Below, piece by piece: positions 1 to 64,000 of a stretch of DNA of 64,000 nt. Made by a program: the position numbers and the translations under genes. This DNA is from Podarcis cretensis (taxonomy: Eukaryota): the NCBI GenBank assembly GCA_951804945.1, contig OX638155.1, positions 5,580,001 to 5,644,000 on the forward strand. The letters run 5' to 3'. The notes beneath the pieces are model-generated. The model was not told the DNA's origin. It searched no databases and saw only the letters and a program-made list of their open reading frames with translations. Position 1 is the stretch's first letter. Each line of letters starts with the position of its first letter.

Positions 1-1024
1 CTACCTGCTCAAATTCTCAATCCTCAACTTAGAATTGAAACAATCAACACCCTTCTGTGATGTTGGGCTGTGCTCTTAAAGATTTTGGATAGAGGAATCT
101 AATATTTGAAGATTCCACACATTAACCAAATAACTTCCTACCCAAACAAAATGATCAGGTGAGGAAAGAGGCAAAAACTAACTTAGCACTGACAAGCTAG
201 GATGGTTCAGATCCAGTTATCTCTGTGTGGATACTTTGTTTCTGGATGAGGGTGGATGCATATTCCAAACATTCTGCAAAGCTTTTTTGCTATAACTTAT
301 TTCAGAGATAGGGTGGGGGTAATTTTCTCCATATTTTTTAATCATTTTGGTCACTCATTTCAAATCATTTGCTATAACTCTACACTTTTATGATTCTTTA
401 AAAAAGAAAAGAAAAAAAGAATTAGTTTTCAAACCAGTTTAGAAAGAAAGAGATTATAAAGATTTGAGAGAAGCAGAGAATTTGAGAATACCTGATGTAG
501 TTTTAGGTGACAAAATCAGAATTGGATAATACAATTCATGTAATACTTAGCATCACAACACAGTATAAGATAAAATGTTTTTTTCCCCCTAAGCACTTGA
601 CAGAATCACATTCCTACAGACATGCTTGATGCCACATGAAGCTCCTAGAAATGCAGTGCTTATAGAAAGAAAGTTCTTGTGGTGTAGCTGTTTGACTGTT
701 GAACTAGGGGCCCCTTGAGAAGTCGTCTTGATTTGCTTGCACAAAGCTTACTGGGAGGTTAGACTATATCTTTCTTGCATGCTTGTTCTGATTTGTTTGC
801 AGGGAGGTTCTGTGACAATGAGCATGGATCCTGATTTGTTTCTGCAGCATTTATACATCTTCCCATGAGTCATTCATTCACCTCACTCTTTCTAGTGCAT
901 TTCCCTAGCACTTGCCTAACCACAAAAAGTCCCATTTTTTACAAACAGATTTGTTGTGCAATGGCAGCAGAGCACTTCAGTACAGTTTAATTGTTTGCTT
1001 GAATCCCTCCAACAAAATTCTAAA

Positions 1025-1200
1025 AGTTTGGAGATGAAAGGATTGGGGAGAGACAGGTTAAAATCCTCACTCAGCCATGAAGCTCACTGGGTGAACTTGA
1101 GCCTATCACTGACCTATCAACCTAACCAACATCATTTCTATTGTGAAGAGAAAAGAGGGGTGGGGGCCATGTGAGCTCATTGGAGGAAAGGCAAAATATA
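1025..1200 (+). mobile_element. Old tRNA-derived SINE (squamate MIR/L2-partner type), degraded
   Basis: B-box-like ggttaaaatcc, then ctcagccatgaagctcactgggtga...aacctaacc and a ggaggaaagg tail. Similar to the copy at 6300-6490. Confidence 0.5.
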
Positions 1201-1349
1201 ACTATAATACAAAAAAATATTAGGAGTCCTTTAAAATCCATTTTTGTATTTATTTGTAGTGCTCTGCCCTGTTTGAGACTGCATGTAAACATTTCAATCA
1301 GAAAAACACTATTGTTTAAAATAGGATTCAGCAATTCTTAGGCTTCAGG

Positions 1350-1351
<2 letters not shown>

Positions 1352-1414
<63 letters not shown>
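1352..1414. repeat. Compound microsatellite (TC)n(GT)n
   Basis: Read directly from the sequence. Confidence 0.97.
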
Positions 1415-1416
<2 letters not shown>

Positions 1417-2373
1417 CTACACATACACACACTCCTATGCTTGAACGCAGTGGATCTTCTGAGAGATAAACTACTTGTTACATAGGAGCTCTGCATTTGG
1501 TGATCCTGTTATAATTTTCTTCTTTGTAGAAGGAGTCGTGAAGGTTTTCTAATTTTGATCAGGGCCACAACATGAGAATGGGCAGGTCTAATGTTTTTCT
1601 CTGTGCCATAACCTCAGTGCAGATCACCCAAAGCAACGTGTTGGGGGGAAATGAGGCCCAATTAGGTACCCCCTGCATCACGGCACTGATCCAAGTCACC
1701 GGGTCCACACATGCTATTTTAATGTACCATGTATTTGGCCTTGAGTAAATGTGCATATGAATGTGTATGTTATGGGCACAACCCTTCCTGTTACCTTATC
1801 CTTATATTTCTTGAGATAAAGTTGCTCTGAGCAAATTTGGGGGCATGGGTGGGATAAACATTTTAAAAATAAATATTTTGGAAACATATTTTATCATTAT
1901 TTTATTCCCATAATTTAAGAGTTATCTATTTTTATAAGAGAGTTGGTTTAACTTCTAGATAGCACAGAAAAGATTTATGATCACATGCGTGCATGCATAT
2001 ATACATGTGAGTTTCTAGCTGGATTCCACATTATTTAAAATCTGAACAGAAAAAAATGCTTATTAAAGTACCAGAAAATATCAGGGGAATATATTTCATG
2101 ATATTTCAGACAAGATCGTCACAGTGTCTACCAACTTCCAAGAGACTGTGTGGAGAGTAACAGCCTACAATAGCAGTATAATGATTATAAGCAGAGAACA
2201 ATCAGTTTCCATGATCAGAAATGAGATTCAATCATGAACCTGGATTGCTACAAAATGTCACACAAATGGAGTGGGGGTTTTTATCTGGTCATCTACTGTA
2301 CTTGCAGCTGATGTATCAGGATGAGAAATATACCGTACTAAGGAAAATGGCATTTCAAAAAGCACCAAGAAGA

Positions 2374-2416
2374 TGAAGTTATTGTTTTAGGACTCTGGGT
2401 GTCGCTGTTTACCAAC
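2374..2416 (+). promoter_or_regulatory. Pcdh conserved sequence element (CSE; CTCF site) of V1, CGCT box
   Basis: gactctgggtgtCGCTgtttaccaa about 280 bp upstream of the ATG. Matches the clustered-Pcdh CSE and recurs upstream of every exon. Confidence 0.85.
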
Positions 2417-2686
2417 CAAGGCTGAACAATTTAGTAAGAGATTCAACTTTCCCCTCCAATCGCTTCATTACAGAAAATGCAGAAAGAGAGATCACACGTA
2501 CGGAATCTGAACAACTGGAGGATCTTATATTAAATCAAATCTGTATTTTAAAATACAGGCAATAGAGATATCTGTGTTGTCTGTGTGTATATATTAAGAA
2601 TTTCAGTCACATACAGACAAATCTAAAATATAGCCACTCTGTCAAAGAAGTAGGATCTTCACCTTGGCACAGAAGTACAACTGGCA

Positions 2687-5101
2687 ATGGAAACCTTTTT
2701 CCAGGATTGCAGAAGGAGAGCTGTCTTTTGTTTCATTCTGGTTCATGTTTGGCAAGCTGTTACAGGGCAGATTCATTATTCCATCCCTGAAGAAGCAGAA
2801 AAAGGTTCTTTCGTGGGGCCCATCGCAAAAGACCTGAAGCTGGAATTAAAAGAGCTCTCACGCCGTGGAGTCCGCATTGTTTCTCGAGGTAGGATACAGT
2901 ATTTTGCTTTGAATTATAAGAGTGGTCATTTGTACGTCACAGAGAGAATAGACAGAGAGGTGCTCTGTGGACAAGTGGAAAAGTGTGTCTTGCACTTTGA
3001 TACCATAGTGGGGGATTCAATGAAAGTATATGGTGCTGAAGTTGAAATCACAGATATTAATGACAACGCTCCCACCTTCCATTCAGAGAAACTGGAGCTC
3101 AAAATGAGTGAACTCACAGCACCCGGAACTCACTTTCCCCTCGATGAAGCTCAGGATCTAGATTTGGGCACCAATACCCTTCAAGGATACAAACTCAGCA
3201 ACAGTAGCCATTTCTCCCTAAATGTGCAAGAGGCAGTTGACGGTAGACAATACACTGAACTGGTACTGGAAAGACCTTTGGACCGTGAAGAGGAAGCTAT
3301 TCATAATCTGGTCCTCACAGCATATGATGGGGGAGATCCAGTCAGGACAGGAACTGTACAGATTCAAGTGACAGTTTTAGATGCTAATGACAATGCACCA
3401 GTTTTTAGCCATCATAGTTATGAAGTAAGCGTTAGGGAAGATATTCCTGTTGGTACCACAGTGGTTATATTAAAAGCCATTGACCTGGATGAAGGTGTCA
3501 ACAAGGAACTGAAATATTCATTCAGAAAGATCACAGAAAGGGCTTCACAAATATTTCATTTGAATTCACAAACTGGGGAAATTACGCTTGCAAGAAGCTT
3601 AGACTACGAGGAGTCTACACTTCATGAAATTGAGGTCCAGGTTCATGATGGTGGTGAACTCTTTGACAAATCTAAACTTTTGATATTTGTTACTGATGTA
3701 AATGACAATGCACCCAAACTGGAAATAACTTCACTTATCAGCTCCATCCCTGAGAACTCTCCACCAGCAACTGCAATAGCCCTTTTGAAATTGCAAGATG
3801 AGGATTCGGCAGAAAATGCAGAAGTCACATGCTCTATCCCCAGCAATCTCCCCTTTCTACTGACAAAAGCCTATGGCAACTACTACAGTTTGGTGACAGC
3901 AAGAGGCCTGGACAGAGAGCAGGTGGCAGCCTACAACATCACTGTCACAGTCACGGATCACGGGACCCCTCCACTTTCCACATCAATTGTTATTCCACTT
4001 GAGATTTTAGACACAAACGACAACCCTCCACACTTCCTGCAATCCATTTATACTTCATATTTAATGGAGAACAACCCAAGAGGGGCCTCCATATTTTCCC
4101 TGAAGGCCGATGATCCTGACTGTGGAGAGAACTCCAGAGTCACTTATTCCATCATTGAGCATAACATCAGTGTCTCCCCAGTATCTTCCTTCCTCTCCAT
4201 TAACTCTGAGACTGGGGTTGTCTATGGCCTGATCTCTTTTGATTATGAGGAGATGAGGGAGATTAAGTTCCTGGTCAAGGCCCAGGACGGAGGTTCTCCA
4301 CCACTCAGCTCCAATGTCTCAGTCACTCTCTTCATCCTGGACCAGAATGACAATGCTCCCCAAATCCTTTACCCCTCCCCTCCCACCGATGGCTCCACAG
4401 GGATAGAGCTGGCCCCTCGCTCCTCTGAGCCAGGCTACCTGGTCACTAAGGTGGTGGCCGTGGATGCGGACTCTGGCCAGAATGCCTGGCTCTCTTACCA
4501 GCTGATCAAGGCCACCGAGCCAGGGCTCTTCACTCTGGGGCTCCACACGGGAGAGATCAGGACGGCCCGCTTCTTTCTGGAGAAAGATGGCCTCAAGCAA
4601 AGCCTGGTGGTTTTAGTGAAGGACAATGGGCAGCCATCTCTCTCTGCTTCAGCCACTCTGACTGTGGTGCTGGCTGACACCATCCCTGCAGTCCTCTCAG
4701 ACCTGAGCAGCATCTCAGCTCCTGTAGAGCCTCCGTCTGACCTCACCTTCTACCTAGTCCTTGCAGTGGCTTTTGTCTCCTGCTTGTTCTTTACTTTCCT
4801 CCTCGTGTTACTGGCCATCAAGTTGCACAGGTGGAGAAATTCTCAACTGTTTGAGTCGGGGAGTGTGAATTTCAGTGGGGCTCCCGTCTCACAGTTTGTG
4901 GGGATTGATGGAGTCCGAGCATTTCTGCACTCCTACTGCCAGGAGGTTTCTCTCACCACAGACTCAAGGAAAAGTCAGTTTAATATTTCTAAGGCAAATT
5001 ATTCCAATACTCTGAGCAATAAAGATACATGTGAAATAAAGGATCCCTTCCTCATTGCTGAAGATATTAATAGCAGTAATGGAGATTCAGCCAATACACA
5101 G
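2687..5101 (+). CDS. PCDHGA: Protocadherin gamma-A-like variable exon V1 (805 codons; splices to constant exons outside the window; unspliced ORF runs to 5140)
   Basis: 817-aa ORF with signal peptide, YSIPEE start of EC1, six cadherin repeats (DxNDNxP, DRE/DYE, AxDGG), [19 protein letters not shown]. Gamma-A motifs [46 protein letters not shown]. Phase-0 donor CAG|GTGAGC at 5101/5102. Family-level symbol only; no numbered orthologue assigned. Confidence 0.95.
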
Positions 5102-6294
5102 GTGAGCTATCCCTTTCAGATCTGGGGTCTGAGGTTTTAAATATAATGCCTGCTATTAATTGTTATGTGCTTTTATGAAGAGGGGGTTGAAAGAACATTC
5201 TTCCACTCATATTATTTTATCTTTACCAGAATCGTATAGTTTTTGGTATTTGAAAATACCTACGCCACACATACAACAAGCACACCACTTTTCCCCATAA
5301 AAACTAGACTTCTCTTGGTCAAAAGAAATATTTGTCAGAGTCCCCCAGGAAAGAAAGAATCAGAGTGAATGTTTGCTTACTCTCTTTGACAAGAAAAACT
5401 ATTTCATAGTTGTTATATAAGTAGATTTGAGATCAAAACAGTATTATGCATTTATTTGCCTTGTTTGAAGTATAATGTATGCCTAGTTCTTAGATGACAC
5501 ACACTTCTAAGGGAGGACGATACCCAGGTTTTATCACTCACCATTCTTGTGGATGGGAAAATTTATTTCTAACCCCACATATGGTGACAGACCCATAATA
5601 TGATCAAAACTCATCAGCTGTATTTTCCCAATGGAAGCCTGAGACAGTTCAGGAGTTTGAGATGAATGGGAAGCTTTAGAACATGCTAAATTAAAACATT
5701 ACAGTCATTATACAACAACTGCATTAATTAAATCTTATTAAGAAGTATGCAAACCTTTGGAGTTAATTATGTGCTTTCACACCTTGAGTATAAAATCTAG
5801 GGCTAGTTCATGTGAACAACTACATCACTTGTTAACTGTGTGAACACAGTTTGATCACTTGGCAGCTGAACTGATATGTTGGATTTGTTTCAGAACATTC
5901 AACCATTTTATTTGTGGTGTGACATCTGTGTTCACACTAGATGCTGCAGTCATCAAATGATAAATATGCACATGTGGACCAGGACCTACTGTCATCTGTT
6001 TGTAAACCAATTTCATTGCAGTCTTTGATTCTCCATAATATTAAATATTTAGTTATAGGAATTTGGCTTTATGTGACAGAGTATATTATCTTTAACCAGC
6101 AGTCTATGCATAGTGATTTCAGCTTATGTTTTTACCAGTTTAGGAGAAAGCAAAGAATGAGAAATATCTAGAAAAAGTATCTCAAGTATGATCAGAATAT
6201 GTTTCACATAAGTAGACATATTAATAATAAGTGTATTGTGGCAATGCTTAAGTATGGCAGCTTTGAGAGGTTCTATATTTGAAACCTGAGGTGC

Positions 6295-6490
6295 AATGGA
6301 CAGAATGTTGAACCATGGAATCTTGAGTTCAAATAATTACTCATCCAAAAAGAAGCTCACTGGGCAGAGTTGGTCACATCTCTCTCAGCCTGGCCTTTCT
6401 CCAGGGTTGTTGAGAAGATAAAATAGAATGATCCCACACTCACATACCTCTAAGCTGCCCTGAACCTCTTGGAGGAAAAGTGGGATAAAC
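6295..6490 (+). mobile_element. Old SINE of the same family as 1025-1200
   Basis: gagttcaaat B-box, gaagctcactggg...ctctcagcct...cagggttgttg...ttggaggaaaagtgggataaa. A Sauria SINE is inserted at its tail. Confidence 0.5.
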
Positions 6491-6840
6491 AGGTGAGGCG
6501 CTGTGGGTAAAACCTCAGCGCCTAGGACTTGCCGATCACATGGTCGGCGGTTCGAATCCCCGCGGCGGGGTGCGCTCCCGTCGTTCGGTCCCAGCGCCTG
6601 CCAACCTAGCAGTTCCAAAGCACCTCCGGGTGCAAGTCGATAAATAGGGACTGCTTACCAGCGGGAAGGTAAACGGCGTTCCGTGTGCTGCGCTGGCTCG
6701 CCAGATGCAGCTTGTCACGCTGGCCACATGACCTGGAAGTGTCTGCGGACAGCGCTGGCTCCCAGCCTATAGAGTGAGATGAGCGCACAACCCTAGAGTC
6801 TGGCGAGACTGGCCCGTACGGGCAGGGGTACCTTTACCTT
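6491..6840 (+). mobile_element. Sauria SINE, near full length
   Basis: tRNA-like head (ggcgctgtgggtaaaacc; ggttcgaatccc), ctgccaacctagcagtt core, ctggccacatgacc, 3' acctttacctt tail. CpG-rich, so probably young. Confidence 0.9.
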
Positions 6841-8000
6841 AATAATAATCTCTACTCTCCCACATTTGGAATTCTATAGCTGAGTAGTGGAATTCTATAG
6901 TTTGTTGTACTCAGAAGGTCCCAGATTCAATTCTTACCCTCTCCAGTTAAAGGATCTCCAGGAACATAGTTGGGAAGGATCTCTCCATGAGACCGAGAAG
7001 AGTCACTTGATGGAAAATGTGGTCTTCTCTGGTGTCTCATCTTAGAACTGTACAGCAGCATAGTTTTAGGATGTCTGGACTGCTCATGATCCTCCATAAT
7101 GCTAAGGTGGCAAAGCCAGGGGAACATGCAGCCTGTATGTATGATATGCAGACAATGTCATTGACACAAGTATTTGGTAAAGTCACAAAGTAAGAGAAGT
7201 ACATACATGGGTGGTTGGGTTTATTGGCTGCTTGTCCCACTAGCATTAGAACCTGCCTTGCCCTCAATGCCCATCTGAGACAGTCCCGTGCAGAAGGATA
7301 CTATGCCAGCGCCAAAAGCAGCCCCCCCATTTGCTCCTTTTTAAAAATCTGTAACAGCTAATGAATCTTGTTGCAATTTTCCTCACTTCATTGGTTGCCA
7401 CATGCATGGGTGGTGAAGCTTTGAAAGCAATGGCATCATGTTACACCTTTTGTTTTACTTTGAGTTCTTTTGGTGAGAGGGGGAGACACAGAACTGCTAC
7501 TTTTGATGCCAGCCACACATCCTTTGAAAGAATATCTAGTTCCAGCCTTAACACTATTCATTTTCCCCAAAAAGGTTACACAGAGAGATCTCTGGTCAGG
7601 CAGAAGTGTCCAATAAGGTATGAGTTTCTGATTGAGAAAATGTAAATACTTCTGCAAACGGAATTGTAAAAATACTGCATCTCTGGAAATTTCTGATATG
7701 ACAATTTCAGGAGCTAGAATTTGTGCCATTTTTGTTGGCAATAATGAAGGTATTGCCTGACCATGGAGTTTGAAAGTTCTCTTCATAGTCACAGTAGCAG
7801 TTCCAAAACATTAAAAGTCACTGGCCAGCATGAAAGAATCTAAAAACTGATCCTAAAAGCAGTGAAGTATTAATTTCAATAGAACCAAAGGAGGGCATTC
7901 TCAAATATCTGACTCTTTCAGTTGTCCTTTTTACTGGAACACAAAGATATGATCATACTGATAGTATTTCTGCTTTTTATTTTCATAACAAAACAACATT

Positions 8001-8042
8001 TGCAATTCTCTCTCTGAGCCTCAGAGTGTCACTGTTGGCCAG
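8001..8042 (+). promoter_or_regulatory. CSE/CTCF site of V2 (CACT variant)
   Basis: tgcaattc...cctcagagtgtCACTgttggccag: CTCF upstream-motif-like element plus core. Confidence 0.8.
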
Positions 8043-8306
8043 TGTGGTGCCAGAAAAAAGGATGGAGCTCTAGTTATGCTTCTCCTACAAAGTGAGTGTC
8101 TCATCAGTTCTGTACAGACTGGGCAAAGAGAAAAACACAAAGGTGTTGCAGTCTGGCTGAAAAAAAGGAAAAGGCTCCCAGTCCTCGCAATCTAAGAAGG
8201 AAGACAGTTTATATTTACTTACAGAGATTTCCTCTGTGCTATTGGGAAACTGATCTGGTCACTACAAGCTGCAGAAAAGGAGGCAGAAAATTTCTCAGTA
8301 ATCTGG

Positions 8307-10727
8307 ATGGACAAAAGGCAGGAAGAGGATGGCAGAACACTCAGAAGGCAAGTACTGCTTCTCTTATTTTTGCCTTTCTCCTGCTGGGCTGCCTCAGAGC
8401 AGATTCGCTATTCTATCCCTGAGGAGATGGCAAAGGGTTCGATTGTGGGGAATCTCGCCAAGGATTTGGGACTGAATGCCAGAGATCTAGGAAGGCGCAA
8501 TCTGCATGCTGCCTCTGTGAACAAAATGCAATATTTCAGTATAAGTGCAGACAATGGAAACCTTTATGTGAATGACAGAATTGATAGGGAGGAAATATGT
8601 GGCACAACTCCACTCTGCCTTATTAATTTTGAAGTGGTGATGGAAAATCCTTTAAATGTTTTCCATATAACAATAGTTATACAGGATATTAATGATAATG
8701 CACCACAGTTCCTCAGTGATATAACCAACTTGGAGATCGTAGAATCAACTGTTCTAGGAACCAGATTTCTCCTTGGGAAAGCAGAAGATCCTGATATTGG
8801 GTTGAACTCTCTCCAGAATTACCAGCTGAGCTCCAACCACTACTTCACCTTGGAAGTAAGGGAGAGAAAAGATGGAAATAAATATGCAGAATTAGTGCTA
8901 AGTAAAGTTATGGATCGAGAAAGTGAACAAACAATTCACTTGATCCTTACAGCCTTGGATGGGGGTGAACCAAGAAAAACTGGGACTGTCCAGATACGGA
9001 TTAATGTCACGGATGCCAATGACAACCCACCTGTTTTCACTCAGGAGGTGTACAAAGTCAATTTACCTGAAAATGTTCCTGTTGGGTCACTTGTGCTCCA
9101 GGTTGTAGCCTCAGATAAAGACGAAAGCACTTATGCTCAGATCAGGTATCAATTCAGCAACATAGCAGCAAACACCCACAAGAAATTCAGTTTGGATCCA
9201 ATTAATGGCATAGTCACTCTTACGGGACTGCTCAACTTTGAGGAAACTAAAGAATATACCATGACAGTAGAAGCCAAAGATGGTGGTGGATTGGTGGCAC
9301 AATCCAACATTGAAATAACTGTGCTTGATGAGAATGATAATGCCCCAGAGGTGACTTTAGCCTCCATGTTCAGTCCTGTTCCTGAAGATTCTCTGCCAGG
9401 AACTGTTATTGCTCTGATCAATGTAAATGACAGAGATAGTGGAGATAATGGAAAGGTCACTTGCTATTTACAGGATGATTTACCCTTCAAAATTCTTCCC
9501 TCATCTAACAATTACTTCAAGCTCCAGACAGACAGTCTCCTGGACAGAGAAAGAGCTCCTGCATATAATATTACAATCACAGCCACTGACAGAGGAACTC
9601 CACCTCTTTCCACACACAAAACAATCTCACTACAGATCTCAGATATCAATGATAATGCCCCTACCTTTCAGAAGCCATCCTACAACATCTATGTGCCAGA
9701 AAACAATCCTTCAGGTGCCTCCATTTTCACCATCAAAGCCTCTGATTCTGACATGGATCAGAACTCACGGATCACATACTCCATCCTCAACAGCAACATC
9801 GAGGAGCTTCCCATCTCCTCCTATATCTCCATTAATTCAGAGACCGGCACCATCTATGCCCAGAGATCCTTTGACTATGAACAATTCCGAGAGTTCCATC
9901 TTCAAGTGAAGGCCCAAGATGGGGGTTCTCCCCCTCTCAGCAGCAATGTGAGCGTCAGGGTGTTTGTTCTTGACAGGAATGATAACAGCCCTCGTATCCT
10001 GTCCCCCTCACAAGAAGCCAAGGGCTCAGCCTTGTTTGAGATGGTGCCTCGTTCGGCCGAGGCAGATTACCTTGTCACCAAGGTGGTGGCCGTGGATGCA
10101 GATTCCGGACACAACGCCTGGCTCTCCTACCACCTGACTCAGGCCACTGAGCCAGCACTCTTCACGGTTGGTTCTCATACTGGAGAGATCAGGACCGCCA
10201 GGGCCTTTGTGGAGAGAGACGCTGTGAAACAGAGACTGGTCATTATGGTGAAGGATAATGGGCAGCCGTCTCTCTCGGCCACCATGACTCTGAACCTGGT
10301 GTTTGCTGAGAACTTTCAGGAGGCCCTTCCGGAAATGAAGAGGCAACCCAGCAGCTCAGAGTATCAGTCTGACCTGCAGTTCTACTTGGTGCTGGCCTTA
10401 GCTGTGATCTCCTTCTTGTTCCTCTTGACTGTCATTCTGGCCGTTACAATGAAGCTCCGTCAATCAGGGCATCCCAGGTTCCTACAGTGCTTTGGTCCTG
10501 TTCCCCATTCCAAGAATGGTGCCATCTTCCCACCCAACTTTGAAGATGGGACTTTGCCCTATTCCTACCAGCTGTGTCTGTCTTCTGAGACCAAGAAGAA
10601 TGAGTTTGCCTTCCTGACACCCAATGTTCAAATGGCAGACAATATTCTTAGCGGTGAGAAACCTGCTGTGCCTTTTACAGGCAATGTAGGAAACAATTTT
10701 GCTTCTGCAGTAGATAATGGAGAAGAG
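8307..10727 (+). CDS. PCDHGB: Protocadherin gamma-B-like variable exon V2 (type B1; ORF to 10745)
   Basis: 812-aa ORF, six cadherin repeats and TM. Gamma-B motifs [39 protein letters not shown]. Phase-0 donor GAG|GTAAGG at 10727/10728. Confidence 0.95.
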
Positions 10728-13151
10728 GTAAGGTTTGTTTTCTGAAATTAAATGCCATTATCCATCATTCTTTGCCATTAGTGACATTGTCACAGTGCTT
10801 TTTATCTAGCTAATGTGACTGCCTTTTTGTTTTTCATCATATAAATGAATAGTTTGGCTCTTACATCATTTGGCTTTCATGAATCAGGATGCGTCCTTTT
10901 CACTCCATGGGGAAGCTACACATCCATACGGAAGCTTCGAGCCATGACCTTGAAACCATCTGGTAGAACTTATCTTGTTGTCCTTTGAACAACTAGTATT
11001 TTGAGGAGTTGACCTTCAACTACTTTCATTAACTTAAATAAAGTGAGGGAAAGAACTTTAATTTTCACATTACTTGGCTTTGGGGGGGCAGCAATTTTGG
11101 CTGTAGAATCAAAGGAGGGCACCTTGCTATATAGCAGAAAATACTATCACTGTTATTAGTATTACTAGCAAAAAAAATTAAGCAATAGATTTTAAAGACA
11201 TACACTTTTGAGAGGTTTCTGTAAATTATGCTTTATTTCCTTCTCAAATTAATAGGCATGTGTGTTCCTGCATGAGTGATGTAAAAAAAAGTCAAGTCAA
11301 GACTGATTGACTGACTGACTGGCCTTCTAGAGTAGATTGTGGATATTTCCAGCCCCCATATTCCTTTAAGTGAAACCACATTGCATTAAAGCTCTTTCTA
11401 AACAACTGTCTGAAAGGCGGACAGGCAGACAGATAATGTGGGATATTTTGTTAAAGACATGAATTGTGCATTTATTTATTTTTTAAATTTATTTAAAACA
11501 AAAATAAAACAATTACATACAGTCAGAGAGTTATCTTCGAATACTCCACAGAGCTTTGCTAAAGTGTATATTCTAAAATCATTTCAATCTTAACCAAAAC
11601 AAAATGGTACGTAATAACCTCCATCTCTTTGACTGTTGTCAACAACTATAAACATATATTGTATCAGCAGCCATGCTGGTCTGCAGGGATTATACAAAGG
11701 AGGAAAAATAAAATAAAATATGTGCTTCATACACACCAAACTGTGCTGTAGGCCAAGGCACCGTTCTGCCACATGCCTCATTGTTTGTATAATCTATAAG
11801 GTCATCCAAGACTGCATAAAAGTTATCATATTTCCCCTGGCCTCTTGCTATCTTCAATTTCCATGTCAGTTTTTTCAATAATGCTACCTGCCAGATTACA
11901 CTGCCTGCATCATGTATTTCTGCCTCATGATTTAGACAATAATAATGATAGTTACATGATATTTATATGTTTCAAAGGGCATTGCATATAATGGGTCAGA
12001 TTCAGAATTAGTTATCCTTAGACCAAGTTAGTCAAGCAAGACTAATTTAAGTCAATTTTATTTAAGTCGGGCTACTTTAAGTATGATGAAGTCTGGATTT
12101 GACACATTATCTTATAATTCTTATATAAGTGAGTTCCTGTCAGAGGCAAAATTCATACCATGGAATTCCTGGTTCACAGTTTTGTTCTTTACATGAGACC
12201 AGCTCAATATACATGAAGCATGTTGAATTCTTGAACTGCTCTACCAACATGTTAGCTATGCTGCTTACATGACATGAATGCATGAATAGATGGACAATTG
12301 TATTTCTGATCATAGCATTGTGGGATATCTCAGCAGGTACTTGAGTTACTTAAGCCTGCAATGAACCACCCCCTCCAACTCCCTTCTGGGCTCATGGCCA
12401 GTAGGGCAGATGTGAGGATGGAGGAGTGTTCTTGCCAGGGTTGGTGCTAGCTGTTGGAAGGAATTAGGGGACAGGACCATGACTGACAATTGCAGTGTGC
12501 TCAGCTACCATGTAAACAAAGAAAAATAAGTTTAAAAATGGAAGGGAAAGCTCAGAACATTTGAGATCCAGCATTTAACACCCAGGGCTTATTTATGCAA
12601 GTTTTGTTCCTTGATTAAATGAAGTTGCATTGACAGCTGGAGATGATATGTAGCTTCCTAAAATACTGAAAGGACCGTAGTGATTTCTGAGTAGCTTTCT
12701 GGTTGTCCTGTCCCACCCCCACTCCCCGCCGGCAAAATAGGGGTCTCCATATTGTTTCAGTGAAATTATATAAAGATAAACACAATTTTCAGACACGTCC
12801 TTAGGCTTTCCACACACAGTCTAAGATGCCTGGAAATACCTAATACAATATTTTTCTAATTTGTTTAAAAGTATTTTATTATAAACAACAATATCATTCT
12901 CATACTGCTGTCTGCTATTCTGATTTTTTCTAAAGAAATAGTGGAAATAGTGCTATAAATTCATTACTGCTTTTTCTTTGCTGTAAATATTCATTTGAAG
13001 CTGATTTCTTTTAACCTATTGTAATGGTGAACAGATAACACTTTCCAACAGGCATATTCAAATAACCTGTATGAGAATATGGTCTGAGCCATTACTTAAA
13101 AATGACTATGTAATGTCATGAATTAGGGAAGAAAAATCACTGGGAAAAGAT

Positions 13152-13193
13152 TGCAGTTCTCGGTTTCAGACTCACAGTGTCACTGTTGGACAA
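13152..13193 (+). promoter_or_regulatory. CSE/CTCF site of V3 (CACT variant)
   Basis: tgcagttc...gactcacagtgtCACTgttggacaa. Confidence 0.8.
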
Positions 13194-13432
13194 GGCGGCA
13201 ATCCAAGGGCAGCTGAAGTTCCACTGATGCTTTCTGCAGAGAGATCTCTTTGTCCTGAACTGCACATCGGGAATACCAGCAGACGCTGCAACAAACGTTT
13301 CAGCTGGAAAACAGAAAACACTGCAGCATATACAAATTAAGCCAAAGGATCCAGTTCTTTTTTTACTGGGCAAAAAAATCTCCTGTTTTCGTGGAAATCT
13401 GAAATCCTGTGCTCATCAAAGAGAAGGGGAAA

Positions 13433-15862
13433 ATGAAGGTGAGAGGAATCCTTCATGGAGAGAGCTTTCAAACACCAGGGAGGTATATTACCCTTCTGAT
13501 ATTTTCATCTTTGTTCTGTAGAGCAGTTTTGGAAGAGGTTCACTATTCCATCCCTGAGGAGATGGCAAAGGGGTCTTTGGTGGGAAATCTTGCCAAGGAT
13601 CTGGGACTAAATGCCAGAGAACTGAAGAGCAGAAACCTGCATATCATTTCTGAAGGTAAAAAGCCATATTTCACTATCAATGCTGAAAATGGAAACCTGT
13701 ATGTGAATGAGAGGATAGATCGTGAGGGGATGTGTAGAGAGAGCACACACTGCATTATTGATTTTGAAGCTGTGGTGGAAAAGCCATTGAATGTTTTCCA
13801 TGTAAGTGTAGCAATTCAGGACATTAATGATAATGCCCCACAATTCTTAGAAGCTAATATTAGACTTGAAATAATTGAATCCACATTGCCAGGTGCTAGA
13901 TTTCTCCTTGGGAAAGCTGAAGATCCTGATATTGGGATTAATTCTCTTCAAAACTACCAGTTAAACATAAATCAGTTCTTTGTATTAGAAATTAAACACA
14001 GTCTAGATGGCCATAAAAATGCAGAATTGCTCCTGCAAAAACCTTTGGATCGGGAAAGTGAGCACTCGCTTCAGTTGATCCTTACAGCTCTTGATGGAGG
14101 TGAACCCAAAAAAACTGGGACTGCCCAGATATGGATTAACGTCACAGATGCCAATGACAACCCACCAGTCTTCACTCAAGAGGTTTATACAGTTAGCCTG
14201 AGGGAAAATTCCCCTGTGGGGTCCTCCATACTCCAAGTAAAAGCCTCTGATAGGGATGAAGGTTCAAATAGTCAGATCCATTACACATTCAGTAAAGTCC
14301 CAGAAAAAGTGTATGAGAAATTTAGACTAGATCCACAAAGTGGAACAATTACAATTAAGGAGAGCCTTGACTTTGAGGAAACAGAGAAGTACACTATGGC
14401 AGTTGAAGCAAGAGATGGAGGTGGATTAGTGGCTCACTCTAATGTTGATATAAAGATTATAGATGAGAATGACAATGCTCCAGAAATTATTCTAGCCTCC
14501 TTATCTTCTCCAATTCCCGAAGATTCTGTTTCTGGAACAGTAATAGCTCTCATCAATGTAAAGGATAGGGATTCTGGAGAAAATGGAAAGATCACCTGCC
14601 ACTTACAAAGTAATGTACCATTTAAAATAGTGTCAACATCTAAGAACTACTACAAAATCCTTACAGACAGTCCTTTGGACAGAGAAAAAGCCTCAGGATA
14701 CAACATCACAATCACAGCTACTGACAAAGGTAGCCCCCCTCTCTCCTCCAACAAAACCATCTCCCTGCAGATTTCAGATATCAATGACAATCGCCCTGCC
14801 TTTGAAAAATCATCTTATAGTGTCTTTGTGCCTGAAAACAATCCCTCAGGTGCCTCCATTTTCTCCATCAAAGCCTCGGACCCGGATCTGGACCGCAACT
14901 CACGTATCACTTACTCCATCCTCAACAGCAACATGGAGGAGCTGCCTCTCTCCTCTTATGTGTCCATCAACTCTGAGACGGGAACTATCTATGCACAGCG
15001 CTCCTTTGACTATGAGCAATTCAGGGAGTTTCAGATCCAAGTGAAGGCCCAAGATGGCGGCTCTCCCTGTCTCAGCAACAACGCCACCGTGTGGGTGTAC
15101 ATTTTGGATCAGAATGATAACAGCCCCCGCGTTCTGTATCCTGTCCCGGGTGTTGAGGGCTCTGCCTTGTTTGAGATGGTTCCTCACTCAGCAGAGCCAG
15201 GCTACCTAGTGACCAAAGTGGTGGCTGTGGACGCAGACTCTGGGCACAATGCCTGGCTCTCCTACCAAGTGCTGCAGGCCACAGAGCCAGCCCTCTTCAC
15301 CATTGGGACCCACACGGGAGAGATCAGGACATCACGAGCCCTTCTGGAGAAAGATGCTGTGAAACAGAAGCTGGTCATCTTGGTGAAGGACAATGGGAAG
15401 GCTCCGCTCTCAGCTACTGTGGTCCTCAACCTCGTGGTTGCCGAGAACTTCCAAGAGGCACTTCCAGAAATGACTAGGCAATCCAGTGACACAGAGCATC
15501 ATTCTGACCTCCAGTTTTACTTGGTGCTGGCTTTGGCATTGATCTCATTTTTATTCCTCCTGACGGTGATACTGGTCATTGTCATGAAACTTCGACAGTC
15601 AGGAAATCCCAAATTATTCCAATGCTTTGAACCTAATGCTTTTTCTAAGGCGCAGGTCATATTTCCACCAAACTATGAAGAAGGAACTTTACCTTATTCC
15701 TACCAACTCTGCCTATCGTCAGAGATGAGGAAAGAGCAGATCTCTTTCCCAAAACCCCATATCCAGGTGGCAGAAAACTTGCTATGCAATGATAGCTCTC
15801 AGGTGGTTCTTGTGGATGGCAGCTGTGGGGATGCCAGTGCCAAAGAGGAGGTTGGTGAGCAG
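13433..15862 (+). CDS. PCDHGB: Protocadherin gamma-B-like variable exon V3 (type B2; ORF to 15898)
   Basis: The ORF track starts at GTG 13409; first in-frame ATG is 13433. Six EC repeats, [36 protein letters not shown]. Phase-0 donor CAG|GTAAGC at 15862/15863. Confidence 0.95.
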
Positions 15863-16299
15863 GTAAGCTTTGCTTTCAGAAATGGCCTTACCTTATAAGA
15901 ATAAAACTAATATTTTTATTTCATTTTACTATATAAAGGGGTCAGGAAAACAAAATTACAGTGTTAACAGCAGTTGTTCTGATTGTGAAGAACTTTCCCT
16001 ACACATAGAAATGCTAGACGAAGCATAAATTCTGAGGCATGCAATAATGGCAGAGTGAGTCTTCATCTCAGGAATTAATTGAAATGTAAGCATGCATACA
16101 GCTTGAGTGTTCAATCTTCCTGTGGGGTATTAGCATGTCACCATAAATATATAGTTATTTATACATCCCTCATCAATTAAAAATAAGGATTTGTACTTTT
16201 TCACTCACACAAAGCACATTTTATTTGCCCTGTTATGATCAGCTTAACTGAAGAATGCATAAAACGTGAATTCTTCCTATTTATTTGTAGTATTATTTT

Positions 16300-16615
16300 G
16301 GGCTGTGTGTGGCTTCTCTGGAGGATTCATAAAAAGAAGTTGTGTGAAATACAGCAAGCACAGAAAAAGGCATCCCAAATGATCAATGGGTGCAACAACT
16401 TCTGTAGGGATATTTAGTTTACATAAAATACAAGAAGGGAAGTGAAACAGCTGTATAGGTTTATTAACAAGGTTGAGAAAATGAATAGAGAGATCTCCCT
16501 CCCCCATATTACTGGAGCCTGTGGCCATTGGGTGAAGCTGAACATTGGGAGATTCAGAACAGATTTAAGGAAGACCTTCTTCATACAATGCATAGTTAAA
16601 CTATCGAATTCCTTG
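16300..16615 (+). mobile_element. CR1 LINE 3' ORF2 fragment, degraded (remainder at 17480-17700)
   Basis: cagaaaaaggcatcccaaatgatc...gaagctgaacattgggagattcagaacaga...ttcttcatacaatgcatagttaaact (KLNIGRFRTD-RKTFFIQ), typical of the CR1 C-terminus. Paralogous copy at 29040-29210. Confidence 0.7.
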
Positions 16616-16775
16616 TTGACAACTAAATGCAACAAAGTAATTGCCAGAGAAGTCTGGGACATCAGATCAGTGAAAATGGGTATGGCAGCAAACAATTAGT
16701 GTGAATCTTAAGAAACACTTGTATACATTTATTTTTTGATGGTACATGACACTACTGTGGCTTCGTCACATTTTA

Positions 16776-16880
16776 GTTGTTGTTGTTTAGTTGTTTAGTC
16801 ATGCCCGACTCGTCATGACCCCATGGACCAGAGCACGCCAGGCACTCCAGTCTTCCACTGCCTCCCACAGTTTGGTCAAA
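16776..16880 (-). mobile_element. Bov-B (RTE) LINE 3' end fragment
   Basis: (CAA)n tail on the minus strand plus gaccccatggaccagagcacgccaggcact..., near-identical to 46610-46675. Confidence 0.8.
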
Positions 16881-17479
16881 TTTATAGTACAGCAAATAAT
16901 TACGTTGGAAGTACAATTCAACCAATGCTAGGATGCAACAGATTTGGGAGGCATGTCCCTAAATTAAGAATTTGTGGGTGGATATAATAAGAGAAAATGA
17001 AATAATGACAGGATGCATTTTGCCAATGGATCCTCTCATTGATTTCTCTAGTTACTTTAAGGATTTAGTACAACAGAAGACTGATAATTACTCCAACAAT
17101 AACTGTCTGTGGCCAGAGCAACTATTTGTTATAACTGTGGGCAGGGGGCAGGGCTAAGAACACCAGCTTTAGGGGAATGGATTACTACAGCATGGAATAT
17201 TTTATCAATGGTTCAACTAATTAATACAGTAAGAGTCAGAGAGGGGAGGCAGTCTGATAACTTTCTGCGTTTATTTTCATAATTTATTGGTGCAATGAAG
17301 TTCAAGATAATGCAGACCCACATACTTTATTTGGATCTTTGTGAAGGCTATATGCTTTATTTGAGTTCATAATAGGAATTTAATTATAATTGTATACCCA
17401 ACCATTTTCTTTTTATATAACCCATTTCTAAATAATTTACTTATTTAAACAAACAAACAAACAATGGAAATCATTACCA

Positions 17480-17700
17480 CAAGAAGAAATGATGGTCACC
17501 TACTTGGGTGGTTTTAAAGGGGGATTAGAAAAAAATTCATTGTCATGTTGGCTATATTATGTCTAGTACCAGACACCTCTGACTGTGGACCAAGGGCAGA
17601 GCTTTTGAGGGGCATCTGGTTGGCCACAGTGGGAGAAAGGATGCTGGACTCAATAGAGCTCTGGCCTGATCCAGCAGGTCTCTTCTTATGCTTTTATGTT
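17480..17700 (+). mobile_element. CR1 3' UTR fragment
   Basis: gatggtcacctacttgggtggttttaaaggggga...catctggttggccac...gatgctggact...ggcctgatccagcagg...ttcttatg. Paralogous copy at 29830-30012. Confidence 0.65.
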
Positions 17701-18059
17701 TTTATGAAATAGAATTGTGTGCAATGTTTCTGTGTGATAGACTAGCAGATGAAAAACTAGAAGCATGTTGAAAATTAGGCAGCACTCTGGTTGTGATCAC
17801 TTGGAAATGTAATTCCGTTCAGTGGGGGTCCAGTTTCAAGGGGATATATGGCAGGCAAAAATATTTGAATAGCATACACATCTCCAGATTGGGTTTATGG
17901 TCCTGTAGGCTGTTCTACGGAGCAATAAGAGGAGCTATTCCCTTTAATGCATACAAACAGAAAGTAAATTACTTTAGTTATTTTCTAATAAAACCTCTAT
18001 CATATACTCTTTCAATTAGACACTATTGATTTCTTCTAACACCTCTTGTCTCTCCACTG

Positions 18060-18223
18060 TTCTCAGTTCCGTTGTGCCAAAAGCGGTTTAATCATGCTGG
18101 CCACATGACCTGGAAAGCTGTCTGTGGACAAATGCTGGCTCCCTCGGCCTGAAAAAGAGATGAGTGCTGCCACCCCATAGTCGCCTTTGACAGAACTTAA
18201 CTATCCAGGGGTCCTTTACCTTT
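18060..18223 (+). mobile_element. Sauria SINE 3' half
   Basis: catgctggccacatgacctggaa...gctggctccctcggcc...gatgagtgc...ggtcctttaccttt. Confidence 0.75.
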
Positions 18224-18981
18224 TTTTACTGCTGGTAGAGCAACTACAGCCATTGGTCCTGCACTTGTGCTGTGTTCCTGCTTTGATCACAGGGGAGCAA
18301 CTGCTAAACAAGGACATTTGTGTGGCACCAGCAGGTAGGAGGTAAGGGGCAGAGTCTGATGTAGAACCAATACAGGCGAACACACTTTTATTACCTAGTG
18401 CTGCCTAGACAGAAGCTGCAAGTGTTGCATCTTATCTTACCCTCAACAGACAGAGAGAGAACTCTTGGAATAGTAAGTTACTCTTGGAATTCCTACCCAA
18501 CCCTGAGAAGAACTTGTGCTCTGTTCCATAAATGTTGATGAACAGGCACCCAACAACTTGGAGAGATAAAAAAGAGAATAATTTCAAGAGGGTGTTTATA
18601 TTCTATTTAAGCAACAACAACAAAAATACTGTAGACTTACAGCTCTTGTGCTACTATAGCATAACTATTATCGTAATACATTAATTTTAAGATAAAGTTT
18701 TACTCTGTAACTGGATATTTATATATTAATAATAATGTTTCCATATTTCCAATAAAAAATGAAGATGTGCATAACCTAAATATAATTGCAGTATTAGATA
18801 CGACCCCAATTTTCACAGTACTGAAAAGCCACGAACATAAATGAGGGTAGCTGTACACTAAGAAAGAACACCAAGGAAAAGCTTTCTCACATGCTCCACT
18901 AAGTGAGCAGAAGGGAAGGTACAGTATGTGCTGTAGAAACATCTGCATTTATTCACTTCTGTCTATTTTCATAGAACAAAA

Positions 18982-19023
18982 TGCAGTTCCTTGAGTGGTC
19001 CTCTAAGTGTCAGTGTTGGCCAG
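18982..19023 (+). promoter_or_regulatory. CSE/CTCF site of V4 (CAGT variant)
   Basis: tgcagttccttgagtggtcctctaagtgtCAGTgttggccag. Confidence 0.8.
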
Positions 19024-19294
19024 TATGAGAGCCAGAGAGAGGATAGAGATCCATTGATGCTTCCTAGACTGCAGTAACTCCCATCCCTGCTATTCAGATC
19101 AAGCCAACTGAAGAGCACAGAGACAGGGAACTCTTGCAGAGAAGGAAAAATCTCTTTTGCTTTGCACACATGTGAGAACAAGGGCAATTTATTCTTCCTC
19201 AGTGATACCTCATGTTGTTTCCTGCATCACTGTGAGAGCTTGAGCATAGGAAACTGAGAAAAGGAAGCAGCCTGTTTTTGAGAGAACCAGCCAG

Positions 19295-21715
19295 ATGGAG
19301 AGAAGGCACACAGGGAATGGCAGGGCACTCACAAGGCAAGTACTGCTTCTCTCTCTATTGTCTTTTACCTGTTGGGCTGCATCAGAGCAGATTCATTATT
19401 CAACCCCTGAGGAGATGGCAAAGGGTTCTGTTGTGGGGAACCTCGCCAAGGAGCTGGGACTGAGCACCAAAGAACTAAAACATCGCAATCTGCACACTGT
19501 GTCTGTGGCTAAAATGCAGCATTTCAGTATCAATGCAGAGAATGGAAACCTCTATGTAAATGACAGGATTGATAGGGAGGGGATATGTGGCAAAAATCCA
19601 AATTGCTTTGTTAATTTTGAAGTTGTGGTGGAAAACCCTTTGAATATTTTTCATGTGCTAGTGGAAATCCAGGATGTTAATGATAATGCACCACAATTCC
19701 TCAATGGCAACATCAACTTGGAGACAGGAGAACAAACTTTGCCAGGCACTCGATTTCTCCTTGGGAAAGCAGAAGATCCTGACATTGGGATGAACTCTCT
19801 CCAGGATTACCAGCTGAGCTCCAATCAGTACTTCAGTTTGGAAATTAGAGAGAGAAAGGATGGAAATAAATATGCAGAACTGGTGCTACAGAAACCTCTT
19901 GATCGAGAAAGTGAACAGACCCTTCACTTGGTTCTTACCGCTATGGATGGGGGTGAGCCTAGGAAAACTGGGACGGCCCAGATACAGATTAATGTCACAG
20001 ATGCCAATGACAACCCACCTGTTTTCAGTCAAGAGGTATACAAGGTCAGCTTATCTGAAAATCTTCCTGTTGGGTCACTTGTGCTCCAGGTTGCAGCCTC
20101 TGATAAAGATGAAGGTTTATATGCCCAAATCAGGTATCATTTTAGCAACATACCAGCAACTGCCGAACGGAAATTCAAGCTGGATCCCATCAGCGGCCAA
20201 ATCACACTACTGGAGCAACTGGATTTTGAGGACAATGATGAATATACGATGACAGTTGCTGCAAAAGATGGAGGTGGATTGATGACACATTCTAACATTG
20301 AGCTAAGGGTTCATGATGAGAATGATAATGCCCCGGATGTGACCTTAGCCTCCATGTTCAGCCCTGTTCCTGAAGATTCTCTGCCAGGGACAGTTATTGC
20401 TCTGATCAATGTAAATGACAGAGATAGTGGAGATAATGGGAAGGTCACTTGCTATTTACACGATGATTTACCCTTCAAAATTCTTCCCTCATCTAACAAT
20501 TACTTCAAGCTCCAGACAGACAGTCCTTTGGACAGAGAAATAGCTCCTGCATATAGTATTACAATCACAGCCACTGATAAAGGAACTCCACCTCTTTCCA
20601 CACACAAAACAATTTCACTACAGATCTCAGATATCAATGATAATGCCCCTACTTTTCAGAAATCGTCTTACAACATCTACGTGCCAGAAAACAATCCTTC
20701 AGGTGCCTCCATTTTCACCATCAAAGCCTCTGATTCTGACATGGACCAGAACTCACGGATCACATACTCCATCCTCAACAGCAACATCGAGGAGCTTCCC
20801 ACCTCCTCCTATATTTCCATTAATTCAGAGACCGGCACCATCTATGCCCAGAGATCCTTTGACTATGAACAATTCAGAGAGTTCCATCTGCAAGTGAAGG
20901 CCCAAGATGGGGGTTCTCTCCCTCTCAGCAGCAATGTGAGCGTCAGGGTGTTTGTTCTTGACAGGAATGATAACAGCCCTCGTATCCTGTCCCCCTCACA
21001 AGAAGCCAAGGGCTCAGCCTTGTTTGAGATGGTGCCTCGTTCGGCCGAGGCAGATTATCTTGTCACCAAGGTGGTGGCCATGGATGCAGATTCCGGACAC
21101 AACGCCTGGCTCTCCTACCACCTCACTCAGGCCACTGAGCCGGCACTCTTCACAGTTGGTTCTCATACTGGAGAGATCAGGACAGCCAGGGCCTTTGTGG
21201 AGAGAGACGCTGTGAAACAGAGACTGGTCATTATGGTGAAGGATAACGGGCAGCCGTCTCTCTCGGCCACCATGACTCTGAACCTGGTGTTTGCTGAGAA
21301 CTTTCAGGAGGCCCTTCCGGAAATGAAGAGCCAACCCAGCAGCTCGGAGTATCAGTCTGACCTGCAGTTCTACTTGGTGCTGGCCTTAGCTGTGATCTCC
21401 TTCTTGTTCCTCTTGACTGTCATTCTGGCCGTTACAATGAAGCTCCATCAATCAGGGCATCCCAGGTTCCTACAGTGCTTTGGTCCTGTTCCCCATTCCA
21501 AGAATGGTGATATCTTCCCACCCAACTTTGAAGATGGGACTTTGCCCTATTCCTACCAGCTGTGTCTGTCTTCTGAGACCAGGAAGAATGAGTTTGCCTT
21601 CCTGACACCCAGTGTTCAGATGGTAGACAATATTCTTGGCAGTGAGAAACCTAGTGTGCCTTTTACAGGCAACAGTGGAAACAGTTTTCATTCTGAGATG
21701 GCTAATGGTGAAGAG
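19295..21715 (+). CDS. PCDHGB: Protocadherin gamma-B-like variable exon V4 (type B1; ORF to 21835)
   Basis: Full six-EC plus TM ORF. Phase-0 donor GAG|GTAAGA at 21715/21716. Confidence 0.95.
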
Positions 21716-22966
21716 GTAAGATTTGTTCTCTGCAGTTACATGCATGGTACACTCTGTAGTTCTTTACCGTTAAGTGACATTTCAATACAACCTTTTATAC
21801 TGCAGGTGTACCTGCCTTTTTCAGTCTTTAGTTAGTTTTTCATATAGAAATCAATAGGTAGGGCTTTATTTTGTATGTTCATTTTAATTATTTATTAGCT
21901 TTCTATACTCCCTTTCATCCAAAGATCGCATGGCAGCTTGCAATATAAAAGCTCTCATGTGTCATCATCTTTCCTATCTGTTCTAAGTAGCTGAGGCTAA
22001 ACCACCTGGTGCAATTAGCTATTTCGTAGTCAGTTGAGGTATTCCATTTTCTACTTTCAGGGGATATTGCAATTTTTTGTTCTTTGTTTTGCTGGTGCAT
22101 TCTTCAACATTTGACACAATAATAGTGTATTAATAGTCAATGTATACTGGATTGTCCACACATCATTTTTCTTTATTACTTGTTTTGAGCTGCCTCCCCA
22201 GTGTTATTGCATTTTTGAAGTGAACAGCTGTCATTGCATTAGTCCTTAGCACAGAGCGAGTAACAAAATCTAAACTAGGTAATAAGATTTACATAAACTT
22301 ACATGAAAAATAGCACTACTTGCTAGTTAAACTATTGCCATTTGTAGGGGCACTACTGTATAATGAAAGCGGGACAAAGAATAAACCAGAGCATTGGTGT
22401 TATAAAAAGTTGCAGGATTTCAGCAGGAGGATATGGGACACTCACTCACATTAGTCACAAAGCGGCTTATTGTACCATAAATAATAACAGTAGAACATCA
22501 CAAGCACAATAAAAATCATACAAAATAATAAACAAATCATCAGTAAAGTAAAACAACCACCTTTTAAAATACACTTTTAACAAAACAAGTTTAAAAATAG
22601 GCTAAAGTCATATTATAAAATTCACAAAGCATTACAGCTCTCTTAGTCCACAAAACAATATCAAGAACATTAACAAAGAACCAAAAACAAAATAAGCATT
22701 CATACATCATCATGAGTCACAATAAAAATGGCATGGGGGGGCTTATGATTTACTTAAATCTCCCTAAAGCTAGGCTAGTTATAAATCTCTTTTTTTCAAG
22801 ATTTGTTCGGGGGCGGAGGGGTTTGGTTACACACATACACACACAACGCACATGTATACCTTGCATTAAGTACGTTGTGACATGATGATCTAAGTACCTT
22901 GTGTTTTTTGGCATCAATTTGACTCAAGAATGGACAACTACAACATTCTACAACATTCACCCAGTT

Positions 22967-23030
22967 ATTACTATTACTATTGCTATTGCTATTACAGTTA
23001 TTACTATTACTATTACTATACTATACTATC
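22967..23030. repeat. Imperfect (TACTAT)n repeat
   Basis: Read directly from the sequence. Confidence 0.8.
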
Positions 23031-23168
23031 ACCCAATATAGTGTATCTGTATCGTTTTTAACCTGTAGTGAGCTGTAGCAATCTGGATTTATGTTATAAA
23101 TTGATTTTAATCTAGTACTAGGCTGCTTATATTTACAAGTCTAAATAGGTTGCCTATAGTTTATATTG

Positions 23169-23734
23169 AAGATCATTGTAATACACCCCCGCACCCACAC
23201 CCCCGGTGGTTCAGATACAGAATTTCCCTGTTCCATTCAATAGCAAGAATTGGGTTCCTCTCCTTAAATTGTTGGCATTTAATTGAACATTGGCTGCAAG
23301 ATGTAACCCATTATTTTAATACAGGACTTCATCTGTAATGTGGATGCAACATTATTTGTGCATCTTTGAACTCCACAGAAAATGCATTTGCTTTAATTTT
23401 TTGGAGATGTAAATGGTTGTGCATGTTCTCAATGCTGCCTCTGTGGACAGTTGGGAAAAACATTGTACAAAGTACTTTGACATCATGGTTCAGATCTAGA
23501 GTTTCCCTGTTTCATAGACCAGTGAGGATTGGATTTCACTGATCAAATTGTTGGTATTTAATTGAGCATTGAATGCAATGCTTAACCCATTGTTTTAATG
23601 TAGGAGGTCATGTGTAATGTGGATGCAACCTTTTTATGTGTATCTTTGAACTCCACAGAAGACGCTTTTGCTTTAATCTTTTGGAGGTGTAAATTGTGCA
23701 GCATATTCTCAACGCTGCCTCTGTGGACAGTTGG
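23169..23734 (+). repeat. Diverged tandem duplication of a ~285-bp unit
   Basis: Two copies of cattgta...ggttcagat...gctgcctctgtggacagttgg (ending 23454 and 23734). A single copy is present in the paralogous block at 34180-34420. Confidence 0.85.
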
Positions 23735-25029
23735 CGTGGGCATGGTGGCACCATCTCTAGGCCTCTGTTTGGCATGGCAGTATCTGGCCTTCTCCTTCTA
23801 GCTTCAAACAAGGCAGGCTCTATTAGTTCCCAGTTGGGGCTGAATGGTAGTATTTCGTTCTTGTTGCTAAATTGGCCGAATGAGAGGATGAATGACAGGA
23901 GCTTTCTCATCTGCTAGGCAGTCAATAATTAAAGACTGGCTGTAATTGGACCCCAGCCATTCTTTTTAAATGTGCCACAACTAGCAAGTGCTATGTAGGT
24001 TAGAAAGCATGAGGATCCTATAGTGGGCAGCCTATGACCTGAAAGGACAGTTACCCAAACCAACCTTCATGGCATTCTTACTAGTTTGGGGGAATCTGGT
24101 GATGGCAATTATTCATCTGTACTGATGACCTCATTGACTGTAGCACTTACTGGCTCAGAGCTGATGATACCTAATGGTCTTCATTTGCACCCAGTGGAGC
24201 TGAGGGGGAGGGCACTGAAGAGAAAAGACCAGTTTCAGTATTGATCTAATACTTGGACCCTGGCTGGTGGGCATCAAAGGAGAAACATCATCCTACTTCT
24301 GAGGTAGTTTGTCTATCTTTGGTCCCCACCATGCACACAGGCACTATGGCAGTGGTCACATCCTGGGATATGACTTTGACTGACTGGCTAAAGCAAGTGA
24401 GGGTAGCTGATGGGTCTCAAACCCTCAGTGAGTTAGGGACTTTCTCTGCATGTGAAGACAAGTTCTGGTGGAATGAGCAGACAAAATAATAGTGGGTTCA
24501 GCAATCAAGAAGGTGGTTACTGCACATGCCGTAGAGGGAAGTGAGTGGCAGATCACTTCCTCTTCAACCTGGGAAGGTAACACATTTAGGAGAAGGAAAA
24601 CTCTGATCCAAAACTCTGCTGCCTTGCAGGCTATCCCCTACACAAATCCAGAGTGTAGTCCGTAAGACAATTGGATGTCATCTGCTAATAATTTATAATT
24701 AATCCTTGATTGTGTAACAATCTAGTGAGCACTTGTTTGTATCTATTATGTCTAAGTTAACTTCACCCCTAAAAGCTGAGCGATTTTGTTGTTGTCTCCC
24801 AACTTGTTGAGATAAGATGTCTTCTGTTTCTCTCTCTCATCACTAATCATCCTGTAGATAGTTTCTGCATGAATGAAGCATTTGAACTCCAGAAACTGAA
24901 AGTGATTATTCCAATCTGATTCATGCTGAAAGGTCTACTAACAATGGGCAATTATGCACCAGCAGAGTGGCACTAACATCACTTTGTGGGTGGAAACCAG
25001 TGGAGGCCGACCAGGCCGTGCAGAGGAAA

Positions 25030-25032
<3 letters not shown>

Positions 25033-25068
<36 letters not shown>
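25033..25068. repeat. (GT)n microsatellite
   Basis: Read directly from the sequence. Confidence 0.97.
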
Positions 25069-25070
<2 letters not shown>

Positions 25071-25837
25071 CAAGCTGCATACTCAGGATCCCTTACATAC
25101 TATTGGCTTACAAAAAACCTATAATGTTATTGTTCTGTGTAAAGAAGAGGGTGATGAGCCATACCTGTGAGACTGTGAAGTAGATGTGCAAGGTCAGAAA
25201 CACACATAGTAAATTAAATTAACACTAGAAATTGGAAAGCTATCTACCGTGACTGAATTACTGGAGCACATGAATGTGGGGGGAACAATGGCAAAGTTGA
25301 GAGCTGCTAAATAAATCTATTGAAGGGGTTGTCTACACAAATAGACCAATATTCTGAGCGCTAATACAAGGTGAGATGACAAAACTAAGCATGAGATGTG
25401 GGACTAATTTCAGTGATAAGCAATGTAATAAAAGATGCTTCCTTAGGATATACACTCAAACACAAGAAGATATATACCTCTAAAAGCAGACATTCTTGTT
25501 TCTAAGGTTTATGTGAAGGCCTAACTATAGGCAATAATACATTTTCCTCAATTTCTAAATAGTCCCATACTATAAATGATAATGTTTAATTGTGCAGCCT
25601 GTAATTCCATTTTTGTCAGCAGCACTGCAAATTAATAAGCTTGGAAATAATTGTAAATATCTCTATAAAGGTAGAGTAAAAAATTAACCTGCAAAATATC
25701 AAGACTGGGGTGAAAATTAAAGCTAGTAAAGAAGGTTCACATATTCTGTTTAAAAGCCTGCCTTGAGCCATCACATATGAACACCAACAGAGACCTTGTG
25801 TGACATGTATTGGGGAGAAAAATCACTGGGAAAAGAT

Positions 25838-25879
25838 TGCAGTTCTCGGTTTCAGACTCACAGTGTCACTGTTGGACAA
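25838..25879 (+). promoter_or_regulatory. CSE/CTCF site of V5 (CACT variant)
   Basis: Identical to the V3 element. Confidence 0.8.
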
Positions 25880-26121
25880 GGCGGCAATCCAAGGGCAGCT
25901 GAAGTTCCACTGATGCTTTCTGCAGAGAGATCTCTTTGTCCCAAACTGCACATCGGGAATACCAGCAGACGCTAAAACAAACGTTTCAGCTGAGAAAGAA
26001 AAAAGAAAACACTGCAGCATATACAAATTAAGCCAAAGGATCCAGTTTTTTTTATTGGGCAAAAAAATCTCCTGTCTTGGTGGAAATCTGAAATCCTGTG
26101 CTCATCAAAGAGAAGAGGAAA

Positions 26122-28551
26122 ATGAAGATGAGAGGAATCCTTCATGGAGAGAGCTTTCAAACATCAGGGAGGTATATAACACTTCTGATATTATCATCTT
26201 TGTTTTGTGGAGCAGTTTTGGAAGAGGTTCACTATTCCATCCCTGAGGAGATGGCAAAGGGATCTTTGGTGGGAAATCTTGCCAAGGATCTGGGACTGAA
26301 TGCCAGAGAACTGAAGAGCAGAAACCTGCATATCATTTCTGAAGGTAAAAAGCCATATTTCACTATCAATGCACAAAATGGAAACCTGTATGTAAATGAA
26401 AGGATAGATCGTGAGGAGATATGTGAGGAGAGTGTACACTGTCTGATTAATTTTGAAGCTGTGGTTGAAAATCCTTTGAATGTTTTCCATATTATTGTAG
26501 CAATTCAGGACATTAATGATAATATGCCACAGTTCTTAAATGAAATCATGAGGCTTGAAATTGTTGAATCCACATTAGCAGGTACAAGATTTCATACTGG
26601 GAAAGCGGAAGATCCTGATATTGGGACTAATACTCTCCAGAATTACCAGCTAAGTCCAAATCACTATTTCATTCTAGAGATTCGACAGGGAGAAGATGGC
26701 CATAAATCTGCAGAATTGGTGTTGCAAAAATCTTTGGATCGGGAAAGTGATCACTCCCTTCAGTTGATCCTTACGGCCCTGGATGGGGGTGAACCCAGAA
26801 AAACTGGGACTGCCCAGATATGGATTAATGTCACAGATGCCAATGACAACCCACCAGTCTTCACTCAAGAGGTTTATACAGTTAGCCTGAGGGAAAATTC
26901 TCCTGTGGGGTCCCCAATACTGCAAGTAAAAGCCTCTGACAGGGATGAAGGTCTGAATGCCCAAATTCATTATACATTTAGTAATATTCCTAAAAGAGCC
27001 TACCAAAAATTTGACCTATTTCCACAAAATGGAACAATTACAATTAAGGAAGCTCTTGACTTTGAGGAAACAGAGAAGTATACTATGACCGTTGAAGCAA
27101 GAGATGGAGGTGGATTAGTGGCTCATTGTAATGTCAATATAAAGATTCTAGATGAGAATGACAATGCACCAGAGATCATTCTGGCCTCCTTATCTAGTCC
27201 AGTTCCTGAAGACTCTGTTTCTGGAACAGTAATAGCTCTCATCAACATAAAGGATAGGGATTCTGGAGAAAATGGAAAAAGTACATGCCACTTACAAAGT
27301 AATGTACCATTTAAAATAGTGTCAACATCTAAGAACTACTATAAAATCCTCACAGACAGTCCTTTGGACAGAGAAAAAGCCTCAGGATACAACATCACAA
27401 TCACAGCCACCGACAAAGGTAGCCCCCCTCTCTCCTCCAACAAAACCATTCCCCTGCAGATTTCAGACATCAATGACAACCCCCCTGCCTTTGAAAAATC
27501 AAGCTACAGTGTCTTTGTGCCTGAAAACAATCCCTCAGGTGCCTCCATTTTTGCCATCAAAGCCTCGGACCCGGATCTGGACCGCAACTCACGTATCACT
27601 TACTCCATCCTCAACAGCAACATGGAGGAGCTGCCTCTCTCCTCTTACGTCTCCATCAACTCTGAGACGGGAACTATCTATGCACAGCGCTCCTTTGACT
27701 ATGAGCAATTCAGGGAGTTTCAGATCCAAGTGAAGGCCCAAGATGGCGGCTCTCCCTCTCTCAGCAACAACGCCACCGTGTGGGTGTACATTTTGGATCA
27801 GAATGATAACAGCCCTCGCGTTCTGTATCCTGTCCCGGGTGTTGAGGGCTCTGCCCTGTTTGAGATGGTTCCTCACTCAGCAGAGCCAGGCTACCTAGTG
27901 ACCAAAGTGGTGGCTGTGGACGCAGACTCTGGGCACAATGCCTGGCTCTCCTACCAAGTGCTGCAGGCCACAGAGCCAGCCCTTTTCACCATTGGGACCC
28001 ACACGGGAGAGATCAGGACATCACGAGCCCTTCTGGAGAAAGACGCTGTGAAACAGAAGCTGGTCATCTTGGTGAAGGACAATGGGAAGGCTCCGCTCTC
28101 AGCTACTGTGGTCCTCAACCTCGTGGTTGCCGAGAACTTCCAAGAGGCACTTCCTGAAATGACTAGGCAATCCAGTGACACAGAGCATCATTCTGACCTC
28201 CAGTTTTACTTGGTGCTGGCTTTGGCATTGATCTCATTTTTATTCCTCCTGACGGTGATACTGGTCATTGTCATGAAACTTCGACAATCAGGAAATCCCA
28301 AATTATTCCAATGCTTTGAACCTAATGCTTTTTCTAAGGCGCAGGTCATATTTCCACCAAACTATGAAGAAGGAACTTTACCTTATTCCTACCAACTCTG
28401 CCTATCGTCAGAGATGAGGAAAGAGCAGATCTCTTTCCCAAAACCCCATATCCAGGTGGCAGAAAACTTGCTATGCAATGATAGCTCTCAGGTGGTTCTT
28501 GTGGATGGCAGCTGTGGGGATGCCAATGCCAAAGAGGAGGTTGGTGAGCAG
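26122..28551 (+). CDS. PCDHGB: Protocadherin gamma-B-like variable exon V5 (type B2; ORF to 28575)
   Basis: First in-frame ATG 26122. Six EC plus TM. Phase-0 donor CAG|GTAAGC at 28551/28552. Confidence 0.95.
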
Positions 28552-28689
28552 GTAAGCTTTGCTTTCAGAAACTGAGGTGTTGGCACCACGACCTTGCTCC
28601 TTGTATGAGCAAAACTAGTATTTTTAGTTGTCTTCCTCTTAACTGCCTTATTTACTAAATGAGAGAACTAAAAAAAATCAAATTATATT

Positions 28690-30290
28690 ACTGGCACCAG
28701 CTGTTCAGATTGTTGAAAACTTTTTTTACAAGTAGTCTTCAAATTGCAATGACAGAGGCAAATTCAATGCTGAGTCTGAAAATGACGTCCAGGTGAGTCT
28801 TCATGAATTATGGAATTTATATCCTCTTCTACCTTCTAGTAATTTTTTTCCTGTGGATTATTAAAATATCACTATCATTATATACAGTAGTTATTTTTTA
28901 GTTCCTCCTAGAGGTTAAATATGTGGATTTTTACTTCGTTCACTCACATAGTTTATTCATCCTGTTCCGATTCGAGTTAACTGAAAAATGTGTAAAACAT
29001 GAATGCTTCCTATTTGTTCAAAGTAGGTCTTTTGGAGTGTTTTGGACTTCTCTGGAAGATTTACGTATAAAGATCTTGTATGAAATGCAGAATGCTCAGA
29101 AAAGGGCAACTAAGATGGTCAAGTGGGTGGAACAACTTCTTTATTCGGAAAAAATGCAACGCTTAACAATATTTAGTTTAGATCAAAGACAAGGGAGAAG
29201 CGATATGGTCCTTCCAGTGCCACATTTCAACCACATCTACAGGACAGCAAGTAATTTAAGTGGGAGGTGCAAGGCAACCAATGCTAGGATGCAACATTTT
29301 TGTGGGGCATGTCCTGAAATGAAAGGTTCCGGGTGGATATAATAAGGAAAGTTGAAATAATAACAGGATACACTTTATCAACAGTTATTCTGATTGTTTT
29401 ATTCAGTTGTATTAAGGGTTGAATACTAGCAGAGTATTAGTCCAAGACTTATTAACTATAGCAAGAACAACTATTTGGTATAAGTTGAATGGAGTGTGTG
29501 GTTAAGAACACCAGCTTTACAGGAGTGGATTATTAGGGTATGGGATATTTTATCTATCGTTAAACTAATGAATATGGTAAGAGTCAGAGTGGGGAGACTG
29601 ATAACATTGTTGTGGAAAAATAGAACATTTTCATACTTAATTTGTGCAATAAGGTTGAAGATAATACAGACTCACACACACTGTTAGAAACTTTATAAAT
29701 CGTTATGCTTTCTTAGAGTGTATAATATAAAACTATTGAAACTTGTATCCAGCCATTATTTTTATTTATACAGAACAATCACACATACTTTACACATTTT
29801 AATAAATAAATAACTTATCGGAATTGCTCCCACAAAAAGCTGTGATGGCCACTAACTTGGATGCCTTATAGACAACTACATGGTGGCCGCAAGTCGTGCT
29901 GACTATATCCCGTCAGGTACTAGAAGCAGGATGCCTCCAGATGCCACAGTGGGAGACAAGCTGCTTAATAAGAAAGGCCTTAGGTCTGAACCAGCAAGGC
30001 TCTTCTTATGTTGCTACATTTTAATGAAAGGAATTGTGTGCCCTGATGTTGTGTGATAGACTGATGGACAAAGGACTATAACCATGTTAAAGTGAGGCAA
30101 TGCTCTGCTGGTGATCCCTTGGGTATGTAGCTTCCATTCAACGGGGTCCAATTTCAGTGGGATAGACATCAAGGCAAAACATGTTTTCAATAGGCTGTAT
30201 ATCTCCAGACTGGGTTTTGAGTCTTGTGAGCTTTTATGCGCAGCAATCAGAGGAGCTGTTGCTTTAATGTGTACAAACTGAAAGCAAATA
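28690..30290 (+). repeat. Intronic segment paralogous to ~15960-17975
   Basis: Colinear shared motifs (aaccaatgctaggatgcaaca, aagaacaccagcttta, gtaagagtcagag, atctccaga) and the same split CR1 relic. Confidence 0.85.
29040..29210 (+). mobile_element. CR1 fragment (duplicated copy of the ~16300 element)
   Basis: cagaaaagggcaactaagatggtcaag... (QKRATKMVK), a CR1 ORF2 motif. Confidence 0.65.
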
Positions 30291-30343
30291 ACTTGAAATT
30301 TGCTAAAGGGAAAGTACTGTACATTGCACAACATGGTTTTCCT

Positions 30344-30385
30344 TGCAGTTCCTTGAGTGGTCCTCTAAGTGTCAGTGTTGGCCAG
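30344..30385 (+). promoter_or_regulatory. CSE/CTCF site of V6 (CAGT variant)
   Basis: Identical to the V4 element. Confidence 0.8.
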
Positions 30386-30656
30386 TATGAGAGCCAGAGA
30401 GAGGTTAGAGATCCAGTGATGCTTCCTAGACTGCAGTAACTCCCATCCCTGCTATTCTGATCAAGCCAACTGAAGAGCACAGAGACAGGGAACTCTTGCA
30501 GAGAAGGAAAAATCTCTTCTGCTTTGCACAAATATAAGAACAAGGGCAGTTTATTCTTCCTCAGTGATGCCTCATGTTGTTTCCTTCATCCCTGTGAGAG
30601 CTTGAGCATAGGAAACTGAGAAAAGGAAGCAGCCTGGTTTTGAGAGAACCAGCCAG

Positions 30657-33077
30657 ATGGAGAGAAGGCACACAGGGAATGGCAGGGCACTCACAAGGCA
30701 AGTACTGCTTCTCTCTCTATTGTCTTTTACCTGTTGGGCTGCATCAGAGCAGATTCATTATTCAACCCCTGAGGAGATGGCAAAGGGTTCCGTTGTGGGG
30801 AACCTGGCCAAGGAGCTGGGACTGAGCACCAAAGAACTAAAACATCGCAATCTGCACACTGTGTCTGTGGCTAAAATGCAGCTTTTCAGTATCAGTGCAG
30901 AGAATGGAAACCTCTATGTAAATGACAGGATTGATAGGGAGGGGATATGTGGAAAAAATCCACATTGCTTTGTTAATTTTGAAGTTGTGGTAGAAAACCC
31001 TCTGAATGTTTTCCATGTCACAGTAGAAATCCAGGATGTTAATGATAATGCACCCCAATTCCTGAATAGCAATATCAATTTAGAGATGCTTGAATCCACT
31101 TTGCTAGGCACTCGATTTCTCCTTGGGAAAGCAGAAGATCCTGATGTTGGAATGAACTCTCTCCAGGATTACCAGCTGAGCTCCAATCAGTACTTCATTT
31201 TGGAAGTTAGAGAGAGAAAAGATGGAAATAAATATGCAGAATTGGTGTTGCAGAAATCTTTGGATCGGGAAAAAGAACAAACCCTTCACTTAGTACTTAC
31301 CGCAATGGATGGGGGTGAGCCTAGGAAAAGTGGAACAGCCCAGATACGGATTAATATCACTGATGCCAATGACAACCCTCCCATTTTCACTCAAGAGGTG
31401 TACAAGGTCAGTTTGAGTGAAAATGCTCCTATTGGATCCACGGTGCTCCAGGTCATAGCCTCTGATGATGATGAAGGTTCATATGCCCAAATCAGGTATT
31501 ATTTCAGCAACATACCAGCAACTTCCCAAGAGAAATTCAGTCTAGATCCCATTGGTGGCATAATCACCCTCTTGGAGCGACTGGATTTTGAGGACAATGA
31601 TGAATATACTATGACGGTCGCTGCAAAAGATGGTGGGGGATTGGTGACTCATTCCAATATTGAGATAAGGGTTCTTGATGAGAATGATAATGCCCCGGAT
31701 GTGACCTTAACCTCCATGTTCAGCCCAGTTCCTGAAGATTCACCATCTGAAACCTTAATTGCTCTGATCAATGTAAATGACAAAGATGCCGGTGATAATG
31801 GAAAGGTTACCTGTTATTTAAACAGTGATTTGCCCTTCAAGATTGTTTCCTCATCTAACAATTTCTACAAACTTCTCACAGTCAGCCCTTTGGACAGAGA
31901 AAAAACTCCTGCATATAATATTACAATCACAGCCACTGACAATGGAACTCCCCCACTGAACACCCATAAAGTCATCTTACTACAGATATCTGATATCAAT
32001 GATAATGCCCCTTCCTTTGAGAAATCTTTGTATGCTATCTATGTGCCAGAAAACAATCCTTCAGGTGCCTCCATTTTCACCATCAAAGCCTCTGATCCCG
32101 ACATGGACCAGAACTCACGGATCACATACTCCATCCTCAACAGCAACATTGAGGAGCTTCCCATCTCCTCCTATATCTCCATTAATTCAGAGACTGGCAC
32201 CATCTATGCCCAGAGATCCTTTGACTATGAACAATTCAGAGAGTTTCGGGTGCAAGTGAAGGCCCAAGATGGGGGTTCTCCCCCTCTCAGCAGCAATGTG
32301 AGCGTCAGGGTGTTTGTTCTTGACAGGAATGATAACAGCCCTCGTATCCTGTCCCCCTCACAAGAAGCCAAGGGCTCAGCCTTGTTTGAGATGGTGCCTC
32401 GTTCGGCCGAGGCAGATTATCTTGTTACCAAGGTGGTGGCCGTGGATGCAGATTCTGGACACAACGCCTGGCTCTCCTACCACCTGACTCAGGCCACTGA
32501 GCCAGCACTCTTTACGGTTGGTTCTCATACTGGAGAGATCAGGACAGCCAGAGCCTTTGTGGAGAGAGACACTGTGAAACAGAGACTGGTCATTATGGTG
32601 AAGGATAACGGGCAGCCATCTCTGTCGGCCACCATGACTCTGAACCTGGTGTTTGCTGAGAACTTTCAGGAGGCCCTTCCGGAAATGAAGAGCCAACCCA
32701 TCAGCTTGGAGTATCAGTCTGACCTGCAGTTCTACTTGGTGCTGGCCTTAGCTGTGATCTCCTTCTTGTTCCTCTTGACTGTCATTCTGGCCATTACAAT
32801 GAAGCTCCGTCAATCAGGGCATCCCAGGTTCCTACAGTGCTTTGGTCCTGTTCCTCATTCCAAGAATGGTGCCATCTTTCCACCCAACTTTGAAGATGGG
32901 ACTTTGCCCTATTCCTACCAGCTGTGTCTGTCCTCTGAGACCAGGAAGAATGAGTTTGCCTTCCTGACACCCAGTGTTCAGATGGTAGACAATATTCTTG
33001 GCAGTGAGAAACCTGCCGTGCCTTATACAGGCAACAGTGGAAACAATTTTCATTCTGAGATGGCTAATGGTGAAGAG
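30657..33077 (+). CDS. PCDHGB: Protocadherin gamma-B-like variable exon V6 (type B1; ORF to 33185)
   Basis: Six EC plus TM. Phase-0 donor GAG|GTAAGG at 33077/33078. Confidence 0.95.
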
Positions 33078-33590
33078 GTAAGGTTTGTTCTCTGTATTTA
33101 CATGTGTGGTACACTCTGTAGTTCTTTACCATTAAGTGACATTGCCATACAACCTTTTTATACAGCATATGTACCTGCCTTTTAATTTTTCAGTCTTTAG
33201 TTAATTTTCTATCTAGATTCATGAATCATCATCTTATTTATATATAGTAAACAGCTGAGGCTATACTATCTGTTGCAGGTGTTGTCTATTTTCTCCATTG
33301 CATTTTGAGATTTCCAGTTCAGTCCTAACCATATCTACCCAGATGTGAGTCCTGTTAAATTCAGTGTGACTTTCTCTCAAGTAAGAGTGCTTAGGATTTA
33401 AGCTTTGGAATTTGAATAGTGGCAACATGAAATTAAATGAAGTTAGATGGATATATATATTGCTCATTTAATCTTATGAGTGGGTGTGGAATGTGCCGAC
33501 GTTTTTATTATGTCATTGAGGAGGTGCACTTCTTTCTGTATGGCAGAGTTGTGTGCTATTGAGTTCAATAGGGCTTACTCCCAGGTTGTA

Positions 33591-33841
33591 CAGTCATACC
33601 TTGAAAGTCGAACAGAATCCATTCCAGAAGTTTGTTTGACTTCCAAAACGTTTGAAAACCAAATTGTTGCTTCTGATTGGATGCAGGAAGCTCCTGCAGC
33701 CAATCAGAAGTCTCGGAACCCCCATCAGACATTCGGGTTCCAAAAGAATGTTTGCAAACCGGAACAATCACTTCCAGGTTTGTCGCGTTCGGGAGCCAAA
33801 ACGTCCGAGTTCCAGGGTGTTTGGGATCCAAAGTACGATTG
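33591..33841. mobile_element. Tc1/mariner-type MITE
   Basis: TA flanks on both sides. Imperfect TIRs cagtcatacctt...aaagtacgattg. Internal palindrome ttctgattggatgcagga/tcctgcagccaatcagaa. Confidence 0.8.
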
Positions 33842-33995
33842 TATTCCAGCTTTCCAGCATAAGTAGCTTGAACATTAAGTAATATAGTAAATGAGGAAGA
33901 TAATTATTTTCTGCTCATTTCATGACATGGGGTGGGAGCAATGTGCTGATGCTTCTACTTTATAATCATAGCCCCCTTCTTTCTTTCCTTTTGAA

Positions 33996-34866
33996 TCAAG
34001 AATGGTCAACTACAACATTCAATTATTGGAGTACAATGTATCATTTTTCACCAGTAGTGCGTTGTAGCTACCCGGATTTAAAATAATATGATATGGTTTC
34101 ACTAGGTCTAAAATGATTTTAATCTAAGATATACTAGAGTCCTTGCAGAAGTCTGAATAGGCTACTTGTGGTTCATGTTGAAGAACATTGTACAAAGTAC
34201 TTTGACATCATGGTTCAGATCTAGAGTTTCCCTGTTTCATATACCAGTGAGGACTGAATTTCACTGATCAAATTGTTGGTATTTAATTGAGCATTGAATG
34301 CAATGCTTAACCCATTGTTTTCATGTAGGAGGTCATGTGTAATGTGGAGGCAACTTTTTTTGTGTATCTTTGAACTCTACAGAAGATGCTTTTACTTTCG
34401 AAGGCGTAAATTGTGCAGTATCTATCAATTCCCAGTTGGGGCTGAATGGGGCTGAATTTCGTTCTTGTTGCTAAATTGGCCGAATGAGAGGATGAATGAC
34501 AGGAGCTTTCTCATCTGCTAGGCAGTCAATAATTAAAGACTGGCTGTAATTGGACCCCAGCCATTCTTTTTAAATGTGCCACAACTAGCAAGTGCTATGT
34601 AGGTTAGAAAGCATGAGGATCCTATAGTGGGCAGCCCAAGACCTGAAAGGAGAGTTACCCAAACCAACCTCCATGGTATTCTTACTAGTTTGGGGAAATC
34701 TGGTGATGGCAATTACTTGTCTGTACTGATGACCTCATTGACTGTAGCACTTACTGGCTCAGGGCTGATGATACCTAAAGGTCCTCATTTGTACTCAGTG
34801 GACCTGAGGGGTGGGGGCACTGAAGAACAAAGACCAGTTTCAATATTGATCCAATACTTGGACCCA
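33996..34866 (+). repeat. Intronic segment paralogous to 22925-24260 (segmental duplication of the B2-B1 unit)
   Basis: Long near-identical stretches, e.g. cattgtacaaagtactttgacatcatggttcagatctagag and ttcgttcttgttgctaaattggccgaatgag...ggatcctatagtgggcagcc. Confidence 0.9.
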
Positions 34867-36164
34867 GAATGGCGACAACTGTTTAATGTGTCTGGCAGAA
34901 AAGACAGTTCCTAGCCTCCATCTTGGCATTAAGTATGTCATCACTGAGGTTGTAGAAGTAGTATTATTTAATCATATGTAGATCAGACTTGTAAGTAAAT
35001 AAGTTGTGGCACATAGTCAAATCCATTAACTGTGTCTGGCTTCATGCTGGGGTGTGGAAGCAAACACAGACCACACTTTTTTTCTTTTCCCTGTATTGTG
35101 TAGATCAATCATGTTTCAGTATGTGTGATATAAAATCCACCACCAGGTCAAGACTAATTGGCAGTGGTCTTCTAGAGTAGAGTGTGGATATTGGTTATTT
35201 AGCTGGAGACACATTAATGCCCTTTATGCACAACTAGTTGATCATATTTATTTTATAGTTGTAAACTGCTTAGAGGCTGCTTTTGCTGAAGAAATGTGAA
35301 TTGTGGCTATCTTGGAAGGTATATGTATTATTTAGGGTTATGTATATAGTGGGCTGGATCCAGACTTGGCCATACATAGAGCCGAAGCATTGAAATCAAC
35401 ATGACAAGTTAGCTATTACTGAGTTAAACCACATTGATTTTCGTGGATCAACTATAACCATGACTAAGGCTGCTATCCAAATCCTGGTTTGGGTGTCGTG
35501 AGGCATAACAGAGCAAAGAGACCACTGTCACATCGGCAGCATTGCTGCTGGTCTGGGCAGAAGGTGGAGGGGCACCTCACTTAGACCCACATCAGGCCCA
35601 TTGCCATCCCAGGACAGTAGTGGGACTGGCTCCTGTCTCTCCCTGTCCTTGTCCCCTTTCAGAATTTTTCATCAGCTGCCATGAGTGGAGATCCATCCCA
35701 CTGGCATGACTTCTAACCAAGCATACATTTGGCAGAGGGAACAGGCAATTCTGCCCCAGCAGAGTGACCCCCTGTGGGTAGAGGCCAGTAGAGGCTGGTA
35801 GGGCTTGGCTGAGGAACAGCTCCAACCAATCCAAACCCTACCACCACCAGCGCAGTGCAAAAGATTGCAGGCTAATTCTGGAGCTAAAGCTGAGTAAAGT
35901 TCCTCAAATATCCAGGATTTGTCAGAACAGCTACATGACCTCCCGGGTTATAATACTTATAATGTATAATATTATATAGTATTAGTGCAATTATTCCCAT
36001 ACTGCAGGAAGAGCCTTGAGGGAAGTGTGGCTTACTTAAAGGAACCTGCTGAGTTCATGCCAAATGCAGGACATAAACTGCATTACTATTCTGTTTCTTA
36101 CACTACACCAGCTGAAGACACTTAAAGCACATTGAACACCTGAATTACACTTAATCAATTTATA

Positions 36165-36280
36165 AACAGAGGTTGGATGGCCATCTGCCATGGATGCTTT
36201 AACTGAGATTCCTGCGTTGCCGGGGGTTGGACTAGATGACCCCTGGGGTCCCTTCCAACTCTAAGATTCCATCATTCTAT
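36165..36280 (+). mobile_element. CR1 3' terminus
   Basis: aaacagaggttggatggccatctg...gggttggactagatgacc...gtcccttccaactctaagattccatcattctat (CR1 ATTCTAT-type tail). Confidence 0.75.
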
Positions 36281-36699
36281 CTCTCCTTCCTTGGAGGTTT
36301 TTAAAACCTTGAATAAAATAATTTCCTCAATTCTCCCATCGTCTTTTTCTTTATACACCGTAACACTTCATAGAGAAATCCACTAGAGAAATTCAGTTTT
36401 TCTCTTAGAGAGGTTTACAGATTGATATTCTTGGTAAAAATTGTAAGTGCTTTAAATGGAGGAAATGAATCTATACTATGTTTTTATTGCTTGTTCTTTA
36501 CTGCAAATACTCCTTTGAAGTTGATTTTTTTTTTACCTGTAATACTAGTGAAAAGATAACACAAACAAAACACAAATATTTCTGCTTTATAACAGAAGAG
36601 AGTTCACATATCCTGTATCAGAATATAGTTTGAGTCATTAAATATAAATACCACCATGCCATGTCATGAATTAGGGAAGAAAAATCACTGGGAAAAGAT

Positions 36700-36741
36700 T
36701 GCAGTTCTCGGTTTCAGACTCACAGTGTCACTGTTGGACAA
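36700..36741 (+). promoter_or_regulatory. CSE/CTCF site of V7 (CACT variant)
   Basis: Identical to the V3 and V5 elements. Confidence 0.8.
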
Positions 36742-36983
36742 GGCGGCAATCCAAGGGCAGCTGAAGTTCCACTGATGCTTTCTGCAGAGAGATCTCTTTG
36801 TCCCAAACTGCACATCGGGAATACCAGCAGACGCTGCAACAAACGTTTCAGCTGGAAAACAGAAAACACTGCAGCATATACAAATTAAGCCCAAAGATCC
36901 AGTTCTTTTTTTTACTGGGCAAAATAAAATCTCCTGTCTGGGTGGAAATCTGAAATCCTGTGCTCATCAAACAGAAGAGGAAA

Positions 36984-39413
36984 ATGAAGATGAGAGGAAT
37001 CCTTCATGGAGAGAGCTTTCAAACATCAGGGAGGTATATTACCCTTCTGATATTTTCATCTTTGTTTTGTGGAGCAGTTTTGGAAGAGGTTCACTATTCC
37101 ATCCCTGAGGAGATGGCAAAGGGGTCTTTGGTGGGAAATCTTGCCAAGGATCTGGGACTGAATGCCAGAGAACTGAAGAGCAGAAACCTGCATATCCTTT
37201 CTGAAGGTAAAAAGCCATATTTCACTATCAATGCTGAAAATGGAAACCTGTATGTGAATGAGAGGATAGATCGTGAGGGGATGTGTAGAGAGAGCACACA
37301 CTGCATTATTGATTTTGAAGCGATGGTTGAAAAGCCATTGAATGTTTTCCATGTAAGTGTAACAATTCAGGACATTAATGATAACGCCCCACAATTCATA
37401 AAGGGCAATATTGGGCTTCAAATAATTGAATCCACATTACCAGGTGCCAGATTTCTCCTTGGGAAAGCTGAAGATCCTGATATTGGTATTAATTCTCTCC
37501 AGAATTACCAGCTAAGTCCAAATCACTATTTCATTCTAGACATACTAGAGAGAGAAGATGGCCATAAATATGCAGAATTGGTGTTGCAAAAATCTTTGGA
37601 TCGGGAAAGTGAGCACTCGCTTCAGTTGATCCTTACGGCCCTGGATGGGGGTGAACCCAGAAAAACTGGGGCTGCCCAGATATGGATTAACGTCACAGAT
37701 GCCAATGACAACCCACCAGTCTTCACTCAAAAAGTTTATACAGTTAGCCTGAGGGAAAATTCTCCTGTGGGGTCCCCAATACTCCAAGTAAAAGCCTCTG
37801 ATAGGGATGAAGGTCTAAATGCACATATTAGTTATATTTTTAATAACATCCCAGAAACAGCCCACCAAATATTTGAACTAGATCCACAAAGTGGAACAAT
37901 TACAATTAAGGAAGCTCTTGACTTTGAGGAAACAGAGAAGTACACTATGGCAGTTGAAGCAAGAGATGGAGGTGGATTAGTGGCTCACTGTAATGTTGAT
38001 ATCAAGATTATAGATGAGAATGACAATGCTCCAGAGGTCATTCTTGCCTCCTTATCTAGTCCAATTCCTGAAGACTCTGTTTCTGGAACAGTAATAGCTC
38101 TCATCAACGTAAAGGATAAAGATTCTGGAGAAAATGGAAAAATTACATGCCATCTACAAGGTAACGTACCATTTAAAATAGAGTCTGTATCTAAGAACTA
38201 CTACAAAATCCTTACAGACAGTCCTTTGGACAGAGAAAAAGCCTCAGGATACAACATCACAATCACGGCCACCGACAAAGGTAGCCCCCCTCTCTCCTCC
38301 GAAAAAACCATCTCCCTGCAGATTTCAGACATCAATGACAACCCCCCTGCCTTTGAAAAATCAAGCTACAGTGTCTTTGTACCAGAAAACAATCCCTCAG
38401 GTGCCTCCATTTTCTCCATCAAAGCCTCAGACCCGGATCTGGACCGCAACTCACGTATCACTTACTCCATCCTCAACAGCAACATGGAGGAGCTGCCTCT
38501 CTCCTCTTACGTCTCCATCAACTCTGAGACGGGAACTATCTATGCACAGCGCTCCTTTGACTATGAGCAATTCAGGGAGTTTCAGATCCAAGTGAAGGCC
38601 CAAGATGGCGGCTCTCCCTCTCTCAGCAACAACGCCACCGTGTGGGTGTACATTTTGGACCAGAATGATAACAGCCCTCGAGTTCTGTATCCTGTCCCGG
38701 GTGTTGAGGGCTCTGCCCTGTTTGAGATGGTTCCTCACTCGGCAGAGCCAGGCTACCTAGTGACCAAAGTGGTGGCTGTGGACGCAGACTCTGGGCACAA
38801 TGCCTGGCTCTCCTACCAAGTGCTGCAGGCCACAGAGCCGGCCCTCTTCACCATTGGGACCCACACGGGAGAGATCAGGACGTCACGAGCCCTTCTGGAG
38901 AAAGATGCTGTGAAACAGAAGCTGGTCATCTTGGTGAAGGACAATGGGAAGGCTCCACTCTCAGCTACTGTGGTCCTCAACCTCGTGGTTGCCGAGAACT
39001 TCCAAGAGGCACTTCCAGAAATGACTAGGCAATCCAGTGACACAGAGCATCATTCTGACCTCCAGTTTTACTTGGTGCTGGCTTTGGCATTGATCTCATT
39101 TTTGTTCCTCCTGACGGTGATACTGGTCATTGTCATGAAACTTCGACAGTCAGGAAATCCCAAATTATTCCAATGCTTTGAACCTAATGCTTTTTCTAAG
39201 GCGCAGGTCATATTTCCACCAAACTATGAAGAAGGAACTTTACCTTATTCCTACCAACTCTGCCTATCGTCAGAGATGAGGAAAGAGCAGATCTCTTTCC
39301 CGAAACCCCATATCCAGGTGGCAGAAAACTTGCTCTGCAATGATAGCTCTCAGGTGGTTCTTGTGGATGGCAGCTGTGGGGATGCCAGTGCCAAAGAGGA
39401 GGTTGGTGAGCAG
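36984..39413 (+). CDS. PCDHGB: Protocadherin gamma-B-like variable exon V7 (type B2; ORF to 39467)
   Basis: First in-frame ATG 36984. Six EC plus TM. Phase-0 donor CAG|GTAAGC at 39413/39414. Confidence 0.95.
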
Positions 39414-39804
39414 GTAAGCTTTGCTTTCGGAACTGTGATGTTGACAGCATGGGCTTGCTCCTTGTAGGAATAAAACCAATCCTTTCTTTCTGTCAGAATG
39501 CACCAGCACTCAGTTCTGGCGCCTCTCAGGTAGGCTCTTTTGCCATTATAAGAGAACAAAGTAGGCACCTCTTTGCCTAAACAAATTGCACTGAGTAAAA
39601 CTAATATTTTTAGCTTGTCTTCCTCTTACCTACCTGATTTAGTACATGAGAGAACTAGAAAAACATGAAATTATATTACTAGAACCTGCTGTTCAGAATG
39701 TAGAGAATTTTTTTTACAAGCCTTCAAGTTGCAATGGCAGGGGCATTTTCAATGCTGTAGCTGAAAATTATGTTCAGGTGAGTCTTGATCTTGTTATGGT
39801 TTAA

Positions 39805-40159
39805 AGGTAAAGGTAAAGGGACCCCTGACCATTAGGTCCAGTTGTGGCCGACTCTGGGGTTGCGGCGCTCATCTCACTTTACTGGCCAAGGGAGCTAGCG
39901 TAAAGCTTCCGGGCCATGTGGCCAGCAGGACTAAGCCACTTCTGGCGAACTATAGCAGCACACGGAAACGCTGTTTACCTTCCCGCAGGAGTGGTACCTA
40001 TTTATCTACTTACACTTTGACGTGCTTTCGAACTGCTAGGTTGGCAGGAGCTGAGACCGAGCAACAGGAACTCACCCCGTCGCGGGGATTCAAACCACCG
40101 ACCTTCTGATCGGCAAGTCCTAGGCTCTGTGGTTTAACCCACAGTGCCACCCGCGTCCC
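39805..40159 (-). mobile_element. Full-length Sauria SINE with target-site duplication
   Basis: Minus strand begins gggacgcgggtggcactgtgggttaaacc and ends in (accttt)n. 14-bp direct repeat ttgttatggtttaa at 39791-39804 and 40162-40175. Confidence 0.93.
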
Positions 40160-40302
40160 TGTTGTTATGGTTTAACTTCTAGTAATTATGAATGAAATGG
40201 AAGAGTGCGGTGAATTTGAGTTTTCCGTACTAATGTAGATATCAATAATAAGGTAACAGCAATTCAATGTAAGACCCCATGTAAGAAAGTGCAAATAAAT
40301 CT

Positions 40303-40305
<3 letters not shown>

Positions 40306-40354
<49 letters not shown>

Positions 40355-41512
40355 TATTATTTTTCCAATTTTAAGACAAAACAGCATACACACATCAACA
40401 AACAAAAACAAACACACAGATATAATTTCATAACCTCATTTTCATAAGCCTTCTTTCTCGGACTTCCCCATACCTCACCCTTTTTGCATCCATATTTTAC
40501 AATTTTTCAGCAACCCTTTACTCCAATTAATTAAAACTTATTATCTTTCTCAATTTCATCTTATTTCAACAAACAATTTCCGCTGCAATTCTGTATCTTC
40601 CTTTCCCTTGACATTTTAGCACTCATCAATATTGTAACAGTTCTTAAGATAAGCTTTGAACTTCTTCCAGTCTTCCTCCACCGTCTCTTTCTCTTGGTCA
40701 CGGATTCTGCCAGTCATTTCTGCCAATCCCATAAAGTCAATCACTTTCGTCTGCCATTCTTCCAGTGTGGGGAGTTCTTGTGTCTTCCAATACTTTGCTA
40801 GAAGGATCCTTGCTGCTGTAGTGGCGTACATAAAAAAAGTCCTGTCCTTCCTTGACACCAATTGGCCGACCATGCCCAAGAGAAATGCCTCTTGTTTCTT
40901 GTGAAAGGTACATTTAAGTACCTTCTTAATTTCATTATAGATCATTTCCCAAAAGGCTTTAATCTTTGGGCAGGTCCACCAAAGGTGAAAGAAGGTACCT
41001 TCAGTCTCATTACATTTCCAGCATTTATTATTGGGCAGATGATAAATCTTCGCAAGCTTGACTGGGGTCATGTACCACCTATAAATCATTTTCATAATAT
41101 TTTCTCTTAAGGCATTGCTTGCCGTGAATTTGATACCGGTGGTCCATAACTGTTCCCAGTCAGCAAACATAATGTCATGACCAATGTCCTGTGCCCATTT
41201 AATCATGGCTGATTTAACTGTCTCATCTATTGTATTCCACTTCAGCAACCGATTATACATTCTTGATACATTCTTAGTATTGGGTTCTAACAATTCTGTT
41301 TCCAATTTCGATTTCTCCACCTGGAAGCCAATTTTCCTGTCTTGTTTAAATGTTTCCATTATTTGGTAGTAATGAAGCCAATCTCGTACCTTGGGCTTTA
41401 ATTTCTCAAAACTCTGTAGTTTAAACTCACCGCTTTCTTGTTCTAAAATTTCAGAATATTTTGGCCATTTGGATTCCATGTTAAGTTTCTTCACCTCCTT
41501 AGCCTCCATAGG
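40306..41512 (-). mobile_element. 5'-truncated L1-clade LINE: ORF2 C-terminus, 3' UTR, AATAAA and (TA)n tail
   Basis: ORF 40616-41557(-) contains the CCHC knuckle CWKCNETEGTFFHLWWTCPK and the L1-type C-terminus AFLLG..TAARILLAKYWK. Minus-strand AATAAA at 40353-40358, followed by (TA)n. The frame is uninterrupted, suggesting a young insertion. Confidence 0.85.
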
Positions 41513-42373
41513 CTTAAAACCCTTACCTCCAGAATTTGGCAGATTGTAAAGATTCAACTGTAAGGACTTGTAAGGAAACTATAATCAAAAGCACAGAAAA
41601 TAGCACTTCTGAAAGACAGAGGGAGCAGACGCTAGATGAATACTGTTATATGAGTCAGCATTGTGATGCTGTGGCGCAAAAGAGCTGGACCATGTGTAGT
41701 TTGCATTTACAGGAGAACTCTTGGAGTAGCCAGATTCCTACTAGGGACTGAGAAGAACTGTTCTGGATACATGCATTCCGTAAATGCTGATTGACAGACA
41801 TCTAACAACTTAGGAAAGATTCAAAAAAGAATTATTCCAGCCCTTCTGCTGAAGAAAATAATTATAATAAATAAATTTTCAGAAAATGATTAATTAAGCA
41901 TCCCTTAGTTTGCCTTTTTCATATAAAAAAAGTTTTAGAATGTTTTACTTTGAAATTATTTTACAAGTTCCCTCCCCTCATAATGTGAGGAATTCCTAGT
42001 AGATGCTGTGATGTATTAAGCCTTGAAAATGTTTTTAAAATACTATATATATTTAGGCGTCAATGTTCCAAGAGCTAGGGAAAATGCATGGAAACATAAG
42101 ATTTTCATGACTTTCATCTAACATTAGGATTCCTATGTACAAATTTCCATACTTGTTTATGCGGTAACTGTGGAGTTGCACATTACATACCTATGTAGAA
42201 AACTTAATCTTACCAAGGGAGGTTATTGGGGTTCTCTCCTTTTCTAGCGAATAAGAATCCACTACTACGCTTAGAAAGGATAACTTGGTGTTTCATGATA
42301 AATTAAAATAAATACTCACTTGGTTTTGTTTATCTGTGAAACAGTGTGCACATCTGCAGCATTCCCGCTTATG

Positions 42374-42505
42374 TGGGATACTTCAGTCAGTAGAGTATGA
42401 GACTCTTAATGTGGGTTTGAGCCCCATGTGGGACAAAAAGTTTCCTGAATTGCAAGGGATTGGACTAGATCACCTTCGTGGTGCCTTCAAAATCTGTGAT
42501 CCTAT
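42374..42505 (+). mobile_element. tRNA-Lys-derived SINE with CR1-like tail, degraded
   Basis: tcagtcagtagagtatgagactcttaat..gtgggtttgagccccatgt (tRNA-Lys-like head with an internal deletion), then gggattggactagatcacc...ccttc. Confidence 0.6.
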
Positions 42506-42634
42506 TACCGGTATATGTCTTGTGTATTGACGCAAATAAATGCATTAAATTGATAGAGCAAGGAAACACGAGCATGACATTTAGTGATAAAACGGGTTAG
42601 TAATTAATTTGTGCATTGTATTTAAATATTTCTC

Positions 42635-42636
<2 letters not shown>

Positions 42637-42673
<37 letters not shown>
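42637..42673. repeat. (TA)n microsatellite
   Basis: Read directly from the sequence. Ends about 45 bp upstream of the V8 CSE. Confidence 0.97.
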
Positions 42674-42675
<2 letters not shown>

Positions 42676-42718
42676 AGTTGGATATACAATGAGAATCGAA
42701 ACAAAAAAATGTAGTGTG

Positions 42719-42760
42719 TGCAGTTCCTGGCTGTGACTCTGAGTGTCGCTGTTGACCAAC
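42719..42760 (+). promoter_or_regulatory. CSE/CTCF site of V8 (CGCT)
   Basis: tgcagttcctggctgtgactctgagtgtCGCTgttgaccaac. Confidence 0.85.
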
Positions 42761-42945
42761 CAAGGCTAAGAAATACACTGAGAAATTCAGCCTTCCCAGA
42801 TGAGCAGCTCAGCTCAGAAAATGCTGAGAGATCAGAGTTTCAGTGAACATTTTTGCGTTGGGAATCTCAGCTGCAAGTCCCTTTCTGGCAACACTCCGTC
42901 ATCCTGAAACACAGATCTCTTCAACAGCTTCTTATCAGACCAGGA

Positions 42946-45357
42946 ATGGCAACAGCAAAGTATCCTCAAGCTTGCAAAAGGAGAGTTTTCTTTTTATTTC
43001 TGTTTGCTAACATCTGCCAAGCCATCACCAGACAGATCCAGTACTCCATTCCTGAAGAAACTGAGAGAGGCTTTTTGGTGGGGGATATTGCAAGGGATCT
43101 TGGACTGGATGCAAAGAAGCTCTCAGATCGTGGAATTCGCATTGTTTCCCCAGGTAGGACTCAGTATTTTGCTTTGAATTATAAGAGTGGCCATTTGCAC
43201 ACCACAAAGAGAATAGACAGAGAGGAGATCTGTGGTCAGGAAGAGAAATGCATTTTGAATTTTGAGATTATAGTTGAAGATTCAATGAAAATTTATGGAG
43301 TTGAAGTGGAAGTCACAGATATCAATGACCATGCGCCCACCTTCCCGTCAGAGAAACTAGTGATAAATATCAGCGAGAATGCAGCTTTGGGGTCCCAGTT
43401 TCCCCTCTTGGAAGCTCAAGATCCTGATTTAGGAAACAATTCTCTACAGGGGTACAAACTCAGCAACAATAGCCATTTTTCTTTGATTCTCCAAACATCA
43501 GTTAAGGGCAAACAATATGGAAAAATTGTGTTGGAAAGACCTCTTGACCATGAAAAAGAAGCAGTTCATAATTTTATCATCACCGCATATGATGGTGGTG
43601 ATCCAGTCAGGAGTGGCACTGCACAGCTGCACATTACAGTCCTGGATGTGAATGACAATGCACCAATTTTTAGCCAACACATTTATGAAGTGAGCGCAAG
43701 GGAGGATTTACCTATAGGAACCATTGTGGTTACATTAAAAGCTACTGATTTGGATGAAGGGACCAACAAAGAAATGACATTTTTATTTGCAAAAATCACG
43801 GAAAAGATTTCCCAGATATTTCACTTAGATACACACACAGGTGAGATAACTCTCATAGGAAGCTTAGACTACGAAGACTCTGCTCTTTATGAAATGGAGG
43901 TCCAAGTCCATGATAGTGGAGGTCTATTTGACACTTCAACTGTCATAGTATTTGTTACTGATGTAAATGACAATGCACCCAAACTGGAAATAACTTCACT
44001 TATCAGCTCCATCCCTGAGAACTCTCCACCAGCGACTGCAATAGCCCTTTTGAATGTGCAAGATGAGGATTCAGCAGAGAATGCAGAAGTCACGTGCTCT
44101 ATCCCCAGCAACCTCCCCTTTCTACTGACAAAAGCCTATGGCAACTACTACAGTTTGGTGACAGCAAGAGCCCTGGACAGAGAGCAGGTAGCAGCCTACA
44201 ACATCACTGTCACAGTCACAGATCACGGGACCCCTCCACTTTCCACATCAATTGTTATTCCACTTGAGCTTTTAGACACAAATGACAACCCTCCACACTT
44301 CCTGCAATCCATTTATACTTCATATTTAATGGAGAACAACCCAAGAGGGGCCTCCATATTTTCCCTGAAGGCTGATGATCCAGACTGTGGAGAGAACTCC
44401 AGAGTCACTTATTCCATCATTGAGCACAACATCAGTGACTCCCCAGTATCTTCCTTCCTCTCCATTAACTCTGAGACTGGGATTGTCTATGGCCTGATCT
44501 CTTTTGATTATGAAGAGATGAGGGAGATGAAGTTCCTGGTCAAGGCCCAGGATGGAGGCTCTCCGCCACTCAGCTCCAACGTCTCAGTGACTCTCTTCAT
44601 CCTGGACCAGAATGACAATGCTCCCCAAATCCTTTACCCTTCCCCTCCCACTGACGGCTCCACAGGGATAGAGCTGGCCCCTCGCTCCTCAGAGCCAGGC
44701 TACCTGGTCACTAAGGTGGTGGCCATGGATGCGGACTCTGGCCAGAATGCCTGGCTCTCCTACCAGCTGATCAAGGCCACTGAGCCAGGGCTCTTCACTC
44801 TGGGGCTCCACACAGGAGAGATCAGGACAGCCCGCTTCTTTCTGGAGAAAGATGCCCTCAAGCAAAGCCTGGTGGTTTTAGTCAAGGACAATGGGCAGCC
44901 ACCTCTCTCTGCTTCAGCCACTCTGACTGTGGTGCTGGCTGACGCCATCCCTGCAATCCTCTCAGACCTGAGCAGCATCTCAGCTCCTGTAGAGCCTCCA
45001 TCTGACCTCACCTTCTACCTGGTCCTTGCAGTGGCTTTTGTCTCCTGCTTGTTCTTCATCTTCCTCCTTGTGTTACTGGCAGTTAAACTTCATAGGTGGA
45101 GATATTCACAGTCTGGAACTGAGAAGTTTAGTGGAGTTCCAGTTTCCCAGTTTGTGGGGATTGACGGAGTCCGAGCATTTCTGCACTCCTACTGCCAGGA
45201 GGTTTCTCTCACTACAGACTCTAGGAAGAGCAATTTTGGATTTCCAAAGAGAAATATTTCCAATACTATGACCAGTCACCAGCCCTGTGAGATAAATTAT
45301 CCCTTTCTCATTGCTGAAGAGATTGCAAACAGTAATGGGGATTCAGCCAATATACAG
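42946..45357 (+). CDS. PCDHGA: Protocadherin gamma-A-like variable exon V8 (ORF to 45408)
   Basis: The ORF track starts at TTG 42853; ATG 42946 has a good context (ggaATGg). Six EC plus TM, gamma-A cytoplasmic motif. Phase-0 donor CAG|GTGAAG at 45357/45358. Confidence 0.93.
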
Positions 45358-46579
45358 GTGAAGTCTTGCTATCAAATCAAAGGTTTTTTGCTTTATATTT
45401 TCAGTTAGACGTTAATGCCATTTATATTATTTGTTTTGTACTTGTTCTGAAGAAATGGAACTGGAGACATATTCTCTCATTTATACTTGTTCTCTTCAGA
45501 TAAAATGAGGTTTGGGAGTTCACATAGTTCACCTTTTGTATATGTGGTTGTTTCTGTCACAAGCAAATGCATGTAGAAATAGGAGAATTGTAAACAGCTT
45601 GTCCCACAAGAGCTTAAGCGCTTATAGAGCAACCATGAGACAAATATTTGAGATATTCATATATTTTCTTGTTCAGCAATTTTTGCATGATTGTGATGGT
45701 TATCTTGTTTTAATTGAATGCTTCTTTCGGAGCTTCTTTCTTGACCTTCTTGCCTCTTAGAAAGGTTATTTAGTTCTCAAAGAATAGTATCTGTGGGAAA
45801 TCCAGGCTTCCCAAAATATTTGAACTTTGATTTACTGCCTTCTAATTCTGTGTCTGAAATAGTATATGTCTTTACTCATTGGATAAATCAGTTGTGTGTT
45901 TACTAAACAGGGTCAATAATCTACCTAATTAGTATTATCCAGCCTTATGAGCAGTAGGTAACAGCTCAGGTGTTTCTCAGCCTAGTTTTGTTAGATGTTT
46001 TAAAAAACTTGAGATATCAGGAATTAAACCTGTATACTAAGTAAGAACTCATCTAGTTTATTGGCCAAGTATGTGAGCTGAAAGGCATGAAATTTGTAAT
46101 TTGAATTTTGGCTCTTTTTGGTGACATTAAATGATTTATTGCATTTAAAAATGGAAATAGTTCCCTTGGATGGGGCAGCAAAAGCAGGGTTGCAAGAAAA
46201 ATCCTAACCCACTTCGTTATTTGCAGTGAGAAGAAGAATGGTCCCATTGATATTCTCTGCACCCGTGTCATGATCCTGCTCCCCCAGTGACATCTATTTC
46301 CATTAAGAATGCATTCTCATTCAATGTAATAAAACATTTAAAGCCACATATACTTTTGCCCTCATTAGGCATGTCACTTTTTCTCATTCTCAGCTGCAAA
46401 TCTGTAATACCAGCGCAATAAATAACACTGGCCTAACACTCAGAAGTGCCATATAATGGCCAAGTATTGTCTCTGCCAGTGGGGAATGGCTTCCTGCCCT
46501 TTCCCTTCCCTTGGTTCAGTCTCCCAGAATTTCATCATATAGAAAACAATGGTGTGTTAAAGATTAGTGTAGTAGGATA

Positions 46580-46912
46580 TTGTTGTTGTTGTTGTTTGGT
46601 CGTTTAGTCGTGACCCCATGGACCAGAGCACGCCAGGCACTCCTGTCTTCCACTGCCTCCCGCAGTTTGGTCAAACTCATGCTGGTAGCTTCGAGAACAC
46701 TGTCCAACCATCTCGTCCTCTGTCGTCCCCTTCTCCTTGTGCCCTCCATCTTTCCCAACATCAGGGTCTTTTCCAGGGAGTCTTCTCTTCTCATGAGGTG
46801 GCCAAAGTACTGGAGCCTCAGCTTCACAATCTGTCCTTCCAGTGATCACTCAGGGCTGATTTCCTTCAGAATGGATAGGTTTGATCTTCTTGCAGTCCAT
46901 GGGACTCTCAAG
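46580..46912 (-). mobile_element. Bov-B (RTE clade) LINE 3' fragment
   Basis: Minus ORF KLRLQYFGHLMRREDSLEKTLMLGKMEGTRRRGRQRTRWLD...AWRALVHGV, diagnostic of the Bov-B C-terminus. (CAA)n tail. Confidence 0.92.
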
Positions 46913-47860
46913 GCAAATTTATTTCACATTTTGAGCAATAATATTTGGCATCATCTGAGAGTCTAAAGAGGTCAGGCAGGTATTTTAATAAGCCAGTGAT
47001 GATACACAAAGCAATCCAACCCCCATTTCCACTGAGCCAGGGAACGGAGTTGGATTAGGCAGAGAGGTCCCCCTGCCTGGCTCTCTCAGCTCAGCTGACA
47101 TGACCTTCTACCTGCTGGATGTGCAGGAGCCAATGGAGAGCCCCAAATGGGGCATTCTGAGGGCAGGGACATGGCTGAGCTGGCCCAGTAACTGCTGCAT
47201 CCTGAGTCAGTCTTGCTGCAGTCATGCAACAGACTCGGACCAGATCATTCTGGATCCCCATATTCTGCCATGGCTAATGTGAACAGCAGGGCTGTGGATC
47301 TGGCAGTGGCCACATAACTCTACAAAGTCCCAATGGTGGGAGGGGGGTAGTTTTGATGTGTGTCCTGCTATAGTTGCCTCCGGTTAGCTCAACCCATATG
47401 TAATTGTATATTTATCATCCTTATATTTTGTATGATTTTTAAAAAACTTTCTGCAATATGAATAAGAGAAGCTATGAGAGCAATGAAAATCTTTCAGTTC
47501 TGGATGGAGTTAGATAACTTTATAAAGAATGTCACGCTTTTGTTGAATATGTCTGAACATGGCACAAGGCCCGTTTGCATTTCTATGATTTGTCTTAGGA
47601 GCAGCAAAGAGAGTTTCTTTGTTCGCTGAAATTGCATGGGGGTGCCACGCAGGATTGTTTTAGCTGTTGACAGGAAGTTACAACTCAATCTATCCCCACC
47701 ACCCAAAGCAAGCTACCTCCTAAAGACCACAGTGGCATATTTTCAATAAAACCTGCTAACAAAATTGCTCACATTGGTCCTATTTATACCTCAGAATCAG
47801 AAGATCTCCCTTCTAACACCTTAGACTGACAAATCTTTTATCACTCTGTCTCTTTTATCT

Positions 47861-48075
47861 GTTAACATTGGCAAGTCATTACCACTCCTTGAAGATTCGC
47901 CACTTTTTCCCTGAGGAAATGGAGGAAGGCTCTTCACTTGGAAGTATCACCAAGGATCAGCAACTACTGGTGATAAAGAAACTCTCAAACCATGAACCAT
48001 CCCACACTCTTTACCATGACAGGATTCAATTCTCTGCTTCAAATTAATGGCACAGTTTATTTGGGCAACACAGAT
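47861..48075 (+). pseudogene. Highly decayed gamma-A-like Pcdh relic (end of signal peptide plus start of EC1)
   Basis: From 47892 it translates KIRHFFPEEMEEGSSLGSITKDQQLLVIKKLSNHEPSHTLYHDRIQFSASN*, alignable to V1 [49 protein letters not shown]. Stop at 48045. Confidence 0.75.
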
Positions 48076-48586
48076 ATGTAATATGGTGGGGGAACGTTAA
48101 ATATACTGGTTATAACTGTACACAAGTATATTATATTAACAATGTCACCATATTACCAATAAAAAGTGGACATGAGTATCATCTTCATGTAAGCGAAACT
48201 ACGGTCCCAGATGCAATCTCAATTTTCACAGTACTATCTAAAAAGCCACTGAAAGTAGCTCTAGCCTCTGTGTTCCACTGCTGCCTTCTGACCCCTTTGC
48301 TGAAGACCTTGGAGAGAGCCACTGGCCTCCTCTGGGAGCTGCAGCCTCCTCAGTCAAAGTCCTAGTGCATGAAGAAGCTACACCCATTATTGACAAGGAA
48401 GGCAAAAGAGGACTCTTCCTTTGAATATGTCTGCAAAACTCTAACTGCCATCTCTGCCCACATCTACCATGAACTGAGGTTACTGAGAAGAGTAGCAGGG
48501 AAAAGAGAGCCCATACTTCACTTTGTTGTTGAAGGGAACTGAGTGAAGCGGGGGGGAATTATCCAGAAGTTTATCCACACCTAGTA

Positions 48587-48865
48587 CAGTGGTGCCCCGC
48601 AAGACGAATGCCTCGCAAGACAAAAAACTCGCTAGACGAAAGAGTTTTCCGTTTTTTGAGGTGCTTCGCAAGACAAATTTCCCTATGGGCTTGCTTCGCA
48701 AGACGAAACGTCTTGCGAGTTCTTGCGAGTTTGTTTCCTTTTTCTTAAAGCCGCTAAGCCGTTAATAGCCGCTAAGCCGTTAATAGCCGTGCTTCGCAAG
48801 ACGAAAAAACCGCAAGACAAAGAGACTCGCGGAACGGATTAATTTTGTCTTGTGAGGCACCACTG
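48587..48865. mobile_element. Tc1/mariner (Tigger-like) MITE
   Basis: TA TSD. TIRs cagtggtgccccgcaagac / gtcttgtgaggcaccactg. Internal cgcaagac repeats and a tandem gccgctaagccgttaata. Confidence 0.9.
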
Positions 48866-49044
48866 TATCTCAAAGGGCCTTCCACTGCATTTAAAAAGGG
48901 ATAGTTTGTGCTTCTTTTGCATGTATGTGTAAGGGGAATAATGAAAATCTGCCAGAGCCACCAATCCCATTTTGAAAGGGAGCTGGATTGAGGCCAGTTA
49001 GAAAATAAATGAAATCTATTCATAACCAAACATTATGAGTGTAG

Positions 49045-49222
49045 TTACAGGTAGGTAACTGTATTGGTCTGCCGTAGTTGAAACAAAATAAAAAAATTCC
49101 TTCCAGTAGCACCTTAGAGACCAACTAAGTTTGTTATTGGTATGAGCTTTCGTGTGCATGCACAAAGAAGTGTGCATGCACGTGAAAGCTCATATCAATA
49201 ACAAACTTAGTTGGTCTCTGAG
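49045..49222. mobile_element. Penelope-like element remnant with long inverted repeat
   Basis: cagtagcaccttagagaccaactaagtttg...gagctttcgtgtgcatgcaca and its inverse form ~49-bp arms (49116-49164 / 49171-49219), the usual structure of squamate Penelope-like remnants. Confidence 0.6.
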
Positions 49223-49470
49223 TGTAGTTTATTTTATTTTTGTTTTATTTATATTGCTGTTTTGGACCTGTACCCCACCCTGGAAGCCTTTGTTGCTGAA
49301 AGGGTGGACAATAAAAGTAATAAGTAATAAATATGCTAAACAAAGGTGAAACAAGGAAAAGCTTTTTCAAATGCCCCACTTGCAGTTGGCTAAAGAGAAA
49401 GTTCACATTGTAGAAACATGTACATTCTTTCAGTTCCATCTTTCTATGTTATGGTGAACATGGTTTTCCT

Positions 49471-49512
49471 TGCAGTTCCTTGAGTGGTCCTCCAAGTGTC
49501 AGTGTTGGCCAG
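49471..49512 (+). promoter_or_regulatory. CSE/CTCF site of V9 (CAGT variant)
   Basis: tgcagttccttgagtggtcctccaagtgtCAGTgttggccag (one difference from V4/V6). Confidence 0.8.
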
Positions 49513-49783
49513 TATGAGAGCCAGAGAGAGGATAGAGATCCAGTGATGCTTCCTAGACTGCAGTAACTCCCATCCCTGCTATTCAGATCAAGCCAACTGA
49601 AGAGCACAGAGACAGGGAACTCTTGCAGAGAAGGAAAAATCTCTTTTGCTTTGCACACATATGAGAACAAGGGCAATTTATTCTTCCTCAGTGATACCTC
49701 ATGTTGTTTCCTGCATCACTGTGAGAGCTTGAGCATAGGAAACTGAGAAAAGGAAGCAGCCTGTTTTTGAGAGAACCAGCCAG

Positions 49784-52204
49784 ATGGAGAGAAGGCACAC
49801 AGGGAATGGCAGGGCACTCACAAGGCAAGTACTGCTTCTCTCTCTATTGTCTTTTACCTGTTGGGCTGCATCAGAGCAGATTCATTATTCAACCCCTGAG
49901 GAGATGGCAAAGGGTTCCGTTGTGGGGAACCTGGCCAAGGAGCTGGGACTGAGCACCAAAGAACTAAAACATCGCAATCTGCACACTGTGTCTGTGGCTA
50001 AAATGCAGCATTTCAGTATCAATGCAGAGAATGGAAACCTCTATGTAAATGACAGGATTGATAGGGAGGGGATATGTGGCAAAAATCCACTTTGCTTTGT
50101 TCAGTTTGAAGTTGTGGTGGAAAACCCGCTGAATGTTTTCCATGTAACAGTAGAAATCCAGGATGTTAATGATAATGCACCCCAATTCCTGAATAGCAAT
50201 ATCAGTTTAGAGATCCTTGAATCCACTCTGCTAGGTACACAGTTTCTCCTTGGGAAGGCGGAAGATCCTGACATTGGGATGAACTCTCTCCAGGATTACC
50301 AGCTGAGCTCCAATCAGTACTTCACTTTGGAAGTTAGAGAGAGAAAAGATGGAAATAGTTATGCAGAATTAGTGCTAAATAAACCACTGGATCGGGAAAA
50401 TGAACAGACCCTTCACTTAATCCTTACAGCCTTGGATGGGGGTCAGCCTAGGAAAACTGGAACAGCCCAGATACGGATTAATGTCATGGATGTCAATGAC
50501 AACCGACCTGTTTTCACTCAAGAGGTGTACAAGGTCAGTTTGAGGGAGAATACTCCCCTTGGATCTCCTGTGCTTCAGGTTTCAGCCTCAGATAAAGATG
50601 AAGGTACAAATGCCCAAATCAGGTATCATTTCAGCAATATACCAGCAAATGTCCAATTTAAATTCAGACTGGATCCAATCAACGGTACAATCACTCTTAT
50701 AGATCCGTTGGACTTTGAAGAAACTGAAAAATATACAATGATGGTTACAGCAAAAGATGGTGGCGGATTGTTGACACATTGCAATATTGAAATAACTGTG
50801 CTTGATGAGAATGATAATGCCCCAGAGGTGACTTTAGCCTCCATGTTCAGTCCTGTTCCTGAAGATTCTCTGCCGGGAACTGTAATTGCTCTGATTAATG
50901 TGAATGACAAAGATAGTGGTGATAATGGAAAGGTTACTTGCTACTTAAACAATGATTTACCCTTCAAAGTTCTTCCCTCATCTAACAATTACTTCAAGCT
51001 CCAGACAGACAGTCCTTTGGACAGAGAAATAGCTCCTGCATACAATATTACAATCACAGCAACTGATAAAGGAACTCCACCTCTTTCCACACACAAAACA
51101 ATCTCACTACAGATCTCAGATATCAATGATAATGCCCCTACATTTCAGAGATCAACCTACAGCATCTATGTGCCAGAAAACAATCCTTCAGGTGCCTCCA
51201 TTTTCACCATCAAAGCCTCTGATTCTGACATGGACCAGAACTCACGGATCACATACTCCATCCTCAACAGCAACATTGAGGAGCTTCCCATCTCCTCCTA
51301 TATCTCCATAAATTCAGAGACCGGCACCATCTATGCCCAGAGATCCTTTGACTATGAACAATTCAGAGAGTTCCGGCTGCAAGTGAAGGCCCAAGATGGG
51401 GGTTCTCCCCCTCTCAGCAGCAATGTGAGCGTCAGGGTGTTTGTTCTTGACAGGAATGATAACAGCCCTCGTATCCTGTCCCCCTCACAAGAAGCCAAGG
51501 GCTCAGCCTTGTTTGAGATGGTGCCTCGTTCGGCCGAGGCAGATTATCTTGTCACCAAGGTGGTGGCCGTGGATGCAGATTCTGGACACAATGCCTGGCT
51601 CTCCTACCACCTGACTCAGGCCACTGAGCCGGCACTCTTCACGGTTGGTTCTCATACTGGAGAGATCAGGACCGCCAGGGCCTTTGTGGAGAGAGACGCT
51701 GTGAAACAGAGACTGGTCATTATGGTGAAGGATAACGGGCAGCCGTCTCTCTCGGCCACCATTACTCTGAACCTGGTGTTTGCTGAGAACTTTCAGGAGG
51801 CCCTTCCGGAAATGAAGAGCCAACCCAGCAGCTCGGAGTATCAGTCTGACCTGCAGTTCTACTTGGTGCTGGCCTTAGCTGTGATCTCCTTCTTGTTCCT
51901 CTTGACTGTTATTCTGGCCATTACAATGAAGCTCCGTCAATCAGGGCATCCCAGATTCCTACAGTGCTTTGGTCCTGTTCCCCATTCCAAGAATGGTGCC
52001 ATCTTCCCACCCAACTTTGAAGATGGGACTTTGCCCTATTCCTACCAGCTGTGTCTGTCTTCTGAGACCAGGAAGAATGAGTTTGCCTTCCTGACACCCA
52101 GTGTTCAGATTGCAGACAATATTATTGTTGGTGAAAATCCTGCTGTGCCTTTTACAGGCAATGGAGGAAGCAATTTAATTTCTGAGATGGCAAGTGATGA
52201 TAAG
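49784..52204 (+). CDS. PCDHGB: Protocadherin gamma-B-like variable exon V9 (type B1; ORF to 52246)
   Basis: Six EC plus TM. Phase-0 donor AAG|GTAGGG at 52204/52205, the same offset from ATG as in V2, V4 and V6. Confidence 0.95.
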
Positions 52205-52727
52205 GTAGGGTTTATTCCAGAATATTTTTCATTGCACGCTGCATGATCTTTTACCATAACTGACACTGAAACATTATATGGAGGAGAATTCATTTTCTCT
52301 GACATATAGGTTTACTGAAAAATGAGTTATTTAAATCTGGAAAGCAGTAGCTCAGCCTTATTTATTGGGCCCCTCATGAACCGTCTACTCATTTATTCAT
52401 GATAAAAGAGTAAGGTTTATAGTGTCAAGGCAAAAATATCTAAGCATTGGATCCAAGTAGCTTTGCTTTACTCAGTTGGACTACTAAACCAGTTCTGTGG
52501 TATTTATGACGTTGGAAGTTAACAGTAGGATCCCATGCATGTCTACTCAAAAGGAACTCCAGGTGAAGTGAACATGTATAAGACTGCAGTCTCAGTGTCT
52601 TGGACTTTCAAAGTAATGATGTCCGTAAGGAGTAGCTTTATTGAGGTTTCCAGAAGTAGTGTGCAGAAGTGCTGAACGATTTAAGAATAATTATATTTAG
52701 GATGCATCTGTATGCAAGCTTCTTGCT

Positions 52728-53494
52728 TGTGATTCGAGGACCCGATCCCCACTTGGGGAATAAAGACATGTGGACACAGAATATAAGGTTAATGGGTAAG
52801 GTAAAGGCCACAACTTTATTGATTACAGGATGTGAGAAGGTATTGGCTTAGGCATTGGACCACGGAACATTAGACTCCACCCACTCGTAGAGGGGTGAGT
52901 CTGAGGAGGAGTTAACCACCAGTAGGGGAAGCCTGTTGATGCTAATCCAACTATAGGCTCTCTTCCTGATGTCACCGGGGGTCGTGCCATGGCCCCCCGC
53001 CACACGGGCATCGGACAGGATCCACGACCGCCGGATTCCCTTAGCGGAATACGCAAAATTGCCGGGGAAGGCGATGGCCACACCTTACCCCCCGAAACAC
53101 CAACAACACATTCCAATGCCTAACCACCAAATACCAGGAAAGCTGGGACGGTTGCTACGAGGTAGGTGGAAAAAAACCCAAGAGGCTGGGCCAATTTAGC
53201 CAATTGGAAAAAACTCCTACCAGGCCCCCTGGTTAAACAGGGCGACCAACCAGAGGTCCATAGCAAAGTCTCAGGAACAGCTAATCTAAAGGGAGTGGAG
53301 GGTGGGTGACTCAAAGAAAATGTGTGTGCAGTGGTGGGGATGGCTGCCGCGGCTGCGTTTGAGCAGCAAGCCACGCCCCCGCCGAGCTTCCCTATTGGGT
53401 GCCCAACTGGGGAGGGGCGTGGCACGCCAGCCCTGGAGTTGAAGCAGGGGGCGGAGTGCCCCCTGCATGACACAGGAATCGTCTCCCGATCACA
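52728..53494 (-). mobile_element. Probable solo LTR
   Basis: CpG/GC-rich ~770-bp block bounded by TGTGAT...ATCACA with short imperfect terminal inverted repeats. Minus-strand AATAAA at ~52815. GC/CCAAT boxes at ~53370-53430. No TSD found. Confidence 0.5.
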
Positions 53495-54318
53495 ACCCCT
53501 TCCCTTCCTGGGAGGAGGAAAGGCTTTGCTTCCACTCCTCTTTCCTGCCATATCCTCAGGTGCACACAAATGGCAATGTGCTGGCCATCATTTTATGTGT
53601 GGCTTTGCCTTCTCCTGCCCTCTCTCTTTTCCCATCACCCAGCCTTCAAATTATCTAAGCTCTGTACAGCAGCTAGTTGTAAACTGGAGCTCTGGGGGCT
53701 GGAAAAGTATAGGGGAAGTTTTTATGGGATTCCCATCAAAAGGAATGACCAGCATGGTGCTTTAGATGCAGACTGACAATTTCTTTCTTCATTTGTAGTT
53801 GCTTCCTCATTTGGGGTAGGGGTTGGGCTTTGCCATTTTTCAGTGTTGTAGGGCCAAGCTGATCTCTTAAATACTGTTTATTAGGACAATTTGGGGATCC
53901 TCCAGAGCAGAGGAAGGACTGCAGGGAAGGGAGGGGAGAAGAAACATAAGCATTGGATGCAAACCAAACATATTTGTTATGGTATAAACTTTAGTGGACT
54001 CAAGTCATTGGGACTGAAAATATTCAATGAAGAGTGTGCTATAAATACTGTAAATCAAAATAAGGCTAAATGTAAGAGTGAGAACAAAAACTACACATTG
54101 TGATTCCATTTTCTGACACATCTCATCCATACTGGAAGTTCTATTTATGGCATACTGCCATTAAATTATAATTTTGTTTTACAATTTTTCATTCTATTGC
54201 CATTCTTCTTCTATCTGCACTTTGTCAACTATTCTTCTCCTTGAAATACGCAGTCCACCTGATCCATCTCTGTTCTATTCATTTGTTTCTTGTGGTCCTC
54301 TTATCATTTTTTATCTTC

Positions 54319-54472
54319 CTGGGTTGCCATATTTTGAATAGAAAAAAGAGGACACATTTGCCAACCTCTACTTTTAACTAATGTTTTAATGTATGTAAAA
54401 TGACGACTCTCATTATACATACCCATGAAAAAGAGGACATGTCCTGGCAAAAGAGGACATATGGCAACCCTA
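54319..54472. mobile_element. hAT-type MITE
   Basis: TIRs gggttgccatat / atatggcaacccta. Internal aagaggaca repeats. Confidence 0.7.
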
Positions 54473-55319
54473 TGACATGGATTCAATTTTATTTCTTTTA
54501 TTTCTTTGTTGCATCCTCCTAGGTTTCTGTGTAGACCATCTACAACTGTTTCCTTTTAAAGCCTGTCTTTAAAACACTGCGCAAACCGGTCATTTGGTTG
54601 GATTTGCAATTGTTCTCCAGATGCGTTCCAGACTTACTGTAGTAATTTTTGCATACAACATGAATGCACTATGACAAAACTTAGCATTTTTATGGCAGCA
54701 AAATATCAGATCACATGATTACTACACCCATCCTATTCCAGGAATCAGAGGCAACATCAAACCAATGAAACCACCATCTTATCCCAATCCTGGCCATTCT
54801 CTCATAGCAGATACTTAAGAGCATTTAACATAAACGTGTTGCCCCTAAACACACTTTCAGAGTTGTAATCTAAAAATGCTCTCTTATACATTCCTTCTGT
54901 GTGTTACTTGTAGTGAGGATCTTAATTTATCAGTGCTTATGAGTAATGAAGTAGGATTAACTGATTAACTAACCAGAAGCAGCAGATTATATGGTGCAAG
55001 CATAGGTTTCTGTGTTTTTAGGAGATGTGTATATAAAGGAGTATTGTGGCCTGAGAGGGTGCTCTTTCCTCTCACAATTCCACCCCTCCTGATCAACAAG
55101 AGAATGAATTCCATGCAATGTATCTGGGCCACTCTTATTTCAGTGTTGCTCCCACCAGTGTTCCCCCACCGAATCAAAATATCATATTGTTGGAAAGAGA
55201 AAGAGAAAGCAAACTAATCTAAGGCAATGTACCCCAAACTTAAAGACTCCTTAATAGATTGTTTTATAACTTTTTTCATGAAAATATCCAAAGAATGATA
55301 CGGCACAATGTTCTATACA

Positions 55320-55477
55320 CAGTGGCGTAGCGTGGGGGGTGCAGGGGGGGCCGGCCGCACCGGGCGCAACATCTGGGGGTTAGGGTTAGGGATAGGGTTA
55401 GGGGGCACAAATCCAGGGTTAGGGGGCACAAATTACTTGCCTTGCCCGGGGTGCTGACAACCCACGCTACGCCACTG
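55320..55477. mobile_element. hAT MITE containing TTAGGG repeats
   Basis: Perfect 17-bp TIRs cagtggcgtagcgtggg / cccacgctacgccactg. Perfect 8-bp TSD tctataca (55312-55319, 55478-55485). Confidence 0.93.
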
Positions 55478-55636
55478 TCTATACAATGTCTGAATTGCTC
55501 CTACAACTGGAAATGTTCACCATTAATCTCTCTTCTGGTGCTGAACCTTCTTTTTTTCTAACATAGTTTTGAAATTTGACTTTGTTTCCTCTCTCTATGT
55601 TTCTCTAAGTTAGCACAGACAGTTCCATCATCTGCT

Positions 55637-55812
55637 CCTCCGTCTAACCTCACCTTCTACCTAGTCCTTGCAGTGGCTTTTGTCTCCTGCTTGTTCCTCA
55701 TCTTCCTCCTTGTGTTACTGGCCATCAGGTTGCACAGATGGAGAAATTCTCAGCTGGTTGAGTCGGGGAGTGTGAATTTCAGTGGTGCTCTCATCTCACA
55801 GTTTGTGGGGAT
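55637..55812 (+). pseudogene. Isolated gamma-A TM/juxtamembrane fragment
   Basis: 176 bp colinear with V1 4730-4905 (about 13 mismatches by eye). Encodes [50 protein letters not shown]. Confidence 0.9.
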
Positions 55813-56015
55813 CTGCATTGGTGATAGATGTAGTATAAATGTGTTCAACCTTGCCATATTGGCAAGCTGTTGTATCCTCTGCATAATTGTTAGCAGCTCA
55901 TTTCCTCCCTTATTTGGAAAATGTACTGAAACATTGTTGTCAAAGTCAAAAAAATCTACTGGTCTTGAGGGAAGAGTTTCAGAAAACTGTCCATTGGCAT
56001 CAAACATTTCAGGTA

Positions 56016-56241
56016 CAGTGGTACGTCAGGTTAAGTACTTAATTCGTTTCGGAGGTCCGTTCATAACCTGAAACTGTTCTTAACCTGAAGCACCACTTTA
56101 GCTAATGGGGCCTCCTGCTGTTGCCGCGCTGCTGGAGCACGATTTCTGTTCTCATCCTGAAGCAAAGTTCTCAACCCGAGGTACTATTTCTGGGTTAGCG
56201 GAGTCTGTAACCTGAAGCGTATGTAACCCGAGGTGCCACTG
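56016..56241. mobile_element. Tc1/mariner (Tigger-like) MITE
   Basis: TA TSD. TIRs cagtggtacgtcaggtta / taacccgaggtgccactg. Internal taacctga repeats. Confidence 0.88.
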
Positions 56242-56703
56242 TAGAAGAATCCTATGAACACAAACCATCTTTACTGGACTGAATCTACAAAAAAGTGATC
56301 CTTTCCCTTCTTTTTTAAAAAATACTTTTTTACAAATACATTTTTTAAAAAAATAAGGAATGTTAAAAGTGTGGATATATATATTTTTAAAGCAATTCTT
56401 ATTTCAAAAAAGAAGGGAATATAAGGGATGAAATCCAGAACTTTCATCTAAGTAAAATATAATATTTTATATATGTAAAGTGATTTTCTTGCAAATGGCC
56501 TGTGAGGGATATTTTGTTGAAAACATTAAAAGTCTGAAGGGGTTGCACACATCCATCAATATGGTCAAGAACTTAGTACTGTAATACATAACACAATTGC
56601 TTTTAGTCACTAAATGTTGCTTTCAAAGTATTAAAATGTTTTTTTATGGAGAGGGAAAACATATATTTCAGTTCTTCCGGTTTATTCTTAGAGCTGATTC
56701 ACT

Positions 56704-56745
56704 TGCAGTTCTTCAGTTGGAACTCACAGTGCCGCTGTTGGCCAA
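56704..56745 (+). promoter_or_regulatory. CSE/CTCF site of V10 (CGCT)
   Basis: tgcagttcttcagttggaactcacagtgcCGCTgttggccaa. Confidence 0.85.
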
Positions 56746-56951
56746 TTTGGGAGCTATTAGGGATCCACTGTCAGATTGCTACTTACCAGCTACAGAAAGA
56801 ACAGACTACAAAGTCCTGCCTGCTGTTACTGAGATGAGGAAACAAATGGGATACAAGCAAACTGAGAGGGAAATCAAGGGAATCAACTTATTCTTCTGTA
56901 TCCCTGTTTTTTGAACAACAACAAAAAGCTCACCTGCTCATTAGCAGGAGA

Positions 56952-59384
56952 ATGGAGATGAGGATGGAAGTTATTCCTAGAGAAAGCTTCAGGGCATTCA
57001 GAAGCCACATTTTGCTTCTACTATTATTGTTTTTCCTCTGCTGGGAGATCTCAGAGTCAATTCACTATTCCATCCCTGAGGAGATGGCAAAGGGGTCCTT
57101 TGTGGGAAATCTTGCCAAGGATTTGGGACTGAATGCCAGAGAACTGAGGAATAGAAACCTGCATATCATTTCTGAAGGTAAAAAACCATATTTCAGTATC
57201 AATGCAGAAAATGGAAATGTGTATGTGAATGAGAGGATAGATCGTGAGGGAATGTGCAGAGAGAGCACACAGTGCTTCATTAATCTTGAAGCCTTAGTTG
57301 AAAATCCATTAAATGTTTTCCATGTAAGTATAGCAATTCAGGACATTAATGACAATGTACCGCATTTCCTGGATGACAATATAAGGCTTGAAATAATTGA
57401 ATCCACATTGCCAGGTGCCAGATTTCTCCTTGGGAAAGCTGAAGATCCTGATATTGGGAAGAATTCCCTTCATGACTACCAGTTAAGCCAAAATCAATTT
57501 TTCACATTGGAGGTTCAAGATAGTCTGGATGGCCATAAATATGCAGAATTGGTCCTGCAAAAACCTTTGGATCGGGAAAGTGAGCACTCGCTTCAGTTGA
57601 TCCTTACGGCCCTGGATGGGGGTGAACCCAGAAAAACTGGGACTGCGCAGATATGGATTAATGTCACAGATGCCAATGACAACCCACCAGTCTTCACTCA
57701 AGAGGTCTACGAGGTCAGTGTGAGGGAAAATTCCCCTGTTGGGTCTCCCATACTTCAGATTGCAGCCTCTGATAGAGACGAAGGTCCAAATAGTCAGATC
57801 AGTTATAGTTTCAGTAAAGTACCAGAAAAAGTCTACAAGAAATTTAGGATAGATGCACAAAATGGAATAATTATGAATACAGAGAATCTTGATTTTGAGG
57901 AAACAGAAAAGTACACTATGGCAATAAAAGCAAGAGATGGAGGAGGATTAGTGGCTCACTGTAAAATTGAAATAAAGATTATAGATGAGAATGACAATGC
58001 CCCAGAGGTCATTCTTGCCTCCTTATCTAGTCCAATTCCTGAAGATTCTGTTCCTGGGACAGTAATTGCTGTTATCAATGTAAAGGATAAAGATTCTGAA
58101 GAAAATGGAAAAATTACATGCCATCTACAAGGTAATGTACCATTTAAAATCTTATCCTCATCTAACAATTATTACAAAATTCTCACAGATAGTCCATTGG
58201 ACAGAGAAAAAGCCTCAGGATACAACATCACAATCACGGCCACTGACAAAGGTAGCCCTCCTCTCTCCTCCAAAAAAACCATCTCCCTGCAGATTTCAGA
58301 CATCAATGACAACCCCCCTGCCTTTGAAAAATCAAGCTACAGTGTCTTTGTGCCAGAAAACAATCCCTCAGGTGCCTCCATTTTCTCCATCAAAGCCTCG
58401 GACCCGGATCTGGACCGCAACTCACGTATCACTTACTCCATCCTCAACAGCAACATGGAGGAGCTACCTCTCTCCTCTTATGTCTCCATCAACTCTGAGA
58501 CGGGAACTATCTATGCACAGCGCTCCTTTGACTATGAGCAATTCAGGGAGTTTCAGATCCAAGTGAAGGCCCAAGATGGCGGCTCTCCCTCTCTCAGCAA
58601 CAACGCCACCGTGTGGGTGTACATTTTGGATCAGAATGATAACAGCCCCCGCGTTCTGTATCCTGTCCCGGGTGTTGAGGGCTCTGCCTTGTTTGAGATG
58701 GTTCCTCACTCGGCAGAGCCAGGCTACCTAGTGACCAAAGTGGTGGCTGTGGACGCAGACTCTGGGCACAATGCCTGGCTCTCCTACCAAGTGCTGCAGG
58801 CCACAGAGCCAGCCCTCTTCACCATTGGGACCCACACGGGAGAGATCAGGACATCACGAGCCCTTCTGGAGAAAGATGCTGTGAAACAGAAGCTGGTCAT
58901 CTTGGTGAAGGACAATGGGAAGGCTCCGCTCTCAGCTACTGTGGTCCTCAACCTCGTGGTTGCCGAGAACTTCCAAGAGGCACTTCCAGAAATGACTAGG
59001 CAATCCAGTGACACAGAGCATCATTCTGACCTCCAGTTTTACTTGGTGCTGGCTTTGGCATTGATCTCATTTTTATTCCTCCTGACGGTGATACTGGTCA
59101 TTGTCATGAAACTTCGACAATCAGGAAATCCCAAATTATTCCAATGCTTTGAACCTAATGCTTTTTCTAAGGCGCAGGTCATATTTCCACCAAACTATGA
59201 AGAAAGAACTTTACCTTATTCCTACCAACTCTGCCTATCGTCAGAGATGAGGAAAGAGCAGATCTCTTTCCCGAAACCCCATATCCAGGTGGCAGAAAAC
59301 TTGCTATGCAATGATAGCTCTCAGGTGGTTCTTGTGGATGGCAGCTGTGGGGATGCCAGTGCCAAAGAGGAGGTTGGTGAGCAG
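56952..59384 (+). CDS. PCDHGB: Protocadherin gamma-B-like variable exon V10 (type B2 body, distinct signal peptide/promoter; ORF to 59486)
   Basis: Six EC plus TM. Phase-0 donor CAG|GTAAGC at 59384/59385. Confidence 0.95.
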
Positions 59385-60423
59385 GTAAGCGTTGCTTTCA
59401 GAAACTGTGATGTAGGCACTACATCTTTCTTCCTCATAGGTATTATGAGCTACTGCTTTTTGATCATTATCTGCTCAAGTGTCTGATGCTTTATATGGGA
59501 AGAACCAGTACTTAGACCTGCCTGAACGGCATGCCACTGAGGCATTCTGAACATGCTTACTTAGCACATCCAACGGGTACTTGGATTCATGGCACTCTTA
59601 CAAGTGAGTCATTCCTAAATTAAGCTGAGCATCTTATTTTTCTGCTTTTGTTGTGATCTGGCTATATCAGTGTAGCTATAGATTGAATAATTTCCCTTGG
59701 TTTTTACCAATCTGTTGAGTAGATTAATTCTATCCATATGGTTTTCTATCCCCGAAAATTAATAGCATCTAATAGAATAGCATTCTCCCACACATATGCC
59801 ATCCTAGTAGAAGCTTGACAACAAAGGCACCCATGATAACATGGATAATATAACTACATGTTGTGAACTAGTAATACAAAAATATAGAAATCAGCATTTT
59901 GTGGCATTCCCTTATCATGGACATTTTGTTTGGTTGCATGTATTGCTGGTTCACACACATTTCTCCACGTGGCTGTGATTGAGAATAGTCTGGGCTGTTC
60001 ATGTGTCAACAACAGATATTGTGTGGATCATATGTGTGCTGGGGCCACAGCACCTGGAAAAGAACTTACAGACTATGAAATATGCTCTTTAGCAAGAGAG
60101 CCGTCCATGTTCACATTTCCTGTGGCATGTTTTACAATCAGAATATGGAATAAAACCTTGATAAGAGTAAAGGTAACTTCATTTAAACCCAATATGTTCG
60201 AGGAATTTCAGTGACCTTTTATGGGAATGGAGTAAAAATCTAATGAGGCCTGGGATTCTTTTCGTGTTGTATTTTGTACTTCACCTGAGGAGACCACCTC
60301 GGTCCGCTCTCCTTATCTTCCTCAGGGTTTGACCTTTGAGCTCCAAATGAAACGAAACCTATCTTAAAATAAATATAGTTTTTTTAAAAAATCTGCCATT
60401 CATACAAGGTGAATTAGCAGAAT

Positions 60424-60530
60424 GATATAGATATAGATACAAATGATATAGATGATTAGATATAGATATAGATATAGATATAGATATAGATATAGATATA
60501 GATATAGATATAGATATAGATATAGATATA
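60424..60530. repeat. (ATATAG)n hexanucleotide microsatellite
   Basis: Read directly from the sequence. Perfect core at ~60458-60530. Confidence 0.95.
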
Positions 60531-62164
60531 ATGCATTCACTTTTTCTGACATTTGCACAGGACAATGTCAAAACTGATAATGCTCAAGTCAAATAATGGC
60601 CTTTCTTGCATAGTGAATATAAAGCAGGGTAGCCAGCCTTTTTTGTCCAGTAAGCACATTTGGAATTTGGAGAGAGTGTTGTGGGCACCAGCCACAAATG
60701 GCTGCTATAGAGGTGTGTCTTGACACAAAGTGGCTGCCATGGAGATGTGATGTAACACAAAAGAGATGCCTAGGGTGTGGCATAATGGCTTCAGTGCAGG
60801 AGAGGCTGAATCCATGCAACAGAAACTGAGTACAAAGAGGTTTTTTTATTATACCTGAAAAGAATCGTAACACAAGTAAGGAGCATGGGGTCCTGTTTGC
60901 CAGCCCTGCAGTCAGCTGACTCCATCCACTGCACTGAGCTCTTAGAAGCCTCCTCACAATTGAGAACCCTGATAATGCAGCACCCTTACAATACTGCAAT
61001 TCCTTGTTCAGTCATAACACCCAAGCCAGGTTAAAACCTATGCACATACAACTGTAAACGTGTAGGTTCTTCTTCCCAATGCTCCACTGAATATGCAGAT
61101 GTTGGACAGGGCCAGAGACAGCACAAACATTGGGGAATGTGCATGAATTCTACACATGAAGGAATAATCAGTGAACAACCATAGAAAGCGGCAGTGAGGT
61201 GGGCATCTCTTGCTGAAATGACTCATTTTCCTTTATCTAGACCACTGAGCTCACTGTGAATCATTTACTTTATCATTGTTTCTCTTTAGGTTTGTTTCCT
61301 AGAAATAACTTTGATTTTCATTGGCTGCTCTCATGATCATATGTACTTGGAAGAATGCTTCACTAAAATGTATTAGACTTCCTGACATGTAATTATGCTT
61401 AGCAGAATGAAGTAACCAAAGAGGAGCTCATAAGACTCTGAGAAGCCCAACCCTTTTTGTTATACCCACTTTCATTAAATAAGGTAGCAATTTTACTTGA
61501 TTAGCTTTGCTTTTTAAAAAGTTTTTTTTTAGCTGTCAGGAGATAGGGAAGTGATCTCTTCTTGCTAATTAATAGTATATTGATGTTGGCCACAAACCTC
61601 CACATAGAAATAGGGATCTCTGAAGAGGGGAGTATCAGGAGATATTTTCAATGCTGCACTTGCGTAAAATCTGTTTAAAATCATCTGTTCATATTTTAGA
61701 ACTCTTTGTGTACTACAAATTTTGCATATATTTTACAACTGTAAAACATTTTCCCCAAAATAGTTCAGATCGTGCCAATGTTTTCTGCTTCATGAAAGGC
61801 TTGGGCCAGGATCCAGAGAAGACTCTTTCCGTGAATCTGGGAGCATTTGTGGGGCGTGTTTTTGTTCACTTGCAGTCCCCATGCCATAATGGATGGGGCT
61901 TTTGAAGCTAATAAAAACTGAGTTTCAAGAATGGTTTGTAATAGGGTGTGGAAGACAATCAGCTGTTATAAGAAGTCAGAAAGTATTGCATCACCCCAAC
62001 CAATATTTTGGAACCCAACTTTACTTGTGCCCTGTTATACAGTACTTCCCACCAACATCAGACACGTGAAAGTTTATTGCGGTGACTTAGCAATAAAAGA
62101 CAGGCAGTCTACACATACTCAAAAGTGCGTTCCTCATATTCTGGGGCTCTTTAAAATGGTGTTG

Positions 62165-63731
62165 TGGCCAAATCATGGTCAGCTCTAACAGTAATTAAAG
62201 GGAGAACTGTGGCTTCAGTAGTAGAGTGCATGCTTCTTCTGCACAAATGAGATGAGACTGGATATAAGAGATCTTTCAGAGAGAGGTGTACATTGTTTTC
62301 ACAATATAGGTCTCAGTATTTTACTCTGAAGCTGGTCATTTACACACCACAGACCAAATATATGGAGAGGAATTTGTGGCGAGGTAGAGAAGTGTGTGAT
62401 GAATTTTGTGATTATATGTGGAGGGGTCAATGAAAATTTATGGAGTGGAAATTGAAATGATAGCTATTAATGACAATGGGCCCAGGTTCCCATCAGAAGA
62501 ACCAGAAACAAAAGTTGGTGAGAATAAAGCAAGAGAACTCCAATTTGCCATCTATAAGGCACAAGACACTGATTTGGAAACCAATTCTCTCTAGAACTAC
62601 AAAATCAGCTAAAAGAATAATTTTTTCCTGGACATGAAAATAGCAGCTGGAGGTGCCAGATATGTTGAACTGGTGGTAGAAAGAATTCTTAATCACAAAG
62701 AGGAAGCTGCTCACCATCTGCTCCTCACAGTATATTAAGGAGGAGAGTCAGAAAGGTCTGGTACTTCAAAAACCTGAGTCACATTTCTTGATGCAATGAC
62801 AGTGCCTTGGGCTTTAAACAAGCCTCCATTATTCAGTGAGTCCAGGCTCAATATGGAGATTGTTAATATTTGTTATCCTTGTTACCTGTGTATGGCTATG
62901 CTCCTTAATTAGCCATATCCTCACATATTGTACTGCCAAAAAAAAAACCCCAAAGAAATCTCTATCAAGATGACAACAGAAGCCCTCCTAAACATGCAAA
63001 ATCAGGATTAAAGAATCCATAGAGAAATCCTGTGTTCAGTTCTGACAGTCTCCCTTTCAAACTGAAGAAATCGATCAGCAATCATTACAGTTTGGTGCCA
63101 GACTGAAGAGGAGATGGGAGCTGTTGCTTCAGCAGTGAAGGAACTTAGACTGGGAACTTATACAGGAGCTAGAGGATCCACCCCTTCCGCGATCTCAGTC
63201 AGGACTTGTTTCCATTTGATTCCTTCTCATGAGTAGCCTCTGCAGCAGCTAGCCAGGCACTGTGGCAACTCTTATGTTCCTGCCTGGTTCACCTTCTTCT
63301 CTGAGTCTGTGGCCCCCAAAGAGATGAGGAAGAGTCTGAGAGCCAGCCAGGATCTCAGCTATCCAGTCCTGGGGCAGGGTTGTGAGGTCCATGAAGAACA
63401 ACTTATCCAGACTGAGAATAACTTATTAAAAATGAGATCAGTAATTTGTCTATATAACTCTATTAATTCTGTCTGGGGTTATTTATGCCTGATGTTCCTT
63501 CATTTATGAAAAGTTCCAGGAGATTAAGTTCCATGGAAGGATGGAGGCTCTCCACCACTCAGCTCCAAGGTCTCAGTGACTCTCTTCATCCTGGACCAAA
63601 ATGACAGTGCTCCCCAAATCCTGTACCCCTCCCCTCCCATTGATGGTTCCACAGGGATAGAGCTGGCCCCTCGCTCCTCTGAGCTAGGCTACCTACCTTG
63701 TCATTAAGGTAGTGGCCATGGATGTGGACTC
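62165..63731 (+). pseudogene. Degenerate gamma-A-like variable exon (EC1-EC2 ~62240-62806, EC4 remnant ~62980-63102, EC5/EC6 remnant ~63458-63731)
   Basis: Frameshifted, stop-containing remnants: [112 protein letters not shown]. The 5' boundary is approximate. Confidence 0.88.
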
Positions 63732-64000
63732 AGACATATATTCCTGTATGGCCCATACTGATTTTAGGAACATATTTCAAACTCTGTGATTTTGTTATCA
63801 GTGACTACAATTATCATTTGCAACTTGTCTGTTTATATAACGTTCTTGCCTATCCTCAGTCTCTGTAGATTGAATAGGATATAAGGCTAGAAAACAAAAT
63901 TGTTGCAATTATTGCAGAAGTATCGCATGCAATATCCTAGAGAGAGATGGGCAGGTGGTGGGTCAGGATCTACTGATAGATCTTTGGGTGATTTTCAGCA

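Follow-up and report, generated by a model that had tools for sequence, protein, structure and literature searches.

In the mammalian clustered Pcdh genes, as presented in PMC7811963, PMC6881428, and PMC7087399 (after Wu 2001, Guo 2012), each variable exon is preceded by one forward-oriented CSE, an arrangement shared by the lizard array described here. The CGCT box of this element corresponds to CTCF core positions 12 to 15 in the numbering of Yang 2023. According to Jia 2020, a CpG is present in every CTCF site at a mammalian alternate promoter, whichever of the three clusters it belongs to, and the Fig. S1 legend of Lu 2019 gives all mouse gamma CSEs as CGCT except those of c4 and c5; a preliminary description of the lizard locus had allowed that CACT and CAGT variants might be equally common in mammals, which these published statements speak against. 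Reports on the effect of box methylation conflict. Papers from the Wu laboratory find that it blocks CTCF, whereas Yang 2023 found CTCF to be methylation insensitive at C12 and observed either CpG or CpA at core positions 12-13, with ZF3/ZF4 binding all forms; in Zuo 2023 mCpG matters at positions 2-3 only, and in Golan-Mashiach 2012 CSE methylation had no effect on its complex. In mouse alpha, it was methylation of the first exon, not of the CSE, that transcription followed (Kawaguchi 2008, as summarized in another paper). Jia 2020 also describes constitutive occupancy of the CpG-less HS5-1b site and cell-specific occupancy of CpG-containing promoter sites, and the route of beta and gamma promoter demethylation is described in the literature as unclear. 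Box methylation had been taken in the preliminary description as an established switch, a premise that these conflicting binding data do not sustain. CSEs without CGCT are also not novel, being known for Xenopus and zebrafish alpha (PMC4978886). Closest in taxonomy is the anole Pcdh-gamma subcluster, in excerpts of PMC2764143 a gammaB-rich squamate array like ours, with interspersed gammaA and gammaB genes and pseudogenes; in that excerpted text promoters are not analyzed and "CGCT" has 0 occurrences.

Array and promoter elements

By its sequence, the window (the whole analyzed stretch of 64,000 nucleotides from Podarcis cretensis) is a lacertid Pcdh-gamma array of two gammaA and eight gammaB exons, V1 to V10 (Table 1). 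All ten are intact, with one large exon per gene, ORFs of 812 to 846 aa, and a phase-0 donor each; Pfam Cadherin_2, Cadherin, and Cadherin_C_2 were found in 3/3 full exons scanned, and the top PDB matches were gammaB4 for V4 and V10 and gammaA9 for V8. Pcdh-gamma variable exons are recognized by a large single exon encoding a signal peptide, six cadherin repeats, a TM segment, and a cytoplasmic stub, by a phase-0 donor, and by gammaA or gammaB as nearest match, and the exons of the window agree with this description. Within families, EC2-3 is diversified (78 to 86% identity) while exon ends are homogenized, as might be expected of an identity code, and gene conversion looks stronger than that reported for anole gammaB in PMC2764143. 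In a FastTree exon tree (62 sequences, 2 partial ones dropped, with 54 of 120 matches picked by hand), V2 and V4/V6/V9 each have a separate Rhineura relative. A metagenome scan with V4 EC1-2 returned 27 loci and no close relative (24 to 54% identity, the higher values over ∼50 residues), and exact look-up of four ORFs found none of them. Among 24 sequencing runs listed in a search, 20, from 8 organisms, contain part of positions 12000-21900, none of them on record as RNA.

TABLE 1 CSEs and variable exons of the Pcdh-gamma window
Feature	Positions	Strand	Box	Remarks
V1 CSE (CTCF core 1-15 + downstream module)	2392..2416	+	CGCT 2403-2406	TGCAG upstream motif absent
V1 variable exon	2687..5101	+		gammaA type, intact, phase-0 donor
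V2 CSE with upstream motif TGCAATT	8001..8043	+	CACT 8030-8033	Footprint without CpG
V2 variable exon	8307..10727	+		gammaB clade 1
V3 CSE	13152..13194	+	CACT 13181-13184	CpG at core -9, also +27 just outside
V3 variable exon	13433..15862	+		gammaB clade 2
V4 CSE	18982..19024	+	CAGT 19011-19014	Within 612-bp CpG-free run 18832-19444
V4 variable exon	19295..21715	+		gammaB clade 1; closest full-length relatives lacertid, 90%
V5 CSE	25838..25880	+	CACT 25867-25870	Footprint same as V3/V7
V5 variable exon	26122..28551	+		gammaB clade 2
V6 CSE	30344..30386	+	CAGT 30373-30376	
V6 variable exon	30657..33077	+		gammaB clade 1
V7 CSE	36700..36742	+	CACT 36729-36732	
V7 variable exon	36984..39413	+		gammaB clade 2
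V8 CSE	42719..42760	+	CGCT 42747-42750	
V8 variable exon	42946..45357	+		gammaA type
V9 CSE	49471..49513	+	CAGT 49500-49503	
V9 variable exon	49784..52204	+		gammaB clade 1
V10 CSE	56704..56746	+	CGCT 56733-56736	Sole gammaB site with box CpG
V10 variable exon	56952..59384	+		gammaB clade 2

Every promoter carries one CSE, forward in all ten cases and 199 to 284 bp 5′ of the ATG, and no minus-strand CSE was found in the window. The ten scored 30.7 to 37.9 bits against 13.1 for the next best site, with a scan profile built from six of the ten sites it scored. We rejected a CSE on the reverse strand, as the upstream module fixes forward orientation, and a search with an NRSE pattern matched no site.

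All ten boxes were re-read and agree with the preliminary description: CGCT in V1, V8, and V10; CACT in V2, V3, V5, and V7; and CAGT in V4, V6, and V9. The Pcdh CGCT box is thus present in 3/10 sites, 3/6 promoter lineages, and 1/8 gammaB promoters rather than array-wide. The earlier count of seven CpG-less boxes in ten stands, but not the weight given to it, since the seven fall in duplicated families and reflect some two to three loss events. Promoters share 96 to 97% identity among V3/V5/V7 and 93 to 96% among V4/V6/V9, compared with 53 to 68% between lineages; because both trios are near-identical duplicates, we count loss by lineage, and on the sequence evidence the box CpG is lost in three of six lineages, in about two to three events. 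The CpG-less families are those that expanded. The V4/V6/V9 lineage has an additional C-to-G change at core position 14, and the cores of V10 and V3/V5/V7 differ only at positions 11 and 13. Loss in gammaB clade 1 could predate the lacertid-amphisbaenian split, because V2 and V4/V6/V9 each have their own Rhineura relative.

For site comparison we used CCASYAGRKGGCRS, which we take to be the CTCF core consensus and by which G at core position 14 would presumably be acceptable to CTCF. Core positions 12 to 14 agree with this assumed consensus in 10/10 sites, and overall mismatches number 3 to 6 of 14 (CAGT sites fewest, with 3; CGCT sites, 4 to 6), these being mismatch counts rather than scores from a measured matrix. 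An upstream TGCA[GA]TT motif lies 8 to 9 nt 5′ of the core in 9/10 sites, so that core 12-14 and upstream motif occur together at the right spacing for a CTCF site. Across the six lineages, 8/15 core columns and 5/10 immediately downstream are invariant, against 0/128 and 3/126 in the ungapped flanks, and the 44-bp footprint has no variable column among V3/V5/V7 and two among V4/V6/V9. At the methylation-sensitive core positions 2-3, none of the ten sites has a CpG. The CACT and CAGT CSEs are likely still functional CTCF sites.

CpG content and turnover

CpGs were counted from 45 bp 5′ of the box to the ATG. V4, V6, and V9 promoters have none; this confirms the preliminary count for V4 (0 CpG in 18982-19295), and those of one CpG in the V2 promoter and six in V3 also held. 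No CpG occurs around the V4/V6/V9 boxes over a span that reaches at least 134 bp to the 5′ side and at least 418 bp to the 3′ side (>550 bp in total), V2 has a single CpG within 370 bp of its box on either side, and V10 has its box CpG alone and then none for the next 510 bp. Promoter CpG poverty is not tied to box type, because V10, with CGCT, is as bare as V4 and the CACT promoters V3/V5/V7 are the most CpG-rich (5 to 6 each). Calculated per promoter, as the preliminary description had suggested, CpG o/e ranges from 0 to 0.41 and is 0.17 when pooled, compared with 0.241 for the window and 0.24 for exons (TpG/CpA, 1.3). At the window-wide o/e, 2.7 to 4.2 CpGs are expected per promoter; the probability of zero is 0.015 to 0.019 for the V4 family, one of six lineages tested, and 13/98 intergenic 330-bp windows also lack CpG. 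The scarcity is therefore not far beyond chance given locus-wide depletion. With island thresholds of GC ≥ 0.5 and o/e ≥ 0.6 in 500-bp windows, no CpG island lies on any CSE-to-ATG stretch; the three island-like windows, at 6201, 39681, and 52651, are all off promoters, and none of the ten is a CpG-island promoter of mammalian type. Lizard non-methylated islands have been reported with mammal-like o/e.

Exonic CpGs turn over quickly: across duplicates, 2/30 were kept in exon segment 1 compared with 32/78 GpCs (P = 4e-4), and 28/63 in segment 2 compared with 114/136 (P = 3e-8), which points to a locus methylated in the germline. V1, V8, and V10 nevertheless share the box CpG, despite four-fold-site distances of 0.8 to 1.9, while over the initial 1050 bases of their coding sequence not one of 27 CpGs is common to all three; G13 is thus, judging from these alignments, protected or selected in half of the lineages and not freely neutral. 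The TpG product is absent at the box, which is not significant with only two to three events. V3/V5/V7 promoters retain 5/6 CpGs (at core -9, at +27, and at three positions further downstream, conserved across copies) compared with 19/34 in the 3′ exon, a nonsignificant difference (P = 0.37) that hints at local protection.

Isoform choice without a box CpG

We consider it reasonably probable that CpG deamination at a tolerated position of conserved CSEs, spread by duplication, has left isoform choice that is not gated by core methylation. In three lineages the box CpG likely became CpA through methyl-cytosine deamination, probably no more than ordinary CpG decay; duplication and gene conversion then likely multiplied this CpA form, which CTCF reportedly accepts. 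CTCF would still occupy the CpG-less sites, which would form loops with downstream enhancers, and core methylation would not control this occupancy. Isoform choice would probably be set at the chromatin level by repressive chromatin, cohesin extrusion, and enhancer competition, and any effect of DNA methylation on choice among these isoforms would be indirect. As the preliminary description held, the seven CACT and CAGT cores are unable to carry 5mCpG at the box. Since a box CpA cannot be methylated as CpG, choice among the seven genes probably cannot rest on that one site.

Mammal-like logic could instead operate through other CpGs in the flanks or 5′ exon, or the CAC or CAG of the box could itself be methylated as a non-CpG site, so that box loss matters little; we regard this as unlikely. 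CAC and CAG are preferred contexts of non-CpG methylation, and V3/V5/V7 keep the conserved promoter CpGs. The first-exon correlation in mouse alpha (Kawaguchi 2008) fits as well. However, a heritable switch would be improbable at the CpG densities of V2 and V4/V6/V9, and the conservation in V3/V5/V7 is not significant. Rather more doubtful is the stronger reading of the preliminary description, in which CpG-less CSEs are constitutively CTCF-bound, fixed insulators and these gammaB isoforms are expressed broadly or by position rather than stochastically. In its favor, mismatches to our assumed consensus are fewest in the CAGT sites. The constitutively occupied HS5-1b site (Jia 2020) is a precedent, but CTCF binding alone need not imply transcription, the exons belong to an ordinary gammaB expansion, their EC2-3 diversified and their ends homogenized, and frog and fish keep large arrays with CGCT-less CSEs (PMC4978886). 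That CACT and CAGT mark degenerating, weak CTCF sites whose isoforms are rarely chosen is very improbable: CGCT, reported as the conserved mammalian state, survives here in three deep lineages, but outside the box the sites are preserved, upstream motif included, the footprints scarcely vary within either trio, and the exons are intact and belong to the expanded families.

Whether CGCT CpG methylation is a cause or a mere companion of Pcdh promoter choice is disputed, and the array offers a natural control in V10 (CGCT) versus V3/V5/V7 (CACT), with the V4/V6/V9 boxes lying in >550 bp free of CpG. Stochastic choice of the CpG-less isoforms would mean that the neuronal barcode can do without box methylation; constitutive expression would bear out what the insulator model predicts for sites lacking CpG. 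More tentatively, because the array has no promoter islands and most of its gammaB CTCF sites are unmethylatable, lacertid (perhaps squamate) gamma-Pcdh genes may achieve stochastic single-neuron choice without promoter methylation, and the mammalian switch may overlay a methylation-independent CTCF/cohesin/heterochromatin mechanism.

Comparison with described systems

The array resembles mammalian Pcdh clusters in its upstream module and core, its CSE-to-ATG distance, and its interspersed gammaA and gammaB exons. Mammalian alternate-promoter sites, as reported, each have a CpG and are flanked by CpG islands, whereas in the lizard 3/10 sites have one and no promoter is island-like; this contrast is genuine, with the mammalian side taken from published statements. 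Generic vertebrate CTCF sites (PMC10484683, PMC10287918) share C12 followed by A and an upstream TGCA(G/A)T motif, and HS5-1b (PMC7087399) is likewise a CTCF site without CpG. Unlike generic sites, those described here lie in promoters of a gene-choice array, deviate in a CSE-specific way at core positions 3 and 11, and end in a conserved tail, GTT..C.A. CSEs of Xenopus tropicalis and zebrafish (PMC4978886) are retained at a similar distance, with CGCT absent in alpha and less conserved in frog gamma. Relative to these, compared through the published description of frog and fish boxes, the present case concerns an amniote gamma cluster in which loss is mapped to lineages and in which a sister gammaB promoter, V10, retains CGCT beside the CpG-less ones.

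Variable exons and their promoter elements

The plus strand of the window carries ten ORFs of 812 to 846 codons (V1 to V10, in order), which are clustered-protocadherin variable exons. All ten end in a phase-0 GT donor, and Pfam Cadherin_2, Cadherin, and Cadherin_C_2 were found in all three full exons scanned. Among solved structures, V4 and V10 are most similar to gammaB4, and V8 to gammaA9. A ten-sequence tree places V1 and V8 in gammaA, V2 and V4/V6/V9 in gammaB clade 1, and V10 and V3/V5/V7 in gammaB clade 2. Among full-length homologues, V4 comes closest to those of Lacerta, Zootoca, and Podarcis (89 to 90%), against 61 to 85% for other squamates and 48 to 54% for mammals, which places the array in a lacertid lizard.

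One plus-strand CSE, the CTCF-type promoter element, lies 199 to 284 bp before each ATG. Its four-nucleotide box reads in all ten as the preliminary description had it, and the CpG counts given there (none for V4, one for V2, about six for V3) were likewise correct; promoter counts for V1 to V10 are 4, 1, 6, 0, 5, 0, 5, 3, 0, and 1. Seven of the ten CSEs do lack a box CpG, as claimed, but promoters are 96 to 97% identical within V3/5/7 and 93 to 96% within V4/6/9, so the absence concerns only three of six promoter lineages (V1, V8, V10, V2, V3/5/7, V4/6/9) and two or three events. Between lineages, promoter identity is 53 to 68%, as given by a permissive global alignment run without a shuffle control.

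Promoter boxes and other features of the array (window coordinates)
Feature	Position	Box	Observation
CSEs of V1, V8, V10		CGCT	
CSEs of V2, V3, V5, V7		CACT	
CSEs of V4, V6, V9		CAGT	
Stretch before V1 CSE (gammaA)	2370-2391	CGCT	Upstream TGCA[GA]TT module missing, in V1 alone among the ten
V4 CSE to ATG	18982-19295	CAGT	No CpG
CSE-like sequence	56226-56249	CACT	Weak (13.1 bits), ~500 bp upstream of V10 CSE; possibly a chance match
Small CpG-richer patch	56041-56251		Contains the CSE-like sequence; comes after a gammaA remnant
gammaA-type remnant	55637-55813		177 bp from the transmembrane region; 92.6% identity to V1
gammaA-type exon remnant	62268-63737		Both translated stretches interrupted by stops in each of the three frames; no CSE scoring >9 bits upstream
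Island-like patches	6201-7071; 39681-40231; 52651-53181		The window's sole 500-bp island-like patches, all intergenic
Repeat copies	6497-6840; 39810-40148		Inverted, 78% identity
Intergenic homology	13114-17974 vs 25801-30294		
Intergenic homology	23097-24260 vs 34109-34865		

CpG depletion and the probable history of box CpG loss

The observed/expected CpG ratio is 0.241 both window-wide and in exons, and 0.17 when promoters are pooled; TpG and CpA stand at about 1.3. None of the ten promoters has an island-like window over its CSE-to-ATG stretch; more widely, no array promoter, CGCT or not, is a CpG island. Lizard non-methylated islands show mammal-like ratios according to the available text of Long et al. 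2013 (PMC3583005), and the array promoters therefore do not resemble such islands. The intergenic island-like patches are probably mobile-element DNA, since two segments are inverted copies of one repeat. Among duplicates, 2/30 and 28/63 exonic CpGs were kept, compared with 32/78 and 114/136 GpCs (p = 4e-4 and 3e-8, coding constraint uncorrected); such low retention would be the signature expected of germline methylation. The zero count of the V4 family has P = 0.015 to 0.019 at the window rate and represents one lineage of six; 13 of 98 intergenic windows of V4-promoter size, of lower GC, also lack CpG. V3/5/7 lack the box CpG yet carry 5 to 6 promoter CpGs, including one at core -9 and one at +27, and V10 retains CGCT yet is otherwise CpG-free for 510 bp.

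With gammaA and V10 being CGCT, the simplest history is one clade-1 loss followed by C-to-G in V4/6/9, together with a separate loss in V3/5/7; the count would rise to three events if V2 and V4/6/9 lost the CpG independently. In a FastTree of 62 EC1-3 sequences, a homologue set biased by the V4 query, the Rhineura protein that groups with V2 is not the one that groups with V4/6/9 (supports 0.96 and 0.97); if clade 1 lost the CpG only once, the loss would therefore be older than the split between lacertids and amphisbaenians. Unlike the ten-sequence tree, this one nests V10 inside V3/5/7, a conflict that we read as gene-conversion mosaicism. Divergence from promoter through exon is mosaic in V3/5/7 and V4/6/9. 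The promoter, the opening 300 coding bases, and the 3′ part of the exon are homogenised (13/295, 16/300, and 55/1300 variable columns in V3/5/7), while coding bases 301 to 1100 are diverged (153/800 in V3/5/7); gene conversion sparing EC2-3 is the likely cause. Homology continues into intergenic DNA, which suggests that V3-V4 and V5-V6 are the product of a duplicated two-exon block.

Probable retention of CTCF sites and promoter choice

As Yang et al. 2023 (PMC10484683, accessible portion) number the core, the box occupies positions 12 to 15, and its changes sit where CTCF reportedly tolerates them. Zuo et al. 2023 (PMC10287918, likewise in part) find a significant energy change only from mCpG at positions 2-3, at which CpG is absent from all ten sites. 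Invariant columns over the six lineages number 8/15 in the core and 5/10 in the downstream module, versus 0/128 and 3/126 in ungapped flanks, and the upstream motif is kept 8 to 9 nt before the core in 9 of 10 sites. The ten CSEs thus appear, from sequence, to be CTCF sites still under selection. Plain neutrality is argued against by the box CpG, which V1, V8, and V10 have in common across four-fold distances of 0.8 to 1.9, whereas the 27 CpGs in their first 1050 coding bases include none shared by all three. The box CpG is therefore protected or selected in half of the lineages; bound CTCF is one example of what may protect it. V3/5/7 promoter CpGs are kept in 5 of 6 cases, not significantly different from the 3′ exon (p = 0.37), and the TGCT box is absent, also not significant given two to three events.

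We consider it fairly probable that the CACT and CAGT CSEs function as CTCF promoter sites, that their box CpG decayed where change is tolerated, the locus being methylated and island-free, and that the CpG-less box was then multiplied by duplication; isoform choice would be left to enhancer competition, loop extrusion, and the state of the chromatin. H3K9me3 and cohesin/WAPL have roles in mammalian choice. The earlier proposal that box CpG methylation cannot be the switch for CACT and CAGT isoforms holds on sequence grounds. A switch by methylation of nearby CpGs or of non-CpG sites is unlikely. Neurons carry mCAC. Somewhat more doubtful is constitutive occupancy with broadly expressed isoforms, although the CpG-less HS5-1b site is said to be constitutively bound in the available text of Jia 2020 (PMC7087399). 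That CACT and CAGT mark decaying sites is very improbable. Core positions 12 to 14 agree in 10/10 sites with what we take to be the CTCF consensus, with fewest mismatches in the CAGT sites; tolerance of G at position 14 is presumed from the same consensus.

Comparison with other vertebrates

Going by published descriptions of mammalian sites, each in the part accessible, the contrast with mammals is real: a CpG is said to be present in each alternate-promoter site (Jia 2020, PMC7087399), CGCT in all mouse gamma CSEs but c4/c5 (Lu 2019, PMC6881428), and CpG islands to flank each promoter (PMC10463633), whereas this array has a box CpG in 3/10 CSEs and no promoter island. Available passages differ on methylation, which precludes CTCF binding to CGCT in a review (PMC7811963) and Lu 2019 (PMC6881428) but leaves the CSE complex unaffected in Golan-Mashiach 2012 (PMC3333863), which also cites CSE methylation that is mosaic and does not depend on transcription. 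According to the text seen of PMC8787164, no antisense lncRNA was detected in the beta and gamma clusters, and how these are demethylated is described as unclear. The accessible part of an anole paper (PMC2764143) does not treat promoters, those of PMC11947266, PMC3431597, and PMC2926608 hold nothing on box variants, and a literature search, with most subscription literature outside its reach, found no account of CSE variants in reptile gamma clusters. CSEs without CGCT are on record for Xenopus and zebrafish alpha clusters, the box being less strongly conserved in Xenopus gamma (PMC4978886, in part), and here occur in lizard gamma; a different regulatory logic for these isoforms would be partly anticipated by frog and fish.
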